NCBI GenBank assembly: GCA_963800255.1
Contig: CAWDAK010000016.1
Location: 12,815-76,814, forward strand
Reading direction: 5' to 3'
Length of the DNA stretch: 64,000 nt
Source of the DNA: an uncultured Ignavibacteria bacterium
GTDB lineage: Bacteria > Bacteroidota > Ignavibacteria > Ignavibacteriales > Ignavibacteriaceae
Shown: positions 1-64,000 of the stretch, one piece after another
Position numbering within the stretch: position 1 is the stretch's first letter
Layout: each line of letters opens with the position of its first letter
Notes under the pieces: model-generated
What the model was told of the DNA's origin: nothing
Seen by the model: the letters and a program-made list of their open reading frames with translations, nothing else
Database searches by the model: none
Position numbers and translations under genes: made by a program

Positions 1-235
1 TATCCGAAAACACCAACCCCTCACCACCCCGTACATCCCCCACACCCTCCTTATGCATCCGGCAACTCCCACCAACCTCTTATGTATCTTCCCAATTGCT
101 CTTTGCATCCGCCACCTCGCCCGATATGTCACGAACCTGCCATATTGCGCCTTGCCTTCGGTGCATCGCACCGCAACGTTCGTAGACCCGCGTATCCAAA
201 AACACCAACCCCCACCAATCTATAAATTTCTGTCG
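1..235. repeat. Dispersed intergenic repeat family, partial copy/array at window edge
   Basis: About 81..215 matches about 3503..3638 almost base for base by eye. 1..60 matches the tails at 3612.. and 3843... Core hairpin CGGTGC-ATC-GCACCG at 159..173. ORF 53..277 lies wholly inside the repeat. Confidence 0.8.
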
Positions 236-364
236 TTTTTCCGCATCATAATCTCAGTAGTCCCTATTTCAGTATGAACCCCGGTGCACGCGAATAATTG
301 GGGTTGTTTATTTTATTTAATTCTTATATGTTGAAATCACGAAATATAGGGAAAGGGTTATTTA

Positions 365-1159
365 ATGCGGGAGCCGTTTAAACCATCGAAATCATTTTTT
401 CAGTTATTCTTCCTGTTAATTGTAATTACCGCCGCCGGCTGCAGCGATAAGGTCGTGTCTCCGCCTCCGGAGAAGGTCTTCGGTGTGCAGGGTACTGTGC
501 TGGATACTGCCGGAAACCCGGTTAGCGGGGCAAAGTTTTACTGCTTGTTCGATTACGGGTATATACCGGATTCTACGGGTGGACCCTCGTTCCCTGATAG
601 TCCGCTGAGAGATAGTGTCTTCAGTAATGAGCTTTTTCAGAATTTCCCTAACCCGCTTTCCAAAGATACTTACCTCAGGTTCTCCCTCCACCAGAAAAGC
701 GCCGTGGATTTGAGGCTTATATCAAAGCTTGACGGCAGTGTGGTGTATGAGCTTCAGGATACTTTGGAGTATGGTCTTTACCAGCGGTACCTCGCCATTG
801 GCAGCAGCCCCCGGGTGAAGAACGGCATTTACCGCTATGTGCTTGGTATTACTCCCATCGGAGGGACGCCCATTCAATTTGAGAAGGAGATGCTGATATT
901 GAATTACAGCAATGCGCCTAATTTTGTTTCCACAAGCTCCGGGTACTATTTGTTCAATTATAATGATGCTTTTGTCGGCGACACGGTGAGTGATTGCTAC
1001 TCTTTTGAACCCGGGAGTATTTATAAACATATTATTACTCCCATCGTTTATATGCGGGTTTCTAAGGAAGGGTATATAACGCAATGGCTTGGTTTTAATT
1101 TGTTCGAGGGGGTGCTTTTTAACCAGGATATTATTCTCCGGAAGGAGGAAAATTTATGA
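365..1159 (+). CDS. Secreted lipoprotein-like protein with an internal T9SS-CTD-like segment
   Basis: N-terminal hydrophobic segment ends in AAGCS (lipobox-like). Residues ~90-180 read LFQNFPNPLSKDTYLRFSL...GIYRYVL...FEKEMLILN, the pattern of a Por_Secre_tail domain, followed by ~85 further residues. The stop overlaps the next start (ATGA). Confidence 0.6.
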   Translation: MREPFKPSKSFFQLFFLLIVITAAGCSDKVVSPPPEKVFGVQGTVLDTAGNPVSGAKFYCLFDYGYIPDSTGGPSFPDSPLRDSVFSNELFQNFPNPLSKDTYLRFSLHQKSAVDLRLISKLDGSVVYELQDTLEYGLYQRYLAIGSSPRVKNGIYRYVLGITPIGGTPIQFEKEMLILNYSNAPNFVSTSSGYYLFNYNDAFVGDTVSDCYSFEPGSIYKHIITPIVYMRVSKEGYITQWLGFNLFEGVLFNQDIILRKEENL

Positions 1160-3372
1160 GGACCGCAGCTTTCCTAATCGTGCTCTTTGTTATTCTTTGC
1201 GGTGAAGCTTTCCCGCAGGGCGCCTGGCAGTGGATTACTCCTTATCCTTCTCCGTATCTGCCTTCTCATTCTGATCTTAACGGGGGGACGGTTTATTACA
1301 AATCGGGCAGATCGTTTTATAAGTCTTCTGACGGCGGACTTACTTTCAGCCATCCGGTTTCTTTCGCTGCTCCTGGCAATGGGCAGCCTCTTGCTTCGGG
1401 AAGTAAGATATCTTTTGCGGATTCTCTTATCGGCTTTATTACTGATGATTATGTTTATAGGACTCTTGACGGCGGAAAGACATGGACAAACTATATTCAG
1501 ACTTACGGATACCATATGGTTGAGTTTGCAGAGGGCGGAACGGGCTGGCTGCTGGGATCGGCTTTTAGAAAGTCTACTGATTATGGAGTGACCTGGAACT
1601 ATCTGAATTCCAACTTATTCGGTATTCCCGGCCCTGCGTATAATATTTTTGCCCTGGATGAGCATCGGTTGTGGGTGTGCAAGTCGTTTAATTATGATAA
1701 CGGCGGATCTGTCTGCTATAGTTCTGACGGCGGCTATACGTGGAGTGTTCAGAGTCCTGTATCTTCTGATTCTCTTAATCACGTCTTCTTCGTTGATGTG
1801 CGCGTGAATGAAACAGGGATCGGTTTTGCGGTGGGCTATGTTCAGAATGCGGTGGATTATTCTTCTAAACCCCTGGTTTTGCGTACTACTGACTTCGGAA
1901 GTGACTGGCAGGTGGTTCCCTCTGATAGTTCTGTCTTTCCCCGGTTTATTGTTTCAAAGAATGACCGTGAATGGGTACTTGTTGGCACTAATGAATATAA
2001 TTCAATTACTTCGCTTATGAGAACTGATGACTCCGGTTTGACCTGGGAATATAAAACGAATATTTTCGGGGCCACCGTCTGGGAAATGGTTTCTACTGCT
2101 GAGTATGTTTCTTCTGAGGACCTCCTCCTGGTGAGCGGTACTCACGGTATTTATCGTTCTTATGATTTTGGGGATTCTTTCACCAGGGTTTCGGGTAAGA
2201 ATGATATAAGTTTTAACGGCTTTGCGATTGACAGACAGGCAGCTTCGCTTGAAAATCAGCTGGCTGTGGTGATCTCAACTGGCGACAGCCTGATTTTTAG
2301 TGAAGACGGCGGCAGGAACTGGGAAAAGCAGTTTTTCCCGGATCAGGGGACGTTCACAGGCGAGGTTGCGGTTTCGGAGAGGACTATATTTGCCGTAAGC
2401 AATGCGACTAACCTTATAAAATCAACGGATCACGGTGCTTCGTGGCAAGTTATTTTCAGCGGATTTGGAGGTATAAGGAATCTGGAAGCTCTTTCTTCTT
2501 CAGATGTTGCCTTCGTTTCCTGGGACGGTCGTAACATAGTTTTATTTTATACGCTTAACGGAGGTGAAAACTGGTATACAACGCCCTATTTCAACTGGTT
2601 TGAAAACGATATGGATATGTTTTCACCCGGCAAGGTGTATGCCTGCGGGCGTTACGCAGTTTCAGCCGGGTCGCAGGGGTATATTTATTCTACGGATAAT
2701 TACGGGCGCGACTGGCGTATTTTTGATACTGAAGATGAGGTGTTAAAAATCAAATCGCTCGATCCTTCTACGGCTTTTGCTGTTTCAGCTCATAATCAAT
2801 ACCGTACAACTAATGCCGGTAAAACGTGGGTGAAGAGGCTGCATACTTCAGGCTACTATTCAAACTTTTCTTTCAGGGATTCATTGAATGGAATTTTGAA
2901 TATAGATTACGATTTACATGAAACAACTGACGGGGGACGAAACTGGCGGCGTATAGGTGATAAACTGCCCGGTATAGGTAACTGGCCTTATATGGAATAT
3001 AATAAAGCGGGCGACTTACTTATTGCCGGCGGCAGCGGAGTGGGCATACTTGAGAATGAAAATTATAATCCCGGCGAAAAGTTTGAAAATCCTCATCCCC
3101 AAAAACCCGTCGATTATACATTGTATCAGAATTATCCCAATCCCTTCAACCCCACAACTTCCATAAAGTATGAAATACAGAATGGCGGACTGGTGCAGCT
3201 GAAGGTATATGATATACTCGGCAGGGAGGTAGTCACGCTCGTTAATGCCTACCAGCCCTCAGGAAATCATACGGTGGAATTCGATGGTCATAATTTGTCA
3301 AGCGGAATTTATTTCTATCAGCTTAAATCAGGCAGCTTTTCTTCAACCAGAAAATTTATCCTGATGAAATAA
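1156..3372 (+). CDS. Secreted BNR/Asp-box beta-propeller protein with T9SS type-A C-terminal sorting domain
   Basis: Signal-like N-terminus. At least 12 Asp-box-like motifs (SSDGGLTF, TLDGGKTW, STDYGVTW, SSDGGYTW, TDDSGLTW, SEDGGRNW, STDHGASW, TTDGGRNW and others). C-terminus YQNYPNPFNPTTSIKYEI...KVYDILGREV...GIYFYQLKSG...KFILMK is a classic T9SS CTD. Confidence 0.85.
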   Translation: MRTAAFLIVLFVILCGEAFPQGAWQWITPYPSPYLPSHSDLNGGTVYYKSGRSFYKSSDGGLTFSHPVSFAAPGNGQPLASGSKISFADSLIGFITDDYVYRTLDGGKTWTNYIQTYGYHMVEFAEGGTGWLLGSAFRKSTDYGVTWNYLNSNLFGIPGPAYNIFALDEHRLWVCKSFNYDNGGSVCYSSDGGYTWSVQSPVSSDSLNHVFFVDVRVNETGIGFAVGYVQNAVDYSSKPLVLRTTDFGSDWQVVPSDSSVFPRFIVSKNDREWVLVGTNEYNSITSLMRTDDSGLTWEYKTNIFGATVWEMVSTAEYVSSEDLLLVSGTHGIYRSYDFGDSFTRVSGKNDISFNGFAIDRQAASLENQLAVVISTGDSLIFSEDGGRNWEKQFFPDQGTFTGEVAVSERTIFAVSNATNLIKSTDHGASWQVIFSGFGGIRNLEALSSSDVAFVSWDGRNIVLFYTLNGGENWYTTPYFNWFENDMDMFSPGKVYACGRYAVSAGSQGYIYSTDNYGRDWRIFDTEDEVLKIKSLDPSTAFAVSAHNQYRTTNAGKTWVKRLHTSGYYSNFSFRDSLNGILNIDYDLHETTDGGRNWRRIGDKLPGIGNWPYMEYNKAGDLLIAGGSGVGILENENYNPGEKFENPHPQKPVDYTLYQNYPNPFNPTTSIKYEIQNGGLVQLKVYDILGREVVTLVNAYQPSGNHTVEFDGHNLSSGIYFYQLKSGSFSSTRKFILMK

Positions 3373-3374
3373 AA

Positions 3375-3905
3375 AAAGAACCCGGTACCGCACCCATCGC
3401 TTTACGTATTTCCTCGTTATTGCGCCTTGCATCCGATGCCTCGCACCAACACGTTCGTAACATCTTCGTGTAATCATTCCAACTCTCCTTGCCGCATTGT
3501 ATTATGTATCTTCCTAATTGCTTTTTGCATCCGGCCACCTCGCCCGATATGTCACGAACCTGCCATATTGCCCCTTGCCTTCGGTGCATCGCACCGCAAC
3601 GTTCGTAGACCTGCGTATCCAAAAACACCAACCCCCCACCACCCCGCACATCCCCCACACCCTCCCTATTGCACCTTGCATCCGTTGCAACTCACCAACG
3701 TCTTATGCTTCTTCCTAAAACATCCCCCCACACCTTCCTTATTGCCCCTTGCATCCGGCCCCTCACACCATCGTCTTCTGTATTTCCTTGCTATTGCCCT
3801 TTGCCTTCGGTGCATCGCACCGCAACGTTCGTAGACCTGCGTATCCGAAAACACCAACCCCACCAACCTCCCTCCACACCTCTCCAACCTCCCCCCACAC
3901 CCCTC
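3375..3905. repeat. Array of the dispersed intergenic repeat family (about 2.3 units of ~225 nt)
   Basis: Repeated block ...TTGCCTTCGGTGCATCGCACCGCAACGTTCGTAGACCTGCGTATCC(A/G)AAAACACCAACCCC... with hairpin cores at 3582..3596 and 3808..3822. Near-identical to 81..215. Confidence 0.85.
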
Positions 3906-4051
3906 ACCACCCCCAGAATAATATTAAAGCTATGCCGCAATCAGCCATTATTATTGGCGCAAATGCCTCTTTCCCTGTTCATTATTTTCTGCTAGATTAC
4001 AAATGTTTAATTAAAACAATATAAATCAACAATTCAGCAGCGAGGCGCGAT

Positions 4052-4667
4052 ATGAGAAAAATAATCGTTTCATCATTTATTACATTGGATGGCGTGATGC
4101 AGGCTCCGGGAGGCCCTGAAGAGGACGAATCCGGAAATTTCAGGTACGGCGGTTGGTCTGCACCTTATGGCGACGATGTTGCCGCTGAACTTATGAATAA
4201 GCAGATGATACCTGCTGACCTCCTTTTAGGCAGAAAAACATTTGAAATTTTTGCCTCTTACTGGCCTGAGCATGCAGCGGTCTGGCCGGGAATCAATGAT
4301 GTTACTAAATATGTTCTGTCTACAACCATGAAAAAGTCAGATTGGAAGAACTCGGTTTTTCTCAGCAGCCTGGAAGATATTAAAAAGCTCAAAAATCAGT
4401 CTGCCGGCAGTAACGACTCTAGAGAGTTCCAACATTGTGGTTTGGGGAAGCAGTGAGCTTATTCAATTACTGCTTAAAAATGATCTGGTGGACGAACTCT
4501 GGCTTAAAATTTATCCCTTAACCCTTGGTGAAGGAAAAAAGTTATTTATTGATGGTGCAATCGCGGCAGCGTTTACATTAATTGAAAGTTCTGTTACGTC
4601 TGATGGAGTTATTTTTGCCAATTACAAGAGAGCCGGGGATGTAACAACAGGCACCGTTGGAGCTTAA
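4052..4667 (+). pseudogene. Dihydrofolate reductase family (RibD C-terminal domain, YyaP/YwjB-like) gene split by a +1 frameshift
   Basis: ORF 4052..4456 starts MRKIIVSSFITLDGVMQAPGGPEED..GGW, the typical N-terminus of this family. ORF 4437..4667 (GTG start) reads VWGSSELIQLLLKNDLVDELWLKIYPLTLGEGKKLF, the typical C-terminal half. 4437-4052 = 385 = 3n+1, so the frame break lies roughly at 4400..4436. Confidence 0.75.
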
Positions 4668-5029
4668 GACAATTTTCCAGTTATCGTTTTTCCGCATCCT
4701 AACTTTTGGCAAGTATCATTCCCCAAACGAGCAGGCAAATGATAACTGCATGGTAGATAATCGCAGCTTTCGAAATCAATCACTTATCTTTTTCATCGTC
4801 CGCCTTCACTATTAAATAAAGCAGTTGAGTGGAATCCTGATATAATCCGTTGTCATTAAATAATAGTTAACTATTGACTATTAATATTTTATATACGAAG
4901 TTGTCTAAAAATAGTTGAGTTTGATTCCGGATAAGGTCCTGGGCCTACGACCGTGTTCAGGAAGGTATGTTGAAACAAAAAGGATGATATTTTTAAAATA
5001 GCATTTACAATATAAATTGAGGTGCAGTA

Positions 5030-5617
5030 ATGAAAAATCACAATCCTTTCCGGAGTTTGTTTGCATTTTGCCTGGCCTGTTTTTCTCTGCTTATAATTAT
5101 CGGCTGTTCAGGCGAGGGTAAAGACAATAATTATTCGGAAGAATTAAAAGTAAAGGATGAGGCACAGCCCCAGGAAAAGCAGTCGGGCTTTGATATTTCA
5201 AAAATCAATATTTGTGAATTGGTTCCCGACGAATTAGTTGCAAAGACTCTGGGAGCAAAAACAATTAAACCGGCTGTTAGCAGTGATTACGGCGTTACTA
5301 AAGGATGCACTTATGTAATTGATCCCGCTGGTCCTGATAACATCGAAAATTGTATAGTCTGGACTAACCCCCCTTCAACGTTTACAAGCACGGAAGATGA
5401 ATTGGAAACTGCAAAAGGACTTGGACAGGAGGCATCGGCTGAAAATCTTGAAGGACTGGGTGATGAAGCTTTTGTAGTGCACAATAAAACCGAACAGCAG
5501 TCAGTAATTTTTGTTCTGCTTAAGGGTAAAATGAGTTTACAGGTTGGTGCGGATCATTTTGAAGATGCAAAAAAGCTGACGGAACTTATTTTATCTGAGC
5601 TTAAGAATATTCAATAA
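5030..5617 (+). CDS. Hypothetical lipoprotein
   Basis: Signal peptide with lipobox LLIIIGCSG, preceded by GAGG. No recognisable catalytic motif. Confidence 0.55.
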   Translation: MKNHNPFRSLFAFCLACFSLLIIIGCSGEGKDNNYSEELKVKDEAQPQEKQSGFDISKINICELVPDELVAKTLGAKTIKPAVSSDYGVTKGCTYVIDPAGPDNIENCIVWTNPPSTFTSTEDELETAKGLGQEASAENLEGLGDEAFVVHNKTEQQSVIFVLLKGKMSLQVGADHFEDAKKLTELILSELKNIQ

Positions 5618-5639
5618 TAGTGGAATGATAGGTTTTCCG

Positions 5640-5800
5640 GGGTATGGAGGGTGGATACCTGTAACTACTGATATATCGGTGCGCTGCACCTAAGAGCAAA
5701 AATCCACGAATATTGCAGAGCGCTGCACCTAAGAGCAAAAATCCTCGAATGTTGCGGTGCGCGTACCTAAAGCAAGAATCCACGAGTATTGCAGAGCGCC
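5640..5800. repeat. Dispersed intergenic repeat family, reverse orientation, degenerate tandem copies
   Basis: GGTGGATACCTGTAACTACTGATATATCGGTGCGCTGCACC is the reverse complement of the 41-nt unit seen at 17228.. and elsewhere. It is followed by ~45-nt repeats ...GCGCTGCACCTAAGAGCAAAAATCC.CGAAT.TTGC... Confidence 0.7.
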
Positions 5801-5813
5801 GCACCGGGCAGAC

Positions 5814-6800
5814 TCATTGCCGTACTGCTTCTGCCTTCTGAATTAGAAGTTCTTTATCGTAACCGGTTATTTTGTCGAACAATTTGCCGTCTTTATAAAA
5901 GCTTACAACGGGGATCATGTCTTTGGATATGCCGAACTCATCACCGATCATTTTGTCTTCTTCGATATCGACTAAAACTGTCTTTATACCGGCCGGTGAA
6001 GGCAGCAGGCTTGGATAGTATTTCCTGCATTGGGTGCAGGTATCTGCACTCCATAAAACAATCACCGGTTTTTCGGCTTCTTTAAGGAATGTATTCAGGT
6101 CGTAATCACCCAAAAGCCTGAGGGAGTAAGGCGACATTTGGTCATACGCCGCTTTTGATACACTTATGTCAAACGGTTCACCGGTTCTTTTGATTGTAAG
6201 TTTAATACTGCCTGATTCTTCTGAGTCAATTTTATTAAGAACTTCCTGCAGACTTAAGCCGGCTATATCTTCACCGTTTACCCTCAGGATTTTATCGCCT
6301 GCATAAAATTTTTGCATTCTGCTGCTTACGCGGTGACCTACTTTGTCAATGCTTTTAATATATATGCCATCGGGAAGCGCCATTAGCTTCATTCCTACCA
6401 GGGCCGATTTCCTGTTTGCTTTAAGGTTTTCTTCCACTCGTTTAATATCTGCTTCAACATTTTCTTTATCGGGTGCATCCGGGTAAAGCTCAAGGTATTT
6501 TTTAAATTCCTTTACCGAGTTTGTTAAATTCCCCTCCAGCATTAAAAGGGTTCTGCCCAGGTAATAATGCACATCGGCAAATTCCGGAGCCGCTTTATTT
6601 ACTTCTTTGAACAGTCTTAATGCATTATCAATGTCGGCTGGTACTTTTGCCGAATCTACATCGTTTATTCCTTCAAGCAGCAGGTCTTTAACATTGTCAG
6701 GGATTTCCTGCTGTGCATTGAGCGGTATAGCCGCAGCGAATTCCAATACAAAAAGCAGAACAATAACCAGACAACTATTTTTGTGGTTTCTCGAGATCAT
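5814..6800 (-). CDS. Secreted TPR - PDZ - thioredoxin-like (CxxC) fusion protein
   Basis: Signal peptide. TPR-like helical N-terminal part. PDZ-like stretch PDGIYIKSIDKVGHRVSS..FYAGDKILRVNGEDIAGLSLQEVLNKI. Trx-like VIVLWSADTCTQCRKYYP...KTVLVDIEED...VVSFYKDGK. Confidence 0.65.
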   Translation of the reverse strand: MISRNHKNSCLVIVLLFVLEFAAAIPLNAQQEIPDNVKDLLLEGINDVDSAKVPADIDNALRLFKEVNKAAPEFADVHYYLGRTLLMLEGNLTNSVKEFKKYLELYPDAPDKENVEADIKRVEENLKANRKSALVGMKLMALPDGIYIKSIDKVGHRVSSRMQKFYAGDKILRVNGEDIAGLSLQEVLNKIDSEESGSIKLTIKRTGEPFDISVSKAAYDQMSPYSLRLLGDYDLNTFLKEAEKPVIVLWSADTCTQCRKYYPSLLPSPAGIKTVLVDIEEDKMIGDEFGISKDMIPVVSFYKDGKLFDKITGYDKELLIQKAEAVRQ

Positions 6801-7902
6801 AAGTACTCCGGATATTTTCTAAATTTTCTAAACTGGTTTTACTTTTATTTAATTCCGCATCAACACTGTTGCCTTCTTCAACTGATTCATTTAGCGCTGC
6901 AAGGGCTTCTTTTAACAGCTGATCGCCGTCGTTTTCAGGCGGGTTTAATTTCAGTTCTTCCACTGCCTGTTTCTTTTCTTCTATAACTTTTTTAATGCTC
7001 GTCTCTTTTTCTTTTAACAACTCCACATTAACTTTAATACTGTCAGCCTTGTATTTTACGGCCTGGTAAATCATTTGCTGAAATCCAACGGGGTTTGCAG
7101 TGCTTACATCAGGGATTACATATTTTATTTCGGGACAATCGGATGACTTCGGGTTTGTAAAATCTGAAAGTGAACGCATATTTTCCATCGAACCATCGGG
7201 ATCTTCAAAATTACCGTTTCCCAGCAAAACAGTTTCAGCCGCTTCAATGCTTTGCTGTGAGGCGCAATTCAGCTGTTTAATATTCTTCATAGCTTCCGAC
7301 TTTACAATCCTGTTTTTGAAATCGTTTGCCGTATTTTTTTGCTGATCTGAAAAATTTTCACTCAGTATTTGTGAATACTCAGCCTGTACCTTTTCTACCT
7401 GCTGCTTCCATTTTTCCTGTTTTTCTTTGGCTAAACGAATCTCTTCTTCAGTTAGCGGACGCGGTGTCGGGGAGACGTATACATTGCTGTGACCCTGGGA
7501 AGTGGTGTTTTCATCAGTGGAAGGTGAAAATATCCAGTCAAACAGTCCCTGAATTAAAGGTGCGGCTACGGTCTCTACCAATTGTTGATTGAAATCTCCG
7601 CTGCCTGATGAACCCCCGTAACTTGTGCTGCTTGTACCATCACATTTTTCACAATGCATTTTTCCCCTGATGTACGGGTCGCCCGACTGACTAACCGCTT
7701 GATCAATCATTTGCTTACATTCTGTTTCAGTAGAAAAATTACCCTGGCGTTTTGCGTAACTGATTCCTTGCTGCCGCAGTTCGTTAATTAGTTGATCTGA
7801 ATAGACTATTTGCCATTGGGCAAAAGTTGTTTCGGAAAAAAAGAAAAACGGAATTACGCTTAGCAAAAGACCTGTTTTTAAGGTGTGCATTCTTTTGTTC
7901 AT
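6775..7902 (-). CDS. Hypothetical secreted coiled-coil protein
   Basis: Signal peptide ending TFAQ. The long K/E/Q-rich helical C-terminal half has no recognisable motif. Confidence 0.5.
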   Translation of the reverse strand: MNKRMHTLKTGLLLSVIPFFFFSETTFAQWQIVYSDQLINELRQQGISYAKRQGNFSTETECKQMIDQAVSQSGDPYIRGKMHCEKCDGTSSTSYGGSSGSGDFNQQLVETVAAPLIQGLFDWIFSPSTDENTTSQGHSNVYVSPTPRPLTEEEIRLAKEKQEKWKQQVEKVQAEYSQILSENFSDQQKNTANDFKNRIVKSEAMKNIKQLNCASQQSIEAAETVLLGNGNFEDPDGSMENMRSLSDFTNPKSSDCPEIKYVIPDVSTANPVGFQQMIYQAVKYKADSIKVNVELLKEKETSIKKVIEEKKQAVEELKLNPPENDGDQLLKEALAALNESVEEGNSVDAELNKSKTSLENLENIRSTYDLEKPQK

Positions 7903-7957
7903 ATTAATTCCTTTAGATTTAATTTATAATTGCCGTCTTCCGCTGAACAAAGTATAT

Positions 7958-9505
7958 TTATTTTTTTGTCGGCACTCCATACAATGGGGTTACAATAAAA
8001 TACCTGCTCTTGCAGAAGTCAGCAGGTGAATAGTCTATTCCCGCTAATTTCTTAATTTCGTCATCCGTTTCAGGAACAATTTTTCCTGAATTTATCAGCA
8101 CCCACCGGCTCGATTCCGAACAAACCATATCTGTTCCGATTACGCCGTATTTTGTGCCGGTAATTAAATTATTGGATTGCTGTACTTTCATTTGCAGTTG
8201 TTCATCGGCTAACTGCCTTGCTGTCTGGTATAATTTTTCTCCGTCTTTGTCTTCAAGCGGTTCAATGAGCTGCGCAACTTTAGCATCACGACTACCGTAG
8301 AGATAAAGATATTCCTGCTCCGAGATTATCATTGGTCCTTTTCCCGGCAGATTGTCAAGGAACATTTTCTTTCCGTTAATTGATTTAAGATATATGAGTG
8401 TGTGCGAAGCTGAGGATTCTTTTGTTGACGAAATTACTTCATCTCCTTTATTTATCCAGTAACTCATTGACAATTTGCTTGAGTCTTTTGAGATAAGCAG
8501 TACGTCCCCCGGCAGTAATTCATCAAACTTTTTGCCCGGAAGGGGAGGGGGTGCATTTGCTTTTAATGAGGTATATAAATTATTAACGTATTGATTGGGA
8601 TTTTTATAACGCTGCCGGATCAAGGTATCTTTATTCTTCAACCATTCTTCGTTATTATTTTGAAACTCAAATTGCTCGGCCTTCAGCTCCCCATTGCCAT
8701 TACCTTTTTTCAGATCAGCAATTAATGCGTTCAGTTTTTTCTGATATTCATTAAGTAATGCCAGGTTTTCTGAATTTTTCACTTTGGCCGCTTTTGCTTT
8801 TCTGATTGCTTCAAGCGACACCTGCTCCGCCTCAGCGTTTCCTTTCTGCTGTGCAATGTCGAGTATCCTCTCCGATTTGCTGATGGTTGCATCGCACTTT
8901 TGAATATTTGCCGTCGTTTCCCTTATTGATACCCTGGTTCCCTCCAGCCGTGTTTCTAAATTTGCAATGGTGTTTAGCGTCCAGCTGCTTTGGGACGTGC
9001 CTGACTCCTGGGCTAATAAAATTGGATAGTTCAGATAACAGCCAAGGGATATTAGGAATAAGAGGTAACTTATGGTGTATTTTGTTCCGCGGTTCTTTAC
9101 CATTTTTCCCCCATTATTTGCGTCCGTTTCTGCTGCATATTCCTGCGCATTAATTAAGCCTTCTTTTTTCATAGCCTCAAGATCGTGCAGCCTTTGCATA
9201 GGTGTACCGGGGAGATCTTTGTGCTCAGGTTCCGGTTCAGCATCTATGTTAAATAAGGATAACCCCTTTTGATCTTTGAGATTTTTGAGATGGTAGATTA
9301 TCATAAACAGGGCAGTTCCAAGCCACCCGGTCATAAATAAATAAAATACGATCGACATTATTAAAGGTGCTTCGTTATCAGCAAGTACTGATCCCACTAA
9401 AACTGTAAAAGCAATCCCGGCTAACAAGAGAAAAATTAAACCGCCAACCGCTCCGGCTGAAACCGGTTTACCAGCTGATACAGATAACCTGCTTAAAATT
9501 TTCAT
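7958..9505 (-). CDS. Membrane protein: 2 TM + SHOCT-like motif, then a signal-like segment, coiled coil and a C-terminal globular domain (possible fusion of two cistrons)
   Basis: Two hydrophobic helices at the N-terminus. PMQRLHDLEAMKKEGLINAQEYAAE resembles a SHOCT domain. An internal Met at 9103 starts MVKNRGTKYTISYLLFLISLGCYLNYPILLAQE, which is signal-peptide-like. The C-terminal part has His then Cys (SASHT ... MVCSESSRW), possibly a permuted papain-like fold. Confidence 0.45.
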   Translation of the reverse strand: MKILSRLSVSAGKPVSAGAVGGLIFLLLAGIAFTVLVGSVLADNEAPLIMSIVFYLFMTGWLGTALFMIIYHLKNLKDQKGLSLFNIDAEPEPEHKDLPGTPMQRLHDLEAMKKEGLINAQEYAAETDANNGGKMVKNRGTKYTISYLLFLISLGCYLNYPILLAQESGTSQSSWTLNTIANLETRLEGTRVSIRETTANIQKCDATISKSERILDIAQQKGNAEAEQVSLEAIRKAKAAKVKNSENLALLNEYQKKLNALIADLKKGNGNGELKAEQFEFQNNNEEWLKNKDTLIRQRYKNPNQYVNNLYTSLKANAPPPLPGKKFDELLPGDVLLISKDSSKLSMSYWINKGDEVISSTKESSASHTLIYLKSINGKKMFLDNLPGKGPMIISEQEYLYLYGSRDAKVAQLIEPLEDKDGEKLYQTARQLADEQLQMKVQQSNNLITGTKYGVIGTDMVCSESSRWVLINSGKIVPETDDEIKKLAGIDYSPADFCKSRYFIVTPLYGVPTKK

Positions 9506-9710
9506 TTATGATTCCTCCGCAGTCAGGCAATTGATATTGTACAAATGAAAGTGTGTAAAAAAACAGATAGGATAAACATAGGGCATGATCTTCACCTGGA
9601 TTCTCCCTGTTAGTAAAATGGAGGCCGCAGTAAGTCAACAACAGTTTGCAGAATAAATTATTTCTACTATGTAAAGCTAAATTATATTAACCCGGAAAGC
9701 AACCCATCAC

Positions 9711-10230
9711 TTCCTTGCCGCATCACCCCGTCGCGCCCATCGTGTTACGTATTCCTTGCTATTGCTCTTTGTATTCGGTGCAGCGCACCGATATATCCGT
9801 AGCATCCATCTCGAAAACAATCAACCCTTCACACCCGCACGTTGTGCATTCCTTGCCGCATCTCCCGTCGCGCCCATCGTGTTACGTATTCCTTGCTATT
9901 GCTCTTTGTATTCGGTGCAGCGCACCGATATATCCGTAGCATCCATCTCGAAAACAATCAACCCTTCACTACCCACACGTTATGCATTCCTTGCCGCATC
10001 TCCCGTCGCCGCCCCATCGTGTTACGTATTCCTTGCTATTGCTCTTTGTATTCGGTGCAGCGCACCGATATATCCGTAGCATCCATCTCGAAAACAATCA
10101 ACCCTTCACTACCCACACGTTGTGCATTCCTTGCCGCATCTTTCCGTCGCGCCCCATCGTGTTACGTATTCCTTGCTATTGCTCTATGTATTCGGTGCAG
10201 CGCACCGCAACATTCGTAGACGTCCGTACC
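9711..10230. repeat. Tandem array, ~3.8 units of 138-140 bp, of the dispersed repeat family
   Basis: Unit starts (TTCCTTGCCG) at 9711, 9849, 9987 and 10127. Each unit carries CGGTGCAGCGCACCG, the first at 9776..9790. The tail of the last unit switches to the GCAAC.TTCGTAGAC subfamily. Confidence 0.9.
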
Positions 10231-10499
10231 TAAAACCACCCCTCAACACCCATTCCCTCGCTGATCACCGGTGCGATGCACCTAACCCCTTGCCAACTGC
10301 CATTTTCCTGTATGTCATTTTTGTCATACTATTTATTTTTTCAACAGTGCAAAATTGCGTTTTTTCGCTGTTTTCGCATTGTCTCATTTTGAGAGCAAAA
10401 GGCGCATAAAAGGCCCATAACAGGCGCACAAATACTGCATAACAAAGCAGTATGACAAAATGGCAGACTGTTAATTATTTCAACAGGGATATCTACCAA

Positions 10500-10680
10500 C
10501 CTTGCACCTTGATGCGGCGCGTTAAGGCGGGAGGGTTGGTATAAGGAACGGGATATCTATTAACGTATTTCCTAGGTGCATCGCACCATAGAAATGCGGT
10601 AATGTGATGATAGGATTTTCGTTTTTCGGTGCAGCGCACCGACATATCAGCAGCTTAAATGTGCCCCCCCTCATCACCCC
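10500..10680. repeat. Dispersed intergenic repeat family, mixed-orientation copies
   Basis: AGGTGCATCGCACC at ~10575. ATGCGGTAATGTGATGATAGGATTTTCGTTTTTCGGTGCAGCGCACCGACATATCAGCAG matches the units at 17040..17110. Confidence 0.75.
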
Positions 10681-10687
10681 TTAATTG

Positions 10688-12157
10688 TTACTTAATTACT
10701 TCTTCCCTTGTGTATTTATCTCCTGATACTTCAACTGCCGTTTTGTATGCAAGGTCCACTATCTTCTCAAATAATTCCGGGTTCAGGGTTGACGTTTTGT
10801 CCGACGGCTGGTGAAGGTGATCGTAGCTGTTGGTTGTAACAAAGTATAAACAGGGAATCCCCTTTTCGTGGAAGGGGGTGGCATCTGCACCGCCGCCGTT
10901 CCAGGTTGCTTCTACCATCATCTTGCTATTTGCCTTATCAATCTGCCTGGCAATCTGCCATAGACCCGGTGCGCTTTTCCCGTTGCCGATCTTTATGCTG
11001 TCCCCGTATCCTATGCAGTCGAGGTTCAGCATCGCGGCTATCTTTCCGTAACCTTTGTCCCAGCTTTCAACAAAGTGCTTCGCTCCGTATAATCCCTGCT
11101 CTTCGCTCGCAAATAATACAAATATAACCGAGCGCTCAGGCTTTATTTCGTTCCTTGCAAAAGCCTTGGCTATTTCCAGAACTCCCGAGGCCCCCGAAGC
11201 GTTGTCATTTGCGCCCGGGAAAAGTAGTCCCGCCTGCGTGCCTACGTGATCAAGGTGTCCGCCTATAACTATAAATTCATTTTTAAGTTCGGGATCGCTT
11301 CCCTCAATCATCCCCGCCACGTTCATCGTACGCGCTTCCTTCTGGTACTTTGCGTTTACTTCAACCACAGCTTTTGACTGCAGGTTTACTGAGTAAGGTG
11401 CTTTTGCTGAGTCAATATTCTCTTGACACCCGCTTATCGTAATGCCTGACCCGCTTAATAGCTTATCGGCCGCCTCAAGTGAAATGTGAAGCTGGGGAAA
11501 ATCTTCCGGCTGTTCTCCGTCACCATGAAGCACGCTGCCTATCAACGGCTGCGGTTCCTTGTCATTCGGCAGTGAAACGAAGAGTATGCCCTTTGCCCCG
11601 TGACTCATTGCGGTAAGCGACTTCTCCCGCGGATAGCCTTCGCCCCATCCTTTGTCGCCAATCTTCCACCCCGGATTGTACTTGAACACTATTACTACTT
11701 TATCCTTTACGTCTATTCCTGCGTAATCGTCGTAGCCAAGGTCGGGCCGGGAAATTCCGTATCCGCAGAAAGCAGCCGGCAGTGTAAAGTTGCCTGATCC
11801 CGTAAATCCCCGCAGTACAAAGTCCTTCCCGATTTCATATCCGGTTGTGTCTGCGCCTGTTATCACCTTGAAAACAGCAGGTGATTTTATATCGTTATAC
11901 TCAACGTTGAAATTCTGAAAGTAGTTCTCGCCGCCCGCAGGCATCAACCCGAATTCCGAAAACTGACCTGCCGCAAACCCGGCCGCCTTGTTGTAGCCTT
12001 CGCTGCCCGGCAGCCTTCCCCCGAATTCAGGGGATGAAAGGGTGCTGTCGTACTTCAGAAGGTCTTCTTTGTTTATCTTGTACGTCTCAGCAGGATTCTG
12101 TGCATAGGTCATTATTGATGAAAGTAAAAGGGTAAGGGTAAGTAGTGTTGTTTTCAT
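10688..12157 (-). CDS. M28 family aminopeptidase with PA domain
   Basis: Signal peptide. GGHLDHVG, GANDNASGASGVLEIAKAF and ASEEQGLYGAKHF are the canonical M28 zinc-ligand blocks. Confidence 0.85.
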   Translation of the reverse strand: MKTTLLTLTLLLSSIMTYAQNPAETYKINKEDLLKYDSTLSSPEFGGRLPGSEGYNKAAGFAAGQFSEFGLMPAGGENYFQNFNVEYNDIKSPAVFKVITGADTTGYEIGKDFVLRGFTGSGNFTLPAAFCGYGISRPDLGYDDYAGIDVKDKVVIVFKYNPGWKIGDKGWGEGYPREKSLTAMSHGAKGILFVSLPNDKEPQPLIGSVLHGDGEQPEDFPQLHISLEAADKLLSGSGITISGCQENIDSAKAPYSVNLQSKAVVEVNAKYQKEARTMNVAGMIEGSDPELKNEFIVIGGHLDHVGTQAGLLFPGANDNASGASGVLEIAKAFARNEIKPERSVIFVLFASEEQGLYGAKHFVESWDKGYGKIAAMLNLDCIGYGDSIKIGNGKSAPGLWQIARQIDKANSKMMVEATWNGGGADATPFHEKGIPCLYFVTTNSYDHLHQPSDKTSTLNPELFEKIVDLAYKTAVEVSGDKYTREEVIK

Positions 12158-12239
12158 ATCAGGTTATATGTTTATAAAATGTGAGTACAAAAATACGAAA
12201 TGATAATGCATTGTGCATAACCGCAGCGTTTATGAAAGC

Positions 12240-12722
12240 TTACTTGCCTTGTATGGTGTAGTCGCTAACTTCATCCTTATCATTAAAGGCTATTACAAGC
12301 CACCTTGTGCCGCTGCTATACTGTGAGGGTCCCAGGTAGTACTCCATATCCCATTCCGGAAAATTCCTCGTGCTGTCAGGATTCCCAAGCATACTAAGGA
12401 TTCCTGCCCGGTTGTACCCTAGCAGTTTTTTGCGCATCATTAGCTGCGGCATCATTCTGTCACGGGTATTGTCAGCGGGATTTCTGAGACCGGCATTCTT
12501 CCATTTTTCAGATATGAAAGGCAGGTCGTTGGAACCCGGCGCCCCTACATAGTTCATCATCTTCCTGCTTACTGCATAATAAATTGAATCGGAAAAGATT
12601 ACCCCCAGCGCAATGAAAAGAATTAACCCTGCCAGAATGTATTTGTTAGCGAAAAATATTTGGGGGCGCGCAAGGATCAGTAGAAGGAATATCCCTATTA
12701 TTACTATTTTAGGTAATACCAT
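12240..12722 (-). CDS. Hypothetical membrane protein
   Basis: Two N-terminal hydrophobic helices. The C-terminal ~70 aa are faintly BamE/SmpA-like (LGNPDS....W.MEYYLG). Confidence 0.4.
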   Translation of the reverse strand: MVLPKIVIIGIFLLLILARPQIFFANKYILAGLILFIALGVIFSDSIYYAVSRKMMNYVGAPGSNDLPFISEKWKNAGLRNPADNTRDRMMPQLMMRKKLLGYNRAGILSMLGNPDSTRNFPEWDMEYYLGPSQYSSGTRWLVIAFNDKDEVSDYTIQGK

Positions 12723-12950
12723 AACCCGCTCTTGTTTTCGTTCCTGCTTGAACCTATGTTCAAATGCAACTTAATTAGTCCCGCACTTAATTACAATTCC
12801 CCTCTTCATTTTTAATTTAGTATTAACCCGTATGATTACCTGATAGCGCACCATCGGCCGTTGATGTATCCGGGACCTGAGTATTCAATTCGGTTTAATA
12901 CTCAACCACTCAACTGCCCATCCTCTCGACTGCCCATTACCGGTTATTCC

Positions 12951-13436
12951 TTAACCGTTATCCCTTCCGCAATACTCCCTGAACTTATTCAGTATGTACG
13001 GCCATCCCTGCTCTGACTTCATTGCATCATAATATTCCTCCCAGCCTTCTCCATGCTTCGAAAGTTTGCCGTGCTCAAACTCTACTCCCGTTACCTCTGG
13101 CTCTAACTCCTTGAATAATACGGTTATTTCACTGGCTTTGCCGGGATCAGGTTCGGGAACACGGGCGGGACTTATCTGCCAGGTAATTACTAATTTATCC
13201 GGAGCTTCATACGTCATCACTCTTCCCCAGTCGCACCTGAAATTGTAAGGGCCCGTTTCATAGCATTTGCCGCCGGTCTCCGGCTCTATCTTTATTTCTT
13301 CCAGTACCTGCCCCGACCATGTGTATTCCTTCGGCCACCAGCTGTTCAGCCCGGTGATGAATCTCTTAAAGGTTTCTTCCCGCGGAAGCTGTATTTCCAT
13401 TTCAATTTTTATTCTATCATCTTTATTCTGCTTCAT
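12951..13436 (-). CDS. SRPBCC / Aha1-like (activator of Hsp90 ATPase homolog 1-like) domain protein
   Basis: IEMEIQLPREETFKRFITGLNSWWPKEYTW... is typical of AHSA1/SRPBCC. I prefer the internal start MKQNKDD at 13436 over the ORF-track start at 13541, which adds an implausible Cys/Arg-rich leader. Confidence 0.65.
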   Translation of the reverse strand: MKQNKDDRIKIEMEIQLPREETFKRFITGLNSWWPKEYTWSGQVLEEIKIEPETGGKCYETGPYNFRCDWGRVMTYEAPDKLVITWQISPARVPEPDPGKASEITVLFKELEPEVTGVEFEHGKLSKHGEGWEEYYDAMKSEQGWPYILNKFREYCGRDNG

Positions 13437-13722
13437 AATTCTCCTCCTCGGATTATTAGATTTCCTCCTCATACACACAAATTGCATTATATGAGTATTT
13501 GGTCCCGCCTCGGTGATGTACGACCATCTGAGGGACGGCAACGAGGTTTTCCTGTTAACGTAAAAATTATAGGTGTAAATGACTGTGATGGCCTGCTTTA
13601 ATGCTGAACTTCCCGCTTATCTCGCTTTATCTCCACTCATAATTTTCTGCTTTTCAATTGCCCCTAAAGTTTGTTAAAATAGGTTGAATTATTATTTGTT
13701 TTTTCAAACTACTGGAATAAAA

Positions 13723-15759
13723 ATGGTTAAACCCGCTCATTTTATACTGATTGTTTTTGCTGCATCACTCCTTTCTGCCGCAATGATTTATCCCCAGGAA
13801 AAGGGAGATTTTTTAACTAACGCTATGGATACCACCGTCGACCCGGGTGCTGATTTCTTTAAGTACTCAACCGGTACCTGGATGAAGGAGAACCCCATTC
13901 CTGCTTCGGAACGCAGGTGGGGACTTGCAAACCTCGTTAACGAGGAAACTTACTCACGGCTTAAAGGAATCCTTCAGGAGGCTTCTTCTGCGCATTCGCC
14001 CGAGGGAACGGCTAAACAGAAAATAGGCGACTTCTATTTTACGGGTATGGATACGGTCTCTATTGAAAAATCGGGCCTTGATCCCCTTAAACCTGAACTC
14101 GATAAGATCGCTTCCATAAAATCTGAAAAGGATTTGTTCGAAACGGTTGCTCTGCTTCAGCGCGAGGGCGTGAATGTTATGTTCGGTCTCTTTGTTGACC
14201 AGGATATGAAGAACAGCGAACAGTATTCGATGTACTTGTGGCAGGGGGGACTTGGCCTTCCGAACCGCGAATATTACTTCCGCGACGATGCCCGTACTCA
14301 GAATATCCGCGATGAGTATAAAAACTATATCAGCAACTCGCTCGGCCAGCTTGGCGAGGATAATGGCAGCGCCGCAGCTGATGAAAACGTAATCTATACA
14401 ATGGAAAATTTCCTTGCTGATTCGTCACGTAAGCTGGAGGATCTTCGCGATCCTTATGCAAATTATAATAAGATGTCGGTTGCAGAGCTTGAGAAATCCG
14501 CTCCCAATATCGAGTGGGCCGTGCTGCTGAAAGATCTGGGTGCCGGAGGCGTGGATTCAATTATTGTGGGCCAGCCTGAGTTCGTTAACGCTCTTAATGC
14601 CGCCGTTAAAAAGTTTAGTCTTGACGACTGGAAGACATACCTCAGGTTCCACTTCCTTAGTGAGTTTGCAGGCCGTCTTGGAAGCAAATATGACAACGAA
14701 AGATTTCATTTCTACGGAACGGTGATGTCAGGCGTAACGGAGCAGAAACCCCGCTGGAAGAGAATTCAGGATGCCACTGAAGGCGCTATGGGCGAGCTGC
14801 TGGGACAGATTTACGTTGAGAAATATTATTCTCCTAAAACCAAAAAGCGCTATGAAAAAATTGTTGATGATTGTATAGATGCTTTTGCAAACAGGATTAA
14901 GAACCTGGACTGGATGAGCGATTCAACAAAACAGAAAGCGCTGGTTAAGCTGTATGCCGTTACTAAGAAAGTCGGGTACCCTGAGAAGTGGAAGGACTTT
15001 TCTTCTTTGAAGGTTGACCGCGGCTCTTTTGCACGGAATACTATTGGCGCGAATGTTTTCTGGACAGATTACTCGCTTAACAAACTGGGTAAACCGGTTG
15101 ACAGGCTTGTATGGGATTTAACCCCGCAGACCTGGAACGCATACTATAACCCTTCAAACAACGAGATCGTTCTGCCCGCAGCAGCCTTTATTGTACCAGG
15201 TGTTCCTGATTCACTTGTTGATGATGCTGTGGCTTATGCATATGCAGGAGCCTCCACAATAGGGCACGAGCTTACTCACGGTTTTGATGACGAGGGAAGA
15301 CTCTTTGATGAAAAGGGCAACCTGAAGAACTGGTGGACGAAGCAGGATGAGGAAAAGTTCAAAGAGAAAACTCAGATGATGGTTGACCAGTTTAATGAAT
15401 ATGTTGTGCTTGACAGTATGCATATAAACGGTGAGGCTACACTGGGAGAGAATATTGCCGACTTAGGCGGTGATGTTATTGGATGGGATGCTTTTGTAAA
15501 AACAAAGCAGTATAAGGAAGGGAAGAAGATCGCCGGTCTTACTCCTGCCCAGCGATTCTGGATTGGCTACGCTTATTCGTGGCTGGGACATACACGTCCT
15601 GAAGCACTTGCCCAGCAGGTTCTAAGCGACGTGCATTCACCTAACTTCCTGCGCATTAACGGTCCTTTTACAGATGTTGATGCCTGGTACAACTCTTTCG
15701 ATATTAAACCGGATGCACCGATGTACAGGGCCCCCGACAAACGTGTGAGGATCTGGTAA
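13723..15759 (+). CDS. M13 family metalloendopeptidase (neprilysin/PepO-like)
   Basis: HELTHGFDDEG (HExxH) and GENIADLGG motifs, with C-terminal RVRIW, typical of M13. The start is taken at MVKPAHF, ahead of the signal peptide. Confidence 0.9.
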   Translation: MVKPAHFILIVFAASLLSAAMIYPQEKGDFLTNAMDTTVDPGADFFKYSTGTWMKENPIPASERRWGLANLVNEETYSRLKGILQEASSAHSPEGTAKQKIGDFYFTGMDTVSIEKSGLDPLKPELDKIASIKSEKDLFETVALLQREGVNVMFGLFVDQDMKNSEQYSMYLWQGGLGLPNREYYFRDDARTQNIRDEYKNYISNSLGQLGEDNGSAAADENVIYTMENFLADSSRKLEDLRDPYANYNKMSVAELEKSAPNIEWAVLLKDLGAGGVDSIIVGQPEFVNALNAAVKKFSLDDWKTYLRFHFLSEFAGRLGSKYDNERFHFYGTVMSGVTEQKPRWKRIQDATEGAMGELLGQIYVEKYYSPKTKKRYEKIVDDCIDAFANRIKNLDWMSDSTKQKALVKLYAVTKKVGYPEKWKDFSSLKVDRGSFARNTIGANVFWTDYSLNKLGKPVDRLVWDLTPQTWNAYYNPSNNEIVLPAAAFIVPGVPDSLVDDAVAYAYAGASTIGHELTHGFDDEGRLFDEKGNLKNWWTKQDEEKFKEKTQMMVDQFNEYVVLDSMHINGEATLGENIADLGGDVIGWDAFVKTKQYKEGKKIAGLTPAQRFWIGYAYSWLGHTRPEALAQQVLSDVHSPNFLRINGPFTDVDAWYNSFDIKPDAPMYRAPDKRVRIW

Positions 15760-15793
15760 GTGAATTGATTAGTGGGGTTGTCTTAAATATGTC

Positions 15794-15814
15794 ATTCCGA
15801 ATTTATTTCGGAAT
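15794..15814. terminator. Hairpin ATTCCGAA-TTTAT-TTCGGAAT between convergent genes, nested in an outer inverted repeat (TGTCTTAAA / TTTAAGACA)
   Basis: Perfect 8-bp stem between the M13 stop (15759) and the protease-gene stop (15865). The outer arms lie at ~15778..15787 and ~15846..15855. The same 25-mer GTCATTCCGAATTTATTTCGGAATC recurs at 61071..61188. Confidence 0.55.
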
Positions 15815-15864
15815 CATCGCTTATCAGCTTGACAATATCCGATCTTTTAAGACAGCCTCATTCT

Positions 15865-16909
15865 TTATTCCCCCTCGCGGGATTTCAGGGTAATCTCGTA
15901 GCCCTCGCTTCTTAACATAACACGATTCTTATACAAAAAATCTTGTATCGCTTCAGCAGGTATTATCTTCGTTATGCCGTACTTTATGCTTTTATGAATT
16001 TTAGGGTAATTCTCCCCTTCGTACGGAATCAGCGTGTTGTATTTTCTGCCCGCTCCCAGTTTTTGAGGCGCTAAGAAAACCTCCTCTTCTTCAGGTACCC
16101 ACTGTACCATTCCAACCATCTCAAAGTGCGGTACGCCGTCTCTTATTGCAAGCACAAGCCCCCCGCTGAATCCCGGGTTAACAACTGCGTCTACAAGGAA
16201 CGAGCCCTGACTGTCGCGGTTGGGACTGCTAACGATCGCCTTTGTAACCATCTGGTAATTTATGGGGTAACCGAACAAATATACAAATGTGCCCCACTCA
16301 AGCTGCTTTGAATAACCGGCGGGGTAGGGGAATACAGGAATCCTGAAACCCGTCTGCGCACTGTATTTCTTCCCCAGCAATGCTATATCAGCCTGGTCAT
16401 CTTTTACCAGTAGTTCAACTTCGCTTCCCTCGGGAAATCCTGCCACATAAATATGCTCTTTATCTTTTATGGAGATGGTTTCAAGATAAGGAGTGGTCAT
16501 TCCGCTTTTATCTGTCCTGTATGCCGCAATCGTATCAGGGAAACTTACTATATGTGCGCAGGTAATTAAAGCAATTGCCCCGTTCTGCGAGGATACTGTA
16601 AACGCTGTACCCGACAATGAATTATTGCCGTACTCTACCGAATCAGCCTTCTTACTGAATACTCTCATCATTCAGCGCTGAATACCTTACTTTATCTTCC
16701 GGAGAAAACTTGTATATCTTATAAAATACGGTGCAGGTTATCCGCTGGACAGATTCGCTTATTCTTTCAAGTTCAGATGAGGATGATTTATAAGGGAATT
16801 CGCTGTCGTACTTCCCATCATTGAGTGTAGGGTAAACAGTTTCAAGAGTGGTAGAACATGAGTTTAGTATTAAAGAGATTAAAACAAGCGGGAATATCTT
16901 TTTCAACAT
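15865..16909 (-). pseudogene. Trypsin-like serine protease lipoprotein, apparently split by a +1 frameshift
   Basis: ORF 16652..16909 encodes only a lipoprotein signal (LISLILNSCS) plus ~60 aa. ORF 15865..16671 has no signal but carries LITCAHIV (His) and NPGFSGGLV (GxSGG Ser). The ORFs overlap by 20 nt, and 16909-16671 = 238 = 3n+1. Confidence 0.5.
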
Positions 16910-16980
16910 TTTGGCTCATATTTATTTGACTAAATCTAAACAGAAAGTAAAAACTAGTCAAATAATCTGGAAAAAGACCG

Positions 16981-17547
16981 GGGGGATGCGGATTGGATAC
17001 GGTTGATCTATTAACGTTGCGGTGCGATGCACCGGGGGGATGCGGTAATGTGATGAGAGGATTTTTGTTTTCGGTGCAGCGCACCGGTATATCAGTAGGC
17101 CCCGATATCCACCATCCCCCACACTCTCTGTCACCGAGTGGGGATGCGGTAATTGTGATGATGGTTGATATATTCATTTTTCGGTGCATGCACCAGTGAA
17201 CGGTAATGTGATGAGATGATTTTCATTCTTCGGTGCAGCGCACCGATACATCAGTAGGCCCCGGTATCCACCCCCCACGCTCTCTGCTCCCGTGAACGGT
17301 AACGTGATGATATGATTTTCATTCTTCGGTGCAGCGCACCGGTACATCAGTAGGCACCGATATCCACCACTCTCTCACGTGTCTTCGGTGCAGCGCACCG
17401 GTGATATCAGTAGGTACCGATATCCACCCTCCTACGTTTCTCGTGCCCCCGTGAACGGTAACGTGATGATATGATTTTCATTCTTCGGTGCAGCGCACCG
17501 ATACATCAGTAGGTACCGGTATCCACCCCCCCCACACTCTCCGTCAC
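16981..17547. repeat. Composite array of the dispersed intergenic repeat family
   Basis: Five near-identical 41-nt units TTCGGTGCAGCGCACCG(A/G)TA(C/T)ATCAGTAGG.ACCG.TATCCACC. Most are preceded by GTGAACGGTAA(C/T)GTGATGA.ATGATTTTCATTC. One reverse-orientation A/B-type copy sits at ~16990..17035. Confidence 0.9.
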
Positions 17548-17560
17548 CTAAAGCGAGGCG

Positions 17561-20500
17561 TTACTTCAGCAGAATCATTTTTTTTGCGTCAGTAAAGTTC
17601 TTCGCTTTTAACCTGTATATGTAAATTCCGCTTGCAGCTTTTTCACCCCATGAATTGGTTCCCTTCCAGGAAATTGTATGCACACCGGGACTCTGAACTA
17701 CGTTATTAACAAGACTTGCAACGCGCCGCCCCAATATATCAAATATCTCCAGGGTAACATCACCTTTTTCTTTCAGCTGATAAGTGATTGTTGTTGCCGG
17801 GTTAAATGGATTAGGATAGTTCTGGTATAAAGCATACGTGTTCGGCTGCAGCGATATATTCTCCGAATGTATCTTTGCAAATTCTTCTGTACCAATGATT
17901 ATTCTGAAGTGACTCTGCCCGCTGCCCGCCGCGGCCAGCTCAACAGAACCTTCATTCATATCGATAGGAATTTCCCTGTCCCTGTCAAGCACCCATATCC
18001 TGAAGGTCTCCGGCAGGGCCGACAGCCTATCTAAGGCCAGTCTGTATGCCTGCCCCGGAGATTTTGTGGAAACTCTGAAGTCCCAGAATGCACCATCCTT
18101 TGAAACGTTCACAACATTCCGGGCATAAATACTTTTTCCTGATTCAATGGACAACTCTACCGCATCGCTTATGGCAGGCGGCTTCATTACATCAAACCTG
18201 TCCATATCATCTTTCGCGCCTTCCATCATACCTACAAAGTTCTGCTGGTCTTTTTGTCCCGACCCAAGATACGCTTTCAGCTGAACCACAAACTCATCAT
18301 CTTTCAATGCGGTAAATAAATTGCTCTGGTGCTTCAGGAGGGAAACATTCGGACTTACGTTCAGGTTGATGATTGAAGACGTCGGGTTGTAAACCCAGTA
18401 GCCTTCCCACGGCTCAAGTACCAGCTGATCCAGTTCATATTCCTGGGTATCAGGATTAAAACGCAGCGGCGCCTGAAGCAGAAGGCTTGCATTCTCAATC
18501 AATCCCCAGTCAACAGGAAAAGCGAAGGGATCGCCTATCTGGTTGTACCCGGGCTGTATGGTGATGGTGTAGTTATTGAATGACGGCACGCTCTGTGAAT
18601 TATCAAGATCAAAGGTTCTGCCCTCTTTGTTTATCAGCCAGAAAGCATTACCCGGGATGACGTTTCCGGTTATTGAACTGTACTCAGCATAATCATTCTG
18701 CTCTGGCTGCCACCTGAAGATACGCCAGCTCTTCGGGTCGTATGCTCCGTAATCATCCATAAAAACTGAATCAATCTCCGGCGCCCTTACAGAAAGCGGC
18801 ACAGAGAACATCTGGTATTCTCCTATCCTTAACGGATTGGGATAAAGGACCTGCGGAATATTAACATCAATTGAAGCAGGGTTTAATTCAGGGTTTAATG
18901 ATGGATAGGTTACCGTGGTTAAACCGTCCGAGAACATAACGTAAAATTGAATACCGGATATGGTTGAAAACTCCGGTGGGATATTAAACGTATATACGTT
19001 GCCCTGGTTCGAAAGTGTATCCTGCTGGTAAAGTGATTCGCCAGTTCTCCTGTAGAAGATGTCGCTTGATGTAAATAATGATGAGGAGGGGGGAGTTATG
19101 TTTAAGATTGCTGGCTGTCCTACCCCCGGCGATGATGGAACCTGCACGGTTATTGCCGATAACCCTGTCCCGTTTAATTGAATGATATCAGGACTCCCGG
19201 ATGCGGAACTGTATATAATTAACTCCGCAGTTTTTAATCCTGAAGTGTCCGGTGAAAAACTAACATTCAGATTAATAAAATTAAGGAAGTGAATTGAATC
19301 TCCGTCTACCGAAGGTGTGAAGGAAAAGTTGGATGCATCTAACCCTGTTACCCGGGCACTGTCAATTATTATGTCACCTAATCCCGGATTAATAATTGAA
19401 AGCACTTGATTTGATACAAGACCCACATCAATTGATCCGAAGTTTAATATTGAATCTGACAAACTAAGTTCCGCTTTTACGCCGGTACCCGAAAGAAATA
19501 CTGTGTCAGGTGAGGTTGAGGCATCGCTCACTATTTCCATATATGCAGTTTTTAATCCTTCATAGATGGGTACAAAAATAAACTCTATATCAGATGTCTG
19601 CAGAGCGCTGATACTGTCGATTGGATACCCTGATAATATTCCGAATGCCCCGCTGGTATCATTAACCAGACTCATATTGAAGATATGCAGATTTGCTGTA
19701 CTTGTATTATTAATTGATAGCATGGCAGAATCGGCAGTAACAACCTGGGCATTTCCAAAATCCAGAGGATTGGGAAGCATATTAAATTTAGGGGAAGGCA
19801 GTTTTGCAATAAATGCGTCTTCGCCTAAACCATTTAATATTATGGTGCCGATAGTATCAGTATCATAAAAACCTCCGCAGCCGTAAATATCTCCCTGTAA
19901 ATCATTGGTAAGGCCTCCTAACTGGCAGCCGTTCACTAGTCCTGCAAACCGTCCCCAGAGCTTCTGCCCGGAAGATGAATACCTGGCAAAGTAAAGATCA
20001 TTTGTTTCACTTTGCTGGTCAGTAATAGAAAGTGCAGAAAGACAAATGTTTCCTGCGGGATCAATGGCAATTTCACCTGCCTCATTATAATAGCCCGGGT
20101 TATCCTGTACGGCCCACAACGGTATACCCGACTGATTAAATTTTGCGAGAAAAAGTTCGGCACTTAATAAGGTGTTCAGTACTATTCCTCCGAAATTTGC
20201 CATACCCGAAAAGGAACCTGTTATTACTATATTGTCATCTTTATCAACAGCAACGTCTGTTCCGTATGAATATGAATTGCTGGAATCACTGGTAACCTGC
20301 ACTACCCAGTCGAAATTTCCCAGCGCATCATACTTCGCCAGGTATATATCCTGGTTTGTTCCGTCGTAACTGCTCACAAGGGTAGAGTCACCAAAGGTGA
20401 TGACATCAGAAAAAGATCCGGTAATGAATACGTTGTCATTCTGATCCGTTCTTACACCGCGCGCTATATTATAGAAACTTGATCCGCTTGACAGATTGTA

Positions 20501-21184
20501 AGCGGCCTGCAGCCATTGCTCGTTTCCAAGCGCATCATACTTCACTGCAAAGATATCACCCCATTGGTTACTTGACTGTACGCTGAACTGACCGAAAGTT
20601 GCAAACTGGGTGAAGCTGCCGGTTACAATTACGTTGTTCTGGTTGTCAGTTGTTACTTCAAATCCAATATCACTGCCTTGGCCGCCGCCCTGCTTTGCCC
20701 ACTTGAAAAGACCATCTGAACTGTATTCAGCAACAAAAACATCGTTGCCTCCGAATGAGTTCAGTGTAGTGGTACCGAATATTGCTACGCCGTTGAATAG
20801 GCCGGTTACGATTATATTACCGAGCCTGTCAGTAGTAACACTGTAAGGCTGATCATAACTTGTACCGCCTGCGCTTATAGCCCATAGCACCGTTCCTGTA
20901 TTCGTGTATTTGGCAATATAGATATCGCCTCCCCCGATGGGATCAAGACTGAAACCTCCGAAGGTTGCAAGGCCGTCATAATAACCGGCCACAATTATGT
21001 TGCCGTCGGGATCTACGGTAAGGTCAGAGGCGTAGTCATAGCCATCGCTGCCGCCATTTACCGCAAATAAGAATTCAGGTGCCTGACCCGGCAGTATCTG
21101 TGCAGAAAGATTCTGGAAAACCGCGGCCGCAATAATTATTATTATTGTTGTTACCCTGGTAAAAATAAGTTTTTGTTTATCCAT
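17561..21184 (-). CDS. Large secreted protein: SBBP-type beta-propeller repeats, Ig-like (ASH/HYDIN-like) domains and a T9SS type-A C-terminal sorting domain
   Basis: Signal peptide. N-terminal repeats of the form D..GN(I/V)(I/Y)(V/I)(T/A)G.F.G...FG. Repeated LDFG../LNFGS..VG Ig-like modules. C-terminus YQNYPNPFNPATTITYQL...EIFDILGRRV...GIYIYRLKAKNF...KMILLK. Confidence 0.8.
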   Translation of the reverse strand: MDKQKLIFTRVTTIIIIIAAAVFQNLSAQILPGQAPEFLFAVNGGSDGYDYASDLTVDPDGNIIVAGYYDGLATFGGFSLDPIGGGDIYIAKYTNTGTVLWAISAGGTSYDQPYSVTTDRLGNIIVTGLFNGVAIFGTTTLNSFGGNDVFVAEYSSDGLFKWAKQGGGQGSDIGFEVTTDNQNNVIVTGSFTQFATFGQFSVQSSNQWGDIFAVKYDALGNEQWLQAAYNLSSGSSFYNIARGVRTDQNDNVFITGSFSDVITFGDSTLVSSYDGTNQDIYLAKYDALGNFDWVVQVTSDSSNSYSYGTDVAVDKDDNIVITGSFSGMANFGGIVLNTLLSAELFLAKFNQSGIPLWAVQDNPGYYNEAGEIAIDPAGNICLSALSITDQQSETNDLYFARYSSSGQKLWGRFAGLVNGCQLGGLTNDLQGDIYGCGGFYDTDTIGTIILNGLGEDAFIAKLPSPKFNMLPNPLDFGNAQVVTADSAMLSINNTSTANLHIFNMSLVNDTSGAFGILSGYPIDSISALQTSDIEFIFVPIYEGLKTAYMEIVSDASTSPDTVFLSGTGVKAELSLSDSILNFGSIDVGLVSNQVLSIINPGLGDIIIDSARVTGLDASNFSFTPSVDGDSIHFLNFINLNVSFSPDTSGLKTAELIIYSSASGSPDIIQLNGTGLSAITVQVPSSPGVGQPAILNITPPSSSLFTSSDIFYRRTGESLYQQDTLSNQGNVYTFNIPPEFSTISGIQFYVMFSDGLTTVTYPSLNPELNPASIDVNIPQVLYPNPLRIGEYQMFSVPLSVRAPEIDSVFMDDYGAYDPKSWRIFRWQPEQNDYAEYSSITGNVIPGNAFWLINKEGRTFDLDNSQSVPSFNNYTITIQPGYNQIGDPFAFPVDWGLIENASLLLQAPLRFNPDTQEYELDQLVLEPWEGYWVYNPTSSIINLNVSPNVSLLKHQSNLFTALKDDEFVVQLKAYLGSGQKDQQNFVGMMEGAKDDMDRFDVMKPPAISDAVELSIESGKSIYARNVVNVSKDGAFWDFRVSTKSPGQAYRLALDRLSALPETFRIWVLDRDREIPIDMNEGSVELAAAGSGQSHFRIIIGTEEFAKIHSENISLQPNTYALYQNYPNPFNPATTITYQLKEKGDVTLEIFDILGRRVASLVNNVVQSPGVHTISWKGTNSWGEKAASGIYIYRLKAKNFTDAKKMILLK

Positions 21185-21214
21185 CTTTTTTCCAATAAAA
21201 ATTTATAAATCCTT

Positions 21215-22321
21215 CTACAATGAAACTTTGATACCGCCGCTTACAGCATAGCTGCTTAGATCAGTTTTACCGTCAGCACTGCCGATAACATACCTTAGCA
21301 TTACAGGAACAGAGATTGAGGATGATAGCTTGAACTGCGGGGATAAACGGATACCGTATAAAGTGTATCCTGAAAAATAACCTGCCGTCTTTTCATAAAG
21401 ACTTGTGAACAACCCGTACCCCAGTGAGAATGAGGCATTGAAATACTGGTTGTATGATGCATCAATATAAAACTGGTTGGGAGTTATTTTTTCATTATCA
21501 AGCACCGCGTTATCGCCTTTAAGTTCATCCAGTGCCACGTTCCTGTATAGCAGCCCTATGCTTAGGAAATCATATCCAAAAAACTGCCTGTACATAGAAT
21601 TGAAGATGATCCTGTTGCCTGAGGAAAAAACTTCCTTACCGTTAAGCTTATCACTGCCATAAAAGATGCCGATAAGATCACCGGAGATCGTCTGCGTTTC
21701 ACTGAGCTTTATATCCAGTCCTGCTGTAAGAGAGACCTCATTTGATGGTGCATATTTATAGTCTGCTATATTCAGGGGCTGATACTCTGACTTAAACTGG
21801 TAAGAAACTCCGGCACCAACTACTGCATCATCTGACAGCGGGTGAAGCCAGGTAGCCCCGATGAAAGCATTTAATCCCTGCCCGAAATTGGATGTCTTTA
21901 ATCCAAACAGTTCCTGGCTTACTACCTGCGAAACAGCGAATTCAGTAGGATTTAATTTTGTCTTCCCGGTCGGGATATTAAAGCCGGCATCGAATGACAG
22001 GTTCTCATCGGGCAATTTCTGGTTAACAAATAACTGCAGATCCGAAAGTCCGCTCAGGTCGCTGTTTATGCTTCCCAGTTTTGTGCTGGCCGAAGCGTAC
22101 CTTGTAACAAGTCCTACCGAAGTATTCGTAAGCGGATTATATCCCGCAGAAATAATATTTGTAAACTCTGAAAAATCAGAGCTGTCATTAACTGACCAGC
22201 TCTCATAAACCGGCATAATGTTTATGGTGGCATTGGGCCGCTGGTTGTAAATGTCCTGTGGATAACTGCTTACTGTAAGGACAAAAACGAGAAATAAAAT
22301 AATCTTAAAAAAACTTTTCAT
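21215..22321 (-). CDS. Putative outer-membrane beta-barrel protein
   Basis: Signal peptide. Alternating hydrophobic/polar strands with Y/G/S/N-rich turns throughout. No family recognised. Confidence 0.5.
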   Translation of the reverse strand: MKSFFKIILFLVFVLTVSSYPQDIYNQRPNATINIMPVYESWSVNDSSDFSEFTNIISAGYNPLTNTSVGLVTRYASASTKLGSINSDLSGLSDLQLFVNQKLPDENLSFDAGFNIPTGKTKLNPTEFAVSQVVSQELFGLKTSNFGQGLNAFIGATWLHPLSDDAVVGAGVSYQFKSEYQPLNIADYKYAPSNEVSLTAGLDIKLSETQTISGDLIGIFYGSDKLNGKEVFSSGNRIIFNSMYRQFFGYDFLSIGLLYRNVALDELKGDNAVLDNEKITPNQFYIDASYNQYFNASFSLGYGLFTSLYEKTAGYFSGYTLYGIRLSPQFKLSSSISVPVMLRYVIGSADGKTDLSSYAVSGGIKVSL

Positions 22322-22351
22322 AGTATATTCCTGTTATTAAAGGCTGAATCT

Positions 22352-23659
22352 TTAATTTCCCGGCGGAGGCGGGGGAGGGGGAGGAGGCGAGGGGAGGTCC
22401 TGGGCTACCACAGCTTCCTGCGCAGGACTACGGCTGTCGATTCCCTGCACAAAATTTGAAACTATATTGCTTCCCAGGTTTTCAAGCCGGCTTGCAGCCA
22501 GGTTAATCATTTCGTTCTTAACTACCGGCGCCGTTTTCCTTAATGTTGATACCAGGTTTTCTTTTGAACCTCCGCTTTTGCCAAGACTCTTGGACGACTG
22601 CAGTTTACTTCCCGCATCTTTGAAGCCGGGATCCATCTGTGAAGCCTGGTTAAAGAATTGTCCTGCCTGCTGAAAGTTTCCGGCATCTTCCTGCAAAAGA
22701 CCTTTTGAGTACGCAAGAAATGCTTCAAGGTTCTGCGTGGGTATGTAGGCTATGTTCTCTTTTTCTTCCTGGGTAAGGTTGAATCCGTTTTCCTGAAGGA
22801 AAGCAAATACTACCTGTTTCTGCAGGACGAACAGATCTTTAAGTGAACCTGATTTGTTTACCCACGATTTTCGCTGGCTTGAAGGGACTTCCCACGAACC
22901 TAAATTAATATTAAAGTCGCCGTCGTCATTCACATCGTAATCCCCGGATACGATCATACCGGCTTTCAGTATTTTACCTACACGAGGCGCGGTGGACTGA
23001 TCTACAGCGTCAGATTGCGCAAGTTTCAGTTCATCAAGAACAGCCTGTATTCTCACTCTTTCAAGTATCTTAATTTCTTTAAGCTTAGCAAGATCGATGC
23101 TTACCATTTCACTGAACCCCCTGCTTAAAGGGGCATAGTCCTTATTAGTTCCCTGGTAAATCAGCGGGAACACTGCCATTGTACTGTCTGATATTTTCTG
23201 TATAGCAATCTCATTTTCATTCTGGATCAGCAGCTTAATATCGGAATAGTTTTCCTGGCGTTTTATCCAGAGATATCTTCCTTCCAGCATTTCCCTGAAG
23301 GGCGAATCTTCGGGAACCGATTTATATCTCGCATAGTAAGCAGCGGCTTTTCCCTGCTCATCGTAAAATTCAAGGTTCAGGCCTTTATAGAAAATGAGTT
23401 CGGGGTCATCGGGATTTATCTCCATTGCCTCCCCGAGGTAGTACCTGGCCTTGTCGTTGTCATGTGTCTGCATATAATAAATGCTCAGGTTTTTCAAGGC
23501 TTCAAAGTCTTTCGGGTTTGCCAGGGTCCTGTCAATCCATCCCCGCACCTGGTTCCTGTACATTTCAGGATTATCCATAAGTGAACCCGAAGAACACGAA
23601 TTGAGGACAAGCATAAGCAGCAATGCAGCAGCGGGAAATAAGAATTTAATCTTTTTCAA
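22352..23659 (-). CDS. Lipoprotein: TPR - CsgG/LpoB-like domain - TPR, with a polyproline tail
   Basis: Lipobox LVLNSCSS. Central MAVFPL.YQGTNKDYAPLSRGFSEMVSIDLAKLKEIKILERVRIQAVLDELKL...VGKILKAGMIVSGDY fits the CsgG-family pattern. C-terminus PSPPPPPPPPPGN. Colinear paralog of 23682..24704. Confidence 0.6.
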   Translation of the reverse strand: MKKIKFLFPAAALLLMLVLNSCSSGSLMDNPEMYRNQVRGWIDRTLANPKDFEALKNLSIYYMQTHDNDKARYYLGEAMEINPDDPELIFYKGLNLEFYDEQGKAAAYYARYKSVPEDSPFREMLEGRYLWIKRQENYSDIKLLIQNENEIAIQKISDSTMAVFPLIYQGTNKDYAPLSRGFSEMVSIDLAKLKEIKILERVRIQAVLDELKLAQSDAVDQSTAPRVGKILKAGMIVSGDYDVNDDGDFNINLGSWEVPSSQRKSWVNKSGSLKDLFVLQKQVVFAFLQENGFNLTQEEKENIAYIPTQNLEAFLAYSKGLLQEDAGNFQQAGQFFNQASQMDPGFKDAGSKLQSSKSLGKSGGSKENLVSTLRKTAPVVKNEMINLAASRLENLGSNIVSNFVQGIDSRSPAQEAVVAQDLPSPPPPPPPPPGN

Positions 23660-23681
23660 ATTTCAACCTCGTTTATATCAT

Positions 23682-24704
23682 TTAAAGCAGCGGCGCTATG
23701 CTTTGAGCTTTTAGTTTAGCCTTCTCATAACCCGGATCAATTTTCAAAGCTTCCTCAAATTTCTCGTACGCATTTTTATAATCTTCTTTTTCAAGGTAGC
23801 TTAATCCCACTGAGTAAGCCATAATAGCATCGAGTGAAGGGGCCTGTGAAACATCCTGCGGCGTCTCCTTCTTTAACGTTACGTTGATGTTATCCGCTAT
23901 TTTCTTCCCCAACTGATCGGTAAGATCAAAAAATTCATCAAGGTCACCCTTTACTTCATCCGTTAGTAGTATCTCGCTGGTTTCAACCTTAACAAGCCGT
24001 GCGCCAAGCCAGATCTGGTCGCCCATAATAATGAAACTTCCCAGCATCACTGTCTGCACACCCAGCTGTTTCCCCAGCCTAACCGCGCCTTCCATATCAT
24101 TTTCGTTCTGAAGCTTTATTTCATCCAGGATCCATTTGATCCTTTCTCTTTCGATAACTTTCAGGTTGGTGGAGTTGTTAAGCCTGTTTATCATAAGATC
24201 CGCAAAACCCTGCTCCATCGGATCATATTGTAACTTATGATCAACCGACCTGTTCTTGAAATCTATTATTGCCATTGTCTTCATTCCCGGATCGGGTCTT
24301 TCAACTGCATAAGATCCCTCGAACTCTTTGCGTGATTCATAATAGAGTTTCATAAATACAGGCGGTTCATAATCGGGATTGAAAACCATCATCGGCGGCT
24401 CAAGTTTGAGAAGCTGAGCTATTGCTTCCTTTGCCTTATCATATAAACCCTTTGCGGAATAGGCCCTGCCAAGGAATCTGAGGGCGTCCTTTCTTATTTC
24501 AATATCCGCTGAATTATCTGAAGCGAGACCGTTCAATATCTCAATAGCATTATCAAACTTTGCTGATTTGTAATACTGCTCAGCCTGGTCAAGCTTTTCT
24601 TTGGAGTCATTTTGTGCATAGACTGCAGACACCATTAAAAGAAAGAATATTGCAAAAAAGAACATGGACATACGTTTACCCGTATGTAATTGTTTATAAC
24701 ACAT
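23682..24704 (-). CDS. Secreted TPR - CsgG/LpoB-like domain - TPR protein (paralog of 22352..23659)
   Basis: Signal peptide ending VYAQ. MAIIDFKNRSVD...GFADLMINRLNNSTNLKVIERERIKWILDEIKLQ...LGKQLGVQTVMLGSF, with flanking TPR-like helices. Confidence 0.6.
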   Translation of the reverse strand: MCYKQLHTGKRMSMFFFAIFFLLMVSAVYAQNDSKEKLDQAEQYYKSAKFDNAIEILNGLASDNSADIEIRKDALRFLGRAYSAKGLYDKAKEAIAQLLKLEPPMMVFNPDYEPPVFMKLYYESRKEFEGSYAVERPDPGMKTMAIIDFKNRSVDHKLQYDPMEQGFADLMINRLNNSTNLKVIERERIKWILDEIKLQNENDMEGAVRLGKQLGVQTVMLGSFIIMGDQIWLGARLVKVETSEILLTDEVKGDLDEFFDLTDQLGKKIADNINVTLKKETPQDVSQAPSLDAIMAYSVGLSYLEKEDYKNAYEKFEEALKIDPGYEKAKLKAQSIAPLL

Positions 24705-24755
24705 ACTGTTATCCTCCTGTATACTTTTAATTAAAATCAGAAACGTCCTTCTACT

Positions 24756-26481
24756 TTATTTGAAATGGAATACCAGCGAGTGTGTTTGAGGCTCAAGAGA
24801 AGGGGAGATGATCAGCTGAATATCATTTTCAACTGTGCGGTATCCTGTTTTCTTAACTGTTATTTTATAAGTTCCGGGTCCAAGGTTAAGGTCGCCGGGG
24901 GTAGTTTTATCTGTGCTCTGTCCGTTTAAGTATATTACACCCCATATAGGATCGCCGGAACTGCTTAATGACTGTATGTTCACCTGCTGCTGGAAATAAC
25001 AGGTAAGCTCTTTGCTCTGGCTGCCGCCGACGTTTACGGAAAATGTTTTTGTACCAAATTCGGGATGAGTAAATTTTATTGTATGCTTCCCTGACTCAAC
25101 TGTGTTTCTTATCTTTTCATCGGAGTCAGTCAGCACCTTGCTTCCGTCAATATAAATGCTTGCCGCCGGTACAGAACTAAGTGTTAAAGTAGCTTTTGCC
25201 GTGGGAGTCTTTGCCGCCTGCAATTTAATGTTTAGTTCATTCCTGCCGTTATTAACCAGGTACCCGGCATCCTGCCAGTCATCGTAGCCGTTTAGTTTAA
25301 GCATAATTGAATAGCGTGCAACGGATAGTGAATCAAGTGAATAAGGAGTTATGCCTGCCATCTTTCCATTTATGAAATACAGAGGCTCCGGATGGATCCG
25401 AATTTACCAAGAGGCGGGCAGGAATTATTTTTTTCTGATTATCAATTAATATCGTTCCTTTGTTATCCTTAATCTCCTCAGGTTTGTTACCGGTAATAAA
25501 ATAAACCGAAATCAGAAGAACTATTAATATCAGTGCGGCCCCTGCGATATAAATTTTCTTCCTCCCGGATGGTGACGGGGGTTTATTCTCCTCGTGCGTC
25601 TGTTCGTACCTCGACATAATCCTGGTTTTTTCTTCTTCATCTGCAGCTTCCAGCCTGATACCGGTGAGTACTGTGAACATTTCCCCGGTACTCTGGAATC
25701 TTTTTTCAGGCTCCTTATCTATTGCTTTCATTATTACTTTAACAAGTTCCTTCGGGATAAGGGGATTATATTTGGTGGGCGGCGGTATCTTTCCCTCCAC
25801 AATCTGTTTCTGAATAACGAATTCAGATTCTCCCTTTTCGAACGGCGTTCGGCCTGCAAGCATTTCGTACAGGGTCATTCCGAGTGAATAGATGTCGCTC
25901 CTCTTGTCGACATTTTTTAACCCTTTTACCTGTTCAGGCGACATATAATATAAAGTACCTGCAGCGGCATGCGTAACAGTATTCTGTGTCCCGCCCTCCT
26001 GGATGACCTTGGCCAGACCAAAATCCATCACCTTTACTGTACCGTCTTCGTTAAGCAGAACATTGTTGGGTTTAATGTCGCGGTGTATTACTCCCACCTT
26101 ATGTGCGTGCCTGATTGCATTGATTATCTGTGAGCCTATGGCTATTGTCTCTGCGGCGCTGAACCTTCCTTTCTCCCTTAACCATTCTGAAATAGTTTTT
26201 GCGCTGACATACTCCATAACCATAAACAGACCGTATTCAGTTTCCCTGAGTGCATGCACACCAACTATATTCTGATTCTCAAGCCGTGCAAGAGCACGAG
26301 CTTCGGTTTTAAATCTCTGCAGAAAGTTTTCATCTCTTGAAAGAAAAGGATCAATCATCTTTAAGGCAACTAACTTTTCAAGGTTCATATCCATTGCCTT
26401 GAAAACTACCCCCATTCCTCCGCGCCCTATTACCTCGAGGATTTTATAATTATCAACTTCCTTACCTATTAACTGATCCAT
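24756..26481 (-). pseudogene. ppkA: Hanks-type Ser/Thr kinase (PpkA-like) with TM helix and a three-PEGA-domain ectodomain, split by a +1 frameshift
   Basis: GRGGMGVVFKA, HRDIKPNNVLL, DFGLAK and YMSPE. TM helix IYIAGAALILIVLLISVYFI. ORF 25333..26481 ends ...VNSDPSGASVFHKWKDG*. Dropping one base gives ...SGASVFINGKMAGITPYSLD, which joins ORF 24756..25361 (PEGA-like repeats, e.g. GTYKITVKKTGYRTVE). 26481-25361 = 1120 = 3n+1. Confidence 0.85.
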
Positions 26482-26487
26482 TTTAGA

Positions 26488-28353
26488 TTAATCCAGTTTT
26501 GTTTTTCCGCTGAGTAAAATATTCTGAAACTTTGCTGATGAACTTTTATCGACATAAATACCTGCCTTGCCGAAAATACCCCACACACTCTTGTAGGAAC
26601 TTATAAGTCCGTTCTGATCATAAATGCTGATTAGATTGTCTGAGTAAATTATTTTCATCTTCCTTTTGGAAGATTCGATATCCGTCGGCCGGATTACAAG
26701 AAGTTTTTCAATTTCATTTCCCTTGATTCTCTGCAGGGTGTAATTGCCGCCATCCCTGTATTTGAAAATATAATAATCGTTGGGAGAGATATAGCCTATA
26801 ATCAAACCGAGTATTGCATTACGGTTATCGATTTCGGTATTCACAGTTAACGTTACATCAAAAAAATCTTTGTTATAGATTATATATTTTTCACTTAAAG
26901 TATTTGTAAAGCTGAGCTCATCATTGTTAATGGTGAACTCGTTCTTATTTATTCCGGGGAAAGCCCATGCCGATGATCTAAAATCTGAAGCTGTTATTTC
27001 CGGACCTGCTTCAGCTCCTGAGGGAGCCGTTGTTTCTGCTGACGTAGAATCGGTTCCCCGGGCCTTACCCGGGAGCTGACTCGTACAGAGCCTGATGAGT
27101 CCACGGATCTTTTCATTTCCCGGTCTTACTTCTTCTGCCTTTTTATAATATTTCAGGGCACCTTCAAAATCTTTTTCATTCATCAATCTATCGCCGATGC
27201 CGGAATATGCAGAAGCAATCTCATTTACTCCGTCTAATGCTGCCTGATGCATCGGCTGGCCGTCCAGTATTGCCCTGTATATTGAATAAGCATGCTCATA
27301 ATCTTTTTTCTTAAGCAGCTTATCGGCTTCATCAAGTAATTTTGTTTCCGACTCATCAATATTAACGGTCGGCTTCAGTACGTTCACTTTTTCATCCGCG
27401 GGATTCTTAACAGTAAGGTGTGCGGTTTCCACTTGTGAGGCTGTAAATAATGAATCCCTGAACGCAATAAAAAGCAGAACGAGGATAATCAAAAGGACGA
27501 TAAAAATGCCGGGCCAGACGTTCCTTTTTTTCTTTGGAGGCTTTTCCTTATTCTCTTTAACTTGTTTTACTGGAGTAGTTTTTGGAGCTTCTCCTCTAGC
27601 GATTTTTACTATGATAACTGTAACGTTATCTTTTCCGCCGCGCTCATTGGCAAGGTCTACAAGTATATCGCAGGCATCATCTGCATTATTATCAGATACA
27701 ATTTTCAGTATTTCTGCCTGACTTACCTTTGCAAGTCCGTCCGAGCAAAGGATATAGCTTTGTCCTGACCTTAATATTATATCCTCTATTATATCGATCT
27801 TAACCTTCTCATCTACTCCCAGGGCCCTGGCAAGTACAGATTTGGAGGGATAATTTTCCGCTTCCTCCGGTGTGAGAATGCCCCCCCTTAACATTTCCTG
27901 TACCTGTGTGTGGTCATCTGTGAGCTGTTCTATAGCTCCGTTTTCAATTCTGTATATTCTTGAATCTCCAACGTGTCCTATTATGCCTTTTTCCTCTTTA
28001 AGGACCAGGGCAGAACATGTAGTTCCCATTCTTCCAATTTCTGATTTATCACCTGATTCATTATAAATGGCACTATTCGCTCTGTCGATTGAATTTCTTA
28101 GTGCAGCCGGTTCTTCATCAGAAGAAGAAAAATATTCCTCGTTCACAACTCTCACGGCAATTGTACTTGCTTCTTTACCGCCTTTATGGCCTCCCATTCC
28201 ATCCGCCACTATGAACAATTGTCCCTTTGGCGAATAAAGATCTGTACTGTCTTCGGGAAATTTCCCGTGACTATCCTGGTTTTCAGTTCTTACGAGTCCG
28301 ATATCAGACTTTTTCGAGAAGACTATATATAATTTATTATCAGAAGAAGGCAT
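26488..28353 (-). CDS. pppA: Receptor-like PP2C Ser/Thr phosphatase (PppA-like): PP2C - TM - TPR - C-terminal beta-rich domain
   Basis: FIVADGMGGHKGGKEAS, GHVGDSRIYR, LCSDGL and ERGGKDNVTVIIV are PP2C blocks. TM helix WPGIFIVLLIILVLLFIAF. TPR-like YEHAYSIYRAIL..., then ~170 aa of beta-rich sequence. A paralog lies at 62470..63999. Confidence 0.85.
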   Translation of the reverse strand: MPSSDNKLYIVFSKKSDIGLVRTENQDSHGKFPEDSTDLYSPKGQLFIVADGMGGHKGGKEASTIAVRVVNEEYFSSSDEEPAALRNSIDRANSAIYNESGDKSEIGRMGTTCSALVLKEEKGIIGHVGDSRIYRIENGAIEQLTDDHTQVQEMLRGGILTPEEAENYPSKSVLARALGVDEKVKIDIIEDIILRSGQSYILCSDGLAKVSQAEILKIVSDNNADDACDILVDLANERGGKDNVTVIIVKIARGEAPKTTPVKQVKENKEKPPKKKRNVWPGIFIVLLIILVLLFIAFRDSLFTASQVETAHLTVKNPADEKVNVLKPTVNIDESETKLLDEADKLLKKKDYEHAYSIYRAILDGQPMHQAALDGVNEIASAYSGIGDRLMNEKDFEGALKYYKKAEEVRPGNEKIRGLIRLCTSQLPGKARGTDSTSAETTAPSGAEAGPEITASDFRSSAWAFPGINKNEFTINNDELSFTNTLSEKYIIYNKDFFDVTLTVNTEIDNRNAILGLIIGYISPNDYYIFKYRDGGNYTLQRIKGNEIEKLLVIRPTDIESSKRKMKIIYSDNLISIYDQNGLISSYKSVWGIFGKAGIYVDKSSSAKFQNILLSGKTKLD

Positions 28354-28374
28354 ATCGCTTAATATATATTGTAT

Positions 28375-29862
28375 TTAATTTTTCAAAGTCTGCAGAGCAT
28401 CCTTTAATGGGTCAGTGAAATCAAATCCGAACAACGCGGGATTTTGGCCAATTACCGCAGCAGAGAAAATATAAAAAACATAATTGTATGTTTCATCGGG
28501 AATTTTATCCCTGTACTTAGCAAGGAGGTTCCAGAAGTTCCTGTCTTTCGGGTTGGCGGGAATTTTTCGGATCAGGTCGATAATATTATACTCTCCCCAA
28601 TTATAAGACGCCATCACGAGCAGTCCCGAAGCCTGGGCATCGGTGTTATAAATATCTTTAAGATAGCGCGAAGCAGCACTTGTGGCTTTGGGAAAGTTAT
28701 ATCTATCGTCACCGGGGTCATAAACACTCTCGTTTGAAAGCGGCCCGATAGTAAGACCGTACTTCTGAGCTGTAGCAGGTATAAACTGCCAGATTCCTTT
28801 GGCATATCCGTACCTCGTCTGCGGTCCCACTATCTGGTCACGGAAGTCGCTTTCCTGGAGCGCCAGGTAAAAAAACTGAGGCGGAAGGTCCTGCCTTACC
28901 AGGTAATTTACCACCACCTGTGCGTAGCCATTCTGATTTGCACGGTCAAGAGCTTTCTGCAGTCTCTGGCTCGACTTCCACTTGCTTATATAACTTTTTA
29001 CCTCGTCAATGAAATCTTTCGGCATAGTTAGTTCACACTCACCGAAAGCCCGTGCTGTTTTAATTATCAATTTTTCATCAGGAGCCAGATCATACGTGCC
29101 CAGCTGATCAACAAGCTTGTCATAGTTTTTCTGCAGTTCGTGTCTGCGTTCATCAAATTTCTGCAGAGCCTTAATTATTTTCGGATCCCCCGAAGATGCA
29201 AGATCATGTTTCAGTGATTCTATTTCAAGCTCAAGTGATTTCATATCATAGAAAATATTTTCAGCAAGGGCTTTCTGCTTGTTCTCTTTTATATTCTGGT
29301 AAATAGAGTATGCCGCAGCAATAACCGCAAGCAGTCCTACTACCGCTATTACCTTAATATATTTTGAAGTGTGTTTTTTCTTAACAACTTTGAAAGCTTC
29401 ACGCATAAGGCGGGTGTGTTCACCTACCTGGTCGTCGCTCTTCGATTCGTCGAAATAATGCTGAATATAACTGGTAACGGAAGGATCTTTTAAGGAATCA
29501 GATTTTACTGCGGGAACAGCTTCTTTTTCCTCGAATGAAAATATAAGTACCGGACCATTATTCCCCAGCTCAAGCGTGGTTGTTGCTTTTAATTCGATGT
29601 TCTCGATTTTTTTCCCGTTGAGGAATGTACCGTTGCTGCTGTGCTTATCAGATACCCACCATTTTTCCCCGTCGAAGATAACTTCAACATGAACCCTGCT
29701 TACAACCCCCTCATCAATTGTGATGGAACAATCTTCAGATCTTCCGATAGTGAAAGTTTTATCAAAATAAAATTCCTTCTGCGGGCAGTTCCCCTTTTCT
29801 ATCTTAACTTTGATAATCGTATTTGATAGGGAAGGAGATTCGCTTAATTGTGTGCTGTTCAT
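28375..29862 (-). CDS. FHA domain - TM - coiled coil - SLT-family lytic transglycosylase fusion
   Basis: FHA: FTIGRSEDCSITIDEGVVSRVHVEVIF..KWWVSDKHSSNGTFLNGKKI. TM: YIKVIAVVGLLAVIAAAYSIY. SLT: LALQESDF, YAKGIWQFIPATAQKYGL and MASYNWGEYN. Confidence 0.8.
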   Translation of the reverse strand: MNSTQLSESPSLSNTIIKVKIEKGNCPQKEFYFDKTFTIGRSEDCSITIDEGVVSRVHVEVIFDGEKWWVSDKHSSNGTFLNGKKIENIELKATTTLELGNNGPVLIFSFEEKEAVPAVKSDSLKDPSVTSYIQHYFDESKSDDQVGEHTRLMREAFKVVKKKHTSKYIKVIAVVGLLAVIAAAYSIYQNIKENKQKALAENIFYDMKSLELEIESLKHDLASSGDPKIIKALQKFDERRHELQKNYDKLVDQLGTYDLAPDEKLIIKTARAFGECELTMPKDFIDEVKSYISKWKSSQRLQKALDRANQNGYAQVVVNYLVRQDLPPQFFYLALQESDFRDQIVGPQTRYGYAKGIWQFIPATAQKYGLTIGPLSNESVYDPGDDRYNFPKATSAASRYLKDIYNTDAQASGLLVMASYNWGEYNIIDLIRKIPANPKDRNFWNLLAKYRDKIPDETYNYVFYIFSAAVIGQNPALFGFDFTDPLKDALQTLKN

Positions 29863-29877
29863 TCTGTAAAATTAATA

Positions 29878-30465
29878 CTATTTATCAGGATTAAAACTCA
29901 GCATCATCCTTACGATTGCCGGTCCGATTGTCTGCCTAGTCTTTTTTGTAAATGAGGCTGTCAGTTTATAAGCCTTTTTATCGTGAAAAGTGTAAACCTG
30001 GTGCTGGTAAATTCTATAATCATCCAGCGGGTACCAGCTGAAAATAGCCTCGTAGGCTTCAGCCCCATTCGTCAGTTCGGTTTCGCCCTTTTTAAGAAGC
30101 GTGCAGCCCTTCAGCTCTTCTTCGAGGGTTTTTATATGCCATTCGGCATAATCCTGAAGGCTGTCGATAGTGTTTTCGTTATCAACTGTAATTATAACGT
30201 TATGCTGAATACCATCTGTTACAGGTCCGTTTATAGTGTAAATGGTTTTATCTTCCCACTCTTCAAGCTGGTTTACTATGAACCCGTTTCCCTGGAATAC
30301 AACTGTTTTATCCTGCGGGGCAGCTGGTTTTGATTCCTGCTTTGCAGGATGCTTCTGCGGTGGTGCTTTGGGCTGCTCTGTTTGCGGAGCTTCCGGAGTT
30401 TTTTCCTCCTTCTTCTCCTCAGCCGGCTGATTTTGAAACTGCCGGTAATAATCTGGTATTTTCAT
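29878..30465 (-). CDS. DUF1795/DcrB-like protein (possible Eag-type T6SS effector chaperone) with a Pro/Lys/Glu-rich N-terminal region
   Basis: GFIVNQLEEWEDKTIYTINGP...HNVIITVDNE...SLQDYAEWHIKTLEEELKG..LLKKGE..L.NG.EAYEAIFSW......IYQHQVY.F.DKKAYKLTASF follows the DUF1795 layout as I recall it. Confidence 0.4.
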   Translation of the reverse strand: MKIPDYYRQFQNQPAEEKKEEKTPEAPQTEQPKAPPQKHPAKQESKPAAPQDKTVVFQGNGFIVNQLEEWEDKTIYTINGPVTDGIQHNVIITVDNENTIDSLQDYAEWHIKTLEEELKGCTLLKKGETELTNGAEAYEAIFSWYPLDDYRIYQHQVYTFHDKKAYKLTASFTKKTRQTIGPAIVRMMLSFNPDK

Positions 30466-30483
30466 GATTAAATCTACTTAATT

Positions 30484-31335
30484 TTATGGACGGGGGGTAA
30501 GCTGCACAACAGCTCCTTCCGTGAAACATTGATCATTAATGTTCTCATCAAGCTTGTAAAAGTTAATGGGACAAAGCATATGTTCGCCCATCAACTCAAA
30601 ATCCGCCGTTGAAGGTTCTCTTCCGGCACCATTACTGGCAAGAGTTTGTACACCTGAAACATCATGCATGCTGCCTGTTAGCGCATTTCTCCAACGGGGA
30701 TTGTTTGGACGGTTATCTGTCTCTGTTTTACAGTGAGCTATTTCATGGAATGCTGTGGTTGCAAGGCTGTTTGCCAAAAGAACATCCCAGTTTGTGGCTT
30801 CAAAGTTTTGCCTCGCATCGCTGAATACACAAGCAGTTACCGGGTATGAGATTCCGGATATACCGGGGAGTGAAAGTCCGTTATGCTCCCCCAAACTACT
30901 CAGAGTCGACCGCTGTTCGCTTACCCAGCTCTGCGGAAATTCCTGGCTTCGGGCGTTTTGTAAAGCATTCAGCATTATATATTCGGGGCGGCGGTCAATC
31001 TCGTCGGCAGGTGTTGAGTCAAGCACCCGGGTTGTAAAGTATACTATGGGCTCGCCTATATTCACAGTAATACCGCTGAAATCCGGGCTCACAGGGTTGC
31101 CGGGCAGGGAGGGTATTCTTATAACGTTAATCGTCTGATCCCTTGAATCACGATGCGGGATGTGTGCTTTAGATTGATCCATCAGGTCGATCAGCTTTGT
31201 TCGGAACCCGTCAAATATTCCCTGGACTACAGCTGAATCAACTCCGGGAGATTCCAGGATTACTCCTGTTGCTCCGGAGGAAGCCCTAATCCTTAATGGC
31301 TTAATGACAAAATAATAAATGTTATAAACAGGCAA
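30484..31335 (-). CDS. Hypothetical protein with HExxH motif (candidate metallopeptidase-type toxin)
   Basis: TTAFHEIAHCKTE is the only motif. No signal peptide. Amino-acid and GC composition differ from the neighbours. Confidence 0.35.
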   Translation of the reverse strand: MPVYNIYYFVIKPLRIRASSGATGVILESPGVDSAVVQGIFDGFRTKLIDLMDQSKAHIPHRDSRDQTINVIRIPSLPGNPVSPDFSGITVNIGEPIVYFTTRVLDSTPADEIDRRPEYIMLNALQNARSQEFPQSWVSEQRSTLSSLGEHNGLSLPGISGISYPVTACVFSDARQNFEATNWDVLLANSLATTAFHEIAHCKTETDNRPNNPRWRNALTGSMHDVSGVQTLASNGAGREPSTADFELMGEHMLCPINFYKLDENINDQCFTEGAVVQLTPRP

Positions 31336-31365
31336 TTGGCTGCTTTCGTTCCGGAGGTTAATATG

Positions 31366-32232
31366 TTACTGTATTTCAAAAGATTCCAGGTATTCGTGAA
31401 TTTCAGGAATTGTCATTTGTGAATATTTCCAAAGAAGTGTGCTGTGCTGCTCGAACGGGTGATGGAGCAAGGTAGTCCATTTGCGCCATAAATGGTGGTC
31501 TGACTGATCTACAATCGTTTGTCCTGCTGAACCTTCAGGTCCTTCAAATCTGTTGACCCGGGGATTCTGTGTCGAGTGACCTACTGTTTTATGTGCGTCA
31601 ACCCGGCAGTTGGGACAATGACGTACCAGACTGTCCCTTAAGTGAGCAGCGAAGCTATCGTCTGTGTCTCCCGCTGAACAAGCATAAAGCACAATTTTTA
31701 CATCAGGTTTTGAAATCCTTGCGATTGCCTGTGCAAGTGCATCTGTATCATTCATTTCCGTTGATTGATATGTAATTTGCGTGTTGGTTCTGAAACCTAT
31801 CTGTATACCGGCATGCCAGCCGTGACAGAAGAAAGCAATAACACTTACATTCTCTCCTGAAGGAAAGCTGTCCAGTACATCAAGGACTTTCCTCTTCATC
31901 TGTGCTGCAGAGACCGGATTTTTTATCTCGCCATGTACTTCTTCGCATTCACCATTGTCTACAATGTAAGTTGATTCATAAGGAGCGAAGTTGTAGTATG
32001 AGAAGTACCATGTTTCCGGCATAAACGCACCGCCGACATCGTTTGTCCTGTCGGGTTTGCAGCATCTCAGTCTGAAACTCAATATATCGCTCCTTGTAAT
32101 CAGGCTGCTGGAATCCGACGACCTGTCGATTCTGCTTGCTCTTCTGGTAAGCCCTCTGTATATCCGTTCTTCAGGATCAGTCCATCCTTCGTCTCCCCAT
32201 GCACATCTATGATGAGCTTCAGTTGCACACAT
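31366..32232 (-). CDS. Hypothetical protein; a His...Cys pair in beta-strand contexts hints at a caspase-like fold
   Basis: VSVIAFFCHGWHAG and VKIVLYACSAGD resemble the His and Cys strands of clan CD peptidases. The true start is uncertain (alternative Met at MPETWYF). Confidence 0.3.
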   Translation of the reverse strand: MCATEAHHRCAWGDEGWTDPEERIYRGLTRRASRIDRSSDSSSLITRSDILSFRLRCCKPDRTNDVGGAFMPETWYFSYYNFAPYESTYIVDNGECEEVHGEIKNPVSAAQMKRKVLDVLDSFPSGENVSVIAFFCHGWHAGIQIGFRTNTQITYQSTEMNDTDALAQAIARISKPDVKIVLYACSAGDTDDSFAAHLRDSLVRHCPNCRVDAHKTVGHSTQNPRVNRFEGPEGSAGQTIVDQSDHHLWRKWTTLLHHPFEQHSTLLWKYSQMTIPEIHEYLESFEIQ

Positions 32233-32249
32233 TATAATTCCGGATTAAT

Positions 32250-33539
32250 TCAAAATTTCTCATTTATTTTTTGTCTGAGTTCCCCGTCAATATCTCCCGA
32301 TACAGTCATATTATTGTCTTTCCTGAAATTCCTAACTGCTTCTGCCGTCATTGCTCCTGCCTCACCGTCTATCCTTCCTGCATAGTAGCCGAGGTTCTGC
32401 AGTCTTTCCTGAATTCCTGCTGTACTATCGTCCGGTTCAAGATCTGTCAGCTGCAGTATTGTACTAAATGAAGGGCGATCCTCACCGTCCCTCAGCCAGA
32501 ACAAAAGTTTAGCCTGAAGAATATTTGGGGGAATTTGCTCCTGCAATAGTCCGTCACCGTCGGTGGTCCCTGCTTTTACTTTTTGTCCATATCTTAGTTC
32601 ATATTTTTTATTTGAGTACTTGTTGCCGTCGGGGTCCTTCATATATATCTTTATTGTCTTATCGGCGGGAGGTTCAGCCTCAGATGTCTCTTCTTCATTA
32701 TCATCTTCAAGAACTATTTTATAGGGACCAGGGGGTGCATCTTCAAACAAGTACCTTCCGTCTCCGTCAAAAGTTTCTTGCTTTTCCTCTCCGTCTGCAG
32801 TCACAATCTTGAATTTCTGGTTTGCTGCAGGCTGGCCGTTCTCATATCGCCATACTATTTCCACGGTATCTTTGAACTTCAGCAAGCCTGAATCTTCAGA
32901 AACTCCGGCGATAGTCACTCTGAAAAAATATTCGGGATTATTGTAGCCGTTCTCAGCTTCATTGTCATCGGGAATATCGTCGGTATCCTCTACATACTGA
33001 AATTCCCATTCTGTTTTGATTTTCTGACTCTTAACGAGAGCGGGGAATGATACAACAAGATCGTGTGCACCGTCATTGTCGTGTTCAAAAATTTCAATCG
33101 TCGTCTCAGCTCCATCATATGCTCCTTTAACATCCGCTGTTAGTTTCAGGATGTCGCCTCGCCGGGCTTCATTCTTATCCCACTTCAGGTTTGATATTTT
33201 TATGGGCGGGAGCAGAATAATTGAATTCGACTTTTTCTCGAGTCCAAGTTTTGAAAGTTTTGCAGTTGCTGTTAACTCATCCTTCAGGTTTTCGGGGATG
33301 TCGATGGATTTCCAGAAACGATTGCCTGTAATTTTTCCCTTAACGGTTCCGCCTGATTTACCGGATTTATCCTTGATCTCAATTTTGATCTCAGAATTAT
33401 TTCCTACAAACTTCGTAAATACATCTATCCCGATTTTACCGCCGGCTGAAGCCATATTCTTAGTAAATACAACCTGCTCAATCAAAGATTCGAGCTTTAC
33501 TTCTTTAACTTTTCCGGTCTGGCCTGATTGTTTTTCCAT
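32250..33539 (-). CDS. Multi-Ig-like protein with C-terminal peptidoglycan-binding domain (PG_binding_1)
   Basis: C-terminus GIQERLQNLGYYAGRIDGEAGAMTAEAVRNFRKDNNMTVSGDIDGELRQKI. The middle ~170 aa are colinear with the C-terminal extension of the PAAR protein. No signal peptide. Confidence 0.6.
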   Translation of the reverse strand: MEKQSGQTGKVKEVKLESLIEQVVFTKNMASAGGKIGIDVFTKFVGNNSEIKIEIKDKSGKSGGTVKGKITGNRFWKSIDIPENLKDELTATAKLSKLGLEKKSNSIILLPPIKISNLKWDKNEARRGDILKLTADVKGAYDGAETTIEIFEHDNDGAHDLVVSFPALVKSQKIKTEWEFQYVEDTDDIPDDNEAENGYNNPEYFFRVTIAGVSEDSGLLKFKDTVEIVWRYENGQPAANQKFKIVTADGEEKQETFDGDGRYLFEDAPPGPYKIVLEDDNEEETSEAEPPADKTIKIYMKDPDGNKYSNKKYELRYGQKVKAGTTDGDGLLQEQIPPNILQAKLLFWLRDGEDRPSFSTILQLTDLEPDDSTAGIQERLQNLGYYAGRIDGEAGAMTAEAVRNFRKDNNMTVSGDIDGELRQKINEKF

Positions 33540-33541
33540 AA

Positions 33542-34717
33542 TTACTTTTGAGGACTCAGTAAATATATACTGCTTTCAGTAGCAGCAATGATTTCATTAT
33601 TCACATTCACTATAGGGGGAGTGGTAAGCCTCTCTCCCGGAAACTGGAAGATAAATTGTCTCTCTCCTGATTCGTCTATCTGCATTATATACTCCCCTTC
33701 AGAGAGTAATAGTTTATTGTCAGAAGTAACAACAGCTCCTCCGGTTTCTCCTGTTGTAAATGTCTGCCACCTTAGTTTTCCGTCTTCAGTATAACTGAAA
33801 ACACGATCGTTGAACACCAAAAATATACTGTGATCGTATGCCACTATAGGTGGAACCAAATTCTGCTTGTCTTCAACAGGTATCTTTGTATCCACAAGCA
33901 GTTCGCCTTCAGGGGAAACTACCCATAATGCAAGTTTATTTTCTGAATTTATAACTGTCATATAAATTCTGCCGGATTCATCAAGACTTAAGGTAACAGG
34001 GGTGAACTCTCCGTCAATTTCAGATTTTAATGCGAGGTCCATTCCTGAAATTATAATTTTGTTATTAATTGCACAGACAAAAGTATTTTTATTTGCGGCA
34101 GAAGCTGAATTACCCGCAGAAAAGAAAGTCTGGTTCAATTCTTTATATGAAGTAAGATTTCCGTTTTCTATAATAGGAGGGTCATCAATTGCATAAGATT
34201 CCAGTAGAATAAACCTGTTTGGAGAAGGATTGTGAGGATTTTTATTTACAATATTATCTGCAATCAGAAAACTACCATCGTTCCTGTATATGAATTTCCT
34301 TTCTACATCCTCCAGCCCGTTTACCTGCATACTGTACAATTTTTCATGTGAGGATAATTCAACCGCAGTGATCTGTCCGAGCCTGTCAGCGTAATAGAAT
34401 AGTCCGTGCTCTGCATCGAATATAATATCACTATTACCCAGGAAATCCGCCGCTTCTGATTTTCCTCCGGCGTCAAGCAGCTGCCATCTACCGGAGCCGA
34501 ATGCAACGAAATTGTCATTTGCTGTAAGTATAAAATCGGCAGGGAAGAATGGATCGATGGGAATCTTCCATTTAATTTCCAGCGGTTTATAAGTAACCTT
34601 AACCGGGATTCTGGAGTTCAGCATTTCATTGGCGAAGGGACGCGGATAATTATTTCCGGCCTTTTCCTCTTTATAACCTGGCAGCGATACAAAATTTCCG
34701 GAGTTTATTATTGTCAT
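33542..34717 (-). CDS. Hypothetical beta-rich (propeller-like) protein, candidate periplasmic immunity protein; the true start is probably upstream
   Basis: Immediately downstream of the 1291-aa candidate effector. The in-frame upstream sequence 34718..34813 encodes IKLVIIYKALLLILLPVFITWAQD, a textbook signal peptide, with no ATG/GTG/TTG. Confidence 0.45.
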   Translation of the reverse strand: MTIINSGNFVSLPGYKEEKAGNNYPRPFANEMLNSRIPVKVTYKPLEIKWKIPIDPFFPADFILTANDNFVAFGSGRWQLLDAGGKSEAADFLGNSDIIFDAEHGLFYYADRLGQITAVELSSHEKLYSMQVNGLEDVERKFIYRNDGSFLIADNIVNKNPHNPSPNRFILLESYAIDDPPIIENGNLTSYKELNQTFFSAGNSASAANKNTFVCAINNKIIISGMDLALKSEIDGEFTPVTLSLDESGRIYMTVINSENKLALWVVSPEGELLVDTKIPVEDKQNLVPPIVAYDHSIFLVFNDRVFSYTEDGKLRWQTFTTGETGGAVVTSDNKLLLSEGEYIMQIDESGERQFIFQFPGERLTTPPIVNVNNEIIAATESSIYLLSPQK

Positions 34718-34809
34718 TTTTTTAATATGGTTTTGATTTAAATCCTGCGCCCACGTAATGAAAACAGGAAGAAGAATTAAAAGTAATGCCTTATATATTA
34801 TTACCAGCT

Positions 34810-37800
34810 TTATTTAACTCCCGGTACTGCTCTTTTAACAATAATATTTTTTATATCATCGCTAGATGGAGTTTTTGATCCTGATAGGGTTAGTCCGGTC
34901 ATCTCACCGAAAAACGGCAGCATAAGGTTACCGAGGTTATTTGCGGAAGTAGTAACGTCCAGATTTATATGAAGCTCATGCTTGCCTGACCATCCTGTGG
35001 TTAAGCCTTTGCCTATTTTAGTTAAAAAATGTCTTGGGTGAAAGTTTTCAATATTGTTAACATGACTGATATAATCTGACTGGGTCGCGTCGGTTGCTGT
35101 CGGTTTTGCCGGGGGGGCGGGCGTAAATTTATAGTCCATCTGGGCCAGGTAATCTATGTTGAAAGGATCTGTCAGTTCTACTATAAGATTTTCAACCAGG
35201 AACCTTGGTGAAAAATGAACAAGCAGATTTTCAAAATGCACACCGGAAATGTCGCCCTTATAGTTAAAAATATTATTCATATTCTTAGTGACAGCATTCC
35301 TGAATGAAGCCAGTGCACTCACTATTTGCCTGTGTTTAACAGCCTCGGGGATAGAATACCTGATTTTAACAAGGACGAGCAGCAGCCCGTCACATCCTTT
35401 TCCTCCAAGAAATTCAAACCTGTAATTGTCATTACCTATTTGATAAAGGTATAAATCAAATAAACTGTGCGATCCAACAGATGCATTGGATTCAACAAAA
35501 AGAGGAAAGTGACTGAAATTTCTTTGAGGAGCGGATGGATGAGATTTAAGATTATATTTCCTGGTTGCGGTACCCCTGGTAATCTCAACATTAAAAGGAA
35601 GTCCCGTAATTTTACTTACAAACTCTGCCGAATGCCAGTAATACCTGCTGTGAATATTTGTTGTGCCTTCATACATAAGAGGCGCGTGCGACGAAGATTG
35701 TGGAATCTGTGAATAGGGGTCTCCGGGAGTATTGGTTCCGAAACCTAAAAATTGATATGAACAGGAATCTCTTGACCACCTTTCATTATATTCATCGGGC
35801 AGACTTGCACCGTGTCCGCATTCGTGTGCGGCAATGAAACTATTACTTGAATCCGGTTCTTCATTTCCTATAGAAAAATTTCCAATACCGTTATCACCGT
35901 TCATATTGGCACGCGGTATTGAAATTACGTTAATCTGGAAATGAGCCCTGTTAAATATTGATTTTTGTATGAAAAAATAAGGCTGCACTTTAATTTTTAA
36001 TTTGCTTTCGTCCTGAGGTTTTATCTCAAACGTTCCCGGATTTCCCCCGTCGGGACCATTCCATCGTTTAGGCAGATTCTCAACCATTTTTTTCTCGTAA
36101 ACAGCGGCATTGAAAGGAGTTCCATCCTTGTTTTTGGAAGGGGCTCCGGTCAGGTTGTAAAAGAACCTGAAGTATGACATCACTTTTGCAATTTCGGTTC
36201 CGTCCTTTACATCACAGCATCTTATAAGCGCTTTATCGAATCTTCCTATAAGAAAACCAAAATTATTTGGAACAGGTTTCTCAAATTCTTTGTACTGTCC
36301 TGTTGCAAGGTCCACTGACCTTGTGGGATAAATATCCTGTGAAAAGAAAGGCTGTATTGCAAAGAAACTTTTCTTTGGATCTGCATCTGACGAAAATCTT
36401 GCCGGTCTTTTGTTCATTTTGGTATTTGGTTTTACCCCCAGGCTGACAGCGTCAACCCACATAACCGCAGCCCTGGCACCTGTTGCATCGTTTCCTCCGC
36501 CCGCAGGAGTTCGTTTATCGAAAATCTCAAAAATATTTCCTTCGGCGATTACAAGTCTTGTCCAATCGGGATAATCGTTAAGATAACAACCATTCAGCAG
36601 TTTGATATCGCTAAAAGGGAATACATCTTTAGAAGAATCGGTGCCCGGGTTATATACTCCCTGGTCGGAAATAGGCTTACCTACTCCAGTCTTGGGATTT
36701 AGAAATTGATGAAAAAATACCGCGACAGCCTCTGTATTATTAATTTTATGCTGTTTCAAATCTTTTCCTGTAAGAATGATATCATCCAGCGAAAAGATTA
36801 AAGGCGTGGCCGAACTAAGACTTTTATCAAGATCGCCCTGACTGAGGGCTTCGAACAGCTTTCCATCCTGATCTTTGAACCGTGTAAAATATTTTTTAGC
36901 TGTCCATAACTCCGGGAGGTCATAAAATTTCAGCCTGTCGGGTCCGGGTACTAGTTTTGACTTATCAGAAATTTTATCCGTTTTCCTTGTTTTTGCATCC
37001 TCTGAAATTACATAAGTATCGGGTTCTAACTTAATTCTTAGGAATATTTTAGTATCCGGTTTAGGCTGATCTTTTCCGTCACTGCCTTTCTGAATGATCC
37101 AGGGGAGGCATAGAACGGTATCTTTATTTGAATCTTCTTTGATAATCCAGCTCGAGCGCGTATCTGGTTTCTCGCTGCCCGTTGAGGGTTCTTTACTGAA
37201 GCCCTCAATGAAGACCGGAGGTATGCATATTCTTAAATGCTCATGACTGCTGTGCCCGAATACCCTGTCGAAAAATTCCATCCTGATAAACTGCCACTTA
37301 GGCTCAAGCACCATTTCAACAAATCCCCCCTCTGACCCGATATTTTTTTTCTTCTCTTCAATGTTGACGAAATCAGGTTCTTTGAAATCGTCTGTTTTAC
37401 CTACTTCCCATTTTGAATTTTTCAGCGACCATTTGAGTGGAAGTTTAAATATTTTATTTCCGTTTTTCTGAAGATCGGGAACTTCAGGTTCAAATACAGA
37501 TTTAGTTTCGCCTGAATCTTTTGGTTTTGAAAAAAATATATCGTTAGCCGTTTCAAACTTGAGGGTGAAAGATTTTTTCTTTCGTTCAACAAGGAATTTT
37601 AGTTTACCGTCCTTTGAGGTTGATTCATCCTGTGTAGTACCGTCAGGAAATTCAACTGTAACAGGAAAATCACCTGGAAATGTTTTTTTATTCGCTTCGG
37701 GATCTTTATAAAATAATTGAAGGAAAACACGTGCAGCTTCCCCGCTTGGAACGGGAAGAGGTTCAGCAGGTACCGGCTTTCTTTCGAAAAGCTCTGTGCC

Positions 37801-38685
37801 GTATAAGTCGCATTTGGAGCTTATACATGTTGTCTTATTCGGATGACATTTAAGAAGCGGCTCTTCTCCTTCATCAAAGAAAAGAATTTCAACCCTCCGG
37901 TCAGCTGGATTTTCCGACTCGGTTTTAGATTTGCTTGCCGGGAAATTTTCACCGCATCCTACTTTTGGTGCCGGTGAGGGTGACGGTTTTTCAATAAACA
38001 GCAATTTCGCCTGAATTTCCCCGAGACCTTCACGGGTGATTCCCATTATAATGGCAAGCTCTTCCATATAAACATCAAAGAAAGCTCCCCATGTTTTTAT
38101 TTCAATTTTTCCTGTCTCGGGTATCTGCTCTTCGAATTCTTTGTTATAACGCACCTGGAATTTTTTCAGTGCTTCTGATGCAGCACTATCCTTTTCATTA
38201 TTTACCTCACCTGGATCGCAATCCCAGCCCCAGTTAAAAGAGATCCATTTCAGAATTTGTTTATAATCTTCAACCTGGTGCTTTTTATCAGATATGATTG
38301 CCCACTCGGTTTTCTTTCCTGCTAAAGCGGCAAAAACATTTTCAGCACGCTGCCTTGAAAGCTTTAAATTATATTCCGCACTTCCTTTTTTATCGGTATG
38401 ACCCACAACCAGTATTCGCTGGGCAAAGGATCTATCCTGACAAAGTTTGTAGCAGCTGAATAATACTCCCAATCCTGTTATACGGTTCTGTTCTGCTGTG
38501 CCCGGCTGTGGGGCCTCTTTGCCAAAATCAGGAAGCAGGACGGCGCTGTCGAAATGGAAATTAACATCTTCCATTTCGATTACAGAAAAAGACAGCTTCG
38601 TCTTAACTGTTATTGTTTGCCTGATCCCGGAAGTCAGGTCGCCTATTTTGTCTGTAGTTCTTGCATCGATTGTAATTTCTGACAT
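34810..38685 (-). CDS. Large candidate T6SS effector/accessory protein: split OmpA-like PG-binding domain plus C-terminal HExxH...DEY metallopeptidase-like region
   Basis: ILVVGHTDKKGSAEYNLKLSRQRAENVFAAL ... ADRRVEILFF is an OmpA_C-like domain with a ~130-aa insert. FIAAHECGHGASLPDEYNE is a zincin motif. No signal peptide. Lies directly after PAAR. Confidence 0.55.
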   Translation of the reverse strand: MSEITIDARTTDKIGDLTSGIRQTITVKTKLSFSVIEMEDVNFHFDSAVLLPDFGKEAPQPGTAEQNRITGLGVLFSCYKLCQDRSFAQRILVVGHTDKKGSAEYNLKLSRQRAENVFAALAGKKTEWAIISDKKHQVEDYKQILKWISFNWGWDCDPGEVNNEKDSAASEALKKFQVRYNKEFEEQIPETGKIEIKTWGAFFDVYMEELAIIMGITREGLGEIQAKLLFIEKPSPSPAPKVGCGENFPASKSKTESENPADRRVEILFFDEGEEPLLKCHPNKTTCISSKCDLYGTELFERKPVPAEPLPVPSGEAARVFLQLFYKDPEANKKTFPGDFPVTVEFPDGTTQDESTSKDGKLKFLVERKKKSFTLKFETANDIFFSKPKDSGETKSVFEPEVPDLQKNGNKIFKLPLKWSLKNSKWEVGKTDDFKEPDFVNIEEKKKNIGSEGGFVEMVLEPKWQFIRMEFFDRVFGHSSHEHLRICIPPVFIEGFSKEPSTGSEKPDTRSSWIIKEDSNKDTVLCLPWIIQKGSDGKDQPKPDTKIFLRIKLEPDTYVISEDAKTRKTDKISDKSKLVPGPDRLKFYDLPELWTAKKYFTRFKDQDGKLFEALSQGDLDKSLSSATPLIFSLDDIILTGKDLKQHKINNTEAVAVFFHQFLNPKTGVGKPISDQGVYNPGTDSSKDVFPFSDIKLLNGCYLNDYPDWTRLVIAEGNIFEIFDKRTPAGGGNDATGARAAVMWVDAVSLGVKPNTKMNKRPARFSSDADPKKSFFAIQPFFSQDIYPTRSVDLATGQYKEFEKPVPNNFGFLIGRFDKALIRCCDVKDGTEIAKVMSYFRFFYNLTGAPSKNKDGTPFNAAVYEKKMVENLPKRWNGPDGGNPGTFEIKPQDESKLKIKVQPYFFIQKSIFNRAHFQINVISIPRANMNGDNGIGNFSIGNEEPDSSNSFIAAHECGHGASLPDEYNERWSRDSCSYQFLGFGTNTPGDPYSQIPQSSSHAPLMYEGTTNIHSRYYWHSAEFVSKITGLPFNVEITRGTATRKYNLKSHPSAPQRNFSHFPLFVESNASVGSHSLFDLYLYQIGNDNYRFEFLGGKGCDGLLLVLVKIRYSIPEAVKHRQIVSALASFRNAVTKNMNNIFNYKGDISGVHFENLLVHFSPRFLVENLIVELTDPFNIDYLAQMDYKFTPAPPAKPTATDATQSDYISHVNNIENFHPRHFLTKIGKGLTTGWSGKHELHINLDVTTSANNLGNLMLPFFGEMTGLTLSGSKTPSSDDIKNIIVKRAVPGVK

Positions 38686-38693
38686 ACTTAAGA

Positions 38694-39767
38694 CTAATCC
38701 TGCTTAAATCTTGAAAGTTTGGGGAATGTAATGCTGTATTTGCCTTTAGGAACTTTCTCCTCCTTTTTATAACCGTTTCCGTCCAGCTTACCCTTTCTTA
38801 TTTCACCGCTTGCCAGGTAAAAAATGTATTCCTCATTCGCAACCGGCTTCCCATCCTGATCTTTTAATTCAATTTCAATATAATCTTCTATGAACAGAGT
38901 GCCGGAGCGTGCAGTAATTGCCGGTTTAGAAAGTGCTGTGAAATAGTAATCTGAGCTCGAGTAACCGTTTCCATCGGATGTCCCTGAAGGAACTTCCCAT
39001 TCGGCTTTTGCCTTACTGCCGCTTACTTTTGCTTCAAAGCTTGCAACCTGTGAATCTGCTTTCTTAATGTCACGTTCCCATACAAAGAAGTTAATTTTTT
39101 CACCATCATCTATTCCTTCAGTTTCAACACTAAGTTCTACTTTATCACCTGGTTTTACCAGCTCCTTAGACCACCCGGCTTTGTATATCTTTTTCAGAAT
39201 TAAACTTGCCTCTCCATCCTTTAGTGCGTCTCTTGTAATTCTTCCGTCGGTCTTTACTTTGCTGTATGAATCCTTCTTATCTGTATCTGTTAATTTATAA
39301 TCTACCCCGCTTACGGTATTTCCGGCTTTATCTACAAGTTTAAATTCTATCCAGTTCTTTTCTTTGGTAGAGGCCTCAGGACTCCCGGCTACGGCACTCT
39401 TCGCACTAGCCTTCGCTGCCGCTGATCCTGATGAACCCGCCCCGCCGCCGCTTCCGCTTCCTGCCCCTGCCATTCCTATCATCACGGTCGTACCCCCTTT
39501 TATTATTGAATCCGGTGGTCCAACGCACGTAGCCATATCACCCATCCTTGCTGCCGGCATTCCTCCGATCAGAACGGTTGGACTTCCGGGAGGCATGATG
39601 GGTCCACCCACATGAGGAATTGGCGGAACGCCCGGGGTTACCATGGGACAAACGTGCATGTCCCCAACTCTCGCTGCCGGCATATTTTCTATAAGTACGG
39701 TAGGACATCCCACTACAATGGCGCCGCCATGCGCGCAGGTATCTCCTAATCTTGCTGCAAAGCTCAT
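38694..39767 (-). CDS. PAAR-domain spike-tip protein with a ~230-aa C-terminal extension
   Basis: GDTCAHGG..VVGCPTVLIENMPAARVGDMHVCP....GPIMPPGSPTVLIGGMPAARMGDMATC..P..IIKGGTTVMIG, followed by a Gly/Ser/Ala linker and Ig-like modules. Confidence 0.85.
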   Translation of the reverse strand: MSFAARLGDTCAHGGAIVVGCPTVLIENMPAARVGDMHVCPMVTPGVPPIPHVGGPIMPPGSPTVLIGGMPAARMGDMATCVGPPDSIIKGGTTVMIGMAGAGSGSGGGAGSSGSAAAKASAKSAVAGSPEASTKEKNWIEFKLVDKAGNTVSGVDYKLTDTDKKDSYSKVKTDGRITRDALKDGEASLILKKIYKAGWSKELVKPGDKVELSVETEGIDDGEKINFFVWERDIKKADSQVASFEAKVSGSKAKAEWEVPSGTSDGNGYSSSDYYFTALSKPAITARSGTLFIEDYIEIELKDQDGKPVANEEYIFYLASGEIRKGKLDGNGYKKEEKVPKGKYSITFPKLSRFKQD

Positions 39768-39786
39768 TATTAAATTTCCTTATTCG

Positions 39787-41922
39787 TCAATTTATCTTTA
39801 CCATCGCTCCTTTAATTGTATTTATTCCGGAAGCTTCAACATTTGCCATAGTCCCTTTCACCTTAACAGCTACTCCGGCTTCCACTGTTGTATTCAATCC
39901 TTTTAGCTTATATTCTGCAGATGCTTCTGATGTAACATTCATCCCTTTTTGCTTCAGGTCGCTTTTTGCTTCTGAATTTATATTCGTTGCATTAATTTTA
40001 TAGTCTGTTTTCGCTTCGGATTTTATATTCGCCGCCTTAACTTCTGTGTCTCCCTCGGTTTCCAATTTGAAGGTTTTCGATTTGATGTTAATCTCGCCTT
40101 CAGGAGCCTGTATATCAATGCTTCCTTCTTTTGACTCTATAAGGAGCTTGTTGTTTTTTATGTCTATAATAAAATTATTGTTCTTTGGTTTATCTGACAT
40201 CTGAATTTTTTCAGCCCCGTCTGTATCATCTATCAGAAGAAAATGTCCGTTTTTGCTTGTTACAACAATTTTTGTGTTTTTGTCATCCAGCAGGATGGTG
40301 TGTCCGTCTTTCGTTGTAATGGTGATATTCTGGTTCTTATCATCCATCGTGATTTTATGTTTATCCTTTGACGTCACCTCGATTTTATCATCTTTATCAT
40401 CCATCAGAATTTTATGCGAATCAGAAGTAGTAAAAGAGATTTGTGTTTCTTTAGATTTGTCGTCAATAAGTATTTCATTACCTGCGGCTGTCCTGATAAT
40501 GTTGTGAGTTTTATTGTTTGATACAACCGGTGAAGCCTGTGAGGGATTCGGCACTGTTCCAATACCTACCGGTCTGTCTACATTCCCGTCAACGCACGCC
40601 CATAAAAGTTCCGCATCCTTGTGGTTCGGGAAGTGCATTCCGTAGCCTGATCCTGAATAACTTTGTGTTAACCTTATCGGCAGGGATGCTTCTCCGTTTG
40701 ATTTGTCGCTCAGATCAAACAGCATCTTGGCTTTATATCTGCCATGTTCGTCCAGGTATGCATATTCGTCACCGGCACCTGATTCCAGTTTGCCGCTCAT
40801 GATTCCTGAGATTTTTGGAACGGGAGTTTTCCTTGCAGGCCTGAAATCAATATCAAATGGTATTGCTTCAAAACGGCATTCATATATCGCATCGGGAGCC
40901 CCGAATTGGTCGGGAATTATGTACAGTCCCTTTTGAGAACCATAGCGGATAACCTTGGTGATGATATATTCTTCGTTCCAGCTCTCACGGAAATGATTGC
41001 TCATTTTAAAACGATAGCCGGGAGTAAATAATCTGCTGTCTGTCTTGCCGGTAAATATCTGGCTTTGTGCGATGAATTCCTGGTTCCTTACTTTTGCTAG
41101 AAATGAACCTGCTTTTTCATCCTCAAAATTGTCTCCGTAATCATAGTAGGTTCCCGGTGAATCAGAATTAATTTTACTTTCTGCCATTAATTGTTTTTCA
41201 GGAAATAGATAGTTGTAGTCTTTAAGCTGAACTTTTCCTGTAACTACCTTTTCACTTGAGGTGAGTTCGAGGATAGTTTCAATATTGGCCGAAGGTTCCT
41301 GTTCCTGGTTATAAATTATATCTTCGGCCATGTCTGCTTTAGGCAAATTGCTGTTATCATCAGTGAAACACACTACCTCTTTATCACCGCTCTGATCGAA
41401 ATAATAATAAATGCCGAAATGTTCCAGCCGCCTGTTCAGAAAGTTAAAGTCGGTTTCTCTGTATTGAACAGCAAACTCGCTTACGGGATAATTGTTTTTC
41501 AAATCAATTTTGTAGTCGCTGCTGGATAGCCCGTTATTCTCAAGAGCGGCTTTTATCAGATCACTAATCCCGACGTTCTGGTAAACTTCATTCCTGAAAG
41601 TAAGTCCGGAATTCCACAGCCGGGGTACAAGCACAACCTTGTAGAAGTAATGGTACTTTGAGTGTCCGAATTGCTGGAATTGTGAAATAATTCCGTGGAC
41701 GGTTGTCGTGCTTTTATCAGATCTGATTAGAGTAAAGGTAGCTGCCTTATTAAGGATTTTCGATGAATCAATATTAGGATCATCAATCGCTAAATATATC
41801 CGGTATTCGTATAACCCCGAAATCTCCTCCTGGCCTTCATATGACATAACCCCGAAATTGGCATCTTCCAGTAAGGTGAATTTAATATTGTAATACGGTT
41901 GATTGGACATTTGATCCGACAT
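39787..41922 (-). CDS. vgrG: T6SS spike protein VgrG (TssI)
   Basis: gp27-like N-terminal part, SGSGYGMHFPNHKDAELLWACVDGNVDRPVGIG (gp5 OB-fold block), then a long beta-helix of repeated ..I.M.DK...I.. units. Confidence 0.9.
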   Translation of the reverse strand: MSDQMSNQPYYNIKFTLLEDANFGVMSYEGQEEISGLYEYRIYLAIDDPNIDSSKILNKAATFTLIRSDKSTTTVHGIISQFQQFGHSKYHYFYKVVLVPRLWNSGLTFRNEVYQNVGISDLIKAALENNGLSSSDYKIDLKNNYPVSEFAVQYRETDFNFLNRRLEHFGIYYYFDQSGDKEVVCFTDDNSNLPKADMAEDIIYNQEQEPSANIETILELTSSEKVVTGKVQLKDYNYLFPEKQLMAESKINSDSPGTYYDYGDNFEDEKAGSFLAKVRNQEFIAQSQIFTGKTDSRLFTPGYRFKMSNHFRESWNEEYIITKVIRYGSQKGLYIIPDQFGAPDAIYECRFEAIPFDIDFRPARKTPVPKISGIMSGKLESGAGDEYAYLDEHGRYKAKMLFDLSDKSNGEASLPIRLTQSYSGSGYGMHFPNHKDAELLWACVDGNVDRPVGIGTVPNPSQASPVVSNNKTHNIIRTAAGNEILIDDKSKETQISFTTSDSHKILMDDKDDKIEVTSKDKHKITMDDKNQNITITTKDGHTILLDDKNTKIVVTSKNGHFLLIDDTDGAEKIQMSDKPKNNNFIIDIKNNKLLIESKEGSIDIQAPEGEINIKSKTFKLETEGDTEVKAANIKSEAKTDYKINATNINSEAKSDLKQKGMNVTSEASAEYKLKGLNTTVEAGVAVKVKGTMANVEASGINTIKGAMVKIN

Positions 41923-42099
41923 TGGGGTACCTTTTTCAGTTTACAATTAAAAATTAGCAATTATCAATTAACGAAATGAATGGCTTCGCAGTCGTTTAGC
42001 GGCTGATTAAACGGAGAGAATCACGAAATAATAACTGGCTGTATATTCCGGATAATCAGCTTTAAGGATCAGGCCGGTATCTGACCAGGACTGATGTTC

Positions 42100-44724
42100 C
42101 TATACAAACTTGTACTTATATGAACCGTCTTTGGCCTTTGTTACTGTAACTTTCTCAGGACTTTTACCTTCAGCCATAAAACCCAGTAACTGTGAGGATA
42201 TTTCCGGAGCCAGTTTTTTATCTACAATTGCATCTATGTTCCTCGCTCCTGTTTCAGCTCTTGTACAGGAATCAACAATGTCGTCAATTACAGCTTTGTG
42301 GAATTCCACCGTCAGGTTCTGGTTCTGCTGCAGTTTCTTCTTAATCTTCCCGAGTTTCATTTCTACAATGGGTTTAAGCACTTCCTTACTTAGAGGCAGA
42401 AAGACTATCGGCTTTAACCTCCCTAAAAATTCCGGCCTGAAATACTGGTTCATATAAGGTCGAAGTTCTTCAAGCAGGTCTTCAGGGTTTGTCATCCCCT
42501 CATTGTATTTTTCAAAAAGCACTTCCGATGCAAGGTTCGAAGTCATAAATATAGTAGTGTTTGAGAAATCGATATTTCTCCTGTCAGCGTCCTGCAGCAT
42601 ACCTCTGTCAAACACCTGCATAAATAAATCAGTAACTGAACTATTTGCTTTTTCAATTTCATCCAGAAGTACAACACAATAAGGCCGGCGTCTGACGGGT
42701 TCACTCAATGATCCTCCTTCTCCGTAGCCTACCAGTCCGGGGTCTGCGCCTATCAGCCTCGATGTATTATACTCATTCTGGTATTCAGTCATATTAAGTG
42801 TAACCATAAATCTCTCGTCACCGAATAATACCTCTGCCGTTGCCCGTGCCAGCTCAGTTTTACCTACACCGCTGGGACCAACTAAAAGAAAAACACCGTT
42901 TGGTCCTTCTTCTTTTTTAATGCCTACTTTTGCCCCCCTTATTACATCAGCAATCTGCTTTACAGCATGGTCCTGTCCAACAACTCTTTTTTTCAATTCC
43001 GTCTCAAGCTGAAGCAAGGTAGTCATATCATCGCGTGTCATATTACCAACTTTTATACCTGTCCATGCTTCAATAACTTCGGCAACCGTGTTCGCTGTAA
43101 CTTCGGCAAAAACCTGCGGTGCGGGATCCTGTAATGCGATTAGTTCTTTTCTGATCTTTGAAATCTCTTCTGCTATAACAGGGTCTTCTTTGCTTGTCCC
43201 GTTCCCGTTACCCGCAAATTTTTTCATTCTCAGTTCCATCAGCTTCCTTATCAGCTCGCTCTCCTTTGTCCATTTGTCTTCATTAGTTTTTATGTCCAGC
43301 TCCAATTTTATCTTTTGATCCTTCAAGCCTTTCAGTATTCCCTGGTCAATTACAACATCCATGTCCGAATCTTTCTGTTGGGTGTTGATTGCCATGTCAA
43401 CCGACTTTAGCCTGCTGATCATTATTTCAAGCTTTGCCGGCTTGCTTGTAAGCGACATCTTAACTCTAGTTGCAGCCGTGTCAAGCAGATCTACAGCTTT
43501 GTCGGGCAGCTGACGTCCGGCTATATACCTCCTCGACAGTTTTACAGCTGCTTCAAGGGCTCCATCGGTAATATGTATTCCATGGTACGCTTCATATTTT
43601 GTCTTAATTCCGCGCAGCATTAAAATAGCCTTTTCATCATCAGGCTCGCCAACATGTATTGGCTGGAACCTTCTCTCAAGAGCCGCATCTTTCGCAAAGT
43701 ATTTATTGTATTCAAGATACGTGGTCGCTGCTATAGCCCTGAATGAACCTCTTGCAAGCGCAGGTTTAAGAAGGTTGGCTGCATCTCCGCCTCCCGCAGA
43801 TGCACCGGCCCCTATAAGAGTATGTGCCTCGTCAATAAACAGAATTGCCGGTACAGGTGAATTCGTCACCTCATTTATAACAGCTTTTAGTCGTTTTTCA
43901 AATTCACCCCGCATTTTGGTTCCTGCCTGCAATGAACCCATATCCAGGGAATAGATCTGGTTGTTTTTTAAAATATCAGGTACCTCATCCGCAGCAATTT
44001 TTATAGCAAGTCCTTCAACCAGGGCGGTCTTTCCTACTCCAGGTTCGCCGAGCAGTATAGGGTTTGATTTTTTCCTTCTGCACAATACTTCAATCACCTG
44101 GATAATTTCTTCGTCCCTTCCGAGGATCGGGTCTATCTTTCCGTCCTTTGCCTGGGTTACCAGGTTGGTGGTATATATGTCAAGCACCGTTCCGTCAGCA
44201 GGGATTGATTTGGCTTCCTCCTGCGACAACATTTCAGAAGAAACTGATTCATCTTCTACCGACCCTTTAACAATATTATAGAACTCTGTCCGGAGGTCCT
44301 CCTGTTTAACGGGGGCCAGTATATCCATCAACCTTGTGCTTATTATCTGCTCGGAGGCTATAAAGACTTCAAAAAAAGCACCTGACCTGATCCTTGTTTC
44401 GTGATGATGTACTGAACTTGTAATCCAGGCCTGTTCAAGTAATTCAGTCAGCAAAGGCGAGAGCTTAGGTTTTCCGCTGTTTCCTTTTTCCATTTCATCC
44501 AGGTTTTTCAGGCATCTAGCCTGAACATCACCGGCGTCAACAGCATAGTGTTTCAGTATAAGTGGAATATCTCCCTGGCCGTCTTCAATAAATGAATTCA
44601 GCAGATGATCAAATGTAATTTCATAATGCCCACGGTTTATGCCCAGTCCTGTTGCTGTGTCCAGGTTCCTTACCAGGTAGTTATTCAGTTTTAAAAGAAG
44701 TGATTTGAGATCCTTACTTTGCAT
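42100..44724 (-). CDS. clpV: T6SS AAA+ ATPase ClpV (TssH)
   Basis: Two Walker A sites, GEPGVGKTALVEGLA and GPSGVGKTELARATA. Clp N-domain. 874 aa. Confidence 0.9.
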   Translation of the reverse strand: MQSKDLKSLLLKLNNYLVRNLDTATGLGINRGHYEITFDHLLNSFIEDGQGDIPLILKHYAVDAGDVQARCLKNLDEMEKGNSGKPKLSPLLTELLEQAWITSSVHHHETRIRSGAFFEVFIASEQIISTRLMDILAPVKQEDLRTEFYNIVKGSVEDESVSSEMLSQEEAKSIPADGTVLDIYTTNLVTQAKDGKIDPILGRDEEIIQVIEVLCRRKKSNPILLGEPGVGKTALVEGLAIKIAADEVPDILKNNQIYSLDMGSLQAGTKMRGEFEKRLKAVINEVTNSPVPAILFIDEAHTLIGAGASAGGGDAANLLKPALARGSFRAIAATTYLEYNKYFAKDAALERRFQPIHVGEPDDEKAILMLRGIKTKYEAYHGIHITDGALEAAVKLSRRYIAGRQLPDKAVDLLDTAATRVKMSLTSKPAKLEIMISRLKSVDMAINTQQKDSDMDVVIDQGILKGLKDQKIKLELDIKTNEDKWTKESELIRKLMELRMKKFAGNGNGTSKEDPVIAEEISKIRKELIALQDPAPQVFAEVTANTVAEVIEAWTGIKVGNMTRDDMTTLLQLETELKKRVVGQDHAVKQIADVIRGAKVGIKKEEGPNGVFLLVGPSGVGKTELARATAEVLFGDERFMVTLNMTEYQNEYNTSRLIGADPGLVGYGEGGSLSEPVRRRPYCVVLLDEIEKANSSVTDLFMQVFDRGMLQDADRRNIDFSNTTIFMTSNLASEVLFEKYNEGMTNPEDLLEELRPYMNQYFRPEFLGRLKPIVFLPLSKEVLKPIVEMKLGKIKKKLQQNQNLTVEFHKAVIDDIVDSCTRAETGARNIDAIVDKKLAPEISSQLLGFMAEGKSPEKVTVTKAKDGSYKYKFV

Positions 44725-44767
44725 GTAATTCTCCAGTTATATTATTAAAAATTCGGGTATATAAAAC

Positions 44768-45790
44768 TTAGTCGGGAACAGAAAGGTATTCTTCGTTCGG
44801 TATGTAGACATTAAACTCCTCAAGAGAAGGTTTGCCCAGCCAGAAGGTGGTACCCAGCTTCAGCCTATCGTCATCCCATGAAATCGATTCGATAGTATCA
44901 GCTTTAATTATGAATTTAATATCGTATTCAAGTCCGTCGTTGAGATATAATTTAAGGAGTTCATTCAATCTTTTAGAATTTTCGGTATGCGGAAGAAAAT
45001 TAAGGTAATCCCCGAAAGAAACAGGTCCTATTTCAAGACAGATCCTGCTCATATAATCGACGGTGGTTCTTCCTATAAAACTGTTTTTTCCGAGACTGAA
45101 ATCATCGCTGCCAAGGGCGGGGACGTCTTCAAGTTCAACCCAGCGGGGAATAAATTCTTTAATTTTGATGGGAAATTGCGGGAAGATATGTGAGAGTAAG
45201 ATCCTTAAACCCTCTTTGCTCCTTACACGCCGGCTGAATACACCGGCAAATTTTATAAGCGTAAAATCTGAAAGTGATGAGGTCCTGTTTCCTGTAAAAG
45301 AGCCTTTGCCTATAAATGAATTTATCCTCTGAGAAATTTTATTTTCAGGATTATTATTTAAATGGAGGTAAAAGCGGTATTTCTTCCACGACTGGTAATA
45401 AAGCCAGTAAAACCTGTTATTAAATATATCCAGGAAATTTTGAAGCGGAATATTCCCCTCACCGAGGATTTTTTCCTGGAAAACTATCTGTTCATGATAG
45501 CATCTTGGAAGGGGAGCATTTATTCCATATAAACCAAGGAAGTTAAGAACAAACTGTATATCATTCTCTTCGAGAGATACCGACCTGATGTCTGTAGGAG
45601 GATAGGCGTAATACTGGCCGGGCCGGAATTTTAATCCCTCCTGGTCAAAAAGATAATCCTTCCTTCCCGGATTATTCTTCTTCGAACTAATTTCACTTAA
45701 CCAGACAGCCTGCCAGACATGGTATTCAGGTCCCTTCTGCAGAATGTCTTCAATTATACGGGAAGTATTTCTCCCAGTGACGGGTTCCAT
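44768..45790 (-). CDS. tssG: T6SS baseplate subunit TssG
   Basis: Size, position after tssF with an overlapping start, and the N-terminal ...YHVWQAVWLSE and LNFLGLYGINAPLP blocks are typical of TssG. Confidence 0.8.
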   Translation of the reverse strand: MEPVTGRNTSRIIEDILQKGPEYHVWQAVWLSEISSKKNNPGRKDYLFDQEGLKFRPGQYYAYPPTDIRSVSLEENDIQFVLNFLGLYGINAPLPRCYHEQIVFQEKILGEGNIPLQNFLDIFNNRFYWLYYQSWKKYRFYLHLNNNPENKISQRINSFIGKGSFTGNRTSSLSDFTLIKFAGVFSRRVRSKEGLRILLSHIFPQFPIKIKEFIPRWVELEDVPALGSDDFSLGKNSFIGRTTVDYMSRICLEIGPVSFGDYLNFLPHTENSKRLNELLKLYLNDGLEYDIKFIIKADTIESISWDDDRLKLGTTFWLGKPSLEEFNVYIPNEEYLSVPD

Positions 45791-47610
45791 TTGTAGCTGT
45801 TATTTGTTCCTGATTCAGTAATTTTTAGGAAGACGTATGAATTGATAGTTACATATTGCGACAGAAAGGAATTTAAAACCATTCCCATCAGGTTAATTTC
45901 ACCTTCTCCGTTTTCGAACTCTTTGGCATCAACCTCAATATGAAACTCTATACCCCTTATTAAACTCTGGTTCATCATTTTATTAACCAGCCGCGGCTTA
46001 TGGATGACCTTTATGCTTTCAATTCTTTTTTTATTCGGGTGATTCTGTGTGTTAGTCCAGTTATACAGATTTAAGATGCTCTTAAAAGTATTCAGATCTG
46101 CCAGCGTCGAAAAGTTGACGGACAGATGTGCAATCAGCGACCATAAATAATTATTCTTGTCGGGACAATCCTGAACCTCTGTCGGTGTTGTAATATTATA
46201 TGCCTCAAGTCCCGGAGGGAAATCAAGAGGTTCTTTAATTGAGCCGGTTTCCAGGTAGGCAGAAGGAAGGAAACCATTTGATAATACGGCTTCTATACTT
46301 AAAGTTTCCTTTGGGAAAACATCTTCCTCCATGCTTGGTCCAAACAGCCTGATAAAAGTTTCGGACATATCGTTCAGTACCTTTTTACGCCGGATTGAAT
46401 AAAATCTTTTGAAATTATATTCCGGGCTGGAGGTATCAAGTATGTCGTGCGCCGTAATGGGTATATATTTATACTGCTCAGCACGATTTTCACTGATGCC
46501 GCTTACAACGTCGATTGAATAAATTTCCCTGCTTTTTCTTCTGTAAAGATCAGGAATTATATAATATTCCGGCAGCCTTTGGGTAACGGAAACTTCTTCA
46601 GCCGGCCGGGAGAAGAGGTTAACTATCGGAACACAATTCAACGCAATATTGCTTTTACCGGGGAATTTTTCCCTCATCATTTTCCGGTTGAAATCGATTT
46701 TGATTTCCACGTTTGAAGATTCACCATCAGCGGTGAACTTATCAAGGCCGGATATATCCAAAAAAAAGAATTTTTCAGGGAAAGCAAAATACTCCTGCAG
46801 CAGCCTGAATCCTGTGAATGATTGCTTAGCATAGGGCAGAATTGAGTATTCATCCTCAATATATTCTTCACCGGAGGAAAGCTCCGGAACACTGATCTTA
46901 AAATTATCGATTTTCCTGAATACTGATCTTTCATTTACAGCTTCCCTTACAGACACACCGGAAACAAATTTGGTCAGGAACAAATGCAGGTTATATTTTA
47001 CTGAAGATGAACCCTGCAGATAGATTCTGAACCGGCCCATTTTCAGTGAATTATAATCAACATTTCTGTCAAGCTGCAGTTTCAGGATAATTGAAGTTTT
47101 TCCCTGGGGAGTTTCTTCAACTGTAACATCAGCCAGCTTCACAGGACGTACTGTAAATTCCTGTGTGGTTCTGAAGATAAATTCAGCCGGCTCATCTTTT
47201 TCAGTAAGTCTTGTTCCGGTACCTGAACCCGATTGAACTTTATACTTTACTTTATACTTACCCGTCTGTGTCTGTATTTCACTCCCTTTTTTTATGGAGA
47301 CAGGTTCCGTTAATGCTCCTGATTTAATGTTTGCCTGCAGTATAGCACATGAAGGAAAAGATTTAAGGAGATTCGGGAAAAGTATTTCCAGTATTCCTCC
47401 TGCTATTTCAGGAAATTCATCATCGAGCCTTTCATGTATCCGCCCTGCAAGGAAGGCAAATCCTTCGAATAACCTTTCTACAAAAGGATCTTTCCTTTCC
47501 CGTTCGCTTAGATGAAGCCTGGATCCGAGAGTGGGATGTTTTTTGCTGAACTCCTCCCCGGATGTCTGCAGAAAGTTATACTCCCTTTCAAAATATTTAT
47601 CGGTACTCAT
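45754..47610 (-). CDS. tssF: T6SS baseplate subunit TssF
   Basis: N-terminus YFEREYNFLQTSGEEFSKKHP.....L......DPFVERLFEGFAFLAGRI is the canonical TssF start. 618 aa. ATGA overlap with tssE. Confidence 0.85.
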   Translation of the reverse strand: MSTDKYFEREYNFLQTSGEEFSKKHPTLGSRLHLSERERKDPFVERLFEGFAFLAGRIHERLDDEFPEIAGGILEILFPNLLKSFPSCAILQANIKSGALTEPVSIKKGSEIQTQTGKYKVKYKVQSGSGTGTRLTEKDEPAEFIFRTTQEFTVRPVKLADVTVEETPQGKTSIILKLQLDRNVDYNSLKMGRFRIYLQGSSSVKYNLHLFLTKFVSGVSVREAVNERSVFRKIDNFKISVPELSSGEEYIEDEYSILPYAKQSFTGFRLLQEYFAFPEKFFFLDISGLDKFTADGESSNVEIKIDFNRKMMREKFPGKSNIALNCVPIVNLFSRPAEEVSVTQRLPEYYIIPDLYRRKSREIYSIDVVSGISENRAEQYKYIPITAHDILDTSSPEYNFKRFYSIRRKKVLNDMSETFIRLFGPSMEEDVFPKETLSIEAVLSNGFLPSAYLETGSIKEPLDFPPGLEAYNITTPTEVQDCPDKNNYLWSLIAHLSVNFSTLADLNTFKSILNLYNWTNTQNHPNKKRIESIKVIHKPRLVNKMMNQSLIRGIEFHIEVDAKEFENGEGEINLMGMVLNSFLSQYVTINSYVFLKITESGTNNSYKWNPSLGEILPV

Positions 47611-48059
47611 TCTGAATCCTTATCTAAAGTAACTTTAGTCCAGCCTGTAGTAGAAAATTCTGTGAGCAGGATTTCTTTATTTGAACTGTCCTTAAGTTTA
47701 ATGATTATTTTCAGGGCAGCTCTCAGGGTTTTCTGATCGAATTCAGAATTCTGTATCTGAACTTCACTTACTCTTGGTTCGTATTTCAATATTACTTCCC
47801 TGATCTCCTTTTTTAAGGATTCTACGGGATTATCTGAAGCAAGGTAGATCTGAAGAATATCTGAGATACCAAAATCGGGAAGATGTAATATTGATCCGCG
47901 GCGGGTGGTCAGGATCATCCGGAGGTTCTCTATAATACTCAGGCTCAGCTTCTGGTCTTCGGTCAGATGCTCGAACTGCTGGGGCCCGATTTCATCGGGA
48001 TTAACAACTTCCGATACGAACTGACCCAGTAGAATATTGTACAGGCTTAAATTCTTCAA
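47607..48059 (-). CDS. tssE: T6SS baseplate subunit TssE (gp25-like)
   Basis: IENLRMILTTRRGSILHLPDFGISD is a GPW/gp25 motif. 150 aa. Confidence 0.85.
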   Translation of the reverse strand: MKNLSLYNILLGQFVSEVVNPDEIGPQQFEHLTEDQKLSLSIIENLRMILTTRRGSILHLPDFGISDILQIYLASDNPVESLKKEIREVILKYEPRVSEVQIQNSEFDQKTLRAALKIIIKLKDSSNKEILLTEFSTTGWTKVTLDKDSE

Positions 48060-48089
48060 TGTTGATTGTACTTTTAGTCAATAAAGAAC

Positions 48090-48137
48090 AGGGTGGATTA
48101 TAACACTATAGAATAGTCGTAAATAATTCCACCCTGG
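48090..48137 (-). terminator. Stem-loop immediately downstream of hcp (candidate attenuator/terminator or processing site)
   Basis: CAGGGTGGA at 48090..48098 pairs perfectly with TCCACCCTG at 48129..48137, with a 30-nt loop. It lies in the 92-nt hcp-tssE gap and is followed on the sense strand by TTCTTTATT. Confidence 0.35.
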
Positions 48138-48151
48138 TAAAATAGGTTTAC

Positions 48152-48640
48152 TTAAACAGGAAGTTGAAATGAGAAGAAGCCCTGATCAGTAAACATAGTG
48201 CTTCCTTTTACATGTTCCCATTCTACGCTTTCCGCAACCATTGATATTCGTTCAAGGTGAGAAATTGTTTGTTTGGTTGAATCCACGGTGGAAGGCATCA
48301 GGTCCTCTACTTCCACTACACGGGCATTGGTTAGCGTGTATTTGAAGTAAACCGTTTCCTTACCGGTAGCTTCAGCTATTTCATAAAGAGAAATCTCCAC
48401 AGATTTGAACACCTTGCCTTCCGCGCAATACTGAAACATGAAAGGCGTCAGTTTATCGATTTCCTTAAGAATCATAAACGGGTCATATATTCTGCTGCCT
48501 GTAACCTGACCTGTTCCTTCAGTGACGGGTAATCTCACCCTTTGCGCGAATTCCAATATCGTACAGGAACTATTGGGACGGGGACCTTCAAGATCATTTC
48601 CTTCAGCGTCTTTGAACTTTACTTCGCCTTTTACAGCCAT
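48152..48640 (-). CDS. hcp: T6SS tube protein Hcp (TssD)
   Basis: 162 aa with the Hcp1-like pattern (...TGSRIYDPFMILKEIDKLTPFMFQYCAEGKVFKSVEISLY...YTLTNARVVEV). GGAGG sits 6 nt upstream of the ATG. Confidence 0.85.
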   Translation of the reverse strand: MAVKGEVKFKDAEGNDLEGPRPNSSCTILEFAQRVRLPVTEGTGQVTGSRIYDPFMILKEIDKLTPFMFQYCAEGKVFKSVEISLYEIAEATGKETVYFKYTLTNARVVEVEDLMPSTVDSTKQTISHLERISMVAESVEWEHVKGSTMFTDQGFFSFQLPV

Positions 48641-48699
48641 GACTAACCTCCGATTAAGTTTAAGTTATAGTTGATTTATATGAATGAATTAATGAACAA

Positions 48700-50166
48700 T
48701 TATGATTCTTCGCCTGAATGGTATGCTATAAGTTTAAGGTTTACATCCATCCCAGTTATCGCAACGTGAGGTCTGAATTCTGCGCTGATCTGGAAAAACC
48801 CGGGTCTTTCCTTAAGCTCTGTAACATCCAGCTTATATGAACGCAGCGGTTTTTCAGCTACAATTTTTTCAGCAGGATTAGGCATATCAACAACAAGGGT
48901 ATCAAGCCAGCTTGACATATCTTTTTTGATCTCTCCGGCGCCGGCGTTCTTACCAACAAATACCAGCTGGCGGTATTTAAGATAATGTGCTATCCTTGTT
49001 ACCAGCATAGTGTACTGAAGTCTTGAACCAACCGAGAAATTAGCAGTAGCGGCAGCATCATTTTTAATTTGTTTCGGTCTGTTTGCAGAAGGAGTTTCAA
49101 AAAAGGCGGCGTAATCTGTTCTGTCCCAATGAGCCAGCGGTATAAAACCAAGATCACACAGTTCTGCATCTTTTGCCTGGCCGACAGAAGCTTCCAACGG
49201 CACCTTCAACTTTTTCTGGCCATGTTCTTCATAAGTTGGAACAGGCAGGTTTTCAACTTTACCGCCGGATTCAACACCTACTATCTTAACGCTCCAGCCC
49301 CACTTCTCAAAGCTTTTTACCATATTTGAAGCAAGCGCATAAGATGTGCTGCACCATAAGCTGTTGTCTTTTCCGCCTTTCATTACGTTTTCAGAGTAAT
49401 TGAAATTTTTAGTCGGTTCTGATTCTGCATTATAGGGCAGACGGCCGAGGAACCTTGGCAGGGTAAGTCCTATATATTTAGAACGGTCATCATCCCTGAA
49501 AGCTCTCCACGATGCATAAGCAGCTCCCTCTTTAAGCTGTTCAGCAAGGAACCTGTTATTCATAACATCGGTCATATTTTTTTCACCGAAGAATTTGGGT
49601 CCGGCATTCCCTATAACAGGAAGCTGTGCTGATTCACCAAGAACGGAAAGGTGCTGCAGCAGTGAAATGTCCTGCGGATTATTTTCGAACTGGAAATCAG
49701 TTACGATTGCTGTATAGGAATGTCCGCCCACTTTATCGTATGCTCCCCAGTATATATGATGCCATAGGCCGGAGTCTTTTTCATAACCTTCGCCCTGGGC
49801 TGCATCATTAAGATCTTCATAAAGTTCTTCTTTGGAAACATCTAGAAGCTCATACTTAACCGGCTTGCTGAACTCTGTATTCTGAACAAGGAATAAGAGT
49901 CCCCGCCAGCTTGATTCCAGCTCCTGGAATTCCTGGTTTTGCAGGATCTCATCCATCTGGGCACTGAGAACTGTATCAAGGTCTGCAATGTAAGAATCAA
50001 CGAGAGCGCCTGTAATTTTGAATACTTCGGATTCCTTGCCTACTTTGCTTACAAATTCAGCGACTGCTGATTTCTTTGAATCATCCAGCATGGAGATTAA
50101 CTTATCAACAGAACTTTGCTCAGTTACCTGGCCTTGTTCCATTGCTTCTTCTTTTTCTTTAGCCAT
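48700..50166 (-). CDS. tssC: T6SS contractile sheath large subunit TssC (VipB)
   Basis: 488 aa, directly after tssB. Conserved blocks WRGLLFLV, LPRFLGRLPY and FRPHVAITGMDVNLKL. Confidence 0.9.
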   Translation of the reverse strand: MAKEKEEAMEQGQVTEQSSVDKLISMLDDSKKSAVAEFVSKVGKESEVFKITGALVDSYIADLDTVLSAQMDEILQNQEFQELESSWRGLLFLVQNTEFSKPVKYELLDVSKEELYEDLNDAAQGEGYEKDSGLWHHIYWGAYDKVGGHSYTAIVTDFQFENNPQDISLLQHLSVLGESAQLPVIGNAGPKFFGEKNMTDVMNNRFLAEQLKEGAAYASWRAFRDDDRSKYIGLTLPRFLGRLPYNAESEPTKNFNYSENVMKGGKDNSLWCSTSYALASNMVKSFEKWGWSVKIVGVESGGKVENLPVPTYEEHGQKKLKVPLEASVGQAKDAELCDLGFIPLAHWDRTDYAAFFETPSANRPKQIKNDAAATANFSVGSRLQYTMLVTRIAHYLKYRQLVFVGKNAGAGEIKKDMSSWLDTLVVDMPNPAEKIVAEKPLRSYKLDVTELKERPGFFQISAEFRPHVAITGMDVNLKLIAYHSGEES

Positions 50167-50210
50167 TTTAATTAAACCTCCGTTAACAAAAATTAAATTT
50201 CAATAATATT

Positions 50211-50711
50211 TTACTTTTTATCCTGTGTGCCGAGTTTCGACATCAGGTCGTCTATACTTGCTCCTCCGTCTTTCAGAACGCCTTCAAGAGCCTTTTTCAG
50301 GTTGGCATCCCTCAACACGGCAAGTTTCAATTCTTTCAGACGCTCTCTTGCATCAAGCAGCTTCTGCAGAGGTTCAACTTTTTTTACTATTTCATCAGGA
50401 TGAAAATCCTTGATGTCCTGGAAGTCAAGGTTAACTTCCATTTTTGCTTCGGGATCGTCTGATAATTTGTTAGAAACCGTCAGCTTGAGCTTCGGGTTCA
50501 GATCCTTCAGCACCCTTTTGTAATCTCCTTTGTTACCTATCGTTCTCAGCCTCCTGTCTTTAACAGGCCCCTGGCTTCCCGGCGCGCTTTTACTGAAGTT
50601 TCCGGTAATCAGCATCCGGTAATCAAGTTCTACACTTTCCTTTGCATCACTGCTCGGGAGAATGGCGACTTTGACACGCTGTGCTATCTTAGGTGCAACT
50701 GGTCTTGCCAT
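50211..50711 (-). CDS. tssB: T6SS contractile sheath small subunit TssB (VipA)
   Basis: 166 aa. ...ELDYRMLITGNFS....DRRLRTI.NKGDYKRVLKDLNPKL.L.V.N.L.......EVNLDFQDIKDFHPDEIVKKV. Confidence 0.9.
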   Translation of the reverse strand: MARPVAPKIAQRVKVAILPSSDAKESVELDYRMLITGNFSKSAPGSQGPVKDRRLRTIGNKGDYKRVLKDLNPKLKLTVSNKLSDDPEAKMEVNLDFQDIKDFHPDEIVKKVEPLQKLLDARERLKELKLAVLRDANLKKALEGVLKDGGASIDDLMSKLGTQDKK

Positions 50712-50713
50712 AA

Positions 50714-52381
50714 CTACTTCCTCCGTTTATGTTTTTGTTGTTCCAAATTGATTGCTAAAATACTATTGTGTTTTGCTATCTTATAAAATAATTCCTGCTG
50801 TTGTTTCTCTATTTGATTTCTCTGGCTCTCATTTTCTGAAGTGAATAATACCTGCACGTTGGTTAAATAAAGTGATTGCCAGGCCGCGGTGCATAATGCA
50901 GGTTCCCATTCCGATAAGTTTAACCTGTCAATTGTTTTGTCCAGCTCTTCCAGACTCACCTTTGCAACGTTATACTGTTTTGCCTCATAACAATAATTTG
51001 CAATATTTAACCGTCTGAGGAATTTACCCTTCACCCTGTCCTCAGCGTTTAGCTTCTGCTGCATTGTTTCAAGACTTACCTGGAAATTATTAGGTAGACC
51101 CTGAAGCGCTTCCTCGTAGTCTTTATTAATATCATCGTATGTTTGGTCGACAATTGGAGTAAGCGAAAGTGTACCCGCTGCTGCGGCAGTGCCGCCCTGG
51201 TTTGTATTTGCCGGCAGCTGCTCCAGCCACTTTATTGTTTCCTTGTCAGCAAAAGCAACTTCTCCGCCGTCAAATTTTAGTTTAGGCAGGTCAGGCAGCC
51301 GTTTAAGCAGCCGGACAAGATGGTACTTTATATCATTCGCTGCAGAAGTATAACTCCCGCCTTTTTTTTCGAGTGCATCTGCCAGGTATCTCTGCGCGTC
51401 CAGCCAGTAACGGAATTCACTGCCGTCTTTAATAAATTCAAGTTCAATCCTCGGGATTATAACATCAATCTTATTTTCGCTGTGCCATGTGTTTAGTAAT
51501 TTTCTTATTATGTCGTTTGGGGGAGCAATACCTGTTATTTTTTCTTCAGACTCAGGCAGTACAAGTGTACTCCACTGAATTTGACGGGCAATTCCGAATG
51601 CGAAGAAAGTTTCAGGAATTTTTTCAACTGTTTCATTATTAACAGTCGATTCATAAAAGTGGGTTAATGTCCTTCTCAGCTGTGTGTTGATTTCATCTTC
51701 TGAAGTCGGGGTTGACTGTTTTGCAGGAAATGATACCTCTTTTCCTGCCGCAGGCGCCTGGCTTACTTCCGGTTTCCGGGGAGGGGGAGAAGCCGGTTTC
51801 TTTTCCGGCACAGATGGAGGATTTAAAGAATTTTCAGCATCTTTAGCCAAACTCCCTATTACATCCTGAAGAGCCTGCAGAACAGGTACGTTTTCAGGCA
51901 TAAGTTTTTCACATTCTGTGAGAATAAACCCGGTCAGTTCATTTATCCTGATTATCTCAGCGGCATTTGATTTATTGATTTCATCTCTTTCAATCAGTTT
52001 CGTTACCCGTGAGGTGCTGAGGAACTGGATAGCTTTGCTCTTCTGAACATTGTTTTGCGGAAAAAGATCGCTTCCGAATTTCTTCAAAAGATGATAAACA
52101 ACTTCAAGACCGGTTCTGAAACCTTTCAGCTGTTCGGTTCTGTACAGAGCAAAACAAAGCCAGGAAGCCACTTTGATATCTTTACTTTTCTCTTTCAGAA
52201 TCGTATTAGAAAGATCTATCCAGTTCCTATAATCAGGAACGGATTTTGGAAATTCCATGCTTAGCTTGAAGTATTCTTCATCATTGGCCGCATCAATACC
52301 CGCAGGTGAATCACCCGGGATTGGCTCAAGGAATTCCTGAACAAATTCTGAAACTTCAGGTTCTGCTAATGTCTCAGCCAT
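50714..52381 (-). CDS. tssA: T6SS protein TssA (ImpA N-terminal domain)
   Basis: FLEPIPGDSPAGIDAANDEEYFKL is the ImpA_N signature. 555 aa with a Pro-rich linker. Confidence 0.8.
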   Translation of the reverse strand: MAETLAEPEVSEFVQEFLEPIPGDSPAGIDAANDEEYFKLSMEFPKSVPDYRNWIDLSNTILKEKSKDIKVASWLCFALYRTEQLKGFRTGLEVVYHLLKKFGSDLFPQNNVQKSKAIQFLSTSRVTKLIERDEINKSNAAEIIRINELTGFILTECEKLMPENVPVLQALQDVIGSLAKDAENSLNPPSVPEKKPASPPPRKPEVSQAPAAGKEVSFPAKQSTPTSEDEINTQLRRTLTHFYESTVNNETVEKIPETFFAFGIARQIQWSTLVLPESEEKITGIAPPNDIIRKLLNTWHSENKIDVIIPRIELEFIKDGSEFRYWLDAQRYLADALEKKGGSYTSAANDIKYHLVRLLKRLPDLPKLKFDGGEVAFADKETIKWLEQLPANTNQGGTAAAAGTLSLTPIVDQTYDDINKDYEEALQGLPNNFQVSLETMQQKLNAEDRVKGKFLRRLNIANYCYEAKQYNVAKVSLEELDKTIDRLNLSEWEPALCTAAWQSLYLTNVQVLFTSENESQRNQIEKQQQELFYKIAKHNSILAINLEQQKHKRRK

Positions 52382-52404
52382 AAATGTAACCCTGTTTTAA
52401 TCAG

Positions 52405-53253
52405 TTAAATTAGTTGCAAAAATCTATCAAGGCTTACATCGGAATATTCAGCAGGAGTACCCGCTGAGGGACCGAACTGTATAACCCTTTTATCTTCAGT
52501 ATCATCCGACATCAGATCAACAAAGCTGGTGCTGTTAAGTTTAAAAGGGAATATGATCACTCTGAATTGCTCATCATCCGTTTGGTTCCAGAATATTGAA
52601 GCTTGCCGGAAGGAAATGTTCATTTTTTTATTGAATGCCTCTATAAAAAAACCTGCATCGAAAGTGAAGCTTGAATCTTCGGAACAGAACAGGATTCTTA
52701 TAAAAGTTGAATCGGAATAGGAAAGTTCTTTAAAGTCCTTAACTGTAAAATTAACATTGGTTCTTTTGATCAGCTGCTCTAAAGTGGTGATAGAGAGGAA
52801 ATTCTGAAAATCTTTTCCAGGTAATTCTTCATCTGCAATCGTTGCGTCAAAGTTCTTCAGAGATGCATTCAATGATAACAGATCTTCCTCTTTCCTGAGG
52901 TTACTATCAAGACCGGAAAGTACCGGCGTCAATTTAGCGGGAATAAGAGATGTAATTTCGAAATTTCTTAAAGGTAATACTGAAAAGATTACCATTGGAA
53001 ATTCTCTTCCGCTTTTATCATTGCTCGGATAAATTATTCCAGTTACAGCGCGCTCTGAAGAAGGGAAGGGAATGTAGAAGTTTGTCGGTGGAAGTATTTC
53101 ATATTTCCGTCTCCATTCAGGTTTTAATTTTAACCTGGCGTTTGCTAAGCCGTCCTGTATCCATCTGTCAATGAAGAGGATTTCTGGGAGACCGGAATTA
53201 AATTTTACAAAATCATTAAACTCAGGCAGCTTTCCGAAATAGCCAGAAGACAT
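52405..53253 (-). CDS. tagF: T6SS-associated regulator TagF (DUF2094)
   Basis: MSSGYFGKLPEFNDFVKFN....F.DRWIQDGL matches the TagF N-terminal signature. I chose the start at 53253, so the ORF-track start at 53343 no longer overlaps the tssM end. Confidence 0.75.
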   Translation of the reverse strand: MSSGYFGKLPEFNDFVKFNSGLPEILFIDRWIQDGLANARLKLKPEWRRKYEILPPTNFYIPFPSSERAVTGIIYPSNDKSGREFPMVIFSVLPLRNFEITSLIPAKLTPVLSGLDSNLRKEEDLLSLNASLKNFDATIADEELPGKDFQNFLSITTLEQLIKRTNVNFTVKDFKELSYSDSTFIRILFCSEDSSFTFDAGFFIEAFNKKMNISFRQASIFWNQTDDEQFRVIIFPFKLNSTSFVDLMSDDTEDKRVIQFGPSAGTPAEYSDVSLDRFLQLI

Positions 53254-53293
53254 TACATTTGTGTTTTTTTGAAGCAAACCGTATGAAGTATTA

Positions 53294-56200
53294 TTAATTG
53301 ATTTTATCCGGAAGCTGAAAAGTACTGAAGTAATCCCTGGCAAAAGGATTCCGTGAACTACCGGAGCTTAGCTGGTACGAAACAGTTACATCGTAGCTTC
53401 CGTCTTTCTGAAAGAACCAGTTGAAGTTATATTGTGAAGAACTTCCGCGTGATACAGTTGCTTCCTGAAGCAGCCTGAACATTGCCCATTCACCTTCGTA
53501 TGACTTTGAATCAGAACTTCCCATATTCCTTATCGAAATGTTCATCCTTGCCCCGGGAGTTCCTTTTGCTCCCGGCCAAGTAAAATCTGTCCAGAAGGGA
53601 GCTCCCATTTTGTAATAATCCTCTTCGCCGTCAAGGTAAAGGTAAACCTGTTCTACTATGGGTTTGCCCGATCCTACAGCTTTAGATTCAGGAAGCTCAG
53701 GCTTCAGACGGAAACCAATACTGAGATCACCGTTTTTAAATAAGGTTCCGGTGATATCATCCGCCTTTTTCAACGCTGCTATGAATCTGTCGGAGATACT
53801 TAAACCATCATTTTCCCACTGACTGACTTTCCAGCGGTCCTTGTTTATGAAAGCGCTTAATTCATCGTTGTAAAATGACCATAAAATTCCCGACCCCGGT
53901 TTGAAGAAATCTTTGAAATCCTGTATGGGGGCATCGTTTTGTGAATCCTTAAACGGGAACGAAGACGACAGCGACTTATTAAAGGTATCGGCAACTTTAA
54001 TCTTCCATTGCTGGTTAAGATATTGCCCGGCGTCAGCAAGAATTGCTTCCCAGGAGAGCTTAACTGGGTCAGAGAATAAACTCTGCAGCGCTGGTGCGTT
54101 GAACGCCGATCCGCGTATCACCTGAAGAGAAGTCGGGAATTCCGCCGTCCGCTGGGAGAGGACTTTTACCGCATAATCTTTTGCAAGGTCCTGGCCGCCT
54201 TTTACCTGGTCAAGCACCCCGCCTATAATTCCGTATTGAGCAAGAATTGCATTCATATCGGCACCGCCTGAACCATCTGCATTGCCCAGAACAAATTTTA
54301 TATATTTTTTGGTTTCATTCAGACTACCCTGGTTCACATCCAGTCCGGCAAACTGGTAGTTCTTCTTAGCTGAATCCGACGGGGCCTGGATATCCACAAT
54401 AATGCTTAACTGAGTCGCGAATAATTTGAGAACAGAAATCAGGGGTGAATTTACAGGATCGCTTAATATTTTCATATTGTTGGCTGCAAGCGGGACATTA
54501 TCAAAACCGCTATACCTTATGCTTTGCAGAAACTGGAGCCAGTTTTGTTTATAATCATTAAGATAGAGTGTAACCAGTCCTTTCTTAATTTCCTCGCTGT
54601 CGTAACTGCCGGATACAGGTTTAAGATTAGTTTTCCCTAGCACCCAGTCTTCTTTGCCCGGATTTGTGCTCTCGTCTATAATAGCCTGCTTAATATAATT
54701 CATCCATCCGTCTGCGGTGAATATGTAGGGAACTCTCTGATTTGTGGTCATCACGCTCAGGTACCTTCCACCAATAGCCTGTTCGAGGGATAATTCATTG
54801 GGGAACTGGTTTATTCCATTTTGTTTAAGCCGCGCATATATACTCTCAGCATTTGGTTTATACTGTATACGGTCTCTTACCATGCTTATTAATAAATTAT
54901 CACTCCTTACCGGAAGTACTTCTTTGTCGGGCAGTAAGCTGACATAAAAAGAGAGATAGTTCCTGAAAAGGCTTTTCAACGAGTCTTTTTCGCTCGTTGA
55001 TGCTGCAGGATTAGAGGAAATATATCTTGACTCTAATATCCCGTCAAAAACATGTGTAAGAAACTTCTGCTCGGTTGTATCAAGCCTGGTTCTTTCAGTA
55101 CCAAGCAGCAGGTATGATTTAAGATAATTATAAGTAATCTCACCCGGGTAATCTTTTCCGTTTGCATATTCGTTCAGACTTTTCACAATCTCATTATAGA
55201 TATTCTGCTGAAAGAAGTCGGAAGTTTTTTTAGTAAAAATACCTTCAAGGTAGGGAAGAGTGCTTTTACTCCTGTCCATACCAAAGCTGATGAAAGCATC
55301 ATTACCCCTGCCGTCGCGTATACTTTTTATCAGGCCAATGAGGCTGTCGGTTTTAGAAAAATTGCTTAACAGATTCCCGGCCCAGTTTATTTGAAGGAAT
55401 GAGGATGAAATTTCATTTTCCTTTTGAAGAAAACTCCTGCTTCCATTGTAGCCAACTAATGTGAAAAAAGAAAACAGTAAAAGCAGCACAACAGACACCC
55501 CGATAGTTGCCAGCCTTGCTGAACTTTGCTTTTTCACAGTTCCCTTTGTCTGTCCCGTAGAAAAATCCTGGTCTCCTATTACAACATCATTAAGCAGGTC
55601 TTTTATAAAATAATTCTTTTTCTCAACTGCTTCACCGGTATCAGTATCTGCGGGTTCAGGCAGATTAAACTGTTTTGCAATTTCCCTTATCGCTATATCC
55701 AGCGGTAGTCCCTCCTGCGTTCCGCTGGTAAAATAAAATCCGCGGAATACAGGATTATCCTGGTAAGGATTATGCTGAAAAACTTCTCCGATAAGGTAGG
55801 TTAATTTCTGCTGCAGTGAATTGAACTGGAAAGGGAAGAGAAAAACTTTTCTTCTTTGTTCTCTCTTTTAAAGGACTGCTCAACCTGGTTGTACGGATCT
55901 CAAATAATTTTTTGGATAACAGTTTGAATTCGCCCTCAAAAATTGCCTTTGGATCCCTTGAAAACATCTGCTGAGTGTTAAAAGTAGCACCCCAGATCTG
56001 TGACCTTTCGGTTTCGCTGAAGTCGCCGTAATATTCAACAAAACCCTGTACAAGATCGCACTTGGTAAAAATGAAGTAAACCGGAAAATTTACTCCGAGT
56101 GTTTCAATAAGCTCATCAATTCTCTTCCTCATATTTTTGGCATGTTCCGCAAGCTGATCTTTATCGGCATTTATCACTTCATCGATGTTTATTGCAAGAA

Positions 56201-56831
56201 TAACCCCGTTAACTGGTTTTCTTTTCCTGTTTTTCTTTAATACTTCAAGGAAAGCAATCCATTCGGGCCGGTCTTCAGTTTCAGAAACATATCGTCCGGC
56301 TGTATCAAGAAAAATTGCCTTTGTAGAAAAAAACCAGTCGCAATTCCTTGTGCCTCCTACACCCCTGAATCCCTCCTTACCGAATGGGAATTCAAGTCCT
56401 GAGTTCTGTATGGCAGTGGTCTTGCCGGCTGCAGAGGGGCCTATTATCATATACCAGGGAAGAGCGTACAGGGCGGCTTTACCCGATTTACCGTTCGCTA
56501 TTTTCGAATTTTTAAGAGAAGCGATGGCCGCGTCAAGCTGTTTTTTGAACTGTTCTATTTCAGCCTTTTTCTCGGGACTAAGATTTTTCATCTGATCATC
56601 AGCCTGGCTGCCGATTGATTCCTCAATCTGATTAGCCTTCTGAGCATCCTTCATTTTTTTGTAAAGGATTAGTATGGTAACAACCATAAAGATGAAAACC
56701 GCAATTGCGATCTGAACCAGGAATGACATTCCGAAGATAGGTCCGAGGACTAGTACCAGTACGATAAGCAGAATCCCGGCAATTGCCATTATAGAAGACG
56801 GATTTTTTATAAAATTTACAATAGAATTCAT
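53294..56831 (-). pseudogene. tssM: T6SS membrane-complex subunit TssM (IcmF), split by a +1 frameshift near 55845..55860
   Basis: ORF 55770..56831: 2 TM plus Walker A GPSAAGKTTAI. The frame of ORF 53294..55537 stays open upstream to ~55868 and reads KVFLFPFQFNSLQQKL...NPVFRGFYFTSGTQEGLPLD, the canonical TssM block, then a third TM and the IcmF C-terminal region. 56831-55537 = 1294 = 3n+1. Confidence 0.9.
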
Positions 56832-56860
56832 ATTAAATATTTAAAATTTGAAGAAATGAA

Positions 56861-57556
56861 TTATGCGATAAGGCTCTTAAGAGATTCAATAATTTCATCA
56901 GCGGCTGATGTAGCGGAAGAAGACATTATTACGTAGAAGACGACAAAAATTATTACGGCTGAAACCGGGTAGATCCAAACAGGCAGCCTTCTTCCGGAAC
57001 TTACAACAACACCCTCTGCAGGTTTTGCATTGGGTGAGATTGAGTCGATCGACTGATACATCCCGGGATGAAGCTCCATATTCAAATCATCTATCACCCT
57101 TCTTAATAGTTCAGGTGATTGTAGCTGGTATTTTCCCTTAAAACCGAGTGCAAGACATAAATAATATATTTCAAGCACATCTTTATTTACACTGCTTCTC
57201 TGCCGTAATTCTTCCAGGTATGTAAAGAATTCCTCACCGGCATTAAACGTATCGAACATCCTGATCTGCAGGGGATCTGACAGCCAGACTTCCTTCTGGT
57301 TCCAGGCCGAGCTTATGATGGTTTCATCCAGGAACGCTACCAGGGCAAACGTAGCCTTTTTTACTTTCTCGTTATCAATTCCCGCGCTTCTGGATTCCCG
57401 CTCGAAACGTTGAAACATTTCCGTCACCCTTGCTTTAAGTGACTCAGGATTTCCATAGTTGTTTGTTGATCTCAGCTGCAGAATCAGCATAAAGCATTCT
57501 GAAGCTATATCTGAGATTGGTATTTTCAGATCAGATTTCTTTGAAGGGATATCCAT
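56861..57556 (-). CDS. tssL: T6SS membrane-complex subunit TssL (DotU family), no PG-binding extension
   Basis: FMLILQLRS......ESLKARVTEMFQRFERESRSAGID.EKVKKATFALVAFLDETI and a single C-terminal TM (VWIYPVSAVIIFVVFYVIM). Confidence 0.85.
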   Translation of the reverse strand: MDIPSKKSDLKIPISDIASECFMLILQLRSTNNYGNPESLKARVTEMFQRFERESRSAGIDNEKVKKATFALVAFLDETIISSAWNQKEVWLSDPLQIRMFDTFNAGEEFFTYLEELRQRSSVNKDVLEIYYLCLALGFKGKYQLQSPELLRRVIDDLNMELHPGMYQSIDSISPNAKPAEGVVVSSGRRLPVWIYPVSAVIIFVVFYVIMSSSATSAADEIIESLKSLIA

Positions 57557-57586
57557 TCTAATTCTTATTAATTATTAGTAAAATTA

Positions 57587-58933
57587 TTAATCACCGGGAA
57601 GAAGCAGAACAAGCTCCATCTGGAGCGTTTTGAATTCTGAGGCAATAAAAAATGCAATATTATTCTTTGCGGTTATTTTGTCCCAGAACCTGCCTTCTTT
57701 ATTTATTTTGAAGTAGTGAGCGTTTTCATTCACTGAAACACCTACAGGGGGACGCGCAGTGTATTCAAGGGTTACTCCCTGTATCCCTGCCTGGTGAACT
57801 GCAAAGATTTCTTCGTAGGCTGAGATTTTAATATTCTTTGGCAGTTCGGTGATAATCTTTTTTTCAGGAATGTCACCCGTTACCGAAACAAAAAACTGGG
57901 AAGACATCTGGTTGGGCGATAACTGGCCCACGTACAAAGTATCCGCCTGTTTTCTTAATTGAATAACAACATCTCTCCGCTCCAGTGTCTTTTGTACATT
58001 CAGCATCTGGTTTATATCAGAAATAACCTGGTTAAAAACTTCATTCAGATGCCTGTGATCGTAGGATGGGAATTCGGAGGTTTTAATACCCATATTTGAA
58101 TATGTTGATAATTGTCCCGCAAGATTCAGAAGCAGCACGTACAGGTTCTCAGGATGAGTATTCTGTGACTGATAATAATAATTAAGAAGAGGAATGAAAG
58201 AATTTATAGTCTGCAGCATCATCAGAATTTCAACATGCATTAAAGATATTTCCGGCTTCTGAACGGAAGTCTGTTTACGAAGCTCTTTGCTTTTCGAGAC
58301 AAGCGTACTAAGAAGTTTTCTCACAGATTCCTGGAGTGAGGGCGAATTCGATACCGAAAGGGAAGGAGGGATGTAGTTCGTATCCATCGTATATTTTCCA
58401 TCTGAACTCCTTGCTATCTCCCCGATTTTTATAGATGTAAAATCTTCCAGAGATTCATCCCCGAATTTAAATTGGAAATTCGGTTTTGCTATTCCCACAG
58501 ATCTCATATTTGAGCCGGTATTGTAATCAGTCATTTCTATATTATGAAGATTAAAACGTGAGTTGGGGTAGCCGGCCCCGTCAAGCTGGCAGTTGTTTCC
58601 TGAAATATTTTCTAATGGCAGGGCCAGGAATACATCAAGTTTTTCCGCTGTGGCCTCAAAAAGATCCTCAAAATTCCTGCTTTTAGGAAGGGGATCATTA
58701 TCAGGTATATTAAAACCGAATCCATCCGGCATTATTCCAGAACACTGCACAAACCCGAAAGAACCTCCGGAAAGCGCAGCCAGGTCAGTCTGCAATGATT
58801 TAATTCCCCAGAGACCAGGATTTAACAATGCTAATTTTGAGTTCAGGTTATACTGATTATATCTGTCTGCCTGCTGGAAGTGATGAGGGTCCAGCTTCAT
58901 TCCCTCATACCAGACAACTTTTTGAAATTTCAT
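57587..58933 (-). CDS. tssK: T6SS baseplate subunit TssK
   Basis: N-terminus KVVWYEGMKLDPHHFQQADRY is the canonical TssK signature. 448 aa. Confidence 0.85.
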   Translation of the reverse strand: MKFQKVVWYEGMKLDPHHFQQADRYNQYNLNSKLALLNPGLWGIKSLQTDLAALSGGSFGFVQCSGIMPDGFGFNIPDNDPLPKSRNFEDLFEATAEKLDVFLALPLENISGNNCQLDGAGYPNSRFNLHNIEMTDYNTGSNMRSVGIAKPNFQFKFGDESLEDFTSIKIGEIARSSDGKYTMDTNYIPPSLSVSNSPSLQESVRKLLSTLVSKSKELRKQTSVQKPEISLMHVEILMMLQTINSFIPLLNYYYQSQNTHPENLYVLLLNLAGQLSTYSNMGIKTSEFPSYDHRHLNEVFNQVISDINQMLNVQKTLERRDVVIQLRKQADTLYVGQLSPNQMSSQFFVSVTGDIPEKKIITELPKNIKISAYEEIFAVHQAGIQGVTLEYTARPPVGVSVNENAHYFKINKEGRFWDKITAKNNIAFFIASEFKTLQMELVLLLPGD

Positions 58934-58969
58934 TTATTTCCTATTCTCTCCCTAATGAAAAAATAATAC

Positions 58970-59416
58970 TTATTCTCCTTCCTGTACAGACAGTGAATTC
59001 GAATGAATTTTTATTGAAACATCCCCTATACCTTTTACAGGGATAATTTCAAGCCAGCCGTCGGTTGCGGGCGAGTGAAAATCACCTACTACTCCTATAT
59101 ATGCGGCGTCTTTTTTAATTTCATAATCGTTGATTTTAAACGACTCCTCAGGGGCCATCAGTTTTTCATACTTAGCTCCCGGTATTAAGTCATCACCCAG
59201 CGTTTCATCAGGACTGCGCTGCAATGACTCAAAGCTTGCGTGGCTGAACTTATCAGAATTTCGCAGCTGGTAAATTTTTACCACAACCGCGTTGCTCTCG
59301 TTGCAGTCGGCATCGCAATGAAGCGAAACATTTATTGTTTCCGGTCCTCCTCCGCAGCCGTACATATAAAAAAGCAGAACCGGAATAAAATAAAGTATAG
59401 AACTTTTAATTTTCAT
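58970..59416 (-). CDS. tssJ: T6SS outer-membrane lipoprotein TssJ
   Basis: Lipobox FYMYGCGG. VVVKIYQLRNSDKFSHASFESL is the typical TssJ block. 148 aa. Confidence 0.75.
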   Translation of the reverse strand: MKIKSSILYFIPVLLFYMYGCGGGPETINVSLHCDADCNESNAVVVKIYQLRNSDKFSHASFESLQRSPDETLGDDLIPGAKYEKLMAPEESFKINDYEIKKDAAYIGVVGDFHSPATDGWLEIIPVKGIGDVSIKIHSNSLSVQEGE

Positions 59417-59430
59417 AATAACTCCCCGGA

Positions 59431-60633
59431 TTAATATTCGTTTTGAGATTTGCCTGAAAGGATCCTTTTCTGGTATCCTTTCATAAATGATGGTCTGAAA
59501 AATTTCTTTTCAATATGATAAGGGTCCGATGCATATTTCTGATAATTCTTTTTTAATGCATCCAGAATCTTTGATTTTTTTGCAAACGGAATTATCTTTC
59601 CGATATCGGGGCCTGACTGTTTGCTTTTGCTATCCAGCTCCTTTTCAATGATTTCAGGATCCAGCGTTTCCAGCAGTGATTTTGTGCCGTCGGTAATAGA
59701 TAACTGATACCCGTCAAGAAGTCCGATCTGATGCGACAGCAATTTGGAAGTCTCTTCTTTCAGCAGCCCAAGGCGTTTCTTTTCATCTTCAGCAGAAATA
59801 TCCGGACTAAAAAGGAATTCCTTGAATTCTTTCAATGAGCCTGTCGGTATCGTGTGGTAGATCGTCACCCCGAAAAATTCCTGTCTGAACTGAAGGAAAC
59901 CCTGGATAAGTTTTGAGAAAGTATCAAGCATGACGTCAATGGTTTCTGTAAAATGGGAACTAAGTGAATAATCCTGAATAGATGAAGGTGCTTCATAGGC
60001 AGCTTTTTCCTGTTTAACGGGCTTTGGAGCTGAACTTTCAAAAACATTCTGCATGCCTGAAGGTTGAGCGGCAGGTACTTTCTTTCCCAGGAAATGCTCT
60101 GCAAAATATCCTGCCAGGTATTCGTTCGGCTCGTTTTTCTCCAGGAAATTAAAACTCTGCATCACCGAGAACTTAAGCATTTCCATTTTCATGGGGGAAT
60201 CATCCCCGGCAAACTTATCAGATATTTTATTGAGGTTTTCTACAATATTATTAACCTCTTCCGCAAAAGGACTTGAAAAAACCATTGTTTTCTGGTCATC
60301 TTCGTTGGAAATTACCTGTTCTTTAACCAGTTCTGCTTCAAGTTCATATTCACCTACCCTTATTATATCACCTGACTTTAAGGCATTTTCTTCATTCGGA
60401 AGGAGCGCCGCTTCATTCAAATAGGTGAAATTCGCAGATTCAAGGTCAACCAGCTGCAGGATCCCTTCAGTATCCACAATTTGTGCGTGCCTGCGTGAGA
60501 CCACTTTAAATGGATCCGGCAGAATTACGTCATTTTTTTCGTCACGGCCTACGCTTACAGGAAACCGGTTAAAATCCAGCACTGACGAGAAAGACGGATC
60601 AGACTTCTTACTGATTTTTAATTTTATTTTCAT
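59431..60633 (-). CDS. tagH: T6SS FHA-domain protein (Fha/TagH-like)
   Basis: N-terminal FHA: FPVSVGRDEKNDVILPDPFKVVSRRHAQIV...LQLVDLESANFTYLNEAAL. First gene of the minus-strand block. Confidence 0.75.
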   Translation of the reverse strand: MKIKLKISKKSDPSFSSVLDFNRFPVSVGRDEKNDVILPDPFKVVSRRHAQIVDTEGILQLVDLESANFTYLNEAALLPNEENALKSGDIIRVGEYELEAELVKEQVISNEDDQKTMVFSSPFAEEVNNIVENLNKISDKFAGDDSPMKMEMLKFSVMQSFNFLEKNEPNEYLAGYFAEHFLGKKVPAAQPSGMQNVFESSAPKPVKQEKAAYEAPSSIQDYSLSSHFTETIDVMLDTFSKLIQGFLQFRQEFFGVTIYHTIPTGSLKEFKEFLFSPDISAEDEKKRLGLLKEETSKLLSHQIGLLDGYQLSITDGTKSLLETLDPEIIEKELDSKSKQSGPDIGKIIPFAKKSKILDALKKNYQKYASDPYHIEKKFFRPSFMKGYQKRILSGKSQNEY

Positions 60634-61070
60634 AATGAACTTTATTGGTTTTTAAGAGATATGTCCGGGCATAGCTTCGCCGGGTGACTCACAAAGACGG
60701 AATGGACTATAACTATCGAACTTTTTCAAGTAGAAAGTGAGCAGATAGCAGTTTTATCGATAATGAAAAAGTTTCAAACAACTGTTTTGTTATTTAATAT
60801 TTTGTTAATCCTGATAAATTCAATTTTTGGTTAAATAAGGGAAGATGTTCACCTGGTCTGGCTTCCACCCGCAGTTCTGCTCTGAAAGCAGGTAATGATC
60901 TATTACTTTCGGTAAGCTTTTTTAATTTTATATAAGATTTTGTAAAAATAAAACCCACTCGCCGTCTCATTTGAAAGTGAAAGGAGCTGTGTAATTCGGA
61001 GTAATTAGAATGATTATATTGCTAATGAAAATAAAGTAATATCTAATTATTGTCAATAGAATGCAACTTT

Positions 61071-61188
61071 GTCATTCCGAATTTATTTCGGAATCTAATC
61101 GAAATGTCATTCCGAATTTATCTGAAATGTCATTCCGAATTTATTTCGGAATCTAACTGAAATGTCATTCCGAATTTATTTCGGAATC
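61071..61188. repeat. Tandem array (35-nt period) of the 25-nt hairpin unit GTCATTCCGAATTTATTTCGGAATC
   Basis: Full copies at 61071..61095, 61129..61153 and 61164..61188, and a truncated copy at 61106..~61122. The linkers TAATCGAAAT/TAACTGAAAT are near-identical. Each unit folds as ATTCCGAA-TTTAT-TTCGGAAT. Confidence 0.9.
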
Positions 61189-61323
61189 TCTTTTCCCTTT
61201 TGCAATAGCCGATGAAATTTGTCCGCAATGATGAGAGATGTGAAAAAGCGTATGTGCGAAAAGCCGGATTTTTGTGATAGTTCCGAAAAAGGGAGTCTCA
61301 ATCTGTTCCAGAGGGACTGCCTG

Positions 61324-61647
61324 TTATCTTACTAATCTTTCTTGCAGTAATTTCTGAATATCTCTTCGTCCATCTATGATACAATGAATGAAGACTTCAC
61401 GTTTTATTATTCTGTATATTATTCTATAAGGCTTATAATCAATTTCTAAAAAATCAGTAACATCTAATAAATATAATTCTGGTGGAGTGTGTCCCCTTTC
61501 CGGGAATTCCTGAAGCAAGGAACATTTTTCTCTCAGTTTTGAATATAACTTTTCTGCATTGTCTTCTGAATCATTTAGGTAAACAAATTTATAAATTTCG
61601 AATAAGTCCTCTTCAGCATCTGAAACAAAACTAACCTTGTATTTCAT
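61324..61647 (-). CDS. Type II toxin, RelE/ParE family
   Basis: 107 aa. Overlaps the upstream Phd-like gene by 17 nt. MKYKVSF...A..DL.EIY.F........A.......... is a ParE/RelE-like layout. Confidence 0.7.
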   Translation of the reverse strand: MKYKVSFVSDAEEDLFEIYKFVYLNDSEDNAEKLYSKLREKCSLLQEFPERGHTPPELYLLDVTDFLEIDYKPYRIIYRIIKREVFIHCIIDGRRDIQKLLQERLVR

Positions 61648-61933
61648 TTTGTCCCCGTTTGAATTTATCTATCCTTTTTCTAACATCATTGAAGGTTTTA
61701 TCCAGAGTTTTATATTTCCCTACCTGGAGGTTCTTTCCACTCAACGCAAGCAATTTTAATAATGCGATCGCTTCTTGTGTCTGCTCATAAACCTTTACAT
61801 CCTGAAGTACAACTTTTGCTTCTCCGTTGTGAGTTATTACCATTGTCTTATGATTTTCTGAAACATCCCGGACAACTTCAGAAGCGTGAGTTTTTAAATA
61901 ACTTATTGGTTTTATAGCTTCGCTGAATTTCAT
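61631..61933 (-). CDS. Type II antitoxin, Phd/YefM family
   Basis: ISYLKTHASEVVRDVSENHKTMVITHNGEAKVVLQDVKVYEQ is the typical Phd/YefM N-terminal fold sequence. Confidence 0.7.
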   Translation of the reverse strand: MKFSEAIKPISYLKTHASEVVRDVSENHKTMVITHNGEAKVVLQDVKVYEQTQEAIALLKLLALSGKNLQVGKYKTLDKTFNDVRKRIDKFKRGQNEIQG

Positions 61934-62109
61934 TTTTCTTCCTAATTATTATTCGACCATAATATAGTCTTTTACTTGGTCTTATTCAATAATTCACTTT
62001 TCCTAAAATTCGGTCAAAATATCTTCTTCCCCGGGGAAGATAATAGATCTTACAACATCAGCTGCTGGCTCTAAAATACGAATGAAAGCGGTCAATAATC
62101 CAAAGTACC

Positions 62110-62478
62110 TTGGCACTTTTGGATTTATTTCTGTCCAGATGCACCATCACAACAGTATTATTACTCACCTTAGTTAGTTCCTGCAAAAAAAATCCAGTTG
62201 CACCCGAAAATACCGTACAGCCGGGCAGAAGAGATTATTTTTGGACTGTAGACACAATTTGTGTAAACACGGTTATGAGAGATATGTATGCAATTTCCCC
62301 AACGGATATTTGGATATGCGGTGATGCAGATAACCGTAAAGAATCAGTGATACATTATGATGGGACAAATTTTGAGCCTTCCGGAGTATATATACTCGAA
62401 CCCACATGTATCTGGGGAACAAGCCCGCATGATAGCTGCGGATGCGGCCGGGATGCACCGAAAGGGAATTTATTGTAG
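62110..62478 (+). CDS. Possible lipoprotein fragment (TTG start); doubtful
   Basis: Hydrophobic N-terminus with LVSSCKK. Only 122 aa. The 3' end runs into the convergent PP2C gene. May be a remnant. Confidence 0.2.
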   Translation: MALLDLFLSRCTITTVLLLTLVSSCKKNPVAPENTVQPGRRDYFWTVDTICVNTVMRDMYAISPTDIWICGDADNRKESVIHYDGTNFEPSGVYILEPTCIWGTSPHDSCGCGRDAPKGNLL

Positions 62479-63999
62479 ACTGGTGTTGCCTGAAATGGCC
62501 ACGTCTTTGAATGTTACGGAGGAATTTTTATCGATGTAAAGGCCGGCTTTTCCGAATATTCCCCATACGCTCCGGTATGATTTCAGGAGGCCGTGCTCAT
62601 TATATATGTTTACAACACTGTTGCTATATATTATTCTTAGCTTCCTGAATCCGCCTGAACCGGCGTCAGCGGGTGTTATTTCGAAGAGTTTCTGAATTTC
62701 ATTTCCGCTAATCCGCTGGAGGGTAAAATTCCCTCCGTCCCTATACTTGAATACGTAATAGTCAAGGGGGGAGGCGTAGCCGATTACCAGGCCCATAACC
62801 GAATTTGATCCGTCAATTTCTGCGCTCACACTGAGGCTTACTTCAAAAAAATCTTTGTTGTAAAGAACAAATTTTTCTGATGATGTGTTGGTGAAAATAA
62901 TCTCTTTGCCTGTTACTGTGCATTCATTTTTATTGATACCGGGGTATATCCATTCGGGATGATCGAATCCTGATGCTGCGAACCGGGTGGATGCATCCTT
63001 AACAGGCGGCGGTGCCTGTTTATTTACTTCAACGGTTACTGGTTTCGTATCCGGCTCTTTTTTCTCAATCAGGTCACTGCATTCTTTTATCAGTCCTTTT
63101 ATTTTCGTATTCATCGGCTGAAGTTCGCCGGCTTTTTTGTAATACTTCAAAGCATCCTGGTAATTCTTGTTCTTCATCAGATTGCCAGCTGTGCTGATAT
63201 AGACAGAGGTAATTGTTTCTATTCCTTCAGTGGCCGCCTGGTGATCAGGCTCGTTCTCTAATATCGATTTATAAATTATGTAAGCGTCATCGTAATCTTT
63301 TTCCTTCAATAGCTGCTCAGCCTGGGCAATCAGCCTGCTGTCAGCATCTTCATTTACTGCCGCAGTTTCAGCATTGCTGCCCTGTTTCTGTATGGGTTCT
63401 GTGTTTGACGAGGTTATTATATTCTTTTCGGAAGGATTTACTCCCGATGATTGATACTGCAGGTATAAAAGGACCAGAATAACAAGGAATACAGCCGCTA
63501 CAGCCACCCAGCCTTTTGAATGCGATTTGTGAGAACGGACTTTTTTGTTTTTAGAGGGTTTTGGCGGGAGAGGTTTTGCTGACTGATCCGGATCTATCTT
63601 TACTATTATAACTGTAACGTTGTCTTTGCCGCCCCTTTCATTAGCAAGACTGATTAAATTATCACAGGCATCGGAAACGCTGTTACGGCTTACTATCTGT
63701 AATATTTCTCCCCTGGTTACCTTTGCCAGACCGTCAGAACATAGTATATAACTCTGTCCTCGTTTTATCTGAAGGTCATCTATTATATCTACCTTTACTC
63801 TTTCATCTACTCCCAGGGCTCTTGCAAGTACTGACTTGGAAGGGTAGTTTCTTGCTTCTTCGGGTGTAAGCAGGCCTTCTCTTAGCATTTCCTGCACTTT
63901 GGTGTGATCGTTTGTTAGCTGTTCTATAGTGTTGTTTTCAATTCTATATATCCTGGAATCACCAACGTGACCAATAACTGCGCGGTCGTTTTTCAGCAC
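62470..63999 (-). CDS. Second receptor-like PP2C phosphatase (paralog of 26488..28353), N-terminus beyond the window
   Basis: GHVGDSRIYRIEN..IEQLT.DHT.VQEMLR.G.LTPEEA.NYPSKSVLARALGVDE.VK.DII.D....GQSYILCSDGLAKV is shared nearly verbatim with pppA. Same TM - TPR - beta-rich C-terminal layout. Confidence 0.85.
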   Translation of the reverse strand: MLKNDRAVIGHVGDSRIYRIENNTIEQLTNDHTKVQEMLREGLLTPEEARNYPSKSVLARALGVDERVKVDIIDDLQIKRGQSYILCSDGLAKVTRGEILQIVSRNSVSDACDNLISLANERGGKDNVTVIIVKIDPDQSAKPLPPKPSKNKKVRSHKSHSKGWVAVAAVFLVILVLLYLQYQSSGVNPSEKNIITSSNTEPIQKQGSNAETAAVNEDADSRLIAQAEQLLKEKDYDDAYIIYKSILENEPDHQAATEGIETITSVYISTAGNLMKNKNYQDALKYYKKAGELQPMNTKIKGLIKECSDLIEKKEPDTKPVTVEVNKQAPPPVKDASTRFAASGFDHPEWIYPGINKNECTVTGKEIIFTNTSSEKFVLYNKDFFEVSLSVSAEIDGSNSVMGLVIGYASPLDYYVFKYRDGGNFTLQRISGNEIQKLFEITPADAGSGGFRKLRIIYSNSVVNIYNEHGLLKSYRSVWGIFGKAGLYIDKNSSVTFKDVAISGNTSLQ

Positions 64000-64000
64000 C

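Follow-up and report, generated by a model that had tools for sequence, protein, structure and literature searches.

A candidate T6SS effector with a split OmpA_C-like head and a metzincin-like domain in an Ignavibacteria genome

What is the role of a 1291-aa protein encoded directly behind the spike genes of a T6SS? The window, a 64,000-nucleotide stretch of DNA from an uncultured Ignavibacteria bacterium, holds a complete T6SS-i cluster in which vgrG is followed by a gene for an extended PAAR protein and then by the gene in question (gene X, encoding protein X), with 9 nt between the PAAR-protein stop codon and the start of gene X. An earlier sequence-only reading had placed this ORF in the cargo slot after vgrG-PAAR, and both the ORF list and the VgrG and PAAR domain matches agree. 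Protein X is best read as a member of a polymorphic toxin family and as cargo of the T6SS in the window. The probability that the T6SS delivers it as an antibacterial effector, with the neighboring β-propeller protein as its immunity protein, is roughly 0.7; the narrower model, a periplasmic protease tethered to peptidoglycan, is about an even bet.

Gene X in its cassette

The cassette includes the following features.
39787..41922, minus strand: VgrG spike protein (Phage_GPD E 4.5e-66; TIGR03361 E 3.4e-95)
38694..39767, minus strand: PAAR protein with a C-terminal extension, 357 aa (Pfam PAAR_motif E 2.8e-23)
38712..38882, minus strand: transthyretin-like module at the end of the PAAR extension (aa 296-352), where protein X is proposed to dock
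34810..38685, minus strand: gene X, candidate T6SS cargo effector (ORF list and translation; stop codon 34810..34812)
33542..34813, minus strand: candidate immunity gene, β-propeller (weak PQQ_2 match; co-occurrence with zincin-type loci)
32250..33539, minus strand: 429-aa protein, conserved cassette companion (PAAR-extension-like β-sandwiches; C-terminal PG_binding_1, E 1.1e-11)

Protein X has neither a signal peptide nor a TM helix (maximum 19-residue Kyte-Doolittle mean of 1.24), as the sequence-only reading had also held, and would be synthesized in the cytoplasm. Full-length homologues number about 62, with 23-91% identity. The X-type protein and its whole cassette are unusually conserved in Ignavibacteria, Rhodothermota and others, and a protein of the 429-aa type is encoded behind the propeller in most related loci; the one in the window lacks a signal peptide. 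Such strong conservation of the cassette across distant taxa would fit a conserved accessory component too.

The PAAR protein consists of a PAAR domain (aa 1-100), a G/S/A linker and β-sandwich domains, the last of which matches SpaA and CarboxypepD_reg, both below threshold. Transthyretin-like domains of VgrG and PAAR proteins are known cargo-docking elements (PMC6899460, PMC7376260). Protein X may dock on the spike tip via the transthyretin-like module that ends the extended PAAR protein and be delivered with VgrG-PAAR to the periplasm of a Gram-negative neighbor; on protein X, the N-terminal module, the protein's own transthyretin-like domain or both could form the docking surface. The transthyretin-like domain of protein X (aa ~318-376) matches, in hhalign, the module that terminates the PAAR-extension family (probability 89%, E 2e-6). 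Ig-like modules had been proposed to recur in protein X, the PAAR extension and the 429-aa protein. The latter two are clear homologues (BLAST E 1e-20), whereas the module of protein X is linked by hhalign and has no significant BLAST similarity to either the PAAR extension or 32250..33539.

A split OmpA-type head and the family that shares it

Protein X is laid out as follows.
37756..38685, minus strand: N-terminal module (aa 1-310; ranges of BLAST matches sharing the module alone)
38320..38571, minus strand: OmpA_C-like core, first part (aa 39-122, including GHTD...RQRA; Pfam OmpA and PDB matches)
37972..38319, minus strand: helical insertion in the OmpA fold, PG_binding_1-like (aa 123-238; AF2 and Pfam)
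37876..37971, minus strand: OmpA_C-like core, second part (aa 239-270, VGCGENFP...RRVEILFF; Foldseek)
37558..37734, minus strand: small transthyretin/CarboxypepD_reg-like β-sandwich (aa ~318-376, PGDFPVTVEFPDGT...DGKLKF; hhalign)
36139..37557, minus strand: β-rich middle region of no recognizable family (aa ~377-849; AF2)
35596..36138, minus strand: metzincin-like putative catalytic core (aa ~850-1030; invariant motif, profile matches, predicted topology)
34813..35595, minus strand: conserved C-terminal α/β region (aa 1031-1291; aligned family-wide, AF2 confident)

The N-terminal module has a short β N-terminus, a split OmpA_C-like domain and a tail with C280, C287 and C292. About 58 homologues share this module only (36-55% identity), their BLAST ranges stopping at aa ~300-313. 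Pfam OmpA scores 31.4 bits against a cut-off of 27.2 while covering aa 89-122 only, and the core finds Pal, OmpA and TagL among PDB sequences. The AF2 model of aa 1-330 (pLDDT 88.9) resembles the Pal, OprF, TagL and OmpA-C domains (probability ~1.0, TMt 0.57-0.66). Since these alignments span 218-250 query columns for targets of 110-130 residues, the OmpA domain of protein X is truly split by an insertion. Profiles and structure prediction of residues 1-300, the check suggested for an OmpA_C-like domain with a large insertion between GHTDKKGSAEYNLKLSRQRAENV (aa 95-117) and RRVEILFF (aa 263-270), recovered such a fold. The insertion (aa ~123-238, ~115 aa) forms five helices in the AF2 model; PG_binding_1 is above the Pfam threshold in six of eight homologous inserts and below it in the insert of protein X itself (E 0.051), and 42 of 54 members of the N-module family match PF01471.

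D98 and R113 are invariant across 80 sequences, as are R263, R264 and V265 in the alignment of the module. The composite OmpA_C/PG_binding_1 module may bind peptidoglycan, with D98 and R113 as the usual diaminopimelate-binding pair, and keep the toxin at the cell wall. The label of cell-wall targeting earlier given to protein X would rest on this binding module, not on a known substrate.

It is possible, though rather unlikely, that the module chiefly serves to load protein X on, or mark it for, a transthyretin-bearing PAAR protein or adaptor, with binding of target peptidoglycan secondary or absent and protein X still an effector. The gene for the module is coupled to an upstream protein that ends in the ~60-aa transthyretin-like module at 42 of 74 loci (23 PAAR-fused, 19 stand-alone), and a PAAR protein of ~360 aa precedes it at 23 of the 74. 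Rosetta-stone fusions, in which a Phage_GPD hub or an adaptor-like region is joined to transthyretin-like modules and the N-terminal module, point the same way, as do the LysM and PG_binding_1 domains that aid VgrG-effector recognition as stand-alone proteins, VgrG C-terminal fusions or toxin N-terminal fusions (PMC10673891). However, the invariance of the canonical peptidoglycan-binding pair D98 and R113 is unexpected if a protein-protein surface alone mattered. A loading role would also be redundant where the module is covalently fused to the hub (loci L082 and L074), yet the module is kept there, and the transthyretin-like domain of protein X could dock instead.

A total of 355 protein clusters from many phyla (Ignavibacteria, Rhodothermota, Acidobacteriota, Planctomycetota, Myxococcota, Fibrobacterota, Gemmatimonadota) match the head module at E<=1e-30. 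C-termini fused to it include other HExxH types, PAD (arginine deiminase), Het-C, DUF2515 and PF04185 phosphoesterase, and many sister proteins have a different HExxH domain 70-90 residues from the C-terminus. Both full-length and N-module-only relatives of protein X occupy the slot after vgrG-PAAR; where a relative in that slot has another C-terminus, the downstream gene differs too. Several loci have two N-module genes, and orphan toxin/partner pairs lie outside T6SS clusters. The head domain looks like the mark of a large toxin family of this kind among environmental bacteria, of which we found no description in the literature searched.

The metzincin-like core and the co-varying propeller

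The segment AAHECGHGASLPDEYNE (aa 952-968) contains the core motif H954-E955-C-G-H958-G-A-S-L-P-D964-E-Y966, with a conserved Met, M1004, downstream. A zinc site of the HExxH...DEY kind had been placed near residue 940; the motif is present and invariant, and its position is aa 952-968. All 62 aligned sequences have H954, E955, H958, D964 and Y966, HExxH and D[ED]Y are found in every complete full-length homologue, and this conservation far exceeds chance. Profile matches of the core to snapalysin (E 0.001), ADAM8 (0.018), InhA and IgA protease are local (~38 residues), and the strand and helix order predicted by AF2 is compatible with a zincin topology. The core reaches no Pfam gathering threshold among curated peptidase families, M64 included, and Foldseek with a 981-aa model of protein X gave Ig/pilin-like matches and no zincin-fold match. 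The sequence-only reading of the site as M64-type therefore holds for the motif HExxHxxxxxD-x-Y, which is common to M6, M7 and M64, but not for family membership; of the suggested searches for a zincin, profiles gave weak metzincin matches and the structure search did not. The domain may hydrolyze peptidoglycan peptides or else (lipo)proteins associated with peptidoglycan, an envelope substrate in either case, with H954, H958 and D964 as candidate zinc ligands, E955 as general base, and contributions from Y966 and a Met-turn at M1004.

Alternatively, toxicity could lie in the middle or C-terminal regions, the zincin domain being either inactive or a peptidase for processing or auto-release. 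This is improbable. Polymorphic toxins with releasing metallopeptidases are known (PMC3482391), the sub-threshold scores of the core would fit, and ~260 conserved residues of no assigned function follow it, among which R1161 and G1264 are invariant across the family alignment; the middle region gave generic Ig/pilin-like Foldseek matches at low TM, in an AF2 model with an overall pLDDT of 91.7. On the other hand, the catalytic-type residues are all invariant, sister proteins often carry another HExxH domain in the toxin position, the C-terminal tail is not polymorphic but conserved, and the propeller co-varies with the entire zincin-type region.

A partner of gene X had been assigned to 33542..34813, and this interval corresponds to a 391-aa ORF, called from an ATG at 34717, plus 32 in-frame upstream codons for a signal-peptide-like segment (KALLLILLPVFITWAQD) that contain no ATG, GTG or TTG. 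As called, the propeller would be cytoplasmic; the in-frame extension is present both in the window and in locus L009. Most propeller homologues have a lipoprotein (lipobox) or Sec signal, with no intact signal in the versions of L010 and L023. A propeller homologue lies downstream in 20 of 28 zincin-type loci and in none of 52 others (Fisher p 9e-13). More widely, signal-peptide- or TM-like N-termini are predicted for 36 of 65 genes downstream of N-module genes versus 37 of 241 control ORFs, some partners in the wider family being without signals. An exported propeller that tracks the zincin C-terminus fits an immunity protein for a periplasm-acting toxin, and the product of 33542..34813, encoded directly downstream, would protect sister cells. 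Together with the interchangeable C-terminal domains and the shared vgrG-PAAR slot, this co-varying and mostly exported propeller supports the effector role first proposed from sequence.

A target outside bacteria, with protein X as a protease against eukaryotes or the extracellular matrix and the propeller as chaperone or co-effector, is very unlikely: the signal-less ORF as called, the signal-less partners in the wider family and the lack of an assigned substrate would allow it, but peptidoglycan-binding domains are sensible against bacteria only, a majority of the propeller homologues are predicted to be secreted or to be lipoproteins, and the signal-peptide-coding segment is still in frame in the window. 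Equally hard to credit is the earlier alternative of a TagL/TagN-type accessory protein anchoring the apparatus to the producer's peptidoglycan. TssL here indeed lacks a periplasmic, peptidoglycan-binding extension, as had been read (231 aa; DotU domain and one TM at aa 189-219), which such a protein might offset; the T6SS cluster shows no TagL-like TM + OmpA protein, synteny is kept across distant genomes, and the structural matches include the peptidoglycan-binding domain of TagL. However, protein X lacks a signal peptide or TM helix that would take it to the periplasm, enzymatic C-termini swap while the partner genes co-vary and are mostly exported, orphan copies lie far from T6SS genes, several loci have two N-module genes, and the FHA-TM-SLT protein encoded in the cluster could deal with the cell wall.

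Comparison with known systems

The effector reading of protein X finds a close counterpart in VgrG2b of the P. aeruginosa H2-T6SS, whose C-terminal metallopeptidase is a toxin active only in the periplasm, with an envelope-located immunity protein, PA0261, that is a lipoprotein in Enterobacteriaceae (PMC6899460). Both would be HExxH zinc-metallopeptidase toxins on a T6SS spike with a transthyretin-like module beside the toxin, delivery being predicted for protein X. The VgrG2b toxin is covalently part of VgrG, whereas protein X is a separate cargo protein with a peptidoglycan-binding-type head, a ~500-residue β-rich spacer and a ~400-aa β-propeller partner instead of a small immunity protein; no sequence relationship to VgrG2b was detected, and 6H56-type chains were absent from the PDB matches. 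With the metzincins snapalysin (M7, PDB 1C7K AHETGHVLGLPDHY), InhA (M6, ...GLPDEY) and IgA peptidase (M64), which have HExxHxxGxxD-x-Y, protein X shares the spacing: HExxH, an Asp six residues past the second His, a Tyr two later and a downstream Met. It differs from them in having Ser where metzincins have Gly, three positions past the second His, and in carrying the domain inside a 1291-aa multidomain protein.

The spike arrangement recalls EAEC VgrG1-Tle1 (cited in PMC6899460, PMC7376260), where a prealbumin-like C-terminal β-sandwich on the spike protein docks a cargo encoded adjacently. Here the transthyretin assignment draws on sub-threshold SpaA and CarboxypepD_reg matches and on gene neighborhood, and unlike in VgrG1-Tle1 the module is also found at the end of stand-alone adaptor-like proteins and again in protein X and the 429-aa protein.

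OmpA-type domains have other precedents in contractile systems. TagL (SciZ) of the EAEC T6SS likewise has an OmpA/Pal/MotB-type domain in a cluster whose TssL has none, but it crosses the membrane with three TM helices and places its C-terminal domain in the periplasm (PMC13584744), while protein X has no TM helix, an N-terminal and split domain, a protease-like C-terminus and polymorphic relatives. Tox-OmpA of PVC-type polymorphic toxins is an OmpA-superfamily domain in contractile-injection toxins too; there it sits at the very C-terminus and has been suggested to act as the toxin (PMC3482391), whereas in the X family the domain is the constant N-terminal module. The head is also reminiscent of the LysM and PG_binding_1 domains that recur at toxin N-termini in vgrG loci, peptidoglycan-binding-type domains on diverse T6SS toxins that are tied to effector recognition (PMC10673891). 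That study lists no OmpA-type domain and has PG_binding_1 in γ-proteobacteria only, while the head of protein X has a PG_binding_1-like insert nested in an OmpA_C fold and spans wider phyla.

Gene order and the N-terminal module of X

The window holds a complete T6SS-i gene cluster with all genes on the minus strand. The genes listed here are accompanied by tssK, tagF, tssA, tssB, tssC, hcp, tssE, tssF and tssG; no TssJ was recognised in the window cluster.

Selected genes of the T6SS cluster in the window
59431..60633, minus strand: fha, a canonical T6SS Fha
56861..57556, minus strand: tssL, 231 aa, DotU domain and one TM helix
55770..56831 and 53294..55537, minus strand: tssM, split
42100..44724, minus strand: clpV
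39787..41922, minus strand: vgrG
38694..39767, minus strand: PAAR gene, 357 aa
34810..38685, minus strand: X, the candidate cargo effector, 1291 aa

The two TssM parts, an IcmF-related N-terminal part of 353 aa and a remainder of 747 aa, are encoded ~230 nt apart. TssL has its DotU domain and TM helix only and, as the sequence-only reading had said, no peptidoglycan-binding extension. At the cluster end (21215..25361, minus strand) lie genes for a PEGA-domain protein and two CsgG-like/TPR proteins (22352..24704), which might provide the outer-membrane part of the T6SS membrane complex. The start codon of X is 9 nt past the PAAR stop codon. Beyond X follow six genes, for proteins of 391, 429, 288, 283 and 195 aa and then an FHA-TM-SLT fusion, and PP2C phosphatase and Ser/Thr kinase genes close the series. 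The nearest public relative of X, on an uncultured Ignavibacteria MAG contig (locus L009), is 91% identical overall and 96% over residues 1-330.

The sequence-only reading took X for a split OmpA_C-like domain joined to a zinc metallopeptidase site, in a protein without signal peptide or TM helix. The motifs it quoted are found at aa 95-117, 263-270 and 952-968, and the maximum of a Kyte-Doolittle scan, 1.24, agrees with the lack of signal peptide and TM helix. The split domain is borne out by a Pfam match and by matches of an AF2 model to PDB structures. Pfam OmpA (PF00691) scores 31.4 bits against X (cut-off 27.2) in an alignment limited to aa 89-122, and NCBIfam and PDB sequence searches with X match the same stretch in Pal, YiaD, OmpA and TagL-type proteins. 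BLAST against the homologues marks aa 1-~310, the N-module, as a discrete unit, with ~58 proteins sharing this part alone at 36-55% identity, and 54 of 54 N-module relatives match PF00691.

The AF2 model of aa 1-330 (80 sequences; pLDDT 88.9, pTM 0.87) has the beta-alpha-beta-alpha-beta-beta fold of Pal, OmpA-C and MotB-C. Its best PDB structure matches are Pal, OprF-C, the TagL peptidoglycan-binding domain and OmpA-C (prob ~1.0, TMt 0.57-0.66). Since these alignments cover 218-250 query columns against targets of 110-130 residues, bridging an insert, the OmpA_C fold is complete but interrupted by ~115 residues. The insert, of five helices, is placed between the RAxxV helix and the GCGE...RRVEI strands. 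In X (aa 123-238) it scores 14.2 bits (E 0.051) against PG_binding_1 (PF01471), whose gathering score is 23 bits; homologous inserts reach 20-38.8 bits (E down to 1e-9), six of eight exceeding the cut-off, and 42 of the 54 N-module family members match PF01471. By these profile scores, the insert is PG_binding_1-like.

In structures of OmpA and Pal, the Asp of GHTD and the Arg of LSxxRA bind the diaminopimelate carboxylate. D98 (GHTD) and R113 (SRQRA) of X, which both align with the Pal residues and are invariant in the 80 aligned sequences, are presumably the same ligand-binding pair. G95, H96, G101, N106, S110 and R263-R264-V265 are invariant as well, and C156, C244, C280 and C287 nearly so in the N-module alignment.

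The middle region and the zincin-like core

The AF2 model of aa 311-1291 (62 sequences; pLDDT 91.7, pTM 0.88) begins with a small beta-sandwich (aa ~318-376), followed by ~470 beta-rich residues, an alpha/beta core around the HExxH helix and an alpha/beta C-terminus. The sequence-only reading saw in the first of these an Ig-like module that recurs in the PAAR extension and in the 429-aa protein. By BLAST, the module has no significant match in either; by hhalign, it does match the ~60-residue module that ends the PAAR protein (probability 89%, E 2e-6). That terminal module gives sub-threshold matches to prealbumin/transthyretin-like families (SpaA, E 1.7e-4; CarboxypepD_reg). Clear homology links the PAAR extension with the middle of the 429-aa protein (E 1e-20). 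Many BLAST alignments end near aa 1166, and a polymorphic toxin tip in the last ~125 residues was therefore considered; it was rejected, as the tail, and with it the C-terminal alpha/beta region, is conserved in the multiple alignment.

The motif HE.GH.....D[ED]Y is present in all complete full-length homologues, at 23 to 91% identity, and H954, E955, H958, D964 and Y966 are invariant columns. As in metzincins, a candidate third ligand lies six residues past the second His (H954-E-C-G-H958-G-A-S-L-P-D964). At the position of the Gly in HExxHxxG, X and most homologues carry Ser or Thr, and only the homologues P0064 and P0071 have Gly. About 40 residues past D964, just ahead of a helix at aa 1013-1027, lies a conserved Met, M1004 ("MM" in most homologues), a candidate for the metzincin Met-turn. 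The predicted order of elements, namely a helix at 860-876, five strands, the HExxH helix at 951-959, a long loop with M1004 and helix 1013-1027, would fit a metzincin core.

The motif spacing, with Asp six residues past the second His and Tyr two further, is at the sequence level of the M7/M6/M64 type. Accordingly, the M64-type resemblance noted in the sequence-only reading holds for motif type and spacing, and fails for membership, as no gathering score was reached. No Pfam or NCBIfam peptidase model scores above threshold for X, and six zincin fragments searched against Pfam give weak, local, sub-threshold matches only, to M6, M7, M10, M12, M64 and M66. M64 (PF09471, gathering 26 bits) does not match X and gives 14.5 bits with one distant homologue; M6 (PF05547, gathering 22 bits) gives 12 bits with X and 15.1 with one homologue; M7 snapalysin (PF02031, gathering 25 bits) gives 13.9 bits with one homologue. 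When the catalytic-core profile was compared with the PDB, snapalysin (1C7K, AHETGHVLGLPDHY) was matched at E 0.001 over 38 residues only, followed by ADAM8 (E 0.018, ~95 positions), InhA (0.47) and the M64 IgA protease (0.92). A phmmer search of the PDB with P0071, which has the canonical Gly, yields MMP-14 alone (E 0.69), and the zincin-core profile retrieves 5 unannotated fragments only from a large protein database, none of which leads to a curated peptidase family. When the whole 981-aa model was run in Foldseek, the PDB gave low-TM Ig, pilin and adhesin matches and no zincin, a result dominated by the beta-sandwich domains and uninformative on the zincin core; a viral library gave nothing meaningful.

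Spike linkage, C-terminal variation and downstream genes

In 42 of the 74 loci with enough upstream sequence, the protein directly upstream of the N-module gene ends in the same ~60-residue transthyretin-like module as the PAAR protein of the window. It is fused to PAAR in 23 of the 74 and forms the C-terminus of a stand-alone protein in 19, where it follows an N-terminal part of unrelated sequence and a linker rich in Gly/Ser or Pro; Pfam found no match in the N-terminal parts of these adaptor-like proteins. In Tepidisphaeraceae, an adaptor-like region and a transthyretin-like module are joined ahead of the N-module itself. Two Myxococcota/Deltaproteobacteria MAGs combine a Phage_GPD hub (37 bits), two transthyretin-like modules, a linker and the N-module in one polypeptide. 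These single ORFs (L082 1602..5138 and L074 2485..6627), in which the linker is Pro/Glu-rich and a C-terminal region follows the N-module, are an "evolved spike" version of the N-module system. C-terminal transthyretin-like domains have an established role in docking cargo onto VgrG and PAAR (PMC6899460, PMC7376260). Together, the upstream module, the hub fusions and the known docking domains suggest that X would be carried by the extended PAAR. A further protein, of 513 aa and annotated OmpA, PG_binding_1 and Phage_base_V, is encoded in Pyrinomonadaceae (L005/L006 6973..8514) a few genes upstream of the N-module toxin, at a locus with VgrG, DUF4123 and a short PAAR; from its annotation it appears to be another fusion of peptidoglycan-binding domains with a spike part.

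The N-module is matched by 355 clusters (50% identity, E<=1e-30), with total lengths of 182 to 1691 aa among the best 150 of the 355, and its loci occur in many GTDB species, including a cultured carrier, Roseithermus sacchariphilus MEBiC09517 (CP030158.1, X homologue at ~3.93 Mb). A constant N-terminus is joined to interchangeable C-terminal domains, as in polymorphic toxins: a sample of 54 non-zincin members includes protein-arginine deiminase (4), Het-C (3), DUF2515 (2), a PF04185 phosphoesterase and M57, and many other N-module proteins have unrelated HExxH motifs near the C-terminus. The slot after vgrG and a ~360-aa PAAR gene holds an X-type C-terminus in L001 and L002 and other C-termini in L003 and L004, and the following gene changes when the C-terminus changes. 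Orphan toxin/partner pairs are found elsewhere. X itself combines a vgrG/PAAR neighbourhood with the lack of a Sec signal, and the same slot is filled in the 23 PAAR-linked loci.

Downstream genes were analysed in the best 80 loci from GTDB species representatives, with ORFs that we called ourselves and phmmer comparisons. The 391-aa beta-propeller encoded after X has a homologue directly behind the N-module gene in 20 of 28 loci with a zincin-type C-terminus (HExxH...D.Y) and in none of the 52 others (Fisher p 9e-13); several misses fall on contigs that are cut or frameshifted. Most propeller homologues start with a lipoprotein or Sec signal (e.g. MRAYLLSVTLIALASCQ in Roseithermus). More generally, a signal-peptide- or TM-like N-terminus is found in 36 of 65 genes downstream of N-module genes, against 37 of 241 control ORFs. 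The downstream partner therefore co-varies with the C-terminus and appears to be located at the toxin's presumed site of action, the signal segment in the window being without a canonical start. As called, the window's propeller ORF has no signal. The 32 in-frame codons ahead of ATG 34717 (34718..34813, minus strand) encode a signal-peptide-like IKLVIIYKALLLILLPVFITWAQD... (KALLLILLPVFITWAQD), an extended frame that matches the coordinates 33542..34813 assigned to this gene in the earlier reading. None of these codons is ATG, GTG or TTG, and L009 shows the same in-frame arrangement; in the window, the first of them, ATA 34813, shares nucleotides with the final sense codon of X and with its stop codon. 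In L010, the signal segment lies in another frame. These features point to a non-canonical start (ATA 34813 or CTG), translational coupling or lost export of the propeller in this lineage.

A different downstream family, of ~470 aa and beginning at about '...LSLTLD...TTFD.P.L.L.L.N.G...', accompanies one non-zincin C-terminal type. It directly follows the N-module gene in L034, L035, L044, L050-L052, L056, L071, L085 and L087, has versions with an N-terminal signal or TM segment in L025, L032, L033, L038 and L057, and is probably another immunity family.

Several further genes beyond X recur in related clusters. The 429-aa protein (32250..33539, minus strand), without signal peptide and with a C-terminal PG_binding_1 domain (E 1e-11), is kept behind the propeller gene in most related loci; it may serve as a co-effector/adaptor or be secreted as a second protein that binds peptidoglycan. 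The 288-aa protein (31366..32232, minus strand; weak DUF4347 match) is encoded upstream of a 283-aa protein (30484..31335, minus strand) with an HExxH motif (FHEIAHCKTE) and no Pfam match. This pair, which could be a second effector pair, is kept in L009, L020 and L025, also behind a non-zincin N-module gene. The 195-aa protein (29878..30465, minus strand), kept close to the end of related clusters, has a low-complexity Pro/Glu/Lys-rich N-terminus and a DcrB/PF08786 domain (E 2e-9). We take PF08786 to be the family once named DUF1795, with the fold of Eag-type T6SS chaperones; no TM-bearing client effector for this protein is evident.

The FHA-TM-SLT gene (28375..29862, minus strand) encodes a 495-aa fusion protein in which one TM helix (aa 165-191) separates a cytoplasmic FHA domain from a periplasmic SLT lytic transglycosylase. 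The gene adjoins those for the PP2C phosphatase (26488..28353) and the Ser/Thr kinase (25333..26481) and is kept in the same place in the related clusters L001, L003, L012, L016, L030 and L057. Its product could link threonine-phosphorylation signalling with local cell-wall opening during T6SS assembly. Just outside the T6SS cluster, a 1207-aa protein (17561..21184, minus strand) combines Ig-like domains and beta-propeller repeats with a T9SS sorting domain (Por_Secre_tail), which shows that a type IX secretion system is also present in this organism.

Reading of X and comparison with known systems

The best reading of X is that of a T6SS cargo effector from a polymorphic family, with a double peptidoglycan-binding head, a divergent metzincin-like warhead and an exported beta-propeller as immunity candidate. 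That X is secreted, docks on the spike, binds peptidoglycan and is catalytic is inferred, as are its substrate and its immunity protein; weakest of all are the zincin fold and the immunity gene's start codon. T6SS metallopeptidase toxins that act in the periplasm are already known as a kind, and so are N-terminal domains of peptidoglycan-binding type. What is new is the composite module, how widely it occurs outside Proteobacteria, its pairing with a docking module of transthyretin-like type and the combination of zincin and propeller. We put at slightly under even odds, about 0.45, the broader proposal that the OmpA_C/PG_binding_1 module and the upstream transthyretin-like module form an undescribed system for marking and loading effectors of contractile injection machines in many phyla.

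To our knowledge, T6SS effector biology is based almost wholly on Proteobacteria and Bacteroidales. Marker domains such as MIX, FIX, RIX, WHIX, LysM and PG_binding_1 have been the chief route to new toxins. The composite OmpA/PG_binding_1 module is a candidate new marker, common in phyla of soil and sediment from which few members have been cultured, and its toxin domains, mostly without a Pfam family and each with a candidate immunity gene, would amount to a toxin catalogue. If the proposal is correct, non-proteobacterial lineages (Ignavibacteria, Rhodothermota, Acidobacteriota, Planctomycetota, Myxococcota, Fibrobacterota and Gemmatimonadota) would hold a large new class of polymorphic T6SS effectors, and the module would be a sequence handle for finding the toxins and immunity genes of this class, among them a new family of metzincin-like toxins with beta-propeller lipoprotein immunity. 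It also raises a testable idea: two stacked peptidoglycan-binding folds may tether a T6SS toxin to the target cell wall.

The sequence-only reading had offered a TagL/TagN-type anchor as its alternative. X has no hydrophobic segment that would place it in the producer's envelope, and such an anchor is unlikely; the EAEC peptidoglycan anchor TagL has three TM helices (PMC13584744), X none. Should the effector reading fail, X would be an unusual spike-associated peptidoglycan-binding component, likewise of interest.

A limited literature search turned up no account of T6SS effectors with an N-terminal module of OmpA type, of the composite N-module or of the zincin/propeller pair, and nothing on an Ignavibacteria T6SS. 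LysM and PG_binding_1 domains recur in vgrG loci as stand-alone proteins, VgrG fusions or toxin N-termini; in that study, PG_binding_1 was restricted to gamma-proteobacteria and no OmpA-type domain was listed (PMC10673891). OmpA-superfamily domains had been noted only in PVC-type toxins, at the extreme C-terminus (PMC3482391). The nearest functional precedent for X is the C-terminal metallopeptidase of VgrG2b, whose HExxH-dependent toxicity is confined to the periplasm and is neutralised by an immunity protein located in the envelope (PMC6899460).

Follow-up and report, generated by a model that had tools for sequence, protein, structure and literature searches.

The T6SS-iii machinery reportedly uses TssN-R and does without TssJ, TssL, TssM and TssA. 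Surveys regarded T6SS-i as mainly proteobacterial and described T6SS-iii, with TssN-R in place of TssJ, TssL, TssM and TssA, together with a T9SS as the pattern of the Bacteroidetes (Abby et al. 2016). Seven T6SS-bearing phyla were named in a 2022 survey, and Ignavibacteria and Calditrichota were not among them. The described systems closest to the one reported here are the i1/i2 group of T6SS-i (VipA/VipB of Vibrio cholerae; enterobacterial i2, e.g., a plasmid cluster of Cronobacter sakazakii), the H1-T6SS of Pseudomonas aeruginosa (i3, with its PpkA-PppA-Fha1-TagF circuit), the T6SS-iii of Bacteroidia (Bacteroides fragilis, Flavobacterium johnsoniae), and the T6SS-i of Rhodothermales (e.g., Roseithermus sacchariphilus CP030158).

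We analysed a window of 64 kb from an uncultured Ignavibacteriaceae bacterium of soil or sediment. All 13 core components (TssA-TssM), together with PAAR, TagF and Fha, were found in a single locus. Searches with Pfam and NCBIfam profiles kept each of the 16 genes named in the preliminary description, at the following coordinates and all on the minus strand.

59431-60633, minus strand: fha/tagH, FHA domain plus T6SS_FHA_C (PF00498 55.7 bits; PF20232 24.6 against a cut-off of 23.7; TIGR03354 67, below its cut-off of 120)
58970-59416, minus strand: tssJ, outer-membrane lipoprotein (PF12790 70.6 bits; TIGR03352 62 against 31.6)
57587-58933, minus strand: tssK, baseplate (PF05936 369 bits; TIGR03353 354 bits)
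56861-57556, minus strand: tssL (DotU), of the short form that lacks a peptidoglycan-binding domain (PF09850 177 bits; TIGR03349 169 against 90)
53294-56831, minus strand: tssM (IcmF), in two ORFs, 55770-56831 and 53294-55537 (TIGR03348 326 + 285 bits)
52405-53343, minus strand: tagF (PF09867 79 bits; TIGR03373 79.9 against a cut-off of 41.2)
50714-52381, minus strand: tssA, ImpA_N plus a VasJ-type C-terminus (PF06812 66 bits; PF16989 135.5; TIGR03362 221.9 against 230.1; PDB 6rju 109 bits)
50211-50711, minus strand: tssB, small sheath subunit (PF05591 120 bits; TIGR03358 118.5; GGAGG ribosome-binding site)
48700-50166, minus strand: tssC, large sheath subunit (PF05943 319 bits, plus PF18945; TIGR03355 462; PDB VipB 331; GGAGG ribosome-binding site)
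48152-48640, minus strand: hcp, tube (PF05638 64.6 bits; TIGR03344 82.8; GGAGG ribosome-binding site)
47607-48059, minus strand: tssE, gp25-like (PF04965 47.7 bits; TIGR03357 72)
45754-47610, minus strand: tssF (PF05947 436 bits; TIGR03359 472; PDB 6giy 231)
44768-45790, minus strand: tssG (PF06996 224 bits; TIGR03347 221)
42100-44724, minus strand: clpV/tssH, AAA+ sheath recycler (TIGR03345 1006 bits against a cut-off of 885; two Walker A motifs)
39787-41922, minus strand: vgrG/tssI, spike (PF05954 223.5 bits; TIGR03361 320)
38694-39767, minus strand: PAAR tip protein with a C-terminal extension of ~250 aa (PF05488 82.4 bits, in two stretches; PAAR equivalog 37 against a cut-off of 124)

Taking all lines of sequence evidence together, we hold with good confidence that this locus is the sole T6SS of the bacterium: a machine of canonical T6SS-i parts that belongs to a divergent sublineage, resides on a long-established native island of 45.6 kb and is probably an anti-bacterial weapon, the shift in tssM being most likely an assembly error. 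Whole-genome profile searches found a single TssC, Hcp, VgrG and PAAR.

The gene calls differed in how firmly the profiles backed them. Those for tssJ and tssL passed their NCBIfam cut-offs. For tssA the outcome was divided, with both Pfam domains recovered while TIGR03362 fell short of its cut-off; TagH and the PAAR equivalog were likewise below the strict NCBIfam cut-offs, and in all these cases the corresponding Pfam models passed. The signal peptide of TssJ ends in a lipobox (...YMYGC21), TssL has one hydrophobic helix at its C-terminus (residues 189-207), and TssM has two N-terminal transmembrane helices, a GPSAAGKT P-loop and a third transmembrane helix. The GGAGG motifs pointed out earlier in front of tssB, tssC and hcp do sit 8-12 nt ahead of the starts, a full GGAGG at that spacing being found in only 4.3% of the long ORFs of the genome. 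A scan for sigma-70 promoters was uninformative, with 46 sites found against 43 expected. On the minus strand, the two highest-ranking sites are found ~400 nt upstream of fha, an observation that we offer as a lead only.

The presence of a TssJ-TssL-TssM membrane complex together with TssA places the system in T6SS-i by content, as had been proposed. An eCIS or a phage-tail module was also considered and is ruled out by TssJLM, TssA and ClpV. The locus resembles the T6SS-iii of Bacteroidia in that both occur in the same GTDB phylum and in hosts with a T9SS, and the contractile core (TssB, C, E, F, G, K, Hcp, VgrG, and ClpV) is homologous between them. However, TssJ, TssL, TssM and TssA set the Ignavibacteria locus apart. 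Its 13 core components and PAAR are also those of i1/i2 systems, with a membrane complex of TssJLM, a TssA of the VasJ type, ClpV and Fha in both, and the best solved relative of its TssC is VipB of V. cholerae (331 bits). Unlike those systems, it has a kinase/phosphatase module and its own gene order, conserved across its clade, a T9SS-bearing Ignavibacteria host, and its own long stem in the TssC tree, shared with non-proteobacterial MAGs; TssC identity to labelled i1 and i2 is just 35-38%.

The phylogenetic trees of TssC, in which all the labelled references were of the T6SS-i subtypes i1-i5, nested the sequence within a T6SS-i clade with i1 and i2, in line with the assignment by gene content. 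In the IQ-TREE analysis, i5, i4a/i4b and i3 fell outside a clade (support 100/100) that comprised i1, i2 and the Ignavibacteria clade. The latter was itself supported at 100/100 on a stem of 2.12, a length that invites long-branch artefacts. When metagenome representatives were added, the stem was 1.38 and the placement with the i1/i2 clade had support of 91/96. The placement with respect to i1 and i2 was poorly supported (84/59 for sisterhood to the i2 group; 57/34 and 51/61 with metagenome representatives). In these trees, with one to two references per subtype, the clade was not nested in any of the labelled subtypes i1, i2, i3, i4a, i4b or i5 (labels from Table S1 of PMC9113992), and TssC identity to the labelled i1-i5 references was 31.6-37.8%.

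The clade mates of the TssC are encoded in collinear clusters from Melioribacteraceae, Calditrichota, Aminicenantes and unclassified MAGs, and the order of 15 genes is fixed throughout the clade. By its sequences, the cluster is a divergent T6SS-i sublineage outside the labelled subtypes, held in common with Melioribacteraceae, Calditrichota and Aminicenantes. We put forward tentatively, and somewhat doubtfully, that it may deserve the rank of a separate subtype-level T6SS-i lineage ("i6"), which would have a fixed 15-gene order, be old in FCB-related environmental phyla and co-reside with a T9SS, with distant members that include natural TssB-TssC fusion sheaths. A PF05943 search of 400 Bacteroidota genomes matched 11, all but one of them also with TssM; the search evidently misses the TssC of T6SS-iii and gives no count of T6SS-iii sheaths in these genomes. 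The T6SS-i of Rhodothermales is similar in being found in a T9SS-bearing lineage of GTDB Bacteroidota, but it is a different lineage: its TssC, at ~41% identity, joins a proteobacterial clade that contains i2, apart from the Ignavibacteria clade, which points to separate acquisitions.

The closely packed, co-directional gene block continues downstream of the spike genes as far as 21215. It consists of 30 ORFs, with gaps of no more than 92 nt save for two, and its distal part and the gene beyond it contain the following features.

30484-38685, minus strand: candidate genes for effectors and immunity proteins, behind the spike (roles suggested by position only)
28375-29862, minus strand: FHA-SLT protein, of the threonine-phosphorylation module (Pfam)
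26488-28353, minus strand: PP2C phosphatase, of the threonine-phosphorylation module (Pfam PP2C_2 58.9 bits)
24756-26481, minus strand: Ser/Thr kinase with PEGA, ppkA (Pkinase 189.5 bits), split by a second frameshift
21215-24704, minus strand: two TPR/CsgG-like proteins and one protein of 368 aa, which close the block at its distal end (Pfam; gaps of 22-51 nt)
17561-21184, minus strand: T9SS cargo protein of 1207 aa on the island (PF18962 C-terminal domain; SBBP, ASH and FlgD_ig domains)

The candidate effector region encodes a 1291-aa protein with an OmpA-like stretch and an HECGH motif, a 429-aa protein with PG_binding_1, and a 283-aa protein with an HEIAH motif. The kinase is encoded as 382 + 201 aa here, against a single open frame of 573-576 aa in relatives. 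Judged by profile matches, the set of genes of the PpkA/PppA/Fha/TagF type is complete (Pkinase 189.5, PP2C_2 58.9, FHA 55.7, and TagF_N 79 bits). A Ser/Thr kinase, a PP2C phosphatase, an FHA protein and TagF beside the apparatus are also a feature of the H1-T6SS of P. aeruginosa. However, the TssC lies outside the i3 clade and scores lower with P. aeruginosa TssC1 (281 bits) than with VipB, no TagQRST homologues were found with Pfam, the kinase has an ectodomain of the PEGA type, and the locus encodes another FHA protein as a fusion with a lytic transglycosylase.

Homology to known systems and the placement of the genes allow us to infer how the system would secrete, what it would target and how it would be regulated. 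By homology, the lipoprotein TssJ, together with TssL and the three-helix, P-loop-bearing TssM, would form a membrane complex that spans the envelope. TssE, TssF, TssG and TssK would make up the baseplate and spike with VgrG and PAAR, and TssA would prime Hcp to polymerise into the tube and TssB/C into the sheath. The sheath would then contract, firing the spike and its cargo, and be recycled by ClpV. The co-transcribed kinase, PP2C phosphatase and Fha switch, along with TagF, probably control when the system fires, as both homology and gene position suggest. The position of the genes right behind PAAR suggests that the cargo probably consists of the cell-wall-directed proteins they encode, and with such cargo the system would be a weapon against other bacteria.

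The preliminary description called the gene block uninterrupted, which is wrong for tssM, as this gene lies in two ORFs in different frames. The two ORFs cover positions 4-333 (326 bits) and 431-1168 (285 bits) of the TIGR03348 model, and the frame switches at residue ~322-345; in relatives the gene is a single open frame of ~1180 aa. Alignment with 28 relatives showed a length difference of one base, with the extra base in a polypurine tract at ~55861-55870. The same alignment rejected the AAAA/TTTTT runs a few bases downstream as the site of the indel, placing it in the preceding polypurine tract.

A frameshift in the essential tssM, and another in ppkA, could mean that the T6SS is decaying in this strain, the cluster being a young pseudogene cluster that is heading for loss as in the sister genome G069. 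Two frame disruptions do fall inside one 40-kb locus, the whole island has been lost in G069, and presence across the family is patchy. We nevertheless consider decay unlikely. The remaining 15 core genes are intact and passed curated cut-offs. Furthermore, sprA is split in this genome as are tssM and ppkA, and since at least 150 T9SS substrates require sprA, its splitting points to assembly quality. Frameshifts in all T6SS genes are ~100-fold enriched in long-read (MFD) MAGs, at 1.92 per 10 kb against 0.02 in other MAGs. The tssM site itself is a recurrent indel site, with ±1 indels in five other, unrelated long-read MAGs and in none of ~30 short-read MAGs.

A biological, regulated one-base shift, through phase variation or through transcriptional or translational recoding at the conserved polypurine tract, seems very improbable to us. 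A poly-A tract in tssM of Citrobacter rodentium is reportedly a precedent for such a shift. Changes of +1 or -1 occur at the same tract (TssM residue ~325) in six genomes of at least four genera, and a second shared site lies at TssM residue ~976. However, the tract has only 4-5 identical bases, below the length for known slippage, the sign of the change varies among genomes, and the changes are confined to long-read MAGs, the ~30 short-read MAGs being in frame at the site. Signals for recoding should be a constant feature of the DNA in every relative, which is not so. Judging from these sequence comparisons, the tssM frameshift is probably an assembly error rather than a real lesion. Artefactual frameshifts are found in half of the copies of these genes from long-read MAGs, and automated counting would therefore underestimate the number of "complete" systems in such data.

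The T6SS locus as a whole belongs to an island whose presence varies among congeners.

16868-62516, 45.6 kb: presence/absence island holding the whole T6SS locus (empty site in G069)
61324-61933, minus strand: ParE/Phd toxin-antitoxin cassette upstream of fha (PF05016, PF02604), within the island in this genome only

G069, a congener with a 99% complete genome and no TssC or TssM, has a contig (C12) that joins the orthologues of 16867 and 62517 with 175 bp between them. The T9SS cargo gene at 17561-21184 is also missing from this empty site. In two other congeners, G025 and G118, the island occupies this site; G025 lacks the ParE/Phd cassette at this place, and G118 has it on a different contig. 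In G025 the island lies between the copies of a 60-bp direct repeat (93%). Its right-hand copy was not found in the window, where a search for att-like sequences gave only interspersed short repeats that are common genome-wide. The window contains no tRNA, and no integrase was found among the larger ORFs, which were those scanned with Pfam.

The T6SS is present in nine of ten genomes of the genus, in 38 of 200 genomes of the family, and in 12 of 56 genera. In composition the core is close to the genome (GC content 0.417 vs 0.410 ± 0.027 for genome ORFs), both GC and GC3 being within one SD. The codon-usage distance of the core was 0.075 vs 0.0485 ± 0.008, with 1.2% of random gene sets equally far, although this measure mixes codon choice with amino-acid composition. 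This small offset is not evidence for a foreign origin. The preliminary description had left the choice between vertical and horizontal origin open, and it can be answered in part: gene trees show vertical descent within genera, and transfer or paralogue sorting between genera. By these sequence criteria the T6SS is long resident, compositionally native and patchy across the family.

Recent horizontal import from Proteobacteria, or a proteobacterial contig binned by mistake, would fit with the clean boundaries of the island, with the contamination estimate of the MAG (8.5%), and with T6SS-i being commonest in Proteobacteria. We give this explanation hardly any credence. The TssC is no more than 43% identical to any proteobacterial, plasmid or Rhodothermales TssC, and its nearest relatives are all from Ignavibacteria and allied MAGs. 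The 73 related loci, by which the host was identified, are nearly all from Ignavibacteria MAGs, with TssC identity up to 98%. Congeners, too, have the island at this site, on contigs as long as 979 kb, and the native GC content and the lack of a tRNA in the window and of an integrase in the ORFs scanned also argue against import. A binning artefact is excluded by the closed Ignavibacteria chromosomes G042 and G083, each of which carries both rpoB and a T6SS. As reported earlier, the host is of the FCB group. Its MAG belongs to the Ignavibacteriaceae and encodes SprA as well as no fewer than 150 T9SS sorting domains. The window itself includes T9SS cargo genes: PF18962 matched the C-terminal domains of both 1156-3372 and 17561-21184. 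Native residence in Ignavibacteria is the reading we retain, with no sign of recent import from Proteobacteria in the sequences compared.

A T6SS-i in such a lineage had been called poorly characterised, and the literature that we searched contains no description of a T6SS in Ignavibacteria. The machine is ordinary in its parts; the branch to which it belongs is separate and so far undescribed. This branch is unsampled by reference sets drawn from cultured Proteobacteria, which bears on subtype classifiers such as SecReT6 and the TXSScan trees. The finding also bears on where T6SS-i arose, and if the proposed "i6" lineage is true, T6SS-i would not be essentially a proteobacterial invention that leaked outwards. 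A full machine of the TssJLM type occurs commonly in one Ignavibacteria genus and repeatedly across the family, alongside a large T9SS secretome, which bears on interbacterial antagonism in the soil, sediment and anammox-reactor communities that have Ignavibacteria as core members.

All 16 T6SS genes named in the preliminary description (window positions 38694-60633) were confirmed on the minus strand by an ORF list together with Pfam and NCBIfam scans, in the order fha/tagH, tssJ, tssK, tssL, tssM, tagF, tssA, tssB, tssC, hcp, tssE, tssF, tssG, clpV, vgrG and PAAR. Judged against the NCBIfam equivalog cut-offs, most core genes scored far higher than required (ClpV, 1006 bits with a cut-off of 885; TssC, 462 and 271.5; TssF, 472 and 260; TssK, 354 and 100). 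Three fell below their cut-offs in NCBIfam, namely TssA (TIGR03362, 221.9 vs 230.1), TagH (67 vs 120) and the PAAR equivalog model (37 vs 124), and passed in Pfam with ImpA_N and VasJ, FHA and T6SS_FHA_C, and PAAR (82 bits), respectively. Several sequence features fit the assigned roles: a lipobox cysteine terminates the signal peptide of TssJ, and TssL is a short form with a single membrane helix at its C-terminal end. In TssM, two helices at the N-terminus are accompanied by a GPSAAGKT P-loop and a third helix, and ClpV carries a pair of Walker A motifs. The GGAGG ribosome-binding sites reported ahead of tssB, tssC and hcp were present on inspection. Since a full GGAGG occupies this position in 4.3% of the genome's long ORFs (1.3% in the in-gene control), these three high-copy structural subunits have unusually strong ribosome-binding sites for this genome.

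The block had been described as uninterrupted, which does not hold for tssM, as this gene falls into two ORFs in different frames. Alignment with relatives, in which tssM is one open frame of about 1180 aa, placed a one-base length difference within a polypurine tract at ~55861-55870. The same tract differs by +1 or -1 in five further MAGs from several genera (loci L009, L039, L064, L071 and L074), and a second indel site at residue ~976 is common to loci L004 and L016. Every genome affected at these sites is an 'MFD' MAG, a label that we take to denote Microflora Danica long-read assemblies. Frame changes were tallied over the 15 core genes of every locus:

Frame changes in T6SS core genes by MAG group
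MFD MAGs: 89 frame changes in 154,387 aligned residues (1.92 per 10 kb)
All other MAGs: 1 frame change in 206,483 aligned residues (0.02 per 10 kb)

The T6SS-linked kinase gene with a PEGA domain (24756-26481) is likewise split into two overlapping ORFs of 382 and 201 aa, whereas in five relatives it is a single frame of 573-576 aa. So is sprA of the window's genome, which lies outside the window (G000:C1:111995-118419, with the frame change near C1:112700-113000). Read most simply, these splits arose as long-read assembly errors in homopolymers or purine tracts, and the organism itself would have an intact tssM. The recurrent indels in the tssM tract resemble a basecalling or polishing error tied to sequence context and repeated across assemblies.

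The co-directional block extends past PAAR to 21215, and no gap in this part exceeds 92 nt.

Genes of the block downstream of PAAR (minus strand)
1291-aa protein with an OmpA-like stretch and an HECGH motif
PG_binding_1 protein
FHA-SLT fusion
PP2C phosphatase
24756-26481, Ser/Thr kinase with PEGA domain
Distal part, down to 21215, two TPR/CsgG-like proteins

By homology to the model systems, TssJLM would form the envelope channel, and TssEFGK with VgrG and PAAR would form the baseplate and spike. TssA would initiate polymerisation of the Hcp tube and TssBC sheath, sheath contraction would expel the spike plus cargo, and ClpV would take apart the contracted sheath. As TssL is without a peptidoglycan-binding domain, anchoring or wall opening would probably be the task of accessory proteins encoded in the block, with the FHA-SLT, OmpA-like and PG_binding proteins as candidates. 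The presence of a kinase, a PP2C phosphatase, Fha and TagF suggests that the system may be gated post-translationally, in the manner of the Pseudomonas aeruginosa H1 T6SS. The genes immediately behind PAAR are likely candidates for effectors and immunity proteins, and wall-binding and HExxH features suggest that their targets may be bacteria.

The system is T6SS-i by content, as first proposed, because TssJ, TssL, TssM and TssA are all present. TssC trees combined the related loci with 80 named loci retrieved by profile and nine references with subtype labels from Table S1 of PMC9113992, and contained no T6SS-ii, -iii or -iv sequences. The window TssC is 31.6-37.8% identical to the labelled i1-i5 references and <40% identical to all of 579 plasmid-borne TssC. 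In the main tree (IQ-TREE, LG+C20, 84 rows), i5, i4a+i4b and i3 diverge first, and the window's TssC falls inside a 100/100 clade with i1 and i2.

Groups within the 100/100 TssC clade
Group 1: i1; Vibrio, Halomonas, Campylobacter
Group 2: Acidobacteriota
Group 3: i2; enterobacteria, Neisseria, also Rhodothermales
Group 4: Ignavibacteria-type clade

Support for the Ignavibacteria-type clade is likewise 100/100; its stem measures 2.12 substitutions per site, and its placement as sister to the i2 group has weak support (84/59). Among 1.84 billion representative proteins, a search added only six further TssC clusters, at 46-52% identity, and no other full-length match exceeded 41%. All six fall in the Ignavibacteria-type clade (100/100), reducing the stem to 1.38, and TssB is fused to TssC in four of them. 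The nearest outlying clade members (library proteins P0002, P0003, P0005 and P0006) are natural TssB-TssC fusions of 654-660 aa, and two of them (1226 and 1261 aa) bear a further N-terminal extension of ~700 aa. The order tssJ-K-L-M-tagF-tssA-B-C-hcp-E-F-G-clpV-vgrG is identical in every clade member examined, whatever its phylum label. Gene content, TssC trees and shared gene order together indicate a T6SS-i allied to i1/i2 that forms a separate, collinear, long-stemmed sublineage, whose hosts are mostly FCB-related and Acidobacteriota-related uncultured bacteria.

Scanning one genome per GTDB species for a TssC pattern yielded 73 loci. Almost all lie in MAGs with the label Ignavibacteria or Ignavibacteriaceae, whose TssC reaches 98% identity, and none lies in a cultured isolate. 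The next relatives were Melioribacteraceae (77%), followed by Calditrichota, Aminicenantes, KSB1 and unclassified MAGs (57-72%). The window's genome (4.46 Mb, 29 contigs) encodes the T9SS translocon protein SprA, together with 150 or more C-terminal sorting domains for T9SS. The two such domains previously noted in the window were confirmed. In each of two closed chromosomes from the family (G042 and G083), rpoB and this T6SS share a contig, which rules out a binning artefact. Exactly one TssC, Hcp, VgrG and PAAR protein each was found in the window's genome, with no orphan vgrG islands, i.e., one system with one spike. Some other Ignavibacteriaceae genomes, G070 (contigs C39, C4), G093 (C12, C5) and G010 (C25, C26), have two T6SS loci of this clade each, with TssC 80-87% identical to that of the window; of the two copies in G093, the second is severely disrupted.

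The T6SS lies on an island whose boundaries are marked by the congener G069. This genome is 99% complete, has an RpoB 97% identical to the window's, is nested among T6SS-positive congeners on the RpoB tree and has no T6SS. On its contig C12, the orthologues of window positions 16867 and 62517 are joined with 175 bp between them, giving an island of 45.6 kb at ~16868-62516. Two other congeners (G025 and G118) carry the island at the same site, and loss in G069 is the parsimonious reading. Copies of a 60-bp direct repeat, 93% identical, lie on either side of the island in G025 (G025:C4:894005-894063 and 933278-933336; positions 156-214 of extracted locus L259 and 179-237 of L260). The repeat includes the 5' end of the left-flank gene; only the left copy is found in the window. 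The window has no tRNA, and no integrase was seen among the ORFs scanned.

Other features of the island
17561-21184, minus strand, 1207-aa T9SS-sorted surface protein (SBBP, ASH, FlgD-Ig), lost with the T6SS in G069
61324-61933, ParE/Phd toxin-antitoxin pair, between the T6SS promoter region and the right island boundary

The ParE/Phd pair lies within the island in the window's genome only, being absent there in G025 and on another contig in G118, which makes it a mobile cassette. Several families of short interspersed or tandem intergenic repeats, with units of 27-35 bp and 70-150 bp and an element of ~170 bp, occur in the window (61070-61189, 15789-15815; 17040-17548, 10594-10650, 9768-10079, 5649-5695; ~10319-10489) and in many copies across genomes of the genus, with a tandem array in G025:C3:399228-399886.

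Searches with a TssM profile and a TssC protein gave the same genome counts, with the T6SS present in 9/10 sampled genomes of the genus, 38/200 of the family and 12/56 genera. TssM was found in 9/400 sampled genomes of the GTDB phylum, seven of the nine outside the family. Those placed in trees are Rhodothermales-type (~40% TssC identity), except G499 (locus L091), whose TssC is 60% identical and falls inside the window's own clade. At least two separate T6SS-i lineages therefore entered this phylum. Six Rhodothermales-type loci (L094-L099, from G236, G240, G213, G416, G538 and G503) have a second, very divergent VipB-like protein in a 630-680-aa open frame 17-30 kb from tssC.

Most Ignavibacteriaceae genera are monophyletic on both the TssC and RpoB trees. 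However, genus g17 occupies three separate places on the TssC tree (AU p = 0.0001), and g20 and g42 lie inside the g1 clade on TssC, with g20 grouping with g50 and g16 on RpoB. Together with the family genomes that carry two loci, this pattern makes the history one of vertical descent within genera and repeated loss, plus either transfer between the family's genera or sorting of old paralogues. The question of vertical or horizontal origin raised at the outset is thus partly answered; the spread across phyla may have been either. Core GC (0.417) and GC3 (0.407) deviate from the long ORFs of the genome by no more than one SD, and codon usage is slightly offset. Nothing points to a recent import from Proteobacteria.

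Full-text literature searches returned no paper describing a T6SS in Ignavibacteria, Melioribacter, Calditrichota or Aminicenantes, and the I. album and M. roseus genome papers contain no mention of one. Abby et al. (2016) reported T6SS-iii and T9SS in Bacteroidetes only, and Ignavibacteria are not among the seven T6SS phyla of Morgado and Vicente (2022). The window system is a real, complete T6SS-i of ordinary composition in a host that is unexpected but not shocking, and its phylogenetic position is distinct enough that subtype status may be merited once proper references are included.
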